From the NCBI GenBank assembly GCA_030264375.1, contig JASCQW010000061.1, positions 73,632,713 through 73,696,712 on the forward strand: 64,000 bases of DNA, in the 5' to 3' direction. Source of the stretch: Carcharhinus longimanus (Eukaryota). The notes below the pieces were generated by a model. The model was given only the letters and a program-made list of their open reading frames with translations, did no database searches and had not been told where the DNA came from. Made by a program: the position numbers and the translations under genes. Positions 1-64,000 of this stretch are shown one piece after another. Position 1 is the first letter of the stretch. Each line of letters begins with the position of its first letter.

Positions 1-443
1 GGAGTGGGGGGATCTCTGCGGGGATGACGACTGAGGGAGTGAGGGGATTTCTGCAGGGGTGGTGATCAGGAGAGTGGGGGAGCTCTGCAGGGGTATGATT
101 AGCAGTGGGCAAACTCTGAAGGGCTTCAAGGGGTGGCGAGACAGCATAGGGAGCGGTCAGCCATGGGTCCTGATGTCTGTGGGATGGCGAGGTGATGATA
201 GGGGATCTCTCACTGCCCTGGGAGATCAGGGTGCTTGTACAGTGGTGCCCCAGGAGCTCAGCAGCCAGCTTCACCAGCAAGGTTTGGCTCCGTCATCCTC
301 CTGCTGGTGAGAATTGTATCTGGGCTTTTTCTTAACTAAATGGTGTAAGATTGCAACTGGCAGCTTGCCCAGAAATTTGGCATGATTCTCTGCCATTTTA
401 ATGCTTGTTCGACACTTTGAATATCTTTCATAAAATTCCACCC
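1..443. mobile_element. Right part of a non-autonomous Harbinger-type element with degenerate ~34-bp G-rich internal repeats
   Basis: Ends in TIR-like AAAATTCCACCC at 443; 250-443 resembles 25570-25761 (GGAGCTCAG..GCC..CTTC...GAGAAT...TTGGCA...); GGAGTGGGGGGATCTCTGC-like units recur in 1-110. Confidence 0.5.
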
Positions 444-656
444 AAAGTGTCATCCAACGAACAAATTACTTTTCACCATTCCTTCATCTAATTGCATTCG
501 TAGAATCATAGAATCCCTGCAGTGCAGAAGGAGGTCTTTCGGCCCATCGAGACTGTGGTGACAACAATCCCATCCAGACCCTATCCCCATGTATTTACCC
601 TGATAATCCCCTGACACTAAGGGACAATTCACCTAGTCTGCACGTGTTTGGACTGT

Positions 657-844
657 AAGAAGTCCCTCAACACCAGGTTAAAGTCCAATAGGTTTATTTG
701 GCAGCTTTCGGAGTCTCAGGCTCCTCACCTGGTGAAGGAGACTCCGAAAGCTAGTGTTGCCAAATAACCCTGTTGGACTTTAACCTGATGTTGTGAGACT
801 TCTTACTGTGCTTACCCCAGTCCAACGCCGGCATCTCCACCTCA
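657..844 (+). mobile_element. Short Penelope-derived insert: inverted arm + hammerhead-like motif + tail
   Basis: TSD TGTTTGGACTGT at 645-656 and 845-856; arm 655-716 is the reverse complement of 738-806; matches the 3' end of the GIY-YIG-bearing copies at 15631-16090 and 28336-29655. Confidence 0.85.
726..756 (+). ncRNA. Degenerate minimal type-I hammerhead ribozyme motif
   Basis: CAC-CTGGTGA-AGGAGACTCC-GAAAGCTA-GTG; core CTGATGA altered to CTGGTGA; stem I CAC/GTG, stem II GGAG/CTCC. Confidence 0.55.
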
Positions 845-1047
845 TGTTTGGACTGTGAAGGGAAGCTGGAGCACTCAGCAGAAACCCACACAGGCATGGG
901 GAGAATATGCAAGGTCTATATAGACAGTCACCTGAAGCCAGAATTCAATCCAGGTCCCTCATGCTGTAAGGCAGCAGAGCTAACCACTATTGTGGGCAAT
1001 TAAGGCAGCATACACTCAAGACTCTCACAAACAATTAAGTCATCACT

Positions 1048-1181
1048 GGGTTCCAGTAAAAGGTCATCACCCTGAAACATGAACCCTGCTTTTTTGCAGA
1101 TGCTGTCTGACCTGTTGAGCATTTCTAGCATTTTCTGTTTAAATTGCAGATTTCCAACATTCACAGTAATTTTGTTTTTGC
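1048..1181 (+). mobile_element. 3' fragment of a second Penelope-like family with a decayed hammerhead-like motif
   Basis: GGGTT-CCAGTAA-AAGGTC..CCCT-GAAACATG-AACCC followed by CAGATGCTGTCTGACCTGTTGAGCATTTCTAGCATTTTCTG...CAGATTTCCAACAT, which I recall as a shark PLE terminus. Confidence 0.55.
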
Positions 1182-3290
1182 ATTTTGTAAAATATCACCC
1201 CCCCACTTCCTCCAAAGAAGCAGACTCTATAAAGACTTTAAAATGAGCAAATGTGAATCGGAAGAGTGCACCTGACCGTACAGATAACAATGAAGCTTTG
1301 ACAACTACAAACTGTGGGCATGTAGCCCCACTCATCCGGCCGCATTACTCTGGCCCAGATCTTTGCTGCCAGTTCGGTGCATAAAGATGGAGAATTCTCA
1401 ATTCCACAAACCCAACCTTTAAATCTGACTGCCTGGTCATTGGATTTCTAGTCTGTTGGGGTGGGGGCTGAGAGTTGGCCAGATTGGAAGTCTTCCATAT
1501 TTAACTCTCTGTTTGGTTCTTCTGGATTTAAATGATGTCGATGGATGATATTTAGGTGATACAGATTACATTCCCATTAGAAATTGTTTCGAGGATCAAC
1601 ATAAAGAAATAAGTAGCCATGTGTGTGTTACAAGCAGCTCCAGGATTGAGATGATCCTCTTCTCATTGCAGTTCGGATCCTCAGTTAGAGGAGTTGCTGA
1701 ATGAACCTTTTACATCTGTACCTGAGCAACCTGATGTTGCCTCCGGTTTCTTACTGTTGAGGAGAAAGGTCAGAAACCAGGCTCAGGTTTCTGCTCTAAG
1801 CAGCCTTAAGAAAGTCAAATCCATCACTCACTGGACTCTCAACCGTATCCCCACTATTCAATGGGCAAATTGGTTTAATGTCAAATCAGTGAAAGTCCTA
1901 TGAGATTATTTCCTGCAGTTAAGTTTGTGAATCATGCATGCAGGAAGACCTAGGCTCTCCCTTACTGTCACCACAGCATCATCTGTGCTTCCATAGAATG
2001 GGAGAATGGGTTAATCCCAGACTGTTTCTGAAATGTGGTGCGGCAGGTGACTGAGGACATTTCCACAAAGCTGTCACATTCTGCACTGATGCCTGCAACA
2101 AAGTTTCCCAGACATTGCCACAAATGAGGGGTGTAGAGTCAAATCAAAGGCACACACTCTAGAGATTGTTTTCAGAATTTACACATTGGTACAATGATTC
2201 CTTTGAGACTTCTTATCAAGTAAGTAGCGAGGAGTCCCATAAGTCCAAAACCATAGAAACCTTCTCCTTGTTCTCTGCTAGGCATGTGACAGATTTGGAC
2301 CCATTCCCAATTCCTTTATATTGTGCCAATCCAACATCCTCACTAAAAGTACATAATTCCTCTTGGATGAAAATATCTGAGTTAATGCTTGAGAATAAAA
2401 AAGCAAGTGCTGCACAAGTTAAAATCAACCATGTTTTCCAGAGGAACAAAGGGATGAGATTTTGGTCCAGATATTTACATCCTCTTCCTCCTGATCATCA
2501 TCCTCCTCAGTATTGTTACTGTCATATGACACAAGGATGGAGTTCTTGCCCTCCTTCTTATCAACATCTTCTTTCTCTTCCTCAGTAACTGCACCCCGAT
2601 CACTCTCAGCTAGGGTATCTGCAACAAAGAATGGTAGCAACTAAGAATAAAGACATTGGAAGGCTGAAAAGGTTTACTGTTGTATGATGCTTCTTACAAC
2701 TACCTATATAGATATGTAGCCAGTAAGTTGACACCAAAATTAAGCCATCAATTATCTGTCCCCAGTGCTAGAACAGAATGTCAGCCCAACAGCCCCGCGG
2801 CCTGCTCTTTTAAAGGGTTTATACCCCTCAGGTCAGGCTGCCTACTTCTCAAGGACATTTTGTGCAAATTTCTCCTGCAATAAGATTAGAAGCACTTGAT
2901 TGTCTCTCATGTGACATGGGACAGTTTATGTAAGGTACTCTCTGTCAGAGTGGTGGAAGGGGCTTACAGATTACGCATGTAAACAATTGCTTTTAGGGAG
3001 TTACTGTCAAGTGCTATAAGATATTGAGTTTTTGACCCGGCCAAACCTGCTTTCAAAATGAAAGATTATATTACATTCTTGTTCAATGTACCAATTGTAC
3101 CGATTATCATCCCCAATTTGNNNNNNNNNNCGGTGTATCGATGCTGAAGTGAAAACAGAACAACATAATATTGCCTGAAAGCTTTGTTCAATCTCTTTGA
3201 GTAGAGTTTGGAGATGGGTTTTGCTGGAATTGAGAGCTCTTCTTGTGTTCTTCTTCACACTGCTTTGTCCTTTATTGGAAGACTGATCGT

Positions 3291-3353
3291 GAGTGAGGCT
3301 TCAACCCACTGTCCTTTGAATCAGAGGCAGGAGTGCTATTAAACTAGCCAAGG
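3291..3353 (-). mobile_element. tRNA-derived SINE head fragment (DeuSINE-like)
   Basis: Reverse complement CCTTGGCTAG..TAGCACTCCTGCCTCTGATTCAAAGG..GTGGGTTGAAGCC resembles an A/B-box head. Confidence 0.4.
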
Positions 3354-4212
3354 TGAAAGGAAAAAAAGGCTTGCTTTGATATCAGCACCTTAAGCATTCT
3401 TAAACGTATCAAAACTCCTCACATCCAATGAATCATTTTCCTGATTTTTTGTTCTACATTCTCAAGTATTCTGATTTCATCAGCAAAACCTGACGTGAAC
3501 GAAAGAATCCAAATGCGAACACACAAACCGAATGATTTCAAATACAGGCTGAGCACTGGGAATAATCAAATTTATGAAACGAATTCATTTAGGACATTAG
3601 CTACATTTTTCAAGCAAACACCAAATGGGAATCAGTTTTCTTTCAATCACCCAATAACAATGCAGCATGATTAACTGAGAAGACTAATGTCTTTCTCCCA
3701 TCGCTGCCCATGTGGTTCAATAATGTTAAATGTGCACCATGATTCCTGCTGATTGCAAATGATCTTACTTGTCTGTTCTGTGAGTTGTGATTATAAGTCA
3801 ACAAGTTTTAAATATCTGCAGTGCCAGTGTAAACGTTAAAACTACAGCTGTGTACAGCTTCACCACCAAGTGTATAATGCATCCACGTTGAATTTGGCCA
3901 GCAAATAATTAAGTGAATTCATCATATCGCCTCCCATTTGGCAGGTGCTGGTGGGGAATTAATTGGCCTCAATCACGGGGAGGTGGTTTAATTAAACTTA
4001 ACAAACTTTTGTAAACTTTGTGAAATAATTTAAGTCCAACTTGATGACTGCTTAATTTTTTGGAATTTGATTGTCAAATGTTTTAATAATACGTTATCCC
4101 TATGTGGCTCTAATGAATTAACATGCTGTGAGAAATCTAGTGAATGCTTTTGATTGAATAATAGAATAATGATCAACATTAGATTATGTAACCTTGAAAA
4201 ATAGGTTAATTG

Positions 4213-4556
4213 AAAGAAAGCATTTTAATTTTTTAGCATCTTATCACATCCATGCACGTTTCAGCATTTCAAAGTATTTCATGTCCAGTGATTTACTGTT
4301 TTTAAAGTGTAGTCATTGTTTCACTGTTGTTATGTAAGCAGATGTAGCAGCTAAATTGAACACAGTAAGGTCCCCAAAACAGCAAATGAGATAAATGACT
4401 ATTTAATCTTTTTGTCATTGGCATTGATTGAGAGTGAAATAAAAAAAAAGCCTAATAATGCCATGGGATCTTTTATTCAGGACTTAGAATATTACCTCGT
4501 TCAACTGTAAAAAATACAGCAATTCCTCAGTACGATGACAATTCAGCTGAAACTAT
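4213..4556 (-). mobile_element. DeuSINE (SacSINE1-like) body and tail
   Basis: AAGTGTAGTCA...GCAGCTAAATTGAACACAG..AACAGCAAATGAGATAAATGAC...ATGCCATGGGATCTTTTA...CAGCAATTCCTCAGTAC matches the Deu-domain SINE pattern as I recall it. Confidence 0.65.
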
Positions 4557-7500
4557 GGGCTGGATTTAAACTTTGAGATGTAGTGGGAATGACAGTTTGG
4601 TACAGGGAGTAGGTGGAGGGGGAAGGAGGGAGAAGGGGGTGGGTTGGTGGACGGGGTGGGGCGGTGTTGGCAGAGAGTCCAGTAGCACACTAAAAACCCA
4701 GAAGAGAATGCAACACGACAATCAATGCTTTTTTAACCCAGCCAATGAATTACTGGGCAAGAGTTTTCAGTTCATCGGCTTCCCATTCTCCCGGTGAGAA
4801 AGGTGATTGCAAGTCCAGCCCCACTCAGTTAAGTGACTCTGAGTAAGAATCCTGCCCCCTTCTGGGGAGGAGGTCCTACCTCCCTGAGCTGCCAACCTAA
4901 CAGATGACCAGAAAATCTCTGATCACAGCAGAGCCTCGGGAGTGGTAGCCACTTCAGAGACTGCACCCAGTTCCTAACAGATCCTCGCTGGAGTCAGATG
5001 GAGATATAAACTGGGGGAAAGTTTCTGGAGGGCCAGGATAGGAGACCCTGACAAGGTATTTGGGTGTGGAGGCTTGGATAAGGTGGGGTGGAGAGAGGAA
5101 GACCTAGGGGATCAGGGGGTAGACATTGGGGGTGCTTCCATGGTGCCCTTAAAGGAGGTACCCCTTCTTTCCAGGCTATAGCCCTAGGATTTGCATACAA
5201 TATTCATTCATGTTGACTTAATGAAAGTGGAAAGATGAAATATGATCAAAATTATCACAAAGTCTTTTTACCTTGACAGGTTTAATTAATGTTTTTAATT
5301 TCACACTGAACATTCACTCGTTTAGCAAGAGATGGTGTAGGAGGATGATGAAGACTCCTCTGAGGGTGCAGCATCACCAGACTCATTCATATTACACCTC
5401 AGCTCAGATACTCACCCCGAGGGCTTTGGTAAGGAAAATGTTCACCTGGAGACTCACACATCACAAGTGAGAAAGAGCAGATGGCGAAGACAAGGAAAGC
5501 AATAGAGAGCCTGTACTGGAGGCCACAGAACTCTCCAAGCTCTGCTCAGCTGCTGGGACATGGTGTACCTCAGGGGCCATTCATGAACAGGATCCTTCAG
5601 GACCTGCAGCAGAGAAGGCGTGATGGTGTTTCATCTGCAGTATACATGCTTTTGGAGAGATGGAGTCCATCTCGAGGATGAATGGTATGATTGGCTATCT
5701 CCAGAATGGAGTTGCCTTTAGTTGCTTGGACCATGAAATATAGCAGTCAGGAAGTGCAAACAGGCCTTCATCATTGGCTTATGTCTTATGAATGCCACTA
5801 ATAGACCGATTGATACCTTAGCCTTGGCCATTCACCTCCAGTGCATTGCTTGCAGAGCAGGGTAGCTGGACCATGAGAGTATGTTGATGAAAGGGGATGT
5901 GGAAGTGGGAATGGATCAAAGTGTTCTCCCTTCTCACCCGATGTTCTCCCACCACCCCAATCAATACCCACATATTGCTGTGTGGCCTGATAGTAGTCTT
6001 CCCTTGCAGAGGTAATGGTGAGTTACCCTTTAACGGAACCCTCATGGGCATCAAAATCCAGAGAATATTGGCTTTAAGTTGTCTCCATCCACACCACCCC
6101 AACCCTTCCAATGTCAGGTCCCTAAATCAGGGCACTGAGTGCCTCTCGAAGAGGGGCCACCCCAACCCCCACCCCAACCACCCCAGTAGGCCATTAACAA
6201 ACTGAGTGGGTTTGTTGGTCAGCTTGTAGTAGGAACAGGTGCCGCTTTGCCATGTTGCCCATTTTTGTTTGCTGCCTGACAGCTGGCTTTTTCACTTATG
6301 ATGAATGCTGAGATGAGACATACATAATAACAGGGCCACTGAAAAACTTACTTGCTTGCAGAACTTATTTTTGGCAGTGACATTTGTTGGGGATGGATTG
6401 GTGATGGTCAGAGTGCGGGGGAAATGGTATCGGAAGGGTGGGCTGGTGGAACATAATTGAATCTCCTAAGAATGAGGCATTGTGGTTGTCAAAGTGAGCA
6501 GTTACTCACATCACATTCTGCCTTTCCCTTCATCTTAGACTTGTGTGAAGAGACTCTGTGCCTTGATCTTCCTACAGGTCCAAGCCGTGCTGCTGTGTAA
6601 CATTGTGCAGCTCACTATGACCATTCTGGTTGGTGATACTGAAGGGTGTCTCCAGATCTGCCCAGGCATCTGAAGCACATCTCCAGCACGTCAGTCACTT
6701 GCTCAGTGACACATTATTTGGTTGTCACATGTATTAATTTCTGGGCCTCATTGAATGTGTTCCTCACAGATGTCAGGGGCCACACTTTAAGTGGGTATTT
6801 CCCCTTATCTCTGAGCAGCCAGCCGACAACACTGTTTCAAGTTGCAAAGAGATCAGGGAAGATGAACTGCTGCAGGGCGAAAGCATCTTGGCAGCTGCCT
6901 GGAAATGTTAGACAGAGCTGTGTCAAGATTGCTCTGTGTTTGCACACCAGCTGCACACTGATGGAGTGGAAGCTCTTTCTTTTGATGAACATTGTCAGGT
7001 TATCATTTAGTTGCCCTAATTTATCACGTGTGCAATGGCTAATGCCCTGCATCTGTGGGAAGCCTATCAAAAATATCAACCCCAATGTCCACACATCCTA
7101 ACTGGCAGTATCGCTGGCAAAGTTGACATAATTGTTGGCCGTGACGAACAGACAGCAGTCACCTCTTTAATCCATCTGTAAGTCTCTAATTGAAATCCTT
7201 CAACAGGCTGCTGGAAGATGGAGACGATAAATGTTGAGAGGCAGTGGTTACTTTAACAACCACTGGTAAAGCATGGCTAACCAGGTCCATGTCTTGCCCC
7301 AGCAGGTTGCAAATATCTGCCACCACCAGAAGCCTCCAGACTGACTGCTGCCGTGGTGTGTGGAGGAAGGTCATCCTCAGGTATGGCCTCCTGCCAACCT
7401 CACTCTCTCTGTTCATCCCCTCCATCCTGTGGAGCTGCCAATCCGTGATTAGCAGCCTGTCGGTGTTCTGGATGATGTTGGGGTTATTCCTGCTGCCGAC

Positions 7501-8052
7501 TCTGCTGTTGCTGCTGCTGCCTCCTCTCACACATGTTTGCAAGCAATCAGCTGTGAGCTTTCAGCTCTTATTGGCACAGTTCCCCGTTGTGTCTTCAGCA
7601 CTCTCAATGGCCACTGTGTTCTCAACTTGCTTTCATTGCTGAGTTCCAGCAATGTCAGGAAACCAGTGAACCCACATTTAAATTGGAAAGCCCATGTTAA
7701 TATTACTGTAACTGACTGATGAAGGTATTGAAATTGACAACCGTCTTTCCTGAAGGGGTTGTACACATTCAACCCAAACCCCTGGAGTTAAATGTGGCAG
7801 TTGGCAGGTCAAAGCAGGCTTCTCAATGCTCATACATTTTTTCACAGCTTAATCCTGCACCCATGTCCATTTGCAATGAGCTCTCACATGTTAAAATTCA
7901 CCCCGGTGTTCTCGATCTCTGGAGAGAGGCTGAACCTATAGTTTTCTGGTTCAGAGCTGAGAATCCTACCAACCAGGCTAACCTCAGTTAAAATGAGAAT
8001 CAAAGCAATGTCTTTTTCCCCCAAAAAAACATTTACACTAAACATCCAAGCT
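4557..8052. mobile_element. PIF/Harbinger DNA transposon remnant 1 (Myb-partner gene on +, transposase on -)
   Basis: Left TIR GGGCTGGATTT at 4557, decayed right TIR near 8052; Myb-partner C-terminal region ~5330-5850 resembles 10980-11170 and 52300-52450; convergent transposase. Confidence 0.75.
6500..7500 (-). pseudogene. Decayed Harbinger (HARBI1-like, DDE_Tnp_4) transposase
   Basis: Peptides HALPVVVKVTT, GFPQMQGISHCT..FIKRKSFHSISVQLVC..FPGSCQDAFAL, WLLRDKG, FRCLGRSG; frameshifts and stops present. Confidence 0.9.
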
Positions 8053-8669
8053 TGAGGTGAAATTGCGCAGAGAAGCAAAATTTAACTCAGCTTTTCTGAC
8101 TCTGAATGAGGACCAAAATGGAACTCGTGTGAAACAACCCAGAGGGTGATGGGGGTGGAGTGAGCTTTATGGAGGAGGTGGGAGGTGGTGCTGGATGGGT
8201 GGGAGTCTCATCCTCTTTTAGCTGAAGTCTGTGTCACTGCTGTAAAGTCTGACTTTGAAATGTTTTGAGCAATCTACTGAATGCCATTAACGTTTTAATA
8301 TTAGAAAATAACCGTCGGGCTCTTGAGGAAAGCTCTGTGAGTATGTTTAAGTTTTCTGGCTTTGTATACGTTTATGATGAATAGCAAATTAAAATAAATG
8401 AAAATCGAAATACAGAGTTTTAAATCAGACTGCAGGTTCACTATCAGCTGTGTGGTACTATCATACAAATTGTGCTAAAATTGGACTGTTGTTAAAACAG
8501 AACATGTAATATAAAATTTGTTCCAACTAATGCCTTTAAAAAGGAATCACGTTAATACCATTTTGAACTNNNNNNNNNNNNNNNNNNNNNNNNNNNNNNN
8601 NNNNNNNNNNNNNNNNNNNNNNNNNNNNNNNNNNNNNNNNNNNNNNNNNNNNNNNNNNNNNNNNNNNNN

Positions 8670-8890
8670 CTAAATATCAAATTCAATATCCTGATCCTGC
8701 CTTCGCCCACCCCCCAAATCCTTTGACCCCTTTAGCCCCAAGAATATATCTAATTTCTTCTTGATATCACACAACAATTTGGCCCCAACTACTTTATGTG
8801 GTAAGGAATTCCACACATTCGTCACTCTTTTTTCTTAAAAGCCTTCTTCTCAAACAATGATCCCTAGTTCTGGACTCCCCCACCATACCT
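8670..8890 (-). mobile_element. CR1 LINE 3' fragment
   Basis: ATATATCTAATTTCTTCTTGA...GGAATTCCACACATTC is the reverse of the CR1 RT C-terminus/3' UTR. Confidence 0.6.
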
Positions 8891-9075
8891 CCAATGTTAA
8901 AGTCTGGGTTGGCTAATACAGGTTCATTGGTCAGAATGCTATTTAATGTTTCAAAAAAATTTTTGATAGTATGTTCAGATCATGGTTTTGAGGGTCTGAT
9001 GATATCACTTTAATGCTCCCTGGATCTGTGGGTAGTAGGCTGAGAATTTCAACTGTGCTACTGCTAAGGGTGACA

Positions 9076-9389
9076 GGACAGCACAGTGGGGACGGCACAG
9101 TGGTCAGCACTTCTGCCTCACAGCACCAGGGTCCCAGGATCAATTCTGGCCTCGGGTCACTATCTGTGTGGAGTTTGCATGTTCTCCCCATGCCTGTGTG
9201 GGTTTCCTCCAGGTGCTCCCACAGTCCAAAGGTGTGCAGATTAAGTTGCTAAATTGGCCCTTAGTGTCAGGGGGATTAGCAAGGTAAATGGTGGGGTTAT
9301 GGGAATAGGGCCTGGATGGGATTGTGGTCAGTACAGACTAGATGGGCTGAATAGCATCCTTCTGTACTGTAGGGATTCTATGATTCTAT
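9076..9389 (+). mobile_element. HE1 V-SINE
   Basis: GGCACAGTGGTCAGCAC head, TGTGTGGAGTTTGCATGTTCTCCCC V domain, GGGATTCTATGATTCTA tail. Confidence 0.92.
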
Positions 9390-9714
9390 ACCCTGACTGT
9401 GAACAACCTCTTGGGACACACAGGATATAAATTACATTCCTGATTCCGAGTGGGTCTCTTTCGGCAAACCATACTAGGTAAAGAAATAGGGCTCAATCAC
9501 TGCTTTGGTTGGGATTTTCTTGAGGAGAATGGCCTGTGAGAATTGAGTGACCAAGTCCAATATAGTGAGGAGGTAACTGAGCCAGCATCTGCAGCATTTT
9601 GCTCTCATTTTGTTCCAGGTATTATTAGCATTTGTAAAATTTATTATCAGTAGTAAAGCTCATTAGCAGCAACAACGTTATCAGTTACAAAATAGAAAAA
9701 TAACAAGATTGCTC

Positions 9715-10205
9715 AAGCCTTAAGAGTGCTCATCCTCTGCTATGTGGGAACTCCAGGATGCTCCAGCATAGGTAAATGACTATAAAGCACATGAATGCAT
9801 TGTTGCAAAGATAATACAGGAGGGAGGGCATCAGATTCTTGGGACATTGGGACTGGCTGTGGGGAGATAGGACCTGTATAGGCTGGTTGCAATTAAATTG
9901 AACCAGGACTGAGTTCCTTGGAGGGTGACTTGCTAGTGCTATTGGGAAGGATTGAAACAAACTTTGCAGGGGTGTGAGCACCAAGGGATAGTATCAGAGA
10001 GGAATGACAACGGGCACAATATGCTGGGAAATAGCACTAGAACAGGGAATAAGTTAATAAGTAGGGTCAGAGTAAGGAAGAAAGTAATAAAGTCTAAATC
10101 AGGATTACTGTGCAAGTATGGGAAGTATGAGGTGTGGTTAATAAGATTGGTGAATTACAGGCACAGATTGACATTTTGTGGCTATAATAGAGACTTGGCT
10201 CAGAG
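9715..10205 (+). mobile_element. CR1 fragment covering the end of ORF1 (esterase-like) and start of ORF2
   Basis: Decayed REGIRFLGHWDWLWG.DLY..LASAIGKD motif, followed by GTGGCTATAATAGAGACTTGGCT (endonuclease ETWL motif). Confidence 0.65.
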
Positions 10206-10269
10206 AAAGCCTCTCTGGGGATTCTTCTCTAGACAGTTTAGGGAAGGCGAGAGATTATTTTTCTGAAGG

Positions 10270-12770
10270 GGGAGCAGGAGGTCATCTTACCCTCAGAAAG
10301 AGGACCCCTTATCTTCCCACATAACTCTGCTGGCTAGATAGGTCAGTAACCATGGCATCCTGCAGTGCAGGGAATGAATGAATGATCTGCTGCATGCCAT
10401 CAAGGTAAGTGAAAATTCTACTCACTCAAACTCTCACACTCATAACTGCATCAGTAGCCTAATGTTTAGAGTCAACAGGGGGTCAACAGCACTGAACATC
10501 TGCCAGCAACTTTAAGACCACCATCTGATGTTGAATCTTGCTACTTCTTAATGGTTTGCTGGGGAGGGCTCGGCAGACACAACAGGCACGCAAGTTTCAG
10601 AACTGCTTTTTCACGGTGATGCTCACAAACAATCCATTTGTCTCTATGCAGAACAAGATTGCCTACAATGGATGGGAGAGAGCCAAGACTGGAGCGACTC
10701 GGACTTCCCAGAGCTCAGGACACTCTCCTCACATGAAGAGCAAGCAGCAGAGCTTGCTGGAGAGAACAGGGATTAATTCTGCATGAAGGTGAGATCAGCC
10801 TCCCCAAGTAAGCTAGTGAGGGTCCATCCAACACACATCAGACAAATGTGGACAATAACTTTGAGTGACCTATAGAGTAGAATCCTGTGGAGTCAATCAC
10901 TAACTATATGTTCTCTCTATTCCAGCCACCACAAAACAAGGCATGCACCTCAGCCCCAGACCCCAGAGCGCAGTGAAGAGATAGAGGAAGCATCTGAAGA
11001 AGATCCATCACTGCGTTCACCTGCACTTTCCACCAGCACGGATACATGCACCTCAGTGTCCTGGTTCTAGAGTAGGTCACAATCTGGTGATCACCTCACT
11101 GAGGCAGATCCACAGCTGGTGGAGGCAATGAAAGTCCAGTTCTCTGATAGTCAGGAGACTGCTGGAGACTCCAACAAACTTTGGAGTCTTTTCACCCAAT
11201 TTCACTTTGCAATTCCCATAATAATGTGATATAAATGTTTGGTTAAAGTTGTATTCATTGTTGGGCGTTATAACCTTTCATGCCTCCATGCAATATGATT
11301 GCATCTTCAGATTAAAGACTGAACCTTATTCCTTTATTAGTCCCCACTCTCCCCATGCATGACATTGAGCCACGACAGTTGATTCCACTCAGTGACATTT
11401 GAAATGTCTGCTCGAGGGGAATGAGTGTGCGCTGTCAGAGGTTTGTGCTCATCCTGATGAACCCGTCCACCTTGCTGTGAAGTTCATATCTTGCTTCTTT
11501 GCGACTGCCTAATGGTGCTTCATGGGATATCTTTGAGGTCACAGAATGCAAATCAACATGTAAATCATGGCATGAGCATGGTTTTATCGACTTAGGATTC
11601 CACGAAATTATTGGCCATTATGAGATAGACAGTGTGTTGGATTGTAATGGGATAAAGTGAGGCTCTGGTACAACTCCTGAGTGCTCAACAGTATCTATGA
11701 ATGGAATAAGTTATCACTGACTGCTGTGTCCAAACTACTGGGCCATGTTTCGCCAAAATGCCAAGGGAATGCAGGACGCAAACTTGGCAGGATGCAAACA
11801 AAAGTAGGGTCTGAGTGTTTGTCAATAATCACACGATGGTCCTGCTGAACTCCCCTCTATGTGGGCACTGCTGACCCAGCTCGCAGCTTTAACTGCATGA
11901 TGTTGTGTAATAAATCAATGCACCCTGATGTCCTATGGCGTCTTGGGGCCCGGTTTCAAGTTGCAGCCTCTGCATTAATCATATTTGAGAGCCTGCATTT
12001 GGAGAGATGGTGCTGTCCGGATGTAACTCCTTCTGGTGACGGTCCAGTGCTGACCACTAATAGATGTTTTTCCTCATTGAGTCACCTTGTTAAGCTGCTG
12101 TCATGCAGACATGAATGCTTCCAGGTGTTTCAGCCTTTTGAAGGATGCCGTAGTCATCAATTTGTTGGCACCACAGTTGCAAGTTGTTTGAAGATGTGTG
12201 CTTGTGAGGTATTAAACACATCCCACCGTGGCCACATGGTTCCCTGGCTATCGTGCCTTGCAAGGATGACCCCAGTGCTAGGGTTGAAGGTGATTGATGC
12301 TTCCTCAGTGAACATTGTGAGATTGTTGACATATTTGTGGCATATTAAAGATGAAAGTGAAGATGTTGTAGTGTCCCCCTCATCAAAGTGAAAAGAACTG
12401 CACTCGTAACCATTTACTTTCACCTTATTCCTTCTGGAATCTTGTAGCTATAAGTTGTCACGGGCATGTCTGCCACATTGTGCCAATGCAATGTTATCCT
12501 CCCAGGGGATGTCTAGCTCCTCTGTGTCTCCCTTAATGCACACCATTAGTAAAGGAGCCATGTTCATTCATTATACAGTACACCCTCAAGTTCAGCGCTC
12601 AGCTGAGCCATGCTCTCCATGGTTTGAACAGGATAATTATAGGGCACCCCTTTAATCAGCCAAGATTAGCTGTGCTCAACACCTCGAGACCCTCCCTGGC
12701 CATTTTTTTTTCCCAGCTTGTTTTCCGAGTGGTATTTTTGTAAGGTCAGCTCAAAAATGGTGCTTCTGAC
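10270..12770. mobile_element. PIF/Harbinger remnant 2
   Basis: Myb-partner exon CAG|NKIAYNGWERAKTG..|GTAAG at ~10650-10806 on +; transposase-like C-terminus IALAQCGRHARDNL.ATRFQKE* on - ending ~12425. Confidence 0.6.
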
Positions 12771-13084
12771 CTTTGTTCAGAAGACCAGCTTCCAACTTTC
12801 CCTTATCACTGAACAAGTCCCTCCCAAATTCCTCCATCTTCACCAGTCCTAATTCCGCTTTGTCCCATTGCTGTCCAGCTTCCTTCATTATCCTTGAAAC
12901 CATCACCATCCACATAGATATTTCTGGTCTTCCACCTGAACCCTTTAATGTTGTTGTTCCCCCATATCCTTCATCAATCTGACCCCTCTCTTTTTCAAAA
13001 CAATATGTACCTTGACTTTCTGGGACCCCCCGATATAGATCAGTAGGAAACTCGAACCGCCTTTAATCCACCTTCAAAGTCAGA

Positions 13085-13265
13085 AGATAAAAATTCCAAA
13101 CTAATTTCTTGTTGGAGTGAAACTGACATTTTACATCACGCCAGAATTTGTGCCCTCACTCCATCCACCACCCGCCCCCCAACTCCATTCCCCCCCCACC
13201 CCCCCGACACACACACACACACACACCATGATTTCCAATGCTGGTAAGAGTGGAAAATTCCACCC
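13085..13265. mobile_element. Harbinger-type MITE with short (CA)n
   Basis: GAGTGAAACTGAC and C-rich core similar to MITE 36060-36268; ends AAAATTCCACCC. Confidence 0.45.
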
Positions 13266-13359
13266 ATCAATCCTGGATATTTTTTGGACTAGAGGAAGAT
13301 TTGTGGTGGAGTCCCCTGGGGTAAATTGTTGGGACTCTTACTTTTCTTAATATATACTA

Positions 13360-14632
13360 ATGAGCCAGAACTTGGTGCACAGGGCACAATTTCAAAGTTG
13401 CAAAACTTAGAAGCAGTGTGAACTGTGAGGAAGACAGTGTAGAATTTCAAAATGACATAGATACATTGGTGGGCTGGGGAGGACAGGTGGCAAATGGAAT
13501 TCAATGCAGAGAAATGTGAAGTGATTCATTTTGATAAGAAAAACATAGAAAGACAATGCAAAATAAAGGGTACAACTCTAAAGGGGGTAGAGGAGCAGAG
13601 AGACCTGGATGTATGTATGCATAAGTTATTAAAAATATTAGGATCGGTTGAGAGAGTGGTTAAAAAACTGTATGTATTTTTTATTATTAATTCGTGGGAC
13701 ATGGGCGTCACTGGTTGGCCATCCCTAGTTACCCTTGGAGAGTGGTTGAGAGTCAGCCACATTGCTGTGTCTCTGGAGTTACATGTAGGCCTGACCAGGT
13801 AAGGATGGCAGCATTCCTTCCCTAAAAGACATTAGTGAACCAGATGGGTTTTTCTGACAATCAGCAATGGTTTCCTAGACATCAGTAGATTCTTAATTCC
13901 AATTTTTTTAAAATTGAATTTAGATTCCACCATCTGCCTTGGTGAGATTCAAACCCAGGCCTCCAGAACATTAGCTGAGTTTCTGGATTAATAGTCCAGC
14001 AAAAACGCCACTAGGCCAACGTCTCCACATTCCAGCCTTTATTAATAAGGGCGTAGAGTACAAACACAAGGTTATGTTGAACTTTTATAAGACACTAGTT
14101 TGGCCTCAGTTAGAGTATTGCATCCAGTTCTGGAGTTCAGATTTTAAGAAGGATATGAACGCATTGAGGACAATGCAGAAAAGATTAATGTGAGCGATTC
14201 TTGCGATGAGGATCATCGGTTATGAAGATAGTTAGTTTTCCTTGAAGAAAAAAGTCTGAGAAGAGATTTGATGGCGGTATTCAAAATCATGAGGGTATTT
14301 GGACAGAGTACATGGGAAGAAATTGTATTCACTCATGAAAGGATCAAGAGTGAAAAGGCACAGATTTAAAATAATCAGCGAAAGTGAAAGAGATTTTATT
14401 TCATGAAGTGAGTGGTTAAGGTCTGGAATGTACTGCCTGAGAGTGCGTTGAAAGCAGGTTTTATCGAGGCTTTCCAAAGGGAATTAGACTTATTCGGAAA
14501 GAAACAATTTGCAGGGTTTTGAGGAAAAGGCAAGAGAATGGCATTAAATAAATTGTTCATTTGGAGAGCCAGTCCAAACAAAATGAGCCAAATGGCCTTC
14601 TTTTGCGCTGTATAATTTCTCTAATTCTGTGA
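13360..14632 (+). mobile_element. CR1 LINE 3' part (RT C-terminus + tail), interrupted by a SINE
   Basis: WQMEFNAEKCEVIHF..GVEEQRDL, YKTLVWPQLEYCIQFW, VVKVWNVLPE; tail AAATGGCCTTCTTTTGCGCTGTA. Confidence 0.9.
13677..14026 (-). mobile_element. tRNA-derived SINE with CR1-type tail (non-V family)
   Basis: Reverse complement: GGAGACGTTGGCCTAGTGG head, GGTTTGAATC B box, CCCATCTGGTTCACTAATGTC core, AAGGGTAACTAGGGATGG..GACGCCCATGTCCCACGAAT tail like CR1 57142-57755. Confidence 0.8.
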
Positions 14633-15630
14633 GGTAAGTGTCCTGTCAAGATTCCATTAAAGGGTTCACCAAATGTCAATATGGGTTGAGTGGACCAGGC
14701 TTAATTTTGAACTTTGGATAGCCTGCAACCTGACAGGTGTGACTGGTCTTGCAGAATTCAGCCATGTTGGACTGCAGGTGGGACCAGAAAAAAAATGCCT
14801 ACTTATTTGTGTGAGGGCCTTGTGGACACGCACATGTGCAACCTTTGGAATGGCATAGGCAATTTGTAAGAGCCTTATAGTACTCTGGGGCCGTATCAAC
14901 TGTTGGAGAACTGCCCACTCCTCTTCTGCAGGTCTCCCAGTCTCCATCTCTGCATTACTACTTAGTCTCTCAGGTAATAGCACTCTGGAATCTTGGTGAC
15001 TTTTGCCTCAGAGCAGAAAGTCTGTGCGTTAGATCAGAGTCTGTCTGCTGCATTTTAATTAAGGAAGCTCAACTGAACACATTTTCCAATTTCTTTCAAG
15101 TTCTCAAAGAAGGATTCATCTAGCAAGATTTCTGGTTCGATTAACTCTGGCTTTCCAATACTGAAACTTATCTGCCCAGTTTATGATTGGGTCACTACTA
15201 AGTTTGGGAAGATCCTCAGGACTTCCTCCTGTTATTGTTTTGCTTCTCCTTTCTCACACGGTTGGTCCAGGATTATGGTGGGTGCTACCATCTTACAGTC
15301 AGCCAAGTCATTACCAAGCGGAGAATCTATCCTGGCAATCTGTAGCTCAGGGACAATCCCTAAAGGGTTGGCCCAGAAACTAGATAACAAAAAGAGGGAA
15401 ACTGACATGTACCCTGCTCCAGGCCTGATTAGCACCTTGATATTCCTGGAGCTTTCTTGGGGAAGTATCAGGTACTTCTAACCCCACCCCCAACTCTTCC
15501 CCCATCTCCCCAATCCTACCCCATGGTTATTTAATAAAAAATTTTCCAGAGGCTCAAGCCAGGAATTGCTAAGGTTACCTGGTTTTTGGCAGCCATCATA
15601 GCAGTCTGGTTGGAGTCCATTCTAAAATAA

Positions 15631-16090
15631 GGGTAAGCTTTCTCCATGGTGGCCTTCAAGACACATGATGACGCAGAATCGCTGAGCAGAAACTGATAGC
15701 CAACCTCCGCATGCATGAGGACGGCCTCAACCGGGATCTCGGATTCATGTCACACTACATGTAACCCCCACCATTTGTCCTAGGCTTGCAAAATCCTACT
15801 AACTGTCCTGGATTGAGACAATTCACACTTCTTTAACCTGAGATTATCCCTCTTTCCACTCATACTACCTGTACCTGAAAAGACTTGATTACCTGTAGAC
15901 TCACATTCCAACCAATATCTTGCAATTGTGTGTCTGTCTATATATGCCATGTTTGTGAACCCACCTCTCCACCCACCTGATGAAGGACCTGTGCTCTGAA
16001 AGCTCATGATTTGAAATAAACCTGCTGGACTTTAAACTGGCGTGAGACTTCTTATTGTGCCCACTTCAGTCCAACACCGACTTCTCCACT
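15631..16090 (+). mobile_element. Penelope-like element 3' end: GIY-YIG C-terminus, 3' UTR/pLTR, tail
   Basis: GGLQDT..RRIAEQKLIANLRMHEDGLNRDLGFMSHYM*; hammerhead motif 15974-16008; AATAAA ~16015. Confidence 0.88.
15974..16008 (+). ncRNA. Minimal type-I hammerhead ribozyme motif (core intact, stems eroded)
   Basis: CAC-CTGATGA-AGGACCTGTGCTCT-GAAAGCTC-ATG. Confidence 0.6.
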
Positions 16091-16102
16091 NNNNNNNNNN
16101 NN

Positions 16103-16203
16103 ATGTGCAAACTCCACACAGGCAGTGACCCAAGCTGGGAATCGAACCCAGCTCCCTGGAGCTGTGAAGCAGCAGTGCTAACCACTGTGCTACCGTGCCG
16201 CCC
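16103..16203 (-). mobile_element. HE1 V-SINE 5' part next to a gap
   Basis: GCAAACTCCACAC..GAATCGAACCCAG..GCTAACCACTGTGCTACCGTGCCGCCC. Confidence 0.88.
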
Positions 16204-16441
16204 ACATATAGTGTTAGATTAAACTTCCATCAGTACTAAAGTTCTGCATGATTTCAGATTTCCCTTACTCAACCCAAATATTAATGACTATGTTATGATG
16301 CTGGTCCAGATATCCAAGTTTTTGGTAAGATCAGCTTTAGGGACCAACAATGTTTTGTTTAAAGTGAACAAAGTTTGAGATTGATAAGAGAATCAAGCCA
16401 CAAGATTCCACATGTTTTGAGTGTAAAAAAAACTTTACTAT

Positions 16442-17112
16442 GGCCTGAATTATCAGCACCTGCCTAATGAATCCCTACCAGCTCTGACAGGCCCACTGCC
16501 ATTTTGCACTCAATTGCCATTGATTGGCAGCAGGCACTGTCTGTCCTTGGACAGAATTCCTGCCTTGGAGAGCTGGCAACCAATCAGGCAATCTCCAACC
16601 CCTCCAGTTGCCAGAAGATGCACTGCAGTGCAAGACCTGAGCCTATGTCCCAGGACCACACTTCAGATACGTACCAGAAATCCTGGGGATGGAAGGGTGG
16701 GGAATCCCCTGGAGGACTTGGAAGGGGAGGCAATCTCGGTGACGAGTAGTAGGAGGGAGGCCAGAGCTCCCAGGTCCCTGAGAGGAGGACAACCCAAATC
16801 TGAGGGACCTTCAGATTGAAGCACCCACACACCCCTACCTGGGGGTGAAATTTTTTTCTATGTGGGACTCTGATCTAACTAGTGCCTGCCAGCCTAAAGA
16901 TTGAGGCTGGATGGGAAAAGGTCTTTAAATGGCCATTTAAGGGTGTTAATAGGGCATGAATGGGCTTTCCATCATAGGTCACGCCTTCCTACCATTAAAT
17001 TGAATCTGAATTGGGGTGGGATCACAGAATGAATCCCTTCCATGCAATTTTACACTCCCCCCACTGCCTCAGAACTGCCGGGAGTGGAATGAGGTAGCAT
17101 AAAATGCTGACC
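16442..17112. mobile_element. Non-autonomous Harbinger-type element
   Basis: Ends GGCCTGAATTAT / ATAAAATGCTGACC; internal GAGAGCTGGCAACCAATCAG similar to ~4880-4900. Confidence 0.55.
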
Positions 17113-20100
17113 TTTTTGTCAGAAAGATAAAATAATTCACAATATCTAACTTATAATCTGACATTCAGTGTTAATATGTGAATTAAGAGGTAAACTGTGG
17201 CCAAACACATCACACTGTACAAGTGACCAAGTTAGATTCTACAGATTTTTCAAAAACTCTCCCAGACATCAGTAACCAATGTGAGTAAACCAACCTCAAT
17301 TGGTCTGTCTTCCTCATGGTTGGTGCCAAACCTTTCACTTTTGATTAAGCCTCTGAATTTCCTCAAAGTCGCTTGGATTGCCTCAACATTTGCACACCTC
17401 CTGGGTTTCAATGTCAGCTCCCAAGATTTCCAATTTATACTCTAACCTTTACTAACTGACACAATTGACTGGTCTGGCACTGTCCCTGGATTTCACCCAG
17501 CTCCAATCTCCCCAGTACACCAAGCTCCCAGGATTTCCTCTGAGCCTTAATTAACCCTTTCCAGCACAGAGCCAGTGACCTTCTGCCATCTCTGAGCTTC
17601 CCAGGACTTCTCCTGAGCCCTACCAGCACAGAGCTATTAAACATCTCCTGGGACTTTGCCTGAGCCCCATCTACGTACATTTTTGCTGTCTGGAGCCTGC
17701 CAACAGTAGTAGTTTCTCGGTATAGCCTTTTCCCTTGCTGCAGAATACTTACTCTCCCAGCAAACACAGAGAAATATTGAAATCCTAGAATTTTCTTGAG
17801 CTCCACCCATCTCTGTGACAATATAACTTTCCAGGGCTCACTGAATGCTTTAAAATTAATTGTAGCTTTAGTTCCCAAGTCAACTTCTGGGCTGCATTTA
17901 TTTGCAAGCAGTGTAGAAACTGCGCCTTCAATTCTCAAGCTAAGTAAGTCCACCTGCTGTTTTATAATCTTGCATTTTTAGCCATTAACCCCTTAAGTAA
18001 AGATGCTCTAACCATTTTAGTGTAATAGCCTTTAAGCTGCTTTAGTTGCATTTATCCCATTTTGTACTGTTAACTTTAATCTTTTCAGAACTAAAAATTA
18101 CATCTAAAATATTACCGTGACCCTTGAACCATGTATTTCCAATAAAATGCACATCTTTCCAATAACATTTTGTTATATTACCTTGCAGTTGTGTATGTTA
18201 TTTAAATTATTAAACTTAGCTCAAAGAACTGCCACTGCCTCCACCCTCACTCCATTATTCTGCTGCAAAATTTTGGTAATGTTCCAGACTGCCAGCAAGG
18301 TTTCCCACAATTATCAACTATTAATTGTCATCTAGTGTCCAATTTATCTTTTCATTCTTTCGGCATTGCAAAATCTCTTTTAACATGCATTGCATCTCTT
18401 CACGAGCACTCTAGTTCTATTGGTAAGCAGGTTCACTATGAACTAGTCATTGGAACTCACTATCTGCAGAGGTCTCCACTTGTTCGGCAGTGTTTTCAGT
18501 GAAACAAATTTCAGTGCATGCATTCTTAGCTGTGGTCATACTGCACTTACCTTCATTTTTGCATAAGTTCTACCTGATGGATTTATTTCAGTGGGAATAG
18601 GGAAACTAAAACTATCTTTCACCCAAATGTAGCTCCTTTTACTTTGCTCGTTCAGTCATCCCATTTGAAAATTTTAATTGGGATGTAGTGAATTATGCAT
18701 TTCAACATTGTATGCAGCATGATAATACCTTCAGTTATCTTCTGTGCCCCTTGTTATCCATTGCGTTCCTCTTGCAGCATTATAATGTCAGCATTAGCAT
18801 TTTTTAACAGATTAACAACTGAATTACACCATGTCCAGAAGTTTCTCATACACAACTCCTAAAAAAGTAATAATTGCTATTTGTATCATCTTGAAACATC
18901 TTAGCTTTGCGTGAAGAACGTGTTTTGCAGAAACCACTGAGATGTGGTTTGTGCAATATTATCTAGATATGACCATCCATTCAGACTTATTCCTATCATA
19001 AAAATATGTATATTGATTAGATCAGCTATAGATTCTCTGCACCTTCTGAGACCTGTGATTCATATCTAACTCTAAAGGCACCTTCCTTATCCTCATGATA
19101 TAGCTTCAGATGTGAGTCCAGACAATGGGGAATGCTACAATAAACCATAAAAGACCTGAAGACAACACCAATCATGCTCTTAGCTAATGTCAAAACAAGT
19201 ACAACAAGGGTCATTGGTTGGCAATCAGCAGAAAAGCCTTGGCTAAAATCCTCCGTCCTAGTTCTTTCAACCTAGTAAAAAACATAGGAAAAAGAATGTG
19301 TTCATAAATCCACCAAGAAAAGGTGCTTCTTTGTTTCTACTAATGCAATGGACATGAATTTGCTGTTTGTTGTACGATCACTCTTTATTCTATTACTACT
19401 GTGCATCTTCCTGAAATGTGATTGCTTAAGGAAAGCTAGAATTGTTGAGTCTCCGAAAAGTGCTATTGTATCAGTTGTGGATATTAGCCATCTTATCTGC
19501 TGAAGAGAAAAAGATTTTTAAAAATGCAAAATCATCACACTATGACACATTCACCTATAAACTGTCATGTTTGCATTATGAATGAGGGGAAAGGGAAGCC
19601 CAATAGCTCTGATGGTAGTGTGTGAGTCTCATTGCTGGGAGGCTTGTGCTCAGACACCAGTCACAATCTGTCATGCTTCCCTCAGTGTGGGAGTTTCATT
19701 ATCTATCAGCCAAGCTGTTAGATTGAGCATTTCACAACAACCATGAGGGAAAGAAATGAACAGAACTATTCCTAACATACAAAAATTCACCACCTCTTGG
19801 CACAATGAAGCCACACTGGTGATAGGTGGAGAGAGGAACACTGTAGAGTTGCAGGGGATGAAAAATGGGTTTAACTGAGGAAAATATAACCCAACAAGTG
19901 TCCTCCTTTGCAAAAGACTTTGGTGGATCCCCAGTTATTATTCACATAACCCTCAAGGGAAACAATGCCTCATGTGTGAATAAAATGTTCTGTATCAAAT
20001 GCCTTGCTAATCTTATTCCACAGAGACTGAAAACATCTATTTGCTAATCTGCACACATAGAAATAATGTTTTCATCAGGAGCATTTCAGCAAATATTCAG

Positions 20101-20141
20101 TAAAGGCTGCATGAGAAAGTTTTGTGGATCTGAAATTGTCT

Positions 20142-20275
20142 TTTTTTTTCATTTGAAGGCATCGCTGGCTGACCAGCATTTATTGCCCATCCCTAGTTCC
20201 CCTTAAGAAGGTGGTGGTGAGCTGCCTTCTTGAAACACTGCAGTCCATATGCTATGGGTTGACCCACAATGCCAT
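20142..20275 (-). mobile_element. CR1 3' tail
   Basis: CCAGCATTTATTGCCCATCCCTAGTT..GAAGGTGGTGGTGAGCTGCCTTCTTGAA is the reverse of the tail at 57600-57750. Confidence 0.85.
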
Positions 20276-23160
20276 GAGATTGTGCTTGGTAGAGTTCGTT
20301 GTTTGAATGCTACAGGTTTTGTTCGGGAGCCAAAATGGTGACTCATGTACATGCATGTGCACATCATCTGAGAACTGCACCGGGTAACAGTTTGGTGAGG
20401 GCATGAGTATCTATGCAGCTAACATCACCGGAAGTATGCAGAGCAGACAGAATAAATTCAATCACTGTGTAACCAGCGCTATTTAAAGGAATCAACATTA
20501 CTTACAGATTAGTTACTGGATGAGTTCTGTTGCCGGGATTCGACATGTGTTTGGTGCTTTCCATGGCTCTTTCATGTCGCAAAGATCTACAGGAAGTGGT
20601 ATGACAGGTGCGAGAGGACATTTTGCTGGTTCAAGGTTGCTGCACAAGCAAATTGCTCACAGACATGGTTGCATGAGTTGGCATTCATCTTGGAATACAG
20701 AATGAATGGGAGACTAAACAGAGGCCAAGGGGGCAGGACAATCTGCTAGAAGGTCGAGGTCGGGGTGGTGTAGATGAGAAGGGAGATGTGTTCTCAGCTG
20801 GAGACCATGTCCATGATGATTGCTCAGGAAGTAATTTTCTTAATAATACTTTAGCACTGATCAATTCTTGAGACAGCGGTTCTTCTCTGACCTGAAACTC
20901 AGTGATGGACAATGTGCGAGACATCTGTGCTCAGTAAGGACATTTAGCTGAAATCTAACACCTGATGCAGTTATAACTGCTATCTTGCCAGTGGCTATGA
21001 AGGTGACTATGGCTATGAACTTTTATGTGTCTGAATCCTTCGAGGCTAGTGCTGGAGATATTTACAACATCTGACTAGCTGACAGGCAACAGCAAAAGCA
21101 TTGGCACTGTAGCTGTCGCAGGAATTTGAACATCGTAATCTGAGAGACAACAGGTCCATGCTCCAGTGCACTATTGTCATTGGCCTGTCATGACACTTCA
21201 GAAATCCTCCTGATCTGTGCAAGGCAGGCAGACATTACTGGACTCACTGAGAACCGCTAAATCCCTTTGAGAATTGGCAACTGCAGACCTGACGGCAGCA
21301 GTTCAAGTTTTCATGGAAGCAAGTTGATTTTGCATAACCTCAATTTTACCTTCTACTGCATGACTCAGATACTGGGTGCTGCAATGGAAGTTGTAACATT
21401 GGCCATCAAACATTGCATTATGGCTGCATCCACAATGGTGTTCATGGAGTTGGTCACCACTTCCAAACTGGAAAGGTTGGGCTCTGAACTCGCCGCAGAA
21501 ACATGTGTCATATTGGTGCCAACTCTTCATGCTCCTTGAACATGACAACGGGCCTTCTGGTGGACCTAAAATGCACCAAATTGTCCATGTCCATCAGCTT
21601 TTTTCAGTACCTTGTCCCTTTGAAGCCCTCATCTAAGTTCTCTACAGCAGAAATGTTGTGAAACCTCATTTTCTGGGAAGCAGATATCTGCATGATTCTT
21701 TCTCCTTTTCTTGGCTGTAGGCTACTTGTACCCAGTGATCCAGTATCTTACCAGGTCCAATCTCAATGCTACACTCTAAAGAATACTGTGTCAATAGCTG
21801 AGCAATTTGATACAGATCGAGTAAGTGACTGTGTTTCATCTTCATCATCTTTTACTCTTGTCTGGAACAAGCTGTCAGATGTAGTAGTACATCTGACGGG
21901 TACAATTTTTCTTTTAAAAAACATTTAGGCAGTTACATGGGTAAGATGGGTATAGACGGATATGGGCCAAATGTGGGCAATTGGGACCAGTTTAATGGTT
22001 AAAAAGAAAAGGGTGCCATGGACAAGTTGGGCCAAAGGACCTGTTTCCATGCTGTAAATCTCTATGACTCTATGATTCTACTTTACTTGGACTTCATGCT
22101 CCCAGTCTATTACCTGGCCTAGTGGCAGCTCTTGAGTATCTGAAAAGAGAAGTGCGTTGGAGTGGATCTGTGGTGAAGGGATCAGGGTTAGGGCCTGGAC
22201 TGGGTGGAAAGGGGATGTAAGAGATGGATGCTTCTGTCATCTGCAGCGTGTGGATTAGAAGGGAGTGTGTGATGAGGTCACACCGATGTTGACAAGCACC
22301 ACCTCTTCCATCAGAGGTGATGGTATGTGGCTGTGCTTGTCTCCCATCCATTGTGTGTTGCAGTCTGTGGTTATGTCCTGCAGGGGAGGGAAGGGTGCAG
22401 TGAGTCTGGTGCAATGCTCTTGGTTGCTCTAGTTGGATAGCTGGCAGCGTGTGCAAACTTTGAGTTGCGGATATGAATCACCCAGCTGCATGAAGTGTGT
22501 AAGGATGAGATAAGGCAAGGAACATTGGGAATGAATTGTAACAGATAGAGAATGTTAGTAAGTGAGTGTGGAAATGGTGAATGGAGTGAATGGAGCTGTG
22601 TATGAGACTAGTAGTTTGTTTGTAAGGATTTGACATTTGAAGATGCATGCTCTTGCCTTGACCACTCATGTGAGGTCATTGAATTTCTTCTTGAATTTCT
22701 TACACCAAGGTCCTTGGGGCTCGATTCCTTGCATTGACACAGATGGCTATCAGCTCCCATCCCCTTCCCAGTGTGTGTTTGTGGAGCCTCTTAGCTCTCT
22801 TTGTCCAGGCAACCTCTATCCTTCTCTGCACACCAAGGTCTCCAGCATTGCATTGGAGAATGTTGGAATATGTTCTCTTCCCTGTGGAGCCATTCTCACG
22901 TTTCTTCGTGCTCAGAATGTCTTCCAATGCCAGTGGCAGTCAAAATGCAGTGTCCCTTTAAGAGGTACAGACAACTTTTAAATAGTGAAGGTCTTTCACA
23001 TAAACACGGACTCCTGCTGAGGCGTGCAGCCATTCAGCAGAATGTTTAGCACAAGGTTGCATGCTGCTGCCACTTAAATTAACAGACAGCATGAAGTTTG
23101 TGAGCAGACACATCAAAGTCCACGTGCCCGTATTCAGGCCTTGTCCAATTTTTTTGTTCC
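20276..23160. mobile_element. PIF/Harbinger remnant 3 (transposase N-terminus on +, Myb/SANT gene on -)
   Basis: + ~20870-21072 LSDGQCARHL..LPVAMKVTMAMNFYVSESFEASAGDIYNI; - ~22655-22930 WELIAICVNARNRAPRT..KKKFNDLT. Confidence 0.85.
21922..22081 (+). mobile_element. CR1 3' end nested in Harbinger 3
   Basis: GGATATGGGCCAAATG..GGACAAGTTGGGCCAAAGGACCTGTTTCCATGCTGTA..CTATGACTCTATGATTCTA. Confidence 0.85.
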
Positions 23161-23670
23161 ATGGATTTTTCAGCACTCAGTGAATTAAACAAGCTTCCTG
23201 CAATCCAACTATTTATCGATACTGCTTGCATGCTCTACATGTCGGTGAATAGAGGACAAGTCCGTTAATCATACATTAGCAAATACAATACTAACTTCTT
23301 TACAAAGCCCATGCCAAATTTATCATATGCTGTGCATAATATGAAACCAGAATTAATTTCCTTCCCTTTCATCATTTGAATGATAGTCAAATCAACTCTA
23401 TTTATAATGATTTTAACTGACTAACATAAATGTCTAGCTAATATGTTGTAATTTTGTTTTGGACAGTCCTATAAATTTCTGCTGCCAAATCATATTCAGA
23501 TTATCTGCAATGATTTTCAAAATGTATTACAGAATAATTTAAAACAAGTTGCAGAAGTGTACATTCCCAGCCTGGCTGAAGGTTTAGTTCTGTCAGAATT
23601 AACCCCAAAATGTAAGATGAGACTTTTGAACTCTACTGACTGACAGCATAACTGGCTAGCAATGGAGAGA

Positions 23671-23952
23671 ATCCTTTTGGAATTTCCAAACCTTAGTGGA
23701 TATTATTTTTGATCTTCAAATGATAGCATTACAGGTATGAACAGAATGCAGGGCTTCTTCCACTAACCTGCTATAACTTCCAAAATATTAATCTTAAAAT
23801 AATACATTTAACCTTGCACTGTAAACCCTGAAACTCAATTGTCCCCTTTCCTGCTTAATACTACCTATCCTATGTATCCTTTTGGAATTTCCAAACCTTA
23901 GTGGATATTATTTTTGATCTTCAAATGATAGCATTACAGGTATGAACAGAAT
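23671..23952 (+). repeat. 77-bp perfect direct repeat (23671-23747 and 23876-23952) running into an N gap
   Basis: ATCCTTTTGG...GAACAGAAT occurs twice, 205 bp apart. Confidence 0.9.
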
Positions 23953-24475
23953 NNNNNNNNNNNNNNNNNNNNNNNNNNNNNNNNNNNNNNNNNNNNNNNN
24001 NNNNNNNNNNNNNNNNNNNNNNNNNNNNNNNNNNNNNNNNNNNNNNNNNNNNNNNNNNNNNNNNNNNNNNNNNNNNNNNNNNNNNNNNNNNNNNNNNNNN
24101 NNNNNNNNNNNNNNNNNNNNNNNNNNNNNNNNNNNNNNNNNNNNNNNNNNNNNNNNNNNNNNNNNNNNNNNNNNNNNNNNNNNNNNNNNNNNNNNNNNNN
24201 NNNNNNNNNNNNNNNNNNNNNNNNNNNNNNNNNNNNNNNNNNNNNNNNNNNNNNNNNNNNNNNNNNNNNNNNNNNNNNNNNNNNNNNNNNNNNNNNNNNN
24301 NNNNNNNNNNNNNNNNNNNNNNNNNNNNNNNNNNNNNNNNNNNNNNNNNNNNNNNNNNNNNNNNNNNNNNNNNNNNNNNNNNNNNNNNNNNNNNNNNNNN
24401 NNNNNNNNNNNNNNNNNNNNNNNNNNNNNNNNNNNNNNNNNNNNNNNNNNNNNNNNNNNNNNNNNNNNNNNNNNN

Positions 24476-24643
24476 NTACTCCCATATCCCTCTGCTTATC
24501 AACAATCTTAAGGATTCTGACATTTACTGTATATTTCCTATTAGTATTAGACCTTCCAAAGTGCATTATCTCATATTTGTCTGGATTAAACTTCATCTGC
24601 CATTTCTCCGCCCAAGTCTCCAACCGATCTATATCCTGCTGTA
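24476..24643 (-). mobile_element. CR1 RT fragment
   Basis: ETWAEKWQMKFNPDKYEIMHFGRSN..QRDMGV. Confidence 0.88.
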
Positions 24644-24887
24644 TAGCATTAAGGACTTTTAACTCATAAACAAATCAGTGAATTAAAGCTTCGGAACCAG
24701 TGACGTAAGTACACTTATCAAAACTTTCCTCATCACGTTTTGCCACATAATCAATCCCATTACTTTCAATATTTATCCAACAGACAAAACATTCAGTTGC
24801 TGAAAACACACTTAACTGTCCTTCTATCTGTATTGACGTACTTTCTGGTTGTGGTTATATATTTTGGCCTTGTATGTGCATAGTGTT

Positions 24888-25761
24888 GGGGGAAACTGAT
24901 GTAGTAATAGAGGCTTTTCTTTGATTAACACATATGCTGATTAAAAAAAACATGTGTGTGTATGTGTATCAAATTCATGCTGACATGGNNNNNNNNNNNN
25001 NNNNNNNNNNNNNNNNNNNNNNNNNNNNNNNNNNNNNNNNNNNNNNNNNNNNNNNNNNNNNNNNNNNNNNNNNNNNNNNNNNNNNNNNNNNNNNNNNNNN
25101 NNNNNNNNNNNNNNNNNNNNNNNNNNNNNNNNNNNNNNNNNNNNNNNNNNNNNNNNNNNNNNNNNNNNNNNNNNNNNNNNNNNNNNNNNNNNNNNNNNNN
25201 NNNNNNNNNNNNNNNNNNNNNNNNNNNNNNNNNNNNNNNNNNNNNNNNNNNNNNNNNNNNNNNNNNNNNNNNNNNNNNNNNNNNNNNNNNNNNNNNNNNN
25301 NNNNNNNNNNNNNNNNNNNNNNNNNNNNNNNNNNNNNNNNNNNNNNNNNNNNNCTGCATCGGGGGGGGGAATCAGCGATAGTGGGGCAGTGATCGGGAGG
25401 CAGAGGGGAGGAGATGATGTCCAGGGCGGTGATTGGTGGGGAAGGGGCAATGTCTGAGGCATAATCAGGGGGTGGGGGGGGTGTGATGTCTAGGAAGAGT
25501 GGAGTTAGTGACGGATCTCCCAGAGCACTGTATACACTCTATACTTGGAGATTGTGGTTCCTTGCCATTCCTGGAGCTCAGAAGCCGACTTCCCTGTGAG
25601 AATAGGCTCCATCCCTCCCCCTACTGGCGAGAATCACTTTGTGACTCTTGTTTTTCTAATTGCTGTATGAGCAACTGGGATCTCACCCAAAAACTTGGCA
25701 CAATTCATTCTCGTTTTCATCCACATTTGGCACTTAGAAGTTTTTTGGTAAGATTTCCCCC
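24888..25761. mobile_element. Non-autonomous Harbinger-type element, same family as 1-443, gap inside
   Basis: GGGGGAAAC / GATTTCCCCC ends; G-rich interior; 3' part resembles 250-443. Confidence 0.5.
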
Positions 25762-26084
25762 ATAGTCTTTGGGGTCAAGATGGTTTGGTGAATTTAGTAT
25801 TCGACTCCTACGTAAGAGATTTTACACAGTAGGCACCATTTCAGGTGTGGAGTGAGAAGTCGATTATGTAAGATAACGGCAAGTGCCAATGTTCTCTCAG
25901 TGAATTAAACTAAGCAAAATCAATAAGTAAACTTTAATTCAAAACATATCTCAATCGTAAAACAAACTGTAAGCAATTATCCTTCAAAGTATAGTGCACT
26001 ATTAAAAGAGTTTTTCAAAGAATGGGCTTCAGATGTAATATTGTAAATAATAATACCTTCAGGGTGTTTTAAGTTAATACCACA

Positions 26085-26240
26085 AACAACAATAGCTTTC
26101 ATTTATGTAGCACTTTTAATGTAGTGAAATGTCCCAAGGTGCTTCACAGAAGTATTATTAAATATAATGTTGTACCAAGCTACAAAAGGAGACATGAGAA
26201 CAGCTGACCAAAAGTTAGATAAAGAAGCAGGTTTTAATAA
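26085..26240 (-). mobile_element. L2-type LINE 3' end
   Basis: AACAACAA..CATTTATGTAGCACTTTTAATGTAGTGAAATGTCCCAAGGTGCTTCACAG. Confidence 0.65.
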
Positions 26241-26493
26241 AATATCATCAAACTCCTGGTTAGATGCCGCAGGATGTTTAGTTTAAATGCTCCATATTAT
26301 TTTCATTTTCTGCTCTGTTCTTTATCCTTTTAGTACCATAAAATATTCTTAACCAGAAAGACCCACCATGGCCATCACCAGATGAGGTCTTACAATCTTG
26401 ACTTGGCACTCCACTTGGCACTTGACAATGACAAAGAACCCATTATGTGAGTAATTGCATCTGCATCCTACCAGCCTAGAACAGTGAGTTCAG

Positions 26494-26865
26494 ATCATAG
26501 GATAGTCTAAATCCCTACAGTACAGAAGAGGCCATTCAGCCCATCAAGTTTGCACCAACTCTCTGACAGAACATCTTATCCAGGCCCGTTTAACCCCCAC
26601 CCTATCCCTGTAACCCCACACATTTGTCAGGCCCAATCCATCTAACCTATACAGCTTGGAGTATGAAAGGGCAATTTAGCATGTCCAATCCATCTAACCT
26701 GCACGTCTTTGGATATGACAGGAAACCGGAGAACCAGAAGAAATCCATGCAGGCACAGAAAGTATGTGCAAACTCCACACAGACAGACACCCAAGGCTGG
26801 AATCAAACCCAGATCTCTGGTGCTGTGCTGTAGCAGTGCTAACCACTGTGACCCCGTATCACCCA
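26494..26865 (-). mobile_element. HE1 V-SINE
   Basis: CR1-type tail, V domain and head on the reverse strand. Confidence 0.9.
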
Positions 26866-26904
26866 TTTTTGGTTTGTTAATGTGGCAAACGCGCCTCAAA
26901 ATTT

Positions 26905-27430
26905 CAGGCCCTGAAATTCTACTGCAATTCTGGGACACAGAGGGGAGAATTGTACCTTCAGGAACCCAATGTCAGAATAAAATGGAGGTCAGGCAGCAAG
27001 ACCTCCTGTTTGGTCACCTCTGGACTTACTAACCAATTGTGGACAGCAGGCAGGATGTAGATTCTGCTGGCTCAGTTGTAAAGCTAGTAACTCTGAAACC
27101 TTGTCAATCCCACCGAGAGACATGGGCATGACATTGAGTCAGTTTGGAGATGGAGAGGACGCCTCTTTTTGCTGGCACCCTGGGACTAGCAAATCAAAAA
27201 TTAATAACCAGAGTAGAGCAAGTGAAATATCCCATCGGGTTGGCCCACTGCAGTCCCATTCTCCTTCTCCAGAGTCACCTGGGAACCCACTTCTCAGAAG
27301 CTGGTCGCCTCCCCATATGTTGGGAACTCATCCGCTACCAGTAAAGTGCTGGGGATTCTGGAAAATTAGATTTTAATTATTAAAATAGACTGCCCACTAA
27401 AAGGACGCGGGCAGCTAGAAAATTTCCCAG
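26905..27430. mobile_element. Probable non-autonomous Harbinger-type element
   Basis: GGCCCTGAAATT start, GAAAATTTCCCAGC end, interior resembles 16442-17112. Confidence 0.35.
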
Positions 27431-28335
27431 CAGTGGAACTTCATTATGGCATGATCCCCATTATTCCCTGGCTCCATTATTTTCCAGGCTGCTGTAACAT
27501 GGGATTTAAGCACACAGATGCCATGAAGGATAAAAAACAAGTTCCTTTATTCCACTGGCATCAAAGCTGTATAAACTGTCAGTGGAAAGTATGACATCAA
27601 GAACCAAACTACATCCAGAGATTATTGGCTCCCAATACTCCAGATCTCTGCATTATTTGGGGTCTCATTTCCTAAACACAATGATTCGCCAGGTTTGATC
27701 TGCTGCTCCAGCTCCTGGCAGCAAATCTTGCTCTCTATCTCTTTCTATGAGGCATCTCAGACTCATGGGTGCTGCCTGACTAGGTCTCCTGTACCCATTC
27801 TCAACTCTAGCCACCCTCTTCTGCTTCAAGCTGCACTATTCATGGCCTTGGTTCCTGCCACACTTTCACGCAAAATTCCTGGGCTTATCCTTACTGCTTT
27901 CTCTTCTGCCTCATTGTATCTGGCTCTTCCCCCTCAGCTTTTCAAAGATTGTCCTCCCTGCAAGGGAGGGCCCTCAACAGTTGACCAGTTCCCCTGCTCG
28001 GTGCAACCTTATCATCTTTACTTGCTGCTGGAAGTCTCGCTGCTCTGGGATGAGGAAAATCCTGGTATAAGGAGTGGTAGGAGTTCTGCAGAAGGCACTT
28101 GATACCAAACGAATTGTTAACTTTAAATCTGAAATGAATCATAGCTAGTAAGGAGATATAGGACAAAACCTAATAAATGGAGTTCATGTGAAAATCAATC
28201 TTGATATAACTGATTGGCTGAACAGGCTCAAGAGGCTAAAAGGCTTACATCTGTTCTCGGTGTTTCTATACTAATACAGCTCACACTGTTTGGTGATAAA
28301 ATGGCTAGAATTTTGTCACAGTGGTTGAAGTTCCT

Positions 28336-29655
28336 TCATGATGTGGAGATGCTGTCATTGGACTGGCGTAAGCACCACAAGAAGTCTCACAACACCAGAA
28401 TAAAGCCCAACAGCTTTATTTGGTAGCACAAGCCATAAGCTTTCAAGCACTNNNNNNNNNNATCAGGTGAGTGAGAGTTGTGTTCAAAATAGGGCATATA
28501 TCGACACAAACTCAATTTACAGGATAATGGTTGGAATGCGAGTCTTTACAACCAATCAAGTCTTAAAGGTACAGACAATGTGAGCAGAGAGAGGGTTAAA
28601 CACAGGATAAAGAGATGTGTATTGTCTCCAGCCAGGACAGTTACTGAGATTTTGCAGGCCTAGGCAAGTCGTGGGGTTTACAGATAGTGTGACATGAACC
28701 CAAGATCCCAGTTGAGGCCATCCTCAGGTGTGCAGAACTTGGCTATCAGTTTCTGCTCAGCAATTCTGCATTGTCATGTGTCATGAAGGCCGCCTTGGAG
28801 GCTTAATGCCCGTGACCGCTGAAGTCACTGTGTGGAGTTTGCACGTTCTCCTCGTGTCTGCTGGGTTTCCTCCAGGTGCTCCAGTTTCTTCCCAAAGTTG
28901 TGTGGGTTAGGTTGATTGGCCATGTTCAAATTGTCCCTTCGTGTCCTGAGATGTGTAGGTTAGAGGGATTAGCAGGTAAGTGTGTAAGGATATGGGGGTA
29001 GGGCCTGGGTGGGATTGTGGTCNNNNNNNNNNNNNNNNNNNNNNNNNNNNNNNNNNNNNNNNNNNNNNNNNNNNNNNNNNNNNNNNNNNNNNNNNNNNNN
29101 NNNNNNNNNNNNNNNNNNNNNNTGGGTGGGATTGTGGTCAGTGCAGACTTGATGGGCCAGATGGCCTCTTTCTGCACTGTAGGGTTTCTATGATTCTATA
29201 ATTCTATGAAGTGTTCCCCAACAGGAAGAGAACATTTCTGCCTGGTGATTGTCAAGCAGTGTTTATTCATCTGTTGTTGTAGTGCCTGCATGGCCTCCCC
29301 AATGTACATTGTACATCCTTTACTGCAGCGTATCAGGTAGACAACAATGGCCAAGTTGCAAGAGTATGTACCATGTACCTGGTGGATGGTATTCTCATGT
29401 GAGATGATGGCATCAGTGTTGATGATCCAGCACATCTTGCAGAGGTTGCTATGGCAGGGCTGTGTGATGTCGTGGTCACTGTTCTCCTGAAGGCTTGGTA
29501 GTTTGCTGCAGACAATGATCTGTTTGAGGTTGTGCGGTTGTTTGAAGCCAAGAAGTGGGAGTGTGGGGATGGCCTTGGCGAGATTTTCATCTTCATCAAT
29601 GACATGTTGAAGGCTCCGGAGAAGATGCCATAGACTTTCCGCTCTGGGGAAATAC
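28336..29655 (-). mobile_element. Penelope-like element, 5'-truncated, GIY-YIG endonuclease region, split by HE1
   Basis: ORF 29196-29657: FKQPHNLKQIIV..CHSNLCKMC..VVYLIRCSKGCTMYIGE..LPVGEHF; resumes at 28825 with EQKLIAKF.T.EDGLN.DLGFMSHY; same pLTR/tail ending CATCATGA. Confidence 0.92.
28826..29206 (+). mobile_element. 5'-truncated HE1 V-SINE inserted in Penelope
   Basis: V domain and tail; TGAAGT repeated at 28820-28825 and 29207-29212. Confidence 0.9.
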
Positions 29656-29664
29656 AATTACCCT

Positions 29665-30018
29665 TTCAGGCAATACATTCCAGACCATTACAACTTGCTA
29701 CTTGTTTTCCCTCATAGCAGTGTTTAAATTTGTGATGTTTGGCCTATTGACCCTTCCATCACTAGAAAATATTCCTTCTTATTTACTCAATCAAAACCCT
29801 TCATAATTTGGGAAACCTCGATCAAATGTTCTCTTAAACATTTGTACTCTCTTGTGCAGTTCCTGGAGTCTTTCGGCATAAGTGGCATCTTTAAATCTTG
29901 CTTATATTCAACCACATCTCCTCTACACCTTCTCTTAAGGCCTTAACATTGCCCTTAAACTGTGGTACCCTGAATTGGCCGCAATACTCCAACTGGGGTC
30001 TAAACAGCATTTTATAAG
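29665..30018 (-). mobile_element. Old CR1 RT C-terminal fragment
   Basis: Reverse reads YKMLFRPQLEYCGQFRVPQFKGNVKAL. Confidence 0.7.
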
Positions 30019-30755
30019 TGGGCAACATCTTCATAATTTGGACAAACCTTATCTCAGTTATTTACAAACATATGATGCTGTGACATAAATCATGTTGAAA
30101 TACATCATTACAAGACCCGCATTATGATGAATGACGAATTTCTCTTCTGGCTTTTATCACTCCCCAAGGAAAATAAGTTTTGCCAACCACTTTTTCATGA
30201 AGATTCGATCCCTTTAATTATCATGATCTTTTCTCGGCTGCTTTGTATCCTCTGTCAGGTCATTGTGTGCACCCTTATTTTAGAGTTCCTCGTTTGCTCT
30301 GGCAGATAATTCTTACCGAGAATTACAGGTAGCTATCACCATGGATTCACAGTTCCTGTGTGAAATTCCATTCACTGCATTATTTTAATTTAAGTAACAA
30401 AACCAGGCTTTACAATATGGAGCAAGGTTGACATGTGAATTATGAGTCCATCGTGACATAATTTACCCATAAATCTCAGCAGGAAAACACTATGGCAACC
30501 GAGAAGGCCAAAGCAAGTGAAGCCATGAAGCTTTGATCAAAGAACTATGAAAAGCTGAAAACAACCTGAATAGTTAAGTGGAGAGTCATTCACCCTAATG
30601 ACAAAGTATCTATCTTTAAAATTAAAATACAATATTTAAAATGGTATTACATTCTCCATGACTTTTCCTTTTTCCCAATTCATTTCCATTTCCAGATGAG
30701 GTAGCCTTTGCTGTTCTCAAGTAAAACAATTCTGTACTCATTAAAGTATTTTTCT

Positions 30756-31041
30756 AAAGTTTATTTATTTGTGTCACAAGTAGGCTTACATTAACACTGC
30801 AATGAAGTTACTGTAAAAATCCCCTAATTGCCACGCTCCAGTGCCAGTTCGAGTACAGGGAGGATTTAGCATGGCCAATGCACCCGAACAGCATGTCTTC
30901 TGAATATGGGAGGAAACCGAAGCACCCAGAGGAAACCCACATGGACATGGGGAGAACATACAGGCTCCACACAGTGAATCAAATGCAGGTCCCTGATGCT
31001 GTGAGGCAGCAGTGTCAACCACTGTACCACCACACCACCCC
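30756..31041 (-). mobile_element. V-SINE with alternative (non-CR1) tail
   Basis: HE1-like head and V domain; tail TTTTACAGTAACTTCATTGCAGTGTTAATGTAAGCCTACTTGTGACACAAATAAATAAAC. Confidence 0.88.
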
Positions 31042-33329
31042 AGAATACTTTTAGCTTTTATAATATTGATCCATCTTCGTGTGTGTGTCTCATTCTCTCT
31101 CCTACCTGGTATGTTGATAGGAAGTAAATTGAGAACCGGAGATCTAACAGCATTTGCAAGATTTTTCAAAATTAATTTCTTCATGCAACATAGATGTCAT
31201 TCACAATGTTAATGTTTGTAGCCCATCTCTAATTTCCCTTGAGAAGATGAGAGAAGGAGAAGGCCAAAAAGAAAGGAAGTTCCAGAACAGCTTAGCCATT
31301 TTATCCAGTTAGTGAATAATTCAGGAATGTCTCAGTCCTCTTGGGGTGATAATGTTGGTGATTTTTTTACCTCAGCATGCTGAGGTTAGGGTTAGCAGTT
31401 GGAAGATCATCCAGAATTCTTACTCCTTGATGGTAATGAATGAGGATGGAGTTCCGTTTGACTGTAAGACTTCTTGTAGTTGACTAGTCATACCCATGCT
31501 CACTGTAAAAGTTCAGACATTATTATTGGCCAGTTGGGTAAGTTAGCAGAGAATGTTCATGCTTATAAAACCATAACCTCAGTGAGGCCCATCCTCTTCA
31601 AGAGAGAAAGGAATGGGGATTGATGTATACAAAGAAAAAGAAAGAAGACCAGGAGACTGGAGGCAGAAGAAGCCTGATGATGCAATGGCAATGCTGTACA
31701 TTTTCCTTTCCAAACCAGCCATTAAAACAGTTAGTCCAATCCCACTATGCATTTCGCAATCATCTCAAATTCACCTGCAATATGAGTTGTGGCATTTACA
31801 ACCAGAGGCTCATACTGCATAGGCCAAAGGTCATGCATGATAGAAGTGAATGAAAGGAATGATTTTCCCATCGGATTTAGCTTCCCTTTAAAGGTGAAGC
31901 TCAGCACTGAGTCAATCCAAGTAAACCGGCTAAATTCAGATTGACTCGATTCCTGTTCCCCAGTGTGGATTCTTTTGTTGGAATTCCTTAAGTTATATCA
32001 TGTTCCTATGCTGAAACAAAGGTGGATCGATAAACAATAAAATTAGATGCTTATGTTTGAACCGAGAATAAAATATCTCAAAAATGGCATATTATTAGCG
32101 GTTGACAAAGAAGCTGAATGAAGCACGTTGAGAAAGTGTTCTCTTGGATAAGGCTGATGAGCAGTTCCCAGGATATGTGTCACTGCATTCTGACACATGA
32201 AGAATGTAAGAGAAATCCTTGGAGTTGGTGCCATGCCCTAGGCACAAGTAGAAGGCCAGTGTTGAAGCTGCTTTGTGTAATGCAGCATATGGTGATAATA
32301 AAGAGAGCAAGGATTCGTGTCTGTTTGCTCCCTATTGAACAGAATTCTCAGTCTATTGTTCAGGTGTTTTAATACATTTCTCTCTAATAAAAGTACTGGA
32401 ATGATCACGTGAGAATCAAATTCTGTTTGGTATGGTATTTGAATTAAAATAACAGAGTTATGTGGTAGATTGGAATTAATGGAATTCATTGGTTTTAAAA
32501 GAATAAATATATAAAATCGCAACCAAAAACTCTGAATTTACTGTTACATATACATTTCATTCCAGTAAATTTTGAAGTTATGACTACTGCTTGTTGGCAG
32601 GTCAGTTGACAGCTTCGGTTGCATGATCACTTAATGAACATATATCATGTACATTATCATTTCTTCATGGCCTCAAACAATCCTTTTCTAGACTGTTTAG
32701 ATTAGCCGTGTGTTTAAAATAACATGCAAAACTGAAACTTTCTGGTTAATTCAGGGGAAAAAGTCTTATTAATTAAGAAATTTTCTCTCACATCCAACAT
32801 TTACACAAATCATATTTTGCGTGCAGGGTTTGATTGAGGGAGCATTTGTTGTCCCGTGTTTATGGATGTAATTCAATGCATGTTTTAAATCTGGTAAGCT
32901 AATTAGTAGTCACAGTTAATGGAAAGCTGAAGTTTTCTCTTTTCCTACCTTTGAGCTTTTACTTCTCGTCTAGTTTTCCAAATAACCCAAATGTGCACCA
33001 TGTCTATTTTGGTTCTTTTGACAGGTTGTTTACCTTAGCTTTTCTTAATGAACACATCGCTATCTCCAGTCATCCTCAAAGGTAACTGTAGAAATGTGTT
33101 TAATTATTTCTGGACCTGTTGTTTACTTCCTTTCTCTAATGAATGTCACCTCTGAACTATAAATGAAAACATTTTTTTTCCTCTTACATCTGACAAAGAC
33201 TTTAAAATAAAGCAGTTCCACCATTTTTTTTTCAGAACTATTCATTTTCTTTCAGCAGCCACATCACCCACCCCCCCCCCCAGCCCCACTCCCCCAGCTC
33301 CCCCCTCCCTGTCCCCTGTTGTGGCTGAC

Positions 33330-33750
33330 TTTTAATTTCTCTCTTTTTAATGTCAAATTTTAAGAAAGGCAATTAGTTTGTTCCTGTGCTCGTGAGCAAA
33401 CCTGAGCATTAAATAATCCGTGAAATATGAACTAGGCCTTATGTTTGATATGCACATCAAAGGCCGAAAAGGCCAAAGAAAGCCCTTGGTTAATTATTGA
33501 AGAGGTGTCTGTAAAGGAAACATGAGTGAGTAGCGTGCATGCTTTTATCCCCCAGTAACCTTTCATTGTCCTTTTCTTTAGACAGCTAAGTCAGTGCGTA
33601 TAATAAAGGCAGTGCATAGCGTCAAAGAAGGCAAAGGCCTAATGAATGATTCTGATTAAAGGGCTTGACGGGGTATGATCTTTGCACAAATTTCCATGGG
33701 GTGTCAGCAAGGGGATGCTGATTGAGCGAACCATTAGCACAGCCATATTT
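33330..33750. promoter_or_regulatory. Candidate conserved non-coding element / enhancer
   Basis: No recognisable TE; ACATCAAAGG (TCF/LEF) 33454-33463, CATTGTC (SOX) 33564-33570, TAAT/ATTA clusters, several retained CpGs; conservation not tested. Confidence 0.4.
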
Positions 33751-34679
33751 TTAGTACCAGGAGGAGTGTCCTACACCCAACCCCCCACCCCAACTCAGTA
33801 CCATGAAGAATGAATGCTTCAGGCTGATGACTTCCAATAAGGCTGGGTCTTGAAAACTACTATAAAAGGCCATAAGGGTCAAAAGTAATTCATAACTGTT
33901 TAAAAATGGCGTGGACCTCCAGCAGCTGCTGCTATTGTCATGCTTGCAGCGCTGTTTTCTGTATGCAAATTTGTCATAGGAAGTGCACTGGTTTTGCTGT
34001 ATCACACATGGAGCATCAATCAGACTGCAGAATACATCAGGGTATTTTCATTATGCCTAGTTATTTACTGCATCAGAACAAATTACCACAGCAAGCCTAG
34101 CAGTGTTCTGTGGGCAGTACGATAGGACCAACCAGGTTTCATCTCAGAAATCTTATTGTAAACAGTACAGGATAAATCTCACAATCGCGGTCATCAATCT
34201 TTTCTGCTCATGACTGTGTGCAACTGTAAGAATTTGTGACTCGGTGGTATGGTTTGGAAATTAACTGAGAATGCCATGAATCCTGATAAAGCAACCCTGT
34301 GGCTTTTTGATTTAGTTTATTCAGGGCATGAGTTGGATTTTTAAAACTGACACCAAATTTCTTTGCAGTTCTTTCAGTTAATGAATCAGATGATTTGTAT
34401 ACTTGTAAAAAGACCGTTTAATTAAGTAATTAATAGCACATGTCAAAATACTGAGAGGAAGGACTCCCCCCCCCACATAATAACTGCTATGTGCATTTTA
34501 ATAAAAACCCAAAAGAAGCAGTGATGTATGCAGATATTATATGCATAAGTATTTACTACTTGTCCTAGCAGCAGTGTACTTATTGATATAATGGAAGATC
34601 CTTCGTAACTGGTAATTCATCTCTTTTCCTCAAAACATAAAGAGGCAGCTCTTAGTAAATTGTTTACTTTTGTTGATAT

Positions 34680-35058
34680 TCATGGAATCTCTACAATGCA
34701 GGAGGAAGCCATTCAGCCCATCAAGTCTGCACTAACCTTCCAACAGAGCATCTGACCTAGACTAACCGCCCCTCCCCCACCCTGTCCCTGTAAACCAATG
34801 CATTTACCCCAATCCCCCTAACCTACACATCTTGTGACACTAAGGGGCAATTTAGCATGACCAATCCATCAAATCTGCACATCTTTGGACAGTGGGGGAA
34901 AACCAAACACATGGAGAAAACCCACACAGATGCGGGGAGAACCCACACAGACATGGGGAGAAGGTGCAGACTGCACACAGACAGTCACCCAAGGTTGGAA
35001 TTGAACCCGGATTCCTGTCACCATGAGACAGTGGTGCAAACAACCAGGCCATGTGCTA
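34680..35058 (-). mobile_element. HE1 V-SINE
   Basis: Tail, V domain with a small internal duplication of GAAAACCCACACAGA, head. Confidence 0.88.
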
Positions 35059-36059
35059 TGCAGGTATTCACTTAAACGAGTAATTTGTTCTACCTTTTCA
35101 TGGCTTTTCATTAATAGCTGCTAATATTGGGTTTTCAATGATTTCTATTGTTAACTGTATGTTTATAAAAAAAGCATATTTCTTATATTTGCCACTGAGA
35201 GAACTGAACTTCCCATGCCTCCACTAGGTGTGACCATTTGACACTTGGTAGTTTGGGAAGATTGAGGCTCTTTCCAAACTACTAGGCCTCCCATTCCTGC
35301 TGACACCTCCATTCTGCTGGCCACCAAGGCACAATAGGTTCACAATATCACAAACATTGTATTTTAGACAGGCCAACCTCAGTTCAGCATTTAGGGAATC
35401 AAAGACAAACCACCCTAATTTTTTAAAATTTAAATTAAACAAGGGAAACAAAAAAATGACTCACTGTCAGTGACTTAATATAGCAAAAGGCCGTTTCCTC
35501 AAATTGAAATACATTATTCAAAAATAAATGATATATTTCAATGTACATTTGAATAAATACAAGTTGTGTCTAAAAGTCTATAATTTGACCTGTTATTTAA
35601 AAGAGAACAGTATACATTGCCTACGCCTGTCAAAGTGACTGCATTAAAACAATTATTTTCATGTCAGAGAATGAGGAACTTCTGTATTTTTAATAGAGAT
35701 GAGGTCAATACTGTCAGTGGCCATTTCAATGACTGCCATACTAGGCTGCAAAAGGCTGTCTATTACATGAGAGTTACATGTCATTGTTTCACCATTGTGC
35801 ACCACCACAGAAATATTACAAAATTTAAAGCGGGTATGAAGATATATTCTGCGTATACGGGTAGCAATTTAAATTTTTGGCTCTTGGAAAAGGTAAAAGC
35901 AATTATGGATTGCCTTTTTAGTAGATATATTAATGTTTGCTTTGCTGTAAATACTCATCTAGTTGCTTACTGTGTTATTCTTTTTATTGAATCCGCAGTC
36001 AGGTTTGGTCACCTCCCATTAATCTCTCTTTCAATTGTGACACATTAGAGTGTAACTTT

Positions 36060-36268
36060 GGAGGTGAAATTCGACTCTGAGTGTAACTGAAAATGGACGT
36101 TGACAAATCAATTGTCCTTTTTACAACCCTCACCCCCTTCAACCTCTCCCCCACACCACTCACTCACCACCACACCCCCCCCACCCCTTACCCACCAATT
36201 CCTTTTAAATTGTGTAAGGTGTAAAGGAATCTGCCGATACTCTATTGCTGAAGTCGAATCTCACTCCC
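36060..36268. mobile_element. Harbinger-type MITE
   Basis: TIRs GGAGGTGAAATTCGACT / AGTCGAATCTCACTCCC. Confidence 0.7.
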
Positions 36269-36429
36269 TTCAAATCTTGGATGAATGATAACTTCAGTGG
36301 TGTCATGAATTGAGGCTGTGGGATTACAGCCGTTTTCTTCCCCCTTTTCAGCAGCTTCTCGTTGTTTGTCTCTGAGGAAAAGAAGACAAAAAAAGGTTAC
36401 AATACTTGGTATCTAAAGGAGTGACAACA

Positions 36430-39400
36430 GGTTCTTTATAAGGATTTTGACAATGATCCTTGCTCACAAATTATCTTCAATGAATGCTCCATTGTCTGAA
36501 CAAACCTTTCAGTGAGCACATTTGTGTCAAGGCAGCATAGTAACACAGAGGTTAGCACTGCTGCCTTACGGTTCAATTCTGGCCTCAGGTCTGTGTGAAA
36601 TTTATACATTCTGCATGGGTTTCTACTGGGTGCTCCAATTTCCTCCCATACTCCAAAGATGTGTGGGTTAACTTGATTGACCTTGCTAAATTGCCCCTTA
36701 CTATCAGGAGAATTAGGAGAGTAAATATGTGAGGTTGCAGGTATAGGCCCTGCATGGGATTGTTATCAGTGTTAGTTCAATGGACTGAATGGCCTCCTTC
36801 TGTACTCTAGGGATTCTACAATCCTATGATAAGGAGTGGATTGGATATGTTTGATTGTGGCCTCCTTAGATAATTTGTGAATCCTCGCGAGATGAACTTG
36901 ACATCCATAAGTTGTTCAGGGTAACCAAATCTTCCAAAAAAATCACCCAGTCTTTCTATTGTTCTCTCCGAGGATGTTGTCTTTATAATGGCAACTTCTG
37001 GCCATTTCAAGTGCACATCTACCATGATGAAACCATTCTTCAAATGGTCTGGCATAATCTATACAAGCTGTTTTTGGCCATTCCCATGGGTGTAAGGGTG
37101 GTAAGATTCAAATTTTTGCATAATCCATACATATCCGTGCCTTCTCCTTGATTTCACTACTGAACTCTGGCCACCAAAAATAGCTTTTGGCTATCTCCTT
37201 CTTGCTTACCATCCCACAATGACCTTCATGAAGTTGGATTACGACACATTTCATTACCAATGGTGATATGAATACTCTCACTCACCAAAGGAGGAAACCA
37301 CATTTGAGTCTTCGGGTAACATATGGCTTCAACACTGGACTTGCTCCTGCGGTTTCACCACAAAGTACCATGTCCATAACTTCTGACAATAGTAGATCAT
37401 TTCTGGTATACTTTTTAACTTGTCCTGCAGGAGTGTTGTCTACTTTTTTGAAATGGAAAATCGCTTGAACTATTCATTGACAACTCATTCGTTGAAGGTA
37501 ATATGAAGAGTCCATCAGCGTTCCCATGGAGATTTGATTGACGATGTTTTATCATGTATGTCTGTGCTGACAACAGCAATGCCCACCTCTGCATCTAGTT
37601 TGCTGCTAGAGATGGAATACCGGTGAATGGCCTGAGTATTGTTATCAATGGACAATGATCTGTTGGTAACGTAAATTTCCTTCCATATAGGTATTGGTAA
37701 AAACATTTGGTCCTTCCTTCTCTATCTGTGCATGGTTCACTTCTGCTTTGTTCAAGGATCTTGATGCAACCACTATTGGGCATTATGTGAGAACCACACT
37801 TCAATATTGGGTATTATGTGGGAAAACACTGCTCCCGCCCTGTAATCTGATGCATTGCAAGCCAGCTACAAAGGTAACTTCAGATCAAAATGTCAGTACT
37901 TCTGACTTTAATAGCTTCCTTAGCTTGTATGAAGGCCTTCTTGTACTGGTCCATCCATTTCCATTTCCTGTTCTGATACAATAAGTTGTGTAAAGGTTTG
38001 AGAATAGTTGCTAGATTAGGGATAAATCTTCCATAATAGTTCAATAAGCCTAAAAATGATGAGTGTTGGTTTACATTTTTAGGTGCAGGTGCCTCAGTTA
38101 TGGCTTTAATTTTGGAAAGTGATTTGCGCAATCCCTTTGCAACCATCACATGACCCAGATATTCAATAGAAGATTTGAACATTTAACCTTCTGTACTTGG
38201 AGAGTGCAATCTTCTAGTTTCTAGAGTGTAGCATCTAAATTTTAAAGATGCTTTTCTTCATTCTTTCCAGTAACTAAGATATCATCTTAGTAATACTGAA
38301 CTCCTTCTAGTCTATTTACAATTGGATCAATTGAAACAACATAGATGCAGTTATGATGCTAAATGAAAGCCTTTTTTTTATTTGAATAACCCTTTATATG
38401 TCACAATTGTCAAATGTTGTTGTGAATTTGGATCCACAGTTATCTAGAGATGAGCTTGACTAAGGTCAACTTAATTGAAATGCTGGCCTCCAGCAACCCA
38501 ATAAATAAATCATCAATTAAAGGCACAGGACACTGCTGTGCACATAGTACTAGGTTGGTGGTGACTATCAGCATGGCCCAATCACTTACATTAATGGGCT
38601 TAAGGACCCCCACTTGACCAGACTCCCTACTTCTGCCTCAACTTTAGGCCTGATTGCCTACAGCATTGATCTAACCTTTAAACATCTTGCTTGGCTTTCA
38701 TCCTTAATCTTTAGTTTGACTGTGATCTCTTTCATGCTCCCCAGCTCTCCATTAAAGACAGTAGCATGTTTCTTTAAAATCTTCAGTAAACTCCTACATG
38801 AGATTCACCTTGGCTGAATTTAATTTGATTCCCTCCAGCCAGGTTCTCCCAAGATTAGGGTTAGCTTTAACAATGTACAGGAACAAGTCTGCAGTCTGTC
38901 AATTTAGCTGCATGTTTACATTGATATGGCCCCTCAACTGAACCATTTCTCCAATATAGACTTTTATTGTTATCCTTGAGGGTTTAAGGTGATATGTTGT
39001 AGTTTTTCTTACTAATCAATTTCAAATTCCAGCAAAACCGCTGCTCTGGTCTCTACCTCCATTTTCACCAGTTGTCCATCCAGTAAAGCAATGACCGAGT
39101 AACAGTTTGTTGCATCCACAATGACCAGTACATTCGACAACAGTTCATTATTTGACTGTGACTCTGCTCCTTTCTCATGCCCTTTTTGTATCCCATGGAT
39201 CCTTTTTCCTCTTTCAGTTTTCCATTTGATACATTTGGTTCTTGCTTTATATAATTCTTGTTTTGAACCTGTTGTTTCTTTCTCAAACATGCATGTTCAA
39301 TGTGCCGTTTTTTATCACAATTCCTACATTTTATATCTTTGCACCTTGTCTTTGCACAGTAACTAGTCACTGTGCTCAGTTTTTGCACATTGGTGGCAAT
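36430..39400 (-). mobile_element. Gypsy (Mag-like) LTR retrotransposon internal region, decayed gag-PR-RT-RH-IN
   Basis: CRNCDKKRHIEHAC knuckle; LDGQLVKMEVETRAAV protease; IEYLGH..APAPKNV..FLGLLNYYGRFIPNLATILKPLHNLL; VDVHLKWPEV..FGRFGYPEQL; ERFVQT; no LTR seen. Confidence 0.92.
36531..36830 (+). mobile_element. HE1 V-SINE inserted in the Gypsy integrase
   Basis: Head, V domain and tail; splits the integrase STPYH|..TN..ERFVQT motif. Confidence 0.85.
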
Positions 39401-39653
39401 TTCAAAGCTATGTCTGTGTTTGGGTCTCAGCCGATACTTTATGGACTTTCGGGCTTGAGCCTAATAATTGGGCTTCCTTACTTGCCAATTCCATAGCTAT
39501 CACAACTTATAAAACCTTCTTTAGGCTTAAATTGAAATGAAACAGTCATCAGGATTGTGGGTGAGATGCCACTCAACCTTTTAGCTGAAGGAACAGGAAC
39601 TCAGGTGCATCATAAAATCCAACTCATAAGATCACCACCACCTAGAATTTCAC

Positions 39654-39872
39654 CTCCAAGTCATTCTTCATCCTGACTTGAAACAAGATCACCATTCCTT
39701 CACGGCTGCCTTGTCAAAATCCTGGAACTCCCTCCCTAACAGCACGGTGGTCTATTTACACCACATGGACTGCTGAAGGCAGCTCAGCACCACCTTCTCA
39801 ATGACAATTAGAGATGGGAAGAAATGCTGGCCTTTCCAGGGCTCTCCATATCCCAAGAACAAACAAACAAAA
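39654..39872 (+). mobile_element. CR1 3' end
   Basis: CATCCTGACTTG..CCTGGAACTCCCTCCCTAACAGCAC..AAATGCTGGCC. Confidence 0.8.
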
Positions 39873-39989
39873 GTGCCACATCATAAGCTTCTTACAAAGG
39901 ATTAAAGGGTCAGTGGCTTCTTGGATACAAAATTGATCGAGAGGGAAAAGCAGACAGTATTTGTGAATGGCTGTTTATTAGACAGGAGA

Positions 39990-40398
39990 GAATCACAGAT
40001 TCATAGAATTGTTACGGTGCAGAAGGAGGCCATTTGTCCAATTGTGTTTGCACTGGCCTTCCAACTGATCAACTCACCTAGTTCCATTTACCTGCCTTCT
40101 CCCTGTAACCCCGCACATTCTTCCTTCTCAGATAACAATTTACTTTCCCTCTGAATGCTTCAATTGAACCTGCCCCCACCATACTCGCAGATAGTGTATT
40201 CCACAACCTAACCATTCACTGCATGAAAATGTTTTTCCACATTTGTTTCTTTAACTGATTGGTTTAAATCAGTGCCCTTTTATTCTTGATTCTTTCATGA
40301 GAAGGAACAATTTCTTCCTCTCTACTCCGTCCAGACCCCTCATGGTTTTGAATACCTCTACCAGATCTCTTCTTAGCCTTCTTTACTCCAAAGAAAAC
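39990..40398 (-). mobile_element. CR1 3' end
   Basis: CATAGAATTGTTACGGTGCAGAAGGAGGCCATT tail and RT C-terminus on the reverse strand. Confidence 0.85.
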
Positions 40399-41094
40399 AT
40401 TTTATAGCTGCCATTTTATAATGCATCACTTGTCAGCTATCAGTAGGTTTCCCTACTGGAAAGCAGCCCCCACAATGGAATTGCAAACATCTCCCATTCG
40501 TGCCACCAGCACTTTTAAATGGTTCCACTGTCAGAAATAGCACATCCCAACTGACAAAATTTCACCCATCGTGACAATTCTGTGGATCACGCCTTGAAAA
40601 GGATGTCAAAACCTTGGCGAGGTTGCAATGAGATCTATTAGAATTATACTTGAGATGTGGATCTTCAGTTCTCAATGGAATCTGACAGCTCATATTCCAA
40701 GATTAATTTGGGCAGTGTCCATAAATCAGCACATTTTTTGCTTTCCATAAAAAGATCTGAAATTTAAAAAATGATATTATGTTAACAGAAGCAAATAACA
40801 CGTTAGCAGCACTAATTAATCTGGATAGAAAATACATTCACTTCAGAAGTGACAATCAAAATATATATTAAAAATCAATTTGTTTACAATTGTATTCCAT
40901 TGAAGGTTCAAGGATATGCTCTTAAATACATATTGGTGTTTATGTGGAGAAATCTCCTACAAGTATTCATACAACAGCATCACCTCCTTTTATGGATATT
41001 AGCGGGAGTGGGGCAAAGGCTTTGAGGAGACTCAAAAAATCAGTTTGCTGATGTTGGGAAATCAGTTTGGAATCTTGTTTTCCAAACTTGCGTA

Positions 41095-41907
41095 ATTTGC
41101 TTTGATTGCTACATGTGTTGGGATACAGTGAAAAGTATTGTTACTTGGGCACTGTAGAGGCAAAACATACCATTCATAGAGTACATAGGGGAGAAGGAAA
41201 AGGATAGAGTGCAGAATATATTGTTGCAATTACAGGTAGGGTGAAGAGAAAGATCAGCTTAATATAAAATATTCATAGGATTGAGAGAAATCAGAGTGTA
41301 CTACCAGCTTAATATATGATAGGACCATTCAAAAGTCTGGTGACAGCAGGGAAGAAGGTATTCTTGAGTCAGTTGATACGTGTTTTCAGACTTGTGTATT
41401 TTTTCCCTGCTGGAAGCAGGTAGAAGAGAGTCACTGGAATTCTATGACCCAAACAGCCACGGAATCAGAGCGGGCAAGGGGCAGACAACAAAAATGTCCA
41501 TTGACCTCTGATGGGAATTTTCTGTCTCACTTGAGCAAGTCCACAAAATCTCACCCAGTATGTCCTGGGTGTGCGGGGTGCTTGATTATGCTTTTTTGAA
41601 GCAGCGATAAGTGTAGAGGGAGTCAATGGATAGGAGGCTGGTTTGCGTGATGCACTGGGCTATGTTCACAACCCTTGATAATTTTTTGCAGCCTTAGTCA
41701 GAGCAGGAGCCATATCAAGCTGTGATGGATCTAGAAAGGATGCTTTCAGTGGTGCATCTGTAAAAATTGATGAGAGTCATAGTGGACTTATTGAATTTCC
41801 TTAGCCTCCTGAGAATGTAGATGCATTGGTGGGCTTTCTTAACTATATCATTGGGTGGGGGTCTGGGACAGGTTTTTGGCGATCTGGACACTTAGAACCT
41901 TGAAGCT
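41095..41907 (-). mobile_element. Rex1/Babar LINE 3' end, copy 1
   Basis: FKVLSVQI..VKKAHQCIYILRRLRKF..NFYRCTTESILS..LKNTFFPAVTRLLNG; interrupted by a MITE. Confidence 0.88.
41432..41556 (+). mobile_element. ~125-bp Harbinger-type MITE
   Basis: 3-bp TSD AGT (41429-41431, 41557-41559); similar to 49952-50078 and to the reverse of 58603-58723. Confidence 0.8.
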
Positions 41908-42429
41908 AATGGTGAGTTAATGGTGGGTCAGCCTTCCTGCTGATGTTCATCAGAAACCCCTTTTGTATCTTACGAGTGATCATTAAAACCCTGACAGCCT
42001 GTTAAGTTTTCCACCCCACCGGCAGGAATTTACACTGTTCACCATAAGTGGCATGAACTTGGTAAGGGAAACATTCAGGAATTACTGAGCAGACGATGCT
42101 ACCCCCATCATTCCCAAAGACCACTCTTGTGTACCTGGAGACAAAATGCAGGAGATAATATGCATAGAAACAGAGGATGTTAGGGTAGGGGGTTGGAAAG
42201 CTGCAAGGAGGCTGGAAAGAATGAAGTGAATGAGAATGGGGGGCACAAAGGGGTGTGAAAGACACAAAGAGGTGCAGGAGGCACGAAGTGGGGGTATAGT
42301 GTGCGAAGAAGTGGGACAGACCACTACAAAGGAGGAGTGGAAGGTACGATGTACATGGGCAGCGGTGGGGGCTGGGGGGGTGGGGGTTTTGGGGGGGGCG
42401 GTGATGTTTGTGTAGTGTATGGGAAAGGA

Positions 42430-42800
42430 GAACAAAATACTTCATGGGGTGGACTCCGTAGAGTTGATGGTGGAGTTTTGGGTCACAATACACGAGTCAA
42501 TGGTGATAGAGGGAAGTTGGCTGGCGACAGGAAGAGGGTAAAAGGTGATCTGCAAGGAGATGCATATCATCTCCGTAATGTCCAGTTGCAATATATCAAA
42601 GTGGGAGGAGGATCTACTCAGGTGAGTGGGGCTCAAGGTCAGCACATCTAGCCAACTAAAGGGCATCCTTTTAATGATGGGAGAACTGTACAAGAACTAT
42701 GGTGATTTGAAATTCTCACTGTATGGTGCAGCCCACAAAGCCACAGATATGAGCCAGAGGCTCCTTATAACATCCAGATCCCGGCAAGGGAGAGTCACTT
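42430..42800 (+). mobile_element. Possible L1/Tx1 ORF2 relic
   Basis: LG...KRVKGDLQ resembles the post-RT L1 motif; heavily decayed. Confidence 0.3.
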
Positions 42801-43199
42801 GTCATTGGCTATAGTCGGGGTAGGGATAAAGGGAGGGATGGAAGTGGGTGTCTACAAGGGGCATGGCTGGTGAATGGAACCAACTTACAATGACAAACCC
42901 CAATCCTCCTGCGTTCATGCTGTTAGTCCATCTATTATGATAGGCCAGTCTCCCTCTCAAGTCAAGCAAAATTATGAGGGAGAGAGGCTTTTTTCATATG
43001 CTTCTCACCATCCTGATCAAAGAGCGATGTCTCCACGCATGTATTAACTAGAGGAACATCCACCCAAGGTCCCTCAGGATGTTCTTCACCTGGAAGAGCT
43101 GGAATGCATGCATTCATTAAAGTAACTAGCAGAAAGATGGAACCTAGAAGACCTCAAAATCGTGCAAGTTAACATATATTTACAAGTGCAGAACAATGT

Positions 43200-44477
43200 A
43201 CAATATTAGTACATCTTTGCCACCAGTGTGCATTCAAAACTTTGTTCATTTTTCTTTCTCTATCACAATGGCTGAGTGCATCCCCAACATCCACAGCAGA
43301 GATGGAAGCAGCCTGTTGACTGCTATGTCCGATGTCTCAAATGACTGTGGCAGGCATCCTCTGGAGGTCTGAGGCCTCAAGGGCCATGGCCTGCTAAAGG
43401 CTACCTGCTGTGGGACAAGTGCACCCTTCTCAGTCTGACCAGCTGAAATTGTTGGGGTCACAGGCAGAGTGGATTTGGATTGTCCTGGGTTGGTGCCCCT
43501 GGGATATCTGCCTAACAATCCTGTTCCCTTTAGATGCCCAAGGATCCCTCCCTGACTCTTTGAGAGGAAAGTTGAGATGACCTGTTCCTCTCTCACTTAG
43601 CCATTGCTGAAATGCACTCTTGGCTAGATTGATGGAATGCAGGTCTGAGCACATAGCCAGCAGAAGCTGCTGGGCCTGGGTCGCTGAGGCCAGCGGAAGA
43701 AGGCCATTCAGCCCATAGAACTTGCACTGATAATAATCCCGCCTGGCCTTACCCTCTTAACCCCATGTATTTACTCTGCTTATCCCCCTGACATAAGGGG
43801 CGATTTTGTATGGTCAATCAATCTAACCTGCACATCTTTGGACTGTGGGAGGAAACTAGAGCACTCGAAGTAAACCCACATAGATACAAGGACAATATGC
43901 AAATCCCATACAGTCACCCAAGGCCAGAATTGAACCCAAGTCTCTGGTACTGTGAGGCAGCAAGGTTAACCACTTTGTAACCATGCCACACTATCGGAAC
44001 AGATGAGATCATTTATCCATTTCCTGTACTGCAAGGCTGTCCCTTTTTGGGACCCATGGGCACTGACCACCTTCATCTCCTCCTCCCTGGCCACTGTGGT
44101 CAGACAGGAGCACCTCTACTCCTTTACCTCAGAAAGAGAACATCTCACCTTTCCTCAGTGACTTGGAGGAGAATCTCCAGGGAGGCATGTGGGGCTAGAG
44201 CTTACTGTCTTCGACTTGACGTTTCCCCAGTCTCTGAAGATTCTGGCACACTGAATGATTACTCAGATACTTTTCCAATAAGGAGCCTGCACATGACAGC
44301 GACAAGATGACTTCCTACTTGCCACGCTATGTGATGTGACACAATTCTCATGGCTATATAACTAAAAAGCTGAAGAGTGCATGATTCACTGTGATAACCC
44401 ATCCTGCTCTCCAGTTGAAGACGTTTTGACTTTGCTCCTAGACATGGGACTTTGACCCAAAGTGGAAAATTTTAGCC
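43200..44477 (-). mobile_element. Harbinger remnant 4 (Myb-partner C-terminal region)
   Basis: Composition and motifs similar to the Myb-partner 3' regions elsewhere in the window; TIR-like GAAAATTTTAGCC end. Confidence 0.4.
43695..43991 (-). mobile_element. HE1 V-SINE
   Basis: V domain TTTGGACTGTGGGAGGAAAC..., head at 43960-43991. Confidence 0.88.
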
Positions 44478-44939
44478 ACACTCTCCAAATTGAATTGGTT
44501 ACTCCCATTAAAGGAAGTATTTGCAAAGAGAAGTTTCTATTCATGCTATATATATATATATATCCAAAGATCCGTGCACTGATAAGGAACGTGCTTCACT
44601 CATTTCTCAGATAACCACATCGGCATATTCGCATTCCCTGCAAGCACCCTTGGAGTTTGTCTTCTGAAGCAAGGCTGAGCAGACTGGCCCAACGTTCATT
44701 GGAGTTAAGAGGAATGAAAAGTGATCTGACTGAAATAAGATTTTCAGAGAACTTGACAGGATAGGTGCTGAGAGAATCTAAAAATAGGGAGCACCATTTG
44801 AAAATAAGAGATGTCCTATCTAAGATGGAGAAGAGAGGGAATCTTTTCTCTCCGAGGCATTCCAGTCACATCATAGCTCCAACAAGTTAGAAAGTAGCAA
44901 GTACTCCCTTGTGCCAAGAGTCCACTGTTTCATTGAGTA

Positions 44940-45390
44940 TTTTTAAAATTTATCCTGATATATAAACATCGCTGACAAGCTCAACATTTTGCTCCCTGAG
45001 GTCTTTGGGAAGTCATGATGTGGGAATGCCGGCGTTGGACTGGCGAAGAGGCAGTCCCCTCAAAAGCTTGTGAGTATTATCAAATAAATCGGTTAGACTA
45101 AAACCTGGTGTTGTCAGACTTTTTACTGTCTTTGGGAAGGTCATGGTAGCTCACCTACATCAATCTGATCTGAGTATACTTACTGTGCTTTTAAGGAGGG
45201 AGTTCCAAGATTTTGAACTGGTGACAGTGAAGGAACGGCAGTACACTTTCAATAGTCATCGTCTAAAATAGCGAATAACTTGCATGGGAAGTTGAAGTTG
45301 ATGATGCTCCTACGCACCTGCTACCCTTGTCCATCTAGACGTAGGAGTTGTGGGTTTAGGAAATGTTGTTAAAGAAATCTTGGCGACATA
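44940..45390 (-). mobile_element. CR1 3' end interrupted by a Penelope-derived insert
   Basis: GGAGGGAGTTCCAAGATTTTGA..GACAGTGAAGGAACGGC..CACCTGCTACCCTTGTCC. Confidence 0.75.
45013..45127 (-). mobile_element. Short Penelope-derived insert (inverted arm + tail only)
   Basis: TSD GTCTTTGGGAAG at 45001-45012 and 45128-45139; same two termini as 657-844 and 53624-53821. Confidence 0.85.
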
Positions 45391-45854
45391 GTCCGCTCTC
45401 TAATTATAAAGCAAAAGTCATCAGGGAGACTGCTTTACAGCAAGTGTTTCCACCTCTCCAGCGCAGTCAAGATCCAGTGTATACCTGAGGGCCAGTAGAT
45501 CAAGTGAGATGAGCCATACTTATCTCCTATAGCATGGTCCAGGTCAGGGAGAACAGCACAGCTTCTAGAAGAATGTGCAGAAGTTTTCTAATCTCTTTCA
45601 TAAAGAGAGTGGGAACGAGAAAACATACCTGGTCCTGGAGGATGGGTTTAACAATCTCCCTCTCTCAAATAGCATGATTGACATGCAGACCTAAGATAAC
45701 CTCATTGTGACACTTGTACCCATGGACCACATGCACAACCTCCCTCCCCTTAACCCTGTGGTGTTAAAAATGGAGGGCAATTGCAGTAATCCCAGTGTAA
45801 ATGTTTGGATCAGGTCCCAAGGAATACTGGAATCATTATTTTCTCTGTTTCTTT

Positions 45855-46098
45855 GGGCACGGTAGCTGTCTGCGTGGGTTTCCTCCAGGTGCTCCGGTTT
45901 CCTCCCACAGTTCAAAGATGTGAGAGTTAGGTTGATTGGCTATGCTAAGAAATTGCCCCTAGTGTCCAGGGATGTGTAGGTTAGAGGGATTAGTGGGTAA
46001 AATATGTAGGGATATGGGGTAGGGCCTGGGTGGGATTGTGTTTGGTGCAGACTCAATGGGCCACAGGGCCCCTCTCTACACTGTAGGGTTCTATGATC
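45855..46098 (+). mobile_element. HE1 V-SINE with internal deletion of the head
   Basis: GGGCACGGTAGC joined directly to TGTCTGCGTGGGTTTCCTCC; CR1-type tail. Confidence 0.88.
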
Positions 46099-47132
46099 TG
46101 AACTCCTCAATCAGCTCACTCTGCAGTCCCCTCTCTTTATACATCAGCTACTTCCTTTCTCAATATATAGACCAAATTACTTTACACCCAACCTGATCAT
46201 AGAACTCTCCTGATTCCACCCGTTCTACTCTACAGATATAGTTCAGCCTCCAATTATAGCCTCATTCATTAGAAATACATCACAACAGGATTAACTCAGA
46301 TCATTTAATTATTTGAATCAATTATCCAATTAAATGCAGCGTTGCATGATTTTGAACCAAATGGACAATCTTCCCCAAGTATAAATAGTCCTCCTTTGTT
46401 TCTGATCTCCTCAATATGCTGGAGAACAAACCTTTCATGAAGATTTGAGTGTAAGCTTCTTTATGGTTTCATATCAGAGTCCTCAGGGATCTTTTCCATA
46501 TTGCTCAAAATTTTGTCAGGATATGATTTCTTTCTCAGTTCAGTTTTCAAATTATTTTGGTCATCATAAAAGTCCAGGGCAACATGGGAAACAATTGTTT
46601 CTCCTTCATCTTTGGTTTCTAATCCAAGAAAAATGATTCCTTTCAAAAGCTTTGTGCTCTCATGTGCACCCAAATTTTCATAACATTGTCTTTCATAGAT
46701 TCTCCCACCCCTCCATTGTTTGTGGGGCTATTGGGGATTGTCAGCTATTCTATAGGAAAGTTGCCGCCATGGATTAAATAGCCACCCACTCAAGGTTATG
46801 TTGAAAGATAGCAACAATACTTCATACTTCCTGATGTAATTTGACTGCACTATTGTTTTACATTCATGGGTTAAAAAGGTAACAGAGTCAAATATTCAGC
46901 AGGATGGATGAAGGATAATTCAACCAATTTAAGCATACAGCTTATTTGGAATTTTAGAATTACTTGATAACGGAAATCACCAGGCTTGTATCAAAAAGTT
47001 AAATGTTGTCATCCAATGGGAGGAAGTTTGGAATTTGCACCATGAGCTTCAACATTAGCAATGAAAGGGAAATATGAGGAATGCTTACATGAGAAAGATT
47101 ATGTGGCAAAAACTTTACTCTAACTTTATTCT

Positions 47133-47415
47133 GGGTGGCACGGTGGCACATTGGTTAGAACTGCTGCCTCACAGTGCCAGAAACCTAAGTTCAATTCCCG
47201 GCTTGGGTCACTGTCTGCGTGGAGTTTGCATGTTCTCCACATGCCTGTGCGGGTTTCCTCCAGGTGCTCTGTTTCCTCGCACAGTATCAAAGACATGCTG
47301 GTTAGGTGCATTGGCCCAAACAGATGCTGGGCTGTGGCAAGTAGGGGAATTTCACAGTAACTTCATTCAATGTTAATGTAAGCCTTATTTGTGACTTATA
47401 AATAAATAAATAAAC
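47133..47415 (+). mobile_element. V-SINE with alternative tail
   Basis: Full head and V domain; TTTCACAGTAACTTCATT..TTGTGACTTATAAATAAATAAA. Confidence 0.9.
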
Positions 47416-49119
47416 ATAAAGTAAGGGCTCCACAGGCTTCTCACAAAGCTTCTCTACACTGATAAGAATAGCATTCTATGCAGAGCTTCAAATATTCAGG
47501 GAAGTTACAGTTTGAGATACTTGCAATGCTAGAAGCTGACGTAAAGGAACATCAGTACTCTAAACTGCTCTGCCCGTGGCTGTCAAAGTGAGAGCACCCA
47601 TTAATTTTCTGGCTACTTGGTTCTTTCAGGCACCAGTAGGTGATTTATTTTCTTGTGTATAAGATAAGGCACCATGTCCACCTGCATTCAAGAGGTGACT
47701 GATGCACTGTTCTAGAAGGCTCACAGGTCCATCCATTTCACAAAAATGGAAGAGAAGCAGTTAGGGCATCATGCAAAGCATTAGTTTTTTTTGTAGTTTA
47801 CTGAACTCTATATAACTTAATCATTCAGAGAAACATCCAGCTAGACATTAATGAAGAACAGTCCTATGGCATGCCCATAGATGAAGAAGGATGTCAACAG
47901 GCTGCACCAGCAGATGAGGCAGCTTCGCACAAGAAATATTTTAGACCAAATGCGCACTTATTTTAATTGAGGGCATTGCATGTGCCAGTGTGATTGCAAT
48001 CATCCACTATTCAATATTTCTCCCATTTCAGGCTATTCAGAATTACTCATGAATCAATCATTGTTCAAAAGGTGTAGGTGAAGGTCACCTTTCTGTTTCC
48101 ACCTGAATTTCACAAAAACTTATCCATATTAATATTACATAAGTACAAATACATGGGAAATTCAAAACAAATTCATCAATGATGACTCTATGAATACTAT
48201 GTGATCAAAATAATTTATTTAATAGGAACTCTTATTTTGTTATTTTACCCTGTGGCATGTAGACACTTTTCAAAGCACATTAGGAGTTTGTTTTCTTTGT
48301 CCTTTGTGATGCATTGTGATAGCAGTTCCACTAAAGGAACTGTATTGATGAAATTTCAGATGTGAGAGTGGTTTGAAGTAGAAGTATCAGAATAGCTCAA
48401 ATCATTGTTGTAGGAAACTCAACACCTTTGAGTGGGGCATAAGTGGATTTATTACCTGGACTGTCCAACACTCAGGTCAAATCACTGACTTGAGAGTGAA
48501 GAATTGGTCAAAGGTGCTTTGCAGCTAATCCAGCTAATTGTCAGTCTGCCTTCCCTCACAATTCACTGCACTGTCACCAAGACCTTCAACCCCCGATTAT
48601 GAATCTGATTGGGTAATTGACTTCATGTCAAACATACCAGCAGTGAGAGCATTTTTGCTAGTATCTAACCATTTAACACATTTTTGTGGCATTATTGATT
48701 CTAAGGATACTGTCCTCTACTGGTCTGTACTTAATTACTCCAATTATTGTTAGAATAAGAGTAACAGGTATATTAATGCAGTAGTGAACGGGCTGATACC
48801 AGAATGTTGGGGAGCTGTTGGCTATAGAATTGTGTTTCTTAAAGAAGTCTTCATAATCTTCAGTAGGTTAACAGCATGTCTTTATCAACCTCTCGTAACT
48901 ATATATATACATATACAGTAATAGCTACAGGCATGGAGCTAACTCCATATTTAGGTCTTCACACATCTCTGCTCAACACTATGATTACCTTAGATTTGGG
49001 TAATGTGCCTTCTTACATCACTGTGTGGGCAGTGCTGCAGTACATTAACTGTCTATGTGCCAGACCCTTAGAGTACAATGAGGGCATCCAGTTTTTAAAA
49101 TATGAATGAGTAGCATATA

Positions 49120-49920
49120 CCATATAGAAGATGCACTGCAGCAAATCACCATGTCTCCTTCAGAGAGCACCTTCCAAACCCACCATTTTTACCACTTAAA
49201 AAGACAAAGGCAGCAGATGCAAGGGAACGCTACCACCTCCAAGCCACACACTATCCTCACTTGATACTATATTGCCATTCTTTCCTTGATGCTGGACCAA
49301 AAACCTGGAACTCCCTCCCAAACATCATTGTGGGTGTACCTTCAGCACAACAAGAACAGTGACCCTCCTCCATCTTCTCAAATAAGATTTACAAGGATGT
49401 TACAGGACTGGAAGATTTGAATTACAAGGAGAGGTTGGATAGGTTGGAACTTTTTTTCCTGGATCGTAGGAGGATGAGAGGTGTCTTTATAGAAGTTCAT
49501 AAAATTGTGAAGGGCATAGATAATGTGAACAGCCAAGGTCTTTTCCCCAGGGTAGTGGAGTCCAAAACTAGAGGGCATAAGTTTAAGGTGAGAGGGGAAA
49601 GATTTAAAAGGGACCTGAGGGGCAATTATTTCACACAGAGGGTGGTGTGTAATTGCAATGAGCTGCCAGAGAAGGTGTTAGAGGTGGGTACAATTGTAAC
49701 TTTTAAGAGACATTTGGACAGGTACACAGATGAGAAAGGCTTAGAGGGATATGGGCCAAATGCAGGCAAATGGGATCAGTTCAGTATAAGAAACCTGGTC
49801 AGCATGGATGAGTTGGGCTGAAGGGCCTGTTCTGTGCTGTATATCTCTATGATTTTATGATAGGTAATAAATACCAGCCTTGCCAACGATGTTCAAATCT
49901 CATGATGGAAGAGAAAAAAA
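49120..49920 (+). mobile_element. CR1 3' end, older, interrupted by another CR1
   Basis: AAGATGCACTGCAGC..CCTGGAACTCCCTCCC..; tail resumes at ~49860 TAATAAATACCAGCCTTGCCA. Confidence 0.75.
49378..49860 (+). mobile_element. CR1 RT C-terminus and tail
   Basis: ORF 49417-49821 YKERLDRLELF..SKTRGHKFKVRGERFKRDLRGNYFTQRVV..FKRHLDRY. Confidence 0.92.
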
Positions 49921-49951
49921 CTTACAGGTACGTCTGAAGTCATAAATCTAT

Positions 49952-50078
49952 GGCTGGAATTTTACTGTGCTGCCTGCCATGGGAATCCAAGCAGGTGAGG
50001 GTTGGGACATGGAGGCGTCTGTTGACTTTGGGTGGGATTGTACGATTTTGGGATGAGCGAGGCTATAAAATCCCATTC
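49952..50078 (+). mobile_element. ~125-bp Harbinger-type MITE
   Basis: TIRs GGCTGGAATTTTA / TAAAATCCCATTC; flanks TAT/TGT. Confidence 0.75.
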
Positions 50079-51566
50079 TGTGTGCCAGGTTTTCTTTAAA
50101 GGAAGTAGGGATTGAAAGCCAAGGTAGGTTCTCTTTATGGTAAGTTTAATATTTTAGAAGGAAATAGTGACATACTGACAAGGTATGACAAGGTAGTGGG
50201 GAAATACCAATACTGCTATTTTCTCTTTCAGTACTTTCTATGTGACACCCTTCCAAACATTCTCTATTTCAGTGCAGTATGTTTTGCATGGAGCAGACCA
50301 AAGTGAGCGTTCCCAGTTCCCCTGACTTCCCTACGTGTTCCTCTGCTTATTTTCAACTTCACTGCCTGAACATGGATCTGGCAGAGCACCACCCTTCATG
50401 CAACCCACCAGATCTTAAAACCATTTAATTCATCTTTTTCCACCAAATATCCGCTCAGATTTCTTCAGAAGAGGGGCTTTCCCCCCAGCTGTCATTGAGC
50501 CATATCGCTCTAAAATTGCATTACAAAATTACAAACCTTTTTTACATTTATCCCAATTAAATGACTCATTGGCTGCTCGAGAACATTAAAAGATCATTAT
50601 TACAAATGTGTTGTAATTGACTGATAATTGTTTCATTCTCACAACTGAAATTGCATTCTCAGCAATCACAAGCATTAAAACTGCGCATTCCTACAATTTC
50701 ATTAGTGGATTGTAAATTACATTGGAAAACTGGCATTTCACCATTGTTTTTAAATGGGGGGGAAAATTAGCTCCAGATGGACTAAAAACAAGGGTGTAAA
50801 CAGTATGTCACAATAGCAACATAACAATGTCAGCAAGGAAATTACCATGGGTATGAATTCTGCTGTTGTATTTATCGTTGCAGCATTTTCTAGCCACCTT
50901 GGACGAACAGTTGCTGATTTGTGAGGAAGACACTGCCCGATTACCTTGTGTCTAAGTGAGGGGGTACGGGAGCCGGCAAACCTTGTGCTACCAGCTCATC
51001 TCCGTGACTGCAGCATGCAGTCCAGCACTAACAATGCTGCTGAGTGGCTGTGCACTGAGCAGAGACCACAGGTTCAGCTGAGTCTAATGTGAGTTAAAGC
51101 TCATCTGTAACTTCCTAGAGCCAGCCTTGCATCTCTTAAAAGAGAGGTGCATTCTGGCTGCAGTGTGTGTTGGAAATGTTTCCTCTAAGTCTTTTTCACA
51201 AGGAAGAAAGAGTATTTGATGGAGCTCCAGGCCAAAGTGAGGGTTTCCAGTTTCCCTGATGTCTGGAATGCTGGCGGACTAGGGGGTGGAAAGGAGGAGA
51301 GAGGTTCTGCTTCCACAGGAGGAAAAGGAGGCCCACCAGGCATAATACACTGTAAATGCATCGGTTCTTACCCCTAAGTGCTGACTACAGCACCACAAAA
51401 TGTTTATTGATCCGTAATAGGTGGTCAAGATGAGTGAATGTGCCTTCACAAGGCATCTCCTACCAACCATATAACTCACCTCACAAACAGCTAATGTATC
51501 ACAACCCCATTACTCAGCTACTAGAAGTCTGCAGCAATCAGAATTCATGCCTAACAATCATGTGGA

Positions 51567-51568
<2 letters not shown>

Positions 51569-51636
<68 letters not shown>

Positions 51637-51736
51637 NNNNNNNNNNNNNNNNNNNNNNNNNNNNNNNNNNNNNNNNNNNNNNNNNNNNNNNNNNNNNNNN
51701 NNNNNNNNNNNNNNNNNNNNNNNNNNNNNNNNNNNN

Positions 51737-51810
<74 letters not shown>
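51569..51810 (+). repeat. (CA)n microsatellite spanning a 100-N gap
   Basis: Pure AC runs on both sides of the gap. Confidence 0.97.
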
Positions 51811-51812
<2 letters not shown>

Positions 51813-52516
51813 GCTGCAAGCCTAACCCCCATATCTCACAACTTGTACACACTTCCAGATATTCAGCTACAACAGACATATTGCAGCCGACATACTGACA
51901 CTCTGTCCTTGTCCCTGCAGAATAAGATGGCATTTTAAGGAGGGTGCAGCAGATAACCAGCACAGGTGTGTCTTCTGAATTCCTTGAAGGAGATGATGCT
52001 TTGAATAATTGAATCTGCAGAGAGTGAGGTTGTTGCAACTGGCACCACCAGAAGTTTTCAGCATAAGGTGATATTTTTCTGCCTTGTTCACATTCTCAAA
52101 ACTGACTTCACCCTTACCAAAAAGCCTGGTGAGAAGTACAAGCTGCAGATGGTGCGACCATGGCCTCTTCCATTCCATTCATCACTCCCCCTCCATCTTC
52201 CATGACTTCAACCCTCCCACTCTACATTTGTGTTTTCAGATTCCAAAATCCTTCCTACTGGCCAGTCAGTGCAGCTTGAGGATGGTGGGCAAAAACAGGA
52301 GGACATTTGAAGAAGAAGCACAATCACTTGATTTGATATTTGTGGCCACCAGCTCCAGCACTGGCACGATGTGTACCTCAGAGGGTAATATAGAGGCAGA
52401 ATCAGCAAATGATGAGCTACCAGCCATGAGTGGGCTGCAGTAAGGCCAGTGGAGAATTATATAATGTATGCTTGCTGGAGGGCAAGGTCACAGCTCAATT
52501 CTGTTGCGGATGACTC

Positions 52517-52921
52517 GGGCGGCATGGTGGCACAGTGGTTAGCTCCGCTGCCTCACAGTGCCAGGGACTCAGGTTCGATTGCCAGCTTAGGTCACTGTGT
52601 GGAGTCTGCATGTTCTCCTCATGTCTATGTGGGTTTCCTCCGGTGCTCCAGTTTCTTTCCACAGTCCGAAAGACATGCTGGTTGGGTACATTGGCCATGC
52701 TAAAACCTCCCACAAGCACCAGAGTGTGGCGACTAGGGGATTTNNNNNNNNNNNNNNNNNNNNNNNNNNNNNNNNNNNNNNNNNNNNNNNNNNNNNNNNN
52801 NNNNNNNNNNNNNNNNNNNNNNNNNNNNNNNNNNNNNNNNNNNCCTCCCACAAGCACCAGAGTGTGGCGACTAGGGGATTTTCACGTAACTTCAAGCCTC
52901 CTTGTGACACTAATAAATAAA
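52517..52921 (+). mobile_element. V-SINE with alternative tail (gap inside)
   Basis: Head, V domain, GTGTGGCGACTAGGGGATTTTCAC..CTTGTGACACTAATAAATAA. Confidence 0.88.
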
Positions 52922-53623
52922 TATGTAAACTAAGACAGAAGATTTTACTGGGGTGCATGCATGAAAAGGCTGATTTTTGGCTCACAGAGTCAATTATCAC
53001 TGTTAAGGGACATGGAGGAGTTTGGCTTCCAACAAGATACACAGATCCATGCAAAACTTGAAACCCATCCTCTCTAGCTTGCAATTGCTGATCAATTCCA
53101 TGGACATAACTGTGGACCCAACAAGGAGCTGGTGGGTGATGCCTCAGCTTCTATTGTATTATAGGAAGAAACCCACTAACATCTGAGTGTGGCAGTGAAA
53201 GTTGCAACTGCACTGCACCCATGCAATTTGTGCGTGGTGCCATGGAAGTCCAATTGGTTGCCATGCCAGCTCAGTTGCTGTCATCATGGCTGCCAATACC
53301 AGTGCTCAAAGAGATATGCAGGCTTTCTCAGCAGTCTAGACTATCGCAGTGCTGCCCTGGGGGACTGGTCGGAGTTCCTTGCTGCAAGAACTTGCTGGCC
53401 TCTTAAGAATACAACATTTGTACTTCTGCCACTGGCAGTAAGCCAATGCTGATGCTGATGCATCTCAACGTGCTATTCATGCTAAGGTGCTGTAGTCCAA
53501 AGCTAGGTCCACAAGGCCCAAAGCTGCTCAAAGTCATCATTTACATCCTTCCCTCCTGAAATTCAGCACACTTCCATCTACCATGCTGCAGTAAGAGTGA
53601 TTGCACTGCAGAGGAAATACTAG

Positions 53624-53821
53624 TAAGAAGTCTCACAATGCCAGGTTAAAGTCCAACAGGTTTATTTGGTAGTTCTGATCACTCTCCACTCACCTGACGA
53701 AGAGGCAGAGCTCCAAAAGCTAGTGGTTTTTGCTACCAAATAAACCTGTTGGACTTTAACCTGGTGTTGTGAGACTTCTTGCTGTGTTTTCCCCAGTCCA
53801 ACGCCGGCATCTCCACATCAT
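53624..53821 (+). mobile_element. Short Penelope-derived insert: inverted arm + hammerhead-like motif + tail
   Basis: TSD GAGGAAATACTAG at 53611-53623 and 53822-53834; arm 53622-53672 pairs with 53733-53783; CAC-CTGACGA..GCTCC-AAAAGCTA-GTG at 53691-53725. Confidence 0.88.
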
Positions 53822-53879
53822 GAGGAAATACTAGGACAGGCAAAGACCCCTACAAAACATGCAGTAAAGACCATTTTAA

Positions 53880-55400
53880 TTGTCCTAAGATGATGGTTGT
53901 GAACCATCTTTATAAATGGTTGCTATTCATGTAATGTAGGTACTGATGCTGTTAGTGAGGGAATTCCAGGGTTTAGATCCAGTGACAGTGAAGCAAGAGC
54001 AATATAGTTTAATGTCAGGATGGGATGTGACTTGGGGGGGAACTTGCAGATGGAGATTTTGCCTTGTATCTGCTTGCTTTGTGCTTTTAAGTTATAGGTT
54101 TAGGAGGTGGTGTCAAAGAAGCTTTAACAGGTTGCTGGAGTGCATCTTGCAAATGGTCTCCACTGCTGCCACTGTGCATTGGTGGTGGAGGGAGTGAATT
54201 TTAAGATGCCAGATGAGTTGCTGATTAAGCAGGCTATTTTGTCCTAGATGATATTGAGCAGCTAGAGCACTGTTGGAATGGCACTCATCCAGGCAGCTGG
54301 GGAGTATCCATTACACTCCTGTCTTGTGACTTATAGATGATGGACGGAATGTGGGGAATCAGGAGATGAGTTACTGACCTATGAGTCCCCAGCCTCTGAA
54401 CTACTCTTGTAGCCACAGTATGCATATTGCAGGTCCAGTTAAGTTTCTTGTGCATGTTCGCCCCCAGGATGTTGAGAGTGGTGGATTCAGCAATGGTAAT
54501 ACCACTGAATGTCAATGTGGGAAGATTAGATTCTCCCCTGCTAGAGATGGCCAATGGCTGACTCTTGTGTGACATGAAAATTACTTGCTACTTCCAAGCC
54601 CTAGCCTGAATGTTGTCCAGGTCTTGTTGCACATAGACATGGAATGCTTCAGTTTCTGAGAAGTTGTGAATGATACTGAGCTTTGTGCAAGCATCAGAGA
54701 CAATCACCACCACCCCCCTGCCCTTCTGCCCTATGATGAAGGAAATGGCTATCAAAGATAAAGCAGTTGAGGATGGTTGGACCTCAGTCACCACCCTGTG
54801 GAACCTCTGCAGTGATGTCTTGAGGTGATTAACCCCCAAAATCCATAATCATCTTCATTTCTGCTGGGTAGTATTCCGATCAATTGAGCAGTTTCCCCGA
54901 TTCTGATTGACTCCAGTTTTGCAAGAGCTCTTTGATGCCACACTCACTCAAATACTGTCTTGATATCAAGAGCAGTCACCCTCACCTCTCTCTGGAAGTC
55001 CATGTTTGGAACAAGACTGCAATGAGGTCTGGAGCCAAGTGACCCTAGCGGAAACCAAACTGTGTGTCAGTAAATAAGTCACTGCTGAGCAAGAGTCACT
55101 TGATAGTCTGTTGGTGACACCTTCCATCATTTTGCTGGTGAGTAGACTGATGGGGCAGTAATTGACCAGGTTGGATTTGTCCAGCTTTTTCTGGACATAA
55201 TGTACCTGTGCAATTCTCTATATTTGCAGGCAGATGCTAGTATGGTGTCTGTACTGGAACGGCTTGGCTAGGAACACAATTGGTTCANNNNNNNNNNCAC
55301 AGCTGGGATGTTGTTGAGGTCCAAACTCTTTGTTGTATGTATCCTATGCATCCAGCCATTTCTGGACATTATTTGGAGCGAATTGAACTGGCTTGTATCT
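53880..55400 (-). mobile_element. Decayed CR1 ORF2 fragment
   Basis: VQQDLDNIQA, LNILG..KKLNWT, IIYKSQDRSVMD on -; same subtype as 57142-57755. Confidence 0.85.
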
Positions 55401-55469
55401 GAGATAGAACCTGAGTTGAAAGCTCAGGCAGATCATTCCTCCTCCTGGTGTATTTGCTGAAGAGCTTAT

Positions 55470-56080
55470 GACAAGAGCTTTTTCCTCATGATTGCCAGTT
55501 TGTGCACAGTACAACAGGCTACCATAAATTTGCATGCATACTCTATAAGTGTTGTTTGGCTCCCTCATGTCGGTCCAGGCAGTAGAACTATTGTTTGAGA
55601 ATGCCAATGATGTGCTCCGTGATGCACTTGTTCACTGTAAGGCTCTCCCTGTAGAAACACTGTTCATGGATCATCAGGTGGTGGAGCAAAGTCAAAACCA
55701 ATTCTATAATGGGAATCTGTTTCACAAAGCAGCCAGCCTCTGATTCATTGTGGCAGCTCACAATGCTGGAAATGACTGTTTGGCATGGGTAAAAGCATCC
55801 TGGCTACTGCCAGGATGACAGGCACTCACCATCATGGTACTAGATGCATTATCTCACACCAATTGCACATTGAGGACATGGAGCCATTTATGGTGCTGGA
55901 ATATCTCCCCATTTGGATCTGAGGCTTGCAGAGCAAAGTGTCTGCAATCACTGCCCATTGAGTATTCTGCTGCCCTGCCCATTCCCCATGCTTATCTCTG
56001 CTTGAACAGAAAGCAACAGGACTTTGGTGACCTCAGTGCAATGATAAACTAATGAACAGATACTGGGGATACTGCTGACT
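55470..56080 (-). pseudogene. Decayed Harbinger (HARBI1-like) transposase
   Basis: SDCRHFALQASDPNGEIFQHHKWLHVLNVQLV..HPGSSQDAF..ITEHIIGILKQ.FYCLDR. Confidence 0.85.
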
Positions 56081-56321
56081 TGAGGTTGAAAGAATTTTGA
56101 AGCATGGAATTTGACTTGATAGCCACTAGCTTCATCATCTTGGTCCTGCTCTGCAGGTGCTGGTGGAGGTGGCATGTTCAATGGCCATCTCCTTGGTAAA
56201 TTGTAGATGCCTCAGACTCTTGCCTTGGCTAAGGTAAAGATAGATGAAGTGTTTTCTGAAGACTTTTGGTGTATATGGCATTTATTGAAAGAACCTCCTC
56301 CTTCTCTCTTTGCATGTAGCA

Positions 56322-56627
56322 TGCAGTAGGGTGGCACAGTGATTAGCACTGCTGCTTCATAGTGCTGGGGACCCGAGTTCGATTCCTGCCTGACTGCCTG
56401 TGCAGAGTCTACACGTTCTCGTCGTGTCTACGTGAGTTTTCTCCAGATGCTCTGGTTTCCTCCCACAGTCCGAAAGACGTACTGGTTTGGTGCATTGGCC
56501 ATGCTAAACTCTCCCTCGGTGTGTTGAAAAGGGACAGGAGTGTGGTGACTAGGGGATTTTCACAGTAATTTCATTGCTGTGTTAATATAAACCTACTTAT
56601 GACACTAATGAATAAACACTAAACTTT
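56322..56627 (+). mobile_element. V-SINE with alternative tail
   Basis: Head, V domain, GGGGATTTTCACAGTAATTTCATTGCTGTGTTAAT..CCTACTTATGACACTAATGAATAAAC. Confidence 0.88.
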
Positions 56628-56861
56628 AATTTCTCCTCTGTGCAGCCTGTGTTCCATATCTCTGTTGTGCTACAGCCCAGGAGCTCATGTAGCTCCAAAA
56701 CTTCCTGTGCTACTAAGCCCAATTTTGCAGCCATCTTGTGGAAGTAATAACAACCATTATAATTTAGCAAATATATCAATCTTATTAGAGATGAAAAATA
56801 AGAATAGCATTCGTACAGAGCAGATGCCATCATGCCATAATGTGGAAAAACTATTAAAAAT

Positions 56862-57041
56862 AAAACAACATTTAACCAGTGTCTTACAAATCCTCACTTT
56901 GCAGCCAATTAATCATTTTTCAAGTGTAGTCAGAGCTGTGTAGTTAAGTGTAGTTAAACAAAGCAATTATTTTGTACAGAGTGAGGTTCTACTAACAGCA
57001 GTGGGAAAAAATGACCAGATTTGCTTCAAAATGGTTAGTTG
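56862..57041 (-). mobile_element. DeuSINE 3' fragment
   Basis: CAGCCAAT..AAGTGTAGTCA..AACAGCAGTG..AATGACCAGAT similar to 4213-4556. Confidence 0.55.
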
Positions 57042-57141
57042 NNNNNNNNNNNNNNNNNNNNNNNNNNNNNNNNNNNNNNNNNNNNNNNNNNNNNNNNNNN
57101 NNNNNNNNNNNNNNNNNNNNNNNNNNNNNNNNNNNNNNNNN

Positions 57142-57755
57142 GTTAACAGTGGCTGCAAGAGCAGGCCAGAGGCTAGGAATACTGCGACGAGTAATCACCT
57201 CCTAACTCCCCGAAGCCTGTCCACCATTTACAAGGCAAAAGTCAGGAGTGTGATGGAATACTCCCCACTTGGCTGGGTGGGTGCAGCTCCAACAGCACTT
57301 AAGAAGCTTGACACCTTCCAGGACAAAGCAGCCCACTTGATTGGCACCACATCCACAAACATTCACTCTCTCCACCACTCAGTAGCAGCAGTGTGTACTA
57401 TATACAAGATCCACTGCAGCAGTCCGCCAAAGATCCTTCGACAGCACCTTTTAAACCCATGACCAATTCCATCCAGAAGGTCAAGGGCAGCAGAAACAAG
57501 GGAACACCACCATTTGCAAGTTCCTCTCCCAGCCACTCACCATCCTGACTTGGGAATATATCACCATTCCTTTGCAGTCACTTGGTCAGAATCCTAGAAT
57601 TCTCTCCCTAATGGCATTGTGGGTCAACCCACAGCATGTGAACAGCAGCATTTCAAGTAGGCAATTCACTACCACCTTTTCAAGGGCAACTAGGGATGGG
57701 CAATAAATTCTGGCTAACTACTGACACCCATGTCCCACAAATGAATCAAATAAAC
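57142..57755 (+). mobile_element. CR1 3' end
   Basis: TIYKAKVRSVMEYSPLGWVGAAPTALKKLDTFQDKAAHLIG; tail CAAGGGCAACTAGGGATGGGCAATAAAT. Confidence 0.92.
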
Positions 57756-58365
57756 TTATCAAAATACAAATTGTCCCTGTCTTTCATTCCAATTTAACCC
57801 ATCTCCTTCATTTATGTGTCTCTTTTGTCCTCTTCCCTCTCTTACTTTTCTGTTTTTACCCTCTCCTGATGTCTTTGCAATGTTGGCCATGAGCAACAAC
57901 TTGCATTCATTATAGAGAGGGAACAACCTCTGGATTTGGGCTATTCACCAGCAGTTGGCTCCAGGCTCCAAGCCGGTCTATCCTCTTTCTCATGACACCC
58001 CCAGTGAGAAAGAGAGATAAGTGAGTTGAGGTGAGCTGTAACTGCAAATCACTCACCTCTGAAAAATAACTGCCAATAGAAACAGCTGATCTTCCAGCGG
58101 GGCAGTAAGAGGGAAACAGTGATTGTGCTGACAGATTCCCCAGCAGGGTACAGAGTTGAAATGTGTTAGTGCAAGGGGAGAGCAGCACTGTTGGGAACAT
58201 GGGTGGATGAAAATCTGATGTGTTCCGACTAAGAAAACCAACAACTCTATGCTTTCTTAAAACTCCCTCAATGTCACTGAAAGATCAGCTGCCTTAAGTG
58301 GAAGGTGAGATCAAAAGATGGAGCACTGCAGGCTGGCTCGTAGCCGGACAGACAGTTTGGAAATA

Positions 58366-59070
58366 AATTTGATTTGATTGGATTTATTATTGTCAGAGGT
58401 ATTGGGATACAGTGAAAAATATTGTTTTTTGTGTGCAATACAGACAAAACTTACCGTTCACAAAATACATAGAGAGAAGGAAAGGATAGACTGCAGAATA
58501 CAGTGTTGCAGTTACATATAGGATGAAGAGAAAGTTCAACTTAATGTATGATAGGACCATTCAAAAGTCTGATGGCAGCAGGGAAGAAGATGGAAGAGAA
58601 TAGGAATGGGATTTTACGGCCTCCGGAAGTGAGACCAGAAATTCCTGCACGAGGTCAACATTTCCATTGTCCATCCCTCGTCCGCTCCAATTCCATGGTG
58701 GGTGAGGAAATAGAATTCTAGTGTATAGGGTGCATGGAGTCCTTGATTATGCTGGCTGCTTTTCCAAGGCAGCAGGATGTGTAGACAGAGTCAATGGATG
58801 GGAGGTTGGCTTGCGTGATGGGCTGGGCTACCTTCACAAGCCTTTGTATTTTGTTGCGATTTTGGTCTGACCAGGAACCACACCAAGCTATGATACATCC
58901 AGAAAGGATGCTTTCTATGATGCATCTGTAAAAATTGGTAAGAATCGTAGTGAACATGCCAAATTTCCTTAGCCTTCTGAGAAAATAGAGGCATTTGTGA
59001 GCTTTTTTAACTATAACATCAGTGTGGAAGGACCAAGGCAGGTTTTTGATGATCTGAACACCTAGAAGCT
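58366..59070 (-). mobile_element. Rex1/Babar LINE 3' end, copy 2
   Basis: ORF 58718-58957 LTNFYRCIIESILSGCIIAWCGS..KIQRLVKVAQPITQANLPSID..KAASIIKD; (ATTTG)n-like tail. Confidence 0.92.
58603..58723 (-). mobile_element. ~125-bp Harbinger-type MITE inside Rex copy 2
   Basis: Reverse complement aligns by eye to 41432-41556 (GAATTCTAT..GGAAT..GAGCGG..TTGACCTC..GGAATTT..GTCTCACTT..AAAATC). Confidence 0.78.
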
Positions 59071-60314
59071 TTCACTTATAGAAGCTTTTACTTGAAGGTG
59101 GGAAATATTTGGGACAGAATGTTGAGGGAGGTAATGGAGGTGAATAGTGCTCGCAATGTCAGCATTGAATGCCACTGATATTTTTGAACTTTGAGACTAG
59201 CCAACTAGATCATAGTGTTTTTATTTAGTGGTGCTGTACTGACCTCTGCCCCAGTAAGTGATGGGAGTTAGCGATTTAGAAGGCCTCGGAAGTGTACAAA
59301 ACAGACTGAACATTTGACCCAACGTCTTCTGAAGCTGGAATGAAATTTAAATGAAAACAAAATCCAAGTTGTGAAAATTTGGATGAATTGTGGACCATAG
59401 TATTTGGTTGATTTGGATCTTTCTTGTTCACTTCATCTTATTCATTTTTTCACATATTGAAAGATTGGAGATGTGTACTTGAGTGTGTTTGGATTTACTG
59501 TATATGGAGACCAGAGTTAACCCTCTGTATGAGTAGACTGGGTGGTGTTTCTCAACCAGGAAGTGTGGAATCCATCAACCATTGACACCGAAAGGACTCT
59601 AATCTTATAAAATTGGCGCTTACGTAGACTGGTGATTTAAACAGGCGAGGAAGGCAGTTTGGAACATTTTGAATTCAAAAGGACAGAAAGAACTGAAACC
59701 TTGACTGAGCAAAAGGGACAGGAAGTGAAACAACTTTAATGGTTGAAGTAAAAGTGCAAAGATTTCAGCTGAATGGGTGGAAATTTCATCTTGGGAAAGA
59801 TTTAGCTTGATAAGAAAGGAAGTTAAAAAAAGGAAAGAGGAAAGGACAAACATTTCCAATCAATGAGAGGGACCAAAAACGTACAAAAAGACATGCAGCA
59901 GCAGTGAGCATGGATAGAGCTTGAAGCCAACTAATTTATTAAATAAAATCTTATTCTGAGTTTCAAAGTGAGAGATGATAAAGATAGTTTTTGCCTAGCA
60001 TGGCATGAAACTCTGGTTTACATGGGTTGGTGTGGCAGCAGCCAAGGCGTCAGTGAGGACAGAGTACTGAGTGCTGTGCCTGACTTTTTGTGGGTGCTAC
60101 TGTCTCATTCCCAATGAAGATAAGATTAAAATTATCCCTGTGATCTCACTCGGCAGAAAAGCTGTCACGTTTTCTTATTTTAACCTTGGTGTTGGCATTG
60201 ATTACAATATTGTGCAACATGTTATTCTCAGGATTAATGATTTATTGCCTAAAATAAACAGGTAGAACATTATGAAGAAGATCTTGAATTTAGATAGCTG
60301 TGCCCTTTTAAGGT

Positions 60315-60656
60315 TCACAGAATCCCTACAGTACAGAAGAAGGCCATTTGGCCTATCAAGCCTGTACCACCTTTTCCACAGAGCATCTTACCCATGCCCA
60401 CACCCAAACTATCCCCAAAACCCCATGCATTTACTCAATTAATCCACCCAACCAACACATCTTGGGAGACTAAGGGGCAATTTAAATGACCAGTCCACCT
60501 AATCTACACATTTTGGGACTGTGGAGTAACCTGGAGCACCCAGAGGAAATTCACAGAGACAGGGGGAAAACACGCAAATTCCACACAGATGTCACCCAAG
60601 ACCGGAATCAAACCCGGGTCCCTGGTGATGTGAGAAAGTAGTGCTAACCATTGTGA
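60315..60656 (-). mobile_element. HE1 V-SINE
   Basis: Tail, V domain and head up to the gap. Confidence 0.9.
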
Positions 60657-60686
60657 NNNNNNNNNNNNNNNNNNNNNNNNNNNNNN

Positions 60687-61000
60687 GAAGGTCATGCAGA
60701 AAGAGGCCATTCGGCCCATCAAGGCTGCACCAACTTCTTAACCCGACCCACCCTGCGTCCTATCCCCATAGCCCCATGCATTTTACCTCGCTAATCCCCT
60801 AATCTACACACTAAGGAGCAATTTACCATGGCAAATCCACCAAACCCCTTTGCAGTATGGGAGGAAACCAAAGCACCCAGAGGAAACCCACTCAGACACA
60901 GGGAGAATGTGCAAACTCCACACAGACAGTCACCCAAAGTTAGAGTCGAACTCGGATCCCTGGCACTATGAGGCATCAGTGCTAACCATTGTGCCACCTC
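60687..61000 (-). mobile_element. HE1 V-SINE
   Basis: Tail, V domain and head GCTAACCATTGTGCCACC. Confidence 0.9.
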
Positions 61001-61191
61001 TATCAGTCCAGTGACGGAAGTATGAGCACTATGCCTCATGTATGTCAGAGGCTCCCTTGTGTATCAGTACTCAGCCACTCAGTTTCTTGGATCTGCACTC
61101 CTGCCTCACCTTCTATGATGAAGCGACCTCCGTGCTGCTCTTCCAATCCCAAACCCCTCCTTGTTTAAAAGGATTAGGATGACCAAGTAGA

Positions 61192-61493
61192 ACGGCATGA
61201 TGGCATAATGGTTAGCACTGCTGCTCACAGCGCCAGGGACCCGGGCTTGACTCCAGTCTCAGGTTTGTGGAGTTTTCATATTATATCTGTGTCTGAGTAG
61301 TTTTTCTCTGGGTGCTCCAGTTTCCTCCTCTAGTCTATAGATGTGTGGGTTAGGTTGATTGGCCATGCTAAATTGCCTCTTACTGTCGGGGGACTAGCAT
61401 GGTAAATATATGGGGAAAGGGCCTGGGTGGGATTGTTGTCAGTGCAGGTTCGATAGGCCAAATGGCCTCCTTCCACACTGTGGGGATTCTATG
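61192..61493 (+). mobile_element. HE1 V-SINE
   Basis: GGCATAATGGTTAGCACTGCTGC head; GGGATTCTATG tail. Confidence 0.9.
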
Positions 61494-61684
61494 TAGTCCT
61501 TCGTCCATCTTGACCTGTTCGTTAAAACTATGGTCTGTCTTTTCCATGCCTCTCACTGAAATATAGCAATGCCAAAGACAGGATATGCTACTACCTGACC
61601 TCTTTGCCACTGACTTGGTAGATGCTCCCTCTCCACCAAACCCACCCTCTGATATTTCCACTTGCAAAGGTAAAGAATTATGAA

Positions 61685-61830
61685 GTACTCACCTTGGCAG
61701 TCCAAATAAAGTCATTGGTGTTCTTGTGGCACTGGAGCCAGATTCTGGGGACCACACAGGGGCTGCTGACTTCCTCTGCAATCCCCATCCAAGTTTGCTT
61801 GGTTACTCTCCTGTTGAGTAATAATTGGCC
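61685..61830 (-). pseudogene. Harbinger Myb/SANT-like exon relic
   Basis: TKQTWMGIAEEVSSPCVVPRIWLQCHKNTNDFIWTAK followed by a GTGAGT donor. Confidence 0.8.
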
Positions 61831-62414
61831 AGCTGCTGAACAACTGTATGTGGCTGATGAACCACTGCCCAATTGGCAGCAACTTCCAATCCCAATGGCA
61901 GGACCTTGGCCCAGCCACAAAACTTTGCCCTAAGTGCAAGATGTTTGGAAATCATTCCAGATGGTTAATGAGCTGGTTAGTTGATCAGCAGTTTAAAACT
62001 AGATGCAATGTCCTTTGTAGACCAAATTCTATATTGTGGTTTGAATAGCCTTAAGATGAGCATGAACATTGCTGAGCGAAGTTTGCAATCCATCGCAAAT
62101 GACTGATTATATGTACTGATCTCTCAACAATCCTTTGAAACACTCCAGTAAGCCGTTTAGTTCAAGGGCAATTAAGGATGGGTAACAAATGCTAGCCCTG
62201 CCAGCACCACCCACTTCCCACCAAAGAATAAAAAAATTCCACAGCCTGCAAGCCATTTTTAACATCAGCGAAACCAACCAGAGAAGCTGCTAGATTTTCC
62301 CCAACAGCACACCACAGTAGAGTAATTTATGGATTATAAAACAATGACATTTCCATTTGGAAAATACACTGCCACTAATCAAACGGGCAATGACTGATGA
62401 TAGGCAAAATATTG

Positions 62415-63250
62415 GGCACCAGTTTTCTGGGTGCTGTGAGTGCCTTTACAGTTCTAAAATAGTATTGGCAATGTGCAGGAGTGAGTCTTGCTGGATGCCA
62501 CCTCAGTGCAGGCATTAGCATGTATGTAGTCAACATCTGCCGAAATATATGGAGCAGATAAATTATGATTTCAGTCAATGCACTATGTTGATTTTATGTC
62601 AGTGGTGCCATTGTAGAGCTCAACACTCCAGCAATGCCCCCTCTTAAACTCTTACAGCTGGGAAAACATTCAGCAGTAGGAAGAAACCGTTCTCCTCCCA
62701 CGCCACCAACTCCCAGATGCTGACAACCAGAGCTATTTAAATGGGTCATCCATTACTTCCAGTTCCGTTGCTGTTTGACTCCGTTTTGCTGTTGCTATAA
62801 TTCTGGAGGGATTTCACACTCTCTGTGGTTCGTTCTAGATGAAAATGTCTGTAAAAGTGCAACAGGTGGACTTTTGCTGTCTTGAGGGCTGCTCTATAAA
62901 TCATTTTCTCCCAGGCATGGATACATGAGTAGGCCCTTGGAATACAGTAGGACTTTCAGAATGAATGGAGGCCACACACAGCAGGAGATGTAAGTGCAGG
63001 GAGGAGAAAGTAGTATTAAGGTTTGTAAAGGAATGTGTAAATAGCCCCTCCCATTATGATGGTGTAAGAGAATGCTTGATGAGGAGCCAAAAGGAAGAAT
63101 GTTCAGGGCATCAGGCGTGTAACATTTAGTCATGAGTAGCTGCATATGGTTCGGTTGTACATAGCAGCCAGTTATTGTTTGACTACACCAATGTCTCAGC
63201 AATCATTCTTCAACTAGGCCTATCATCATATAACATAGTTGCAGCAATGA
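62415..63250. mobile_element. Terminal region of a Harbinger related to remnant 3
   Basis: GGCATTAGCATGTATG..CAACATC..GAGCAGA..GCTATTTAAA resembles 20400-20520. Confidence 0.45.
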
Positions 63251-63289
63251 TGGACCATCCCCCTCCTCCCCTACACAAAAAAGAAAATA

Positions 63290-63720
63290 CAACCTTAAAC
63301 CAGGTTAAATATCAGACCTGCCAAGACTGCACAACTCTGTAAGGCACAGTTGAAGAATTCCAAAGCTGCTCCATTGATGAAATAGAGGCACGAGACATCT
63401 GTAAATCAAATTTCAATATCATTCAGGGCTACACAACAGCACATGAAGAAAATCCTAATCCAGCCAATGTAACCTTCAAGTCAGAGAACCAAGCAAAGGT
63501 TACAGAACTGAGGAGCAACTCTTAATGAAGGTAAAATTCAATTTTAGTGCCACTCTGGGCAGGTAACATTGGAAAAACCAGATCCATAGTATGGATGGGA
63601 TATAGAAAACCCTGCTGTCCAGATTCAAGGTCATTGCCATTACACATGGTAACCACAAGGCAGCACAAAAGACAAAAAAACTTGGCTGCAAATACTCAAC
63701 GGTTCAGGAAAAAGGTGTGA
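63290..63720 (+). mobile_element. Gypsy protease-region relic
   Basis: QGYT..ANVTFKSENQ..TLGR.HWKNQI resembles the GYT..V..NQ..LLGR.WL motif of Mag-like elements. Confidence 0.45.
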
Positions 63721-64000
63721 ACAGATTATTGAAATGACACAAAGCAGTCTGTAACAGCTTGGCAGTGTTCAAAAAATAAATATGAAGTCTAGCTGAAGGA
63801 TCCCCCAAGAAGAGTCAGTCGCAACAACAAGTCTGGGTGACAGGCTAAATGATGTGAGAAAATTTCAAGTACTGGAAGGGAAATTTAAAACTTTGTGTAA
63901 ACTACCTAAAAGTTTAGAAAAGCTATGGATCCAAAATTTATGCCAGCTGAGAGGTTCGGACATATTGAAGGATAAAACCAAACTTAAAACAGGGCACTTT

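What the first reader, a model, noticed from the sequence alone, without database searches (positions are those of the whole stretch)
645..53834. Family of tiny hammerhead-bearing Penelope inserts with two fixed ends and long TSDs
Seen: three short inserts (657-844, 45013-45127 on -, 53624-53821) have clean 12-13 bp TSDs. All begin with an inverted arm at the same position ((A)GTAAGAAGTC) and end at the same tail (CCAGTCCAACGCCGGCATCTCCACATCATG). The same terminal unit closes two GIY-YIG-bearing copies (15631-16090, 28336-29655) and contains CAC-CTGANGA-stem-GAAAGCTH-GTG. Established: PLEs carry minimal type-I hammerheads with palindromic stem III in their pLTRs and often show inverted pLTRs and a short tail. 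Inference: this is either a non-autonomous ribozyme-processed hairpin retroelement or a stereotyped two-ended integration product. Three in 64 kb would imply a high genomic copy number.
Basis: partly seen in the sequence, partly recalled or inferred. Interest (0 to 1): 0.7.

Follow-up and report, generated by a model that had tools for sequence, protein, structure and literature searches.

The report
Double-primed Penelope retrotransposon stubs
These short hairpin-shaped inserts are stubs of an abundant Penelope-type jumping gene, each with its own internal join and a mirror-symmetric landing site, and they were likely made by copying the front end of the element's RNA onto both cut ends of the chromosome rather than by a self-spreading ribozyme element.

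Summary
The three inserts and their 12, 12 and 13 bp TSDs are real. They are not a non-autonomous ribozyme element: lengths run continuously from 79 to 267 bp, junctions differ, the one junction searched is unique in the genome, none of the three has an intact hammerhead core, and arms usually read through the cleavage site. They are stubs of a Neptune-type Penelope-like element (about 10^5 terminal units, about 5x10^4 short hairpins). The tail ends at the ORF start codon; the inverted arm starts about 38 nt upstream. Both ends are 10-15 nt windows, and about a fifth of tail copies lack an inverted arm. This layout is published. Not found in print: (i) a mirror-symmetric target, CTG-NN-[12-13 bp TSD]-NN-CAG, replicated in held-out loci and genome-wide (9,396 vs 2,039); (ii) one tail end plus one tail-less end in 36 of 42 pairs, either arm the longer; (iii) arms stopping 3-8x more often at a TATA/initiator-predicted start site. 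Best model (inferred): two symmetric nicks, each priming reverse transcription at one of two sites in the mRNA leader, running off at the 5' end. The scan noted the same layout and target symmetry earlier on other DNA.

The parts
645..656 (+). Insert 1, left TSD (12 bp)
657..725 (-). Insert 1, inverted arm starting at site S2 (about 38 nt upstream of the ORF ATG); inner end approximate
   Evidence: inner end read by hand, the automatic split differs by about 12 nt because the region is self-complementary
725..844 (+). Insert 1, forward arm from the predicted start site to the tail (site S1); decayed minimal hammerhead at 726-756
845..856 (+). Insert 1, right TSD
45001..45012 (.). Insert 2, TSD next to the tail (12 bp)
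45013..45043 (-). Insert 2, tail arm only (about 31 nt); no hammerhead
45044..45127 (+). Insert 2, inverted S2 arm (about 84 nt) reaching into the hammerhead but lacking CTGA; a different subfamily from inserts 1 and 3
45128..45139 (.). Insert 2, second TSD
53606..53608 (+). Left half of the target motif (CTG), 2 nt outside the TSD
53611..53623 (+). Insert 3, left TSD (13 bp)
53624..53672 (-). Insert 3, inverted S2 arm (about 50 nt), followed by about 8 nt of filler
53681..53821 (+). Insert 3, forward arm from the predicted start site region to the tail; decayed hammerhead at about 53691-53725
53822..53834 (+). Insert 3, right TSD
53837..53839 (+). Right half of the target motif (CAG), 2 nt outside the TSD
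15632..16091 (+). 5'-truncated copy: last ~40 ORF codons, 3' UTR, terminal unit with core-intact hammerhead at about 15974-16006; ends at an assembly gap
28337..29657 (-). 5'-truncated copy with Cys linker, GIY-YIG and terminal unit with tail; interrupted at about 28818-29200 by another repeat and gaps

Best explanation
The inserts are dead-end stubs of a very abundant endonuclease-bearing Penelope-like retrotransposon with a Neptune-type linker, each likely built afresh at its site by reverse transcription primed from both cut DNA ends. Shown: the tail ends at the ORF start codon (site S1), the inverted arm starts about 38 nt upstream (site S2), an insert nearly always has one of each, either arm can be the longer, both arms tend to come from the same subfamily, TSDs centre on 12-13 bp, and the empty site is mirror-symmetric (CTG-NN-[TSD]-NN-CAG). 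Inferred: the enzyme, probably a dimer, nicks each strand 2 nt 5' of a CAG, leaving 12-13 nt 3' overhangs; one overhang primes at S1 and the other at S2, helped by 1-3 nt of pairing; the template is the uncleaved leader of an mRNA that starts in the pLTR about 135 nt upstream of the ATG, so both copies stop early or run off its 5' end; the two cDNAs are then joined head to head and filled in. Long copies arise when one arm has more template (tandem or read-through RNA, or a template jump). The hammerhead sits at the very start of that RNA and is a passenger in these stubs.
For: Parent: RT and C-terminal GIY-YIG with C-X4-CxxC linker; tandem copies run from the tail ATG straight into the ORF (8 such junctions used). 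Pairing: S1+S2 in 36 of 42 inverted pairs and 24 of 25 with a TSD. Independence of arms: the S2 arm reaches more than 10 nt further upstream than the S1 arm in 22 of 43 resolved short inserts, the reverse in 8; long bodies end at either site with the other site inverted at the far end. Same source: arm identity 0.842 within vs 0.781 between inserts, 0 of 5,000 permutations, n=25. Microhomology: 2.03 nt at S1 vs 0.80 expected, 1.16 at S2 vs 0.72 (p=0.014). Target: TG at -4,-3 in 27 of 50 and CA at +3,+4 in 24 of 50 sites, 4.0 expected each; held-out 8 of 14 and 7 of 14; without TSD calling, CAG 94 vs CTG 25 at 12-20 nt past the tail in 146 loci; genome-wide CTG 9,396 vs CAG 2,039 upstream of the arm start. 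Stops: 18 in 351 nt at consensus 317-331 vs 42 in 6,263 nt downstream, 7.6x, held-out 3.4x, p=0.013; TTTATAT lies at 293-299 and an initiator-like CCCACT at 321-326. Print: PAc cuts and extends both strands, starts at two internal sites bounding the tail, is modelled as a dimer and uses uncleaved RNA (PMC11167929); Penelope transcripts start in the pLTR (PMC2377424).
Against: No biochemistry and no RNA start data. The 317-331 window was chosen after seeing the data and the held-out effect is about half as large. The discovery set also had 10 stops in 580 nt at the hammerhead cut (355-366), about 3x background, though the held-out set had 2 in 309 nt (background). About 20 of 90 tail copies have no inverted arm and mostly no TSD, and 11 inverted arms start elsewhere. 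Only about half of sites carry each half-motif. Arm ends are ambiguous by several nt in self-complementary stretches, and long hairpins are under-assembled (18 of 90 unresolved). All 150 tail-anchored loci come from one chromosome-size contig. PAc prefers ATT and shows no primer-template homology, unlike this family.
Confidence: 0.72

Rival explanations
1. A non-autonomous hairpin element (retrozyme- or SINE-like) is transcribed, cut by its hammerhead and re-inserted as a unit by the parent's enzyme.
For: High copy number, clean TSDs and a conserved minimal hammerhead in the family: H17 is A, T or C in 71 of 73 parsed arms and one stem II pair covaries (63 Watson-Crick vs 50.5 shuffled; relatedness not controlled). 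Three inserts share both inner ends. Non-LTR retrozymes derived from pLTRs are reported (bioRxiv 10.64898/2026.07.22.740005).
Against: Continuous lengths, unique junctions, no intact core in the three inserts, arms cross the cut site, head-to-head rather than tandem layout, same two ends on ORF-bearing copies.
Confidence: 0.05
2. One priming event only: the first cDNA folds back or is copied by repair, and the inverted arm is a DNA-templated copy of it.
For: Both arms share subfamily variants; fillers up to about 20 nt show repair-like joining.
Against: A fold-back of the S1 cDNA cannot reach further upstream than that cDNA, yet the S2 arm does so in 22 of 43 (insert 2 is such a case); a fold-back of an S2 cDNA cannot supply the tail. 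It would need trimming of the first cDNA after copying, and does not explain the symmetric target.
Confidence: 0.1
3. Double priming is right, but the pile-up at consensus 317-331 is not a transcript start: it reflects a splice acceptor just upstream (AG at 315-316), an RT pause at the hammerhead's 5' edge, or alignment loss where subfamilies diverge.
For: A pyrimidine-rich AG precedes the stem; in D. virilis the intron end maps to the 5' end of helix I (PMC4209133); the held-out effect is weaker.
Against: Most stops are at 320-329, not 317; fillers beyond the stops share no upstream exon; many junctions have 0-4 nt filler, so the ends are not alignment loss; 15 references (the master and 14 subfamily arms) were used.
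Confidence: 0.13

Closest known systems
Insertion layout of EN+ Penelope-like elements (Craig et al. 2021, PMC8557442, 24 keyword passages seen; Arkhipova et al. 2013, PMC3846280, parts 1-3 of 5 read)
   Same: Inverted 5'-truncated copy at the far end, 30-40 bp tail at either end, TSD around the whole unit, pLTR overlapping the ORF start, TATA plus initiator-like motif in the pLTR (Pen2a).
   Different: Here the commonest product is a 79-267 bp stub. PMC8557442 describes TSD length as variable, set by a later second nick, and names microsatellite targets for linker-bearing clades; here TSDs centre on 12-13 bp inside a mirror-symmetric CTG..CAG site.
PAc, Poseidon element of Anolis carolinensis (Frangieh et al. 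2024, PMC11167929; parts 1-2 of 4 read, keyword search of 3 text supplements found nothing; figures not seen)
   Same: Two internal RT start sites bounding the tail, both strands cut and extended, predicted dimer, hammerhead cleavage not needed.
   Different: PAc sites lie over 100 nt into the ORF, it prefers ATT, shows no primer homology and no strand difference in start site; here S1 is at the ATG, there is 1-3 nt microhomology, the two ends use different sites, and the target is bipartite.
Penelope of Drosophila virilis (Schostak et al. 2008, PMC2377424; part 1 of 4 and passages)
   Same: [quoted passage not shown]
   Different: TATA-less internal promoter with an intron there; a TATA-like motif 30 nt upstream of the inferred start here.
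Minimal type I hammerheads of metazoan PLEs (Cervera and De la Pena 2014, PMC4209133; abstract, Results, Discussion read)
   Same: Core, bulged base before stem II, palindromic stem III; opposite-strand pairs 100-700 bp apart already noted.
   Different: Their proposed cleaved or circular template is not what these stubs record.
Non-LTR retrozymes (bioRxiv 10.64898/2026.07.22.740005; parts 1-3 of 5 read)
   Same: Short, pLTR-derived, hammerhead-bearing, non-coding.
   Different: Retrozymes are head-to-tail tandem units of fixed consensus; these are head-to-head, with unique junctions.
L1 twin priming (recalled; no paper read)
   Same: Second target strand primes a second cDNA and yields a 5' inversion inside one TSD.
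   Different: In L1 the second site is variable and the two parts do not overlap; here both sites are fixed windows and the arms copy the same sequence.

Membership tests
EN+ Penelope-like element | Single ORF with RT and C-terminal GIY-YIG | tested here: met
   RVT_1 E=0.00057 and GIY-YIG E=0.0012-0.0015 on decayed copies, below curated cut-offs; motifs in order in one reading frame of L133
EN+ Penelope-like element | [quoted passage not shown] | tested here: met
   Seen in translations; definition from PMC8557442
EN+ Penelope-like element | pLTR from partial tandems, inverted copy, 30-40 bp tail | tested here: met
EN+ Penelope-like element | Minimal type I hammerhead in the pLTR | tested here: met
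   Parsed in 73 of 90 long arms, core intact in 26; no Rfam match; activity untested
Neptune clade | CX2-5CxxC linker between RT and EN | tested here: met
   C-X4-CxxC; shared with Nematis per PMC8557442
Neptune clade | RT phylogeny groups with Neptune rather than Nematis | not tested
   No reference set was at hand; no tree built
Non-LTR retrozyme / non-autonomous unit | Head-to-tail tandem units with a complete hammerhead in each | tested here: not met
   Head-to-head layout; no intact core in the three inserts
Non-LTR retrozyme / non-autonomous unit | Fixed unit length and shared internal sequence among copies | tested here: not met
Non-LTR retrozyme / non-autonomous unit | Circular or short RNA and self-cleavage | not testable with these tools
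   Only contig-type runs were offered

The most novel reading that the evidence does not exclude
The stubs are genomic strong-stop DNA: this Penelope-like enzyme makes a symmetric 12-13 nt staggered double nick at CTG-N16/17-CAG, primes both ends in the leader of its own capped mRNA, and reaches the rest of the element only by jumping from the RNA's 5' end to the repeat (start site to AATAAA, consensus about 324-400) at the 3' end, an LTR-like strand transfer inside a target-primed reaction.
Probability: 0.25. Interest if true: 0.8.

Novelty: new member of a known kind. Interest (0 to 1): 0.45.

Why it matters
How Penelope-like elements form their inverted repeats and tail is still described as undefined (PMC8557442), and the only in vitro system stops short of the integration product. 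Tens of thousands of stubs give numbers that make the question testable: a defined target (CTG-N16/17-CAG), a nick spacing of 12-13 nt, one start site per strand and a predicted run-off point. They also warn annotators that these TSD-flanked hairpins are neither MITEs nor retrozymes.

Tried and rejected
Rfam scan of the window: no match at E<=1. RNA evidence: no RNA holder listed; four contig-type runs guessed to be RNA were laid on a tandem junction, but contigs cannot show starts, strand or level, so nothing is drawn from them. Ribozyme-cut template: an excess of stops at 355-366 in the discovery set was not repeated. Search for duplicated-repeat footprints of a template jump: only 3 direct-orientation junctions among all loci then held (L226, L233, L234), too few; a homologous jump would be seamless anyway. 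No CTG-N16/17-CAG in the 458-nt terminal consensus, so no sign of self-targeting. No TSD found for the 28.3-kb copy. My first end-calling scripts mis-set some arm starts; boundary counts come. The script set the tail end one base off, which shifts its S1 and length columns by 1 but not the flanks; one locus (L306, same insertion as L233) was left out there and. The query straddled an inverted junction but still returned ORF loci. Literature: ten full-text searches showed no paper on twin priming, strong-stop products or a symmetric target for these elements in the listings; most subscription papers, Repbase reports and bioRxiv supplements were not visible and may hold it. PMC12910113 (12 passages) had nothing on Penelope targets.
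Full report
Observation. The three inserts lie exactly where stated, with perfect TSDs of 12, 12 and 13 bp. Each starts with an inverted arm and ends in the same tail. None has an intact hammerhead core, and insert 2 has only a 31-nt tail arm. The 15.6-kb copy holds only the end of the ORF; the 28.3-kb copy has the Cys linker and GIY-YIG. The window lies in a 2.68-Gb genome, G000:C61; I did not identify the organism.

Parent element. [quoted passage not shown] No tree was built. A 458-nt working consensus of the terminal unit from 70 segments gives the coordinates used here. Tandem copies continue from the tail's final ATG into the ORF, so the tail is the last 38-40 nt of the 5' leader, as for the 34-bp repeat of D. 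virilis Penelope (PMC2377424). In order, the unit holds TTTATAT (293-299), an initiator-like CCCACT (321-326), a minimal hammerhead (327-361, predicted cut 358/359), AATAAA (374-379), site S2 (about 418) and site S1 (ATG, 456-458). The promoter, poly(A) and cut labels rest on recalled consensus motifs, not on a call. The hammerhead is conserved at family level: parsed in 73 of 90 long arms, core intact in 26, H17 not G in 71.

Abundance. One hundred evenly spaced 10-kb stretches (1 Mb, 127 kb of N) held 48 terminal units, of which 13 short S1+S2 pairs and 4 more with a very short second arm and a TSD. Scaled by hand this is about 1.3x10^5 units and 4.6x10^4 short hairpins; gaps may split some inserts. 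Five exact 27-mer tail variants total 12,021 matches with 0 in the reversed controls. Non-CpG divergence of ten sampled arms was 2-15%.

Ends and junctions. Ninety loci were chosen only by an exact tail match (the first 30 of each of three variants, all on contig C1). Forty-one have an inverted arm at S2; 31 of these have a TSD (8-16 bp, 23 at 11-14; 0 of 300 shuffled pairs). The ends are windows: 452-463 and 409-422. Twenty-nine of 31 are 79-267 bp with no preferred length. The rest of the 90 are gap-interrupted or long (18), single-armed and mostly TSD-less (about 20), or have an arm starting further inside (11) (classes overlap slightly). In the window, random, top-hit and long sets 36 of 42 inverted pairs are S1+S2, and 24 of 25 with a TSD. 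Of 55 resolved junctions only three inserts share both inner ends, and insert 3's junction is unique genome-wide. So the hairpin is rebuilt at each insertion.

Two primings. The S2 arm reaches further upstream than the S1 arm in 22 of 43 resolved short inserts and the reverse holds in 8 (52 of 65 short pairs were resolved, 9 top-hit ones counted apart). A fold-back of one cDNA cannot give both cases. Long copies behave alike, with the body ending at either site. Arms of one insert are more alike than arms of different inserts (0.842 vs 0.781, n=25). TSD ends match the RNA by 2.03 nt at S1 (null 0.80) and 1.16 nt at S2 (null 0.72, p=0.014). PAc cuts and extends both strands and starts at two sites that bound the tail (PMC11167929), which supplies the biochemical precedent.

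Target. The flanks are mirror-symmetric. TG sits at -4,-3 in 15 of 30 discovery sites and 12 of 20 independent sites; CA at +3,+4 in 13 of 30 and 11 of 20; about 8% is expected. The spacing is TG-N16-CA in 21 and N17 in 11 of 50. A held-out set fetched afterwards gave 8 of 14 and 7 of 14 (59 loci, 28 with an S2 arm, 14 passing the TSD filter). Without calling TSDs, CAG outnumbers CTG 94 to 25 at 12-20 nt past the tail in 146 loci, and genome-wide CTG outnumbers CAG 9,396 to 2,039 upstream of the arm start (windows N14-22 and N13-21). Insert 3 is a perfect CTG-NN-[13]-NN-CAG, insert 2 nearly so, insert 1 not. A few sites lie in shared repeats and are not independent. The geometry implies a nick 2 nt 5' of CAG on each strand and 3' overhangs of TSD length (inference).

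Where copying stops. Twenty-four of 86 arm ends fall in 320-329. For all 90 tail arms, with gaps censored, the stop rate at 317-331 is 7.6x that downstream (window chosen post hoc) and 3.4x in the held-out set (p=0.013). This is 25-35 nt downstream of the TATA-like motif and just upstream of the hammerhead. I read it as the 5' end of the mRNA. The predicted ribozyme cut showed about 3x excess in the first set and none in the second, so the usual template is uncleaved, as for PAc. No RNA data could test the start site.

Comparison and verdict. The layout is published (PMC8557442, PMC3846280, PMC2377424, PMC4209133). The element is a new member of a known kind; the non-autonomous reading fails. 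The symmetric target with near-constant spacing, the one-site-per-end rule and the run-off point were not found in ten searches of the open library, which misses much. Earlier notes of this scan reached the same readings on other DNA; I had stated the double-priming and start-site reading before the first look-up and measured the target motif before seeing the notes on it, and they are not counted as support. Interest 0.45: ordinary as an element, useful as a quantitative footprint of an unresolved integration mechanism.

Noticed in passing
L037:2688-2910, L062:7822-8022, L016:127-1617: Independent insertions at the same site of a repeat: L037 and L062 have the same 12-bp TSD and flanks, L016 a close variant. 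The flank reads like a CR1-type LINE ORF (recalled, not tested); the site fits CTG-N16-CAG.
   Followed up: partly
L003:1430-1510: Three direct repeats of consensus about 326-349 at the inner end of a tail arm, as if copying ran off near the predicted start site and re-primed on a short match.
   Followed up: no
L226, L233, L234: Direct-orientation jumps: a 335-405 piece joined upstream of a long arm; a second tail unit 20 nt after the first; a tail followed at once by sequence from 350.
   Followed up: partly
consensus 315-331 and 421-432 of the terminal unit: Splice-like signals: a donor-like CAGGTGAG on the antisense strand at the hammerhead's 5' edge, and acceptor-like pyrimidine-AG stretches on the sense strand at 315-316 and 431-432. 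No splicing evidence.
   Followed up: partly
window 28818-29200: A short dispersed repeat, with gaps, is inserted inside the endonuclease region of the long copy.
   Followed up: no
window 843-993, 9084-9389, 16103-16226, 26510-26858, 43695-43989, 60314-61493 and others: A dense family of 150-350 bp repeats at 65-85% identity, SINE-like by size; insert 1 sits at the edge of one.
   Followed up: no
L211-L300: Assembly gaps fall inside or beside many copies (18 of 90 unresolved), so long hairpins are under-counted in this assembly.
   Followed up: partly
window 45128-45146 and 45001-45019: Insert 2's duplication extends imperfectly into the tail: the target already read like the RNA around the ATG for about 6 nt, a strong microhomology case.
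   Followed up: partly
L225: A 58-nt tail arm with a perfect 13-bp TSD and no inverted arm, the simplest product seen.
   Followed up: no
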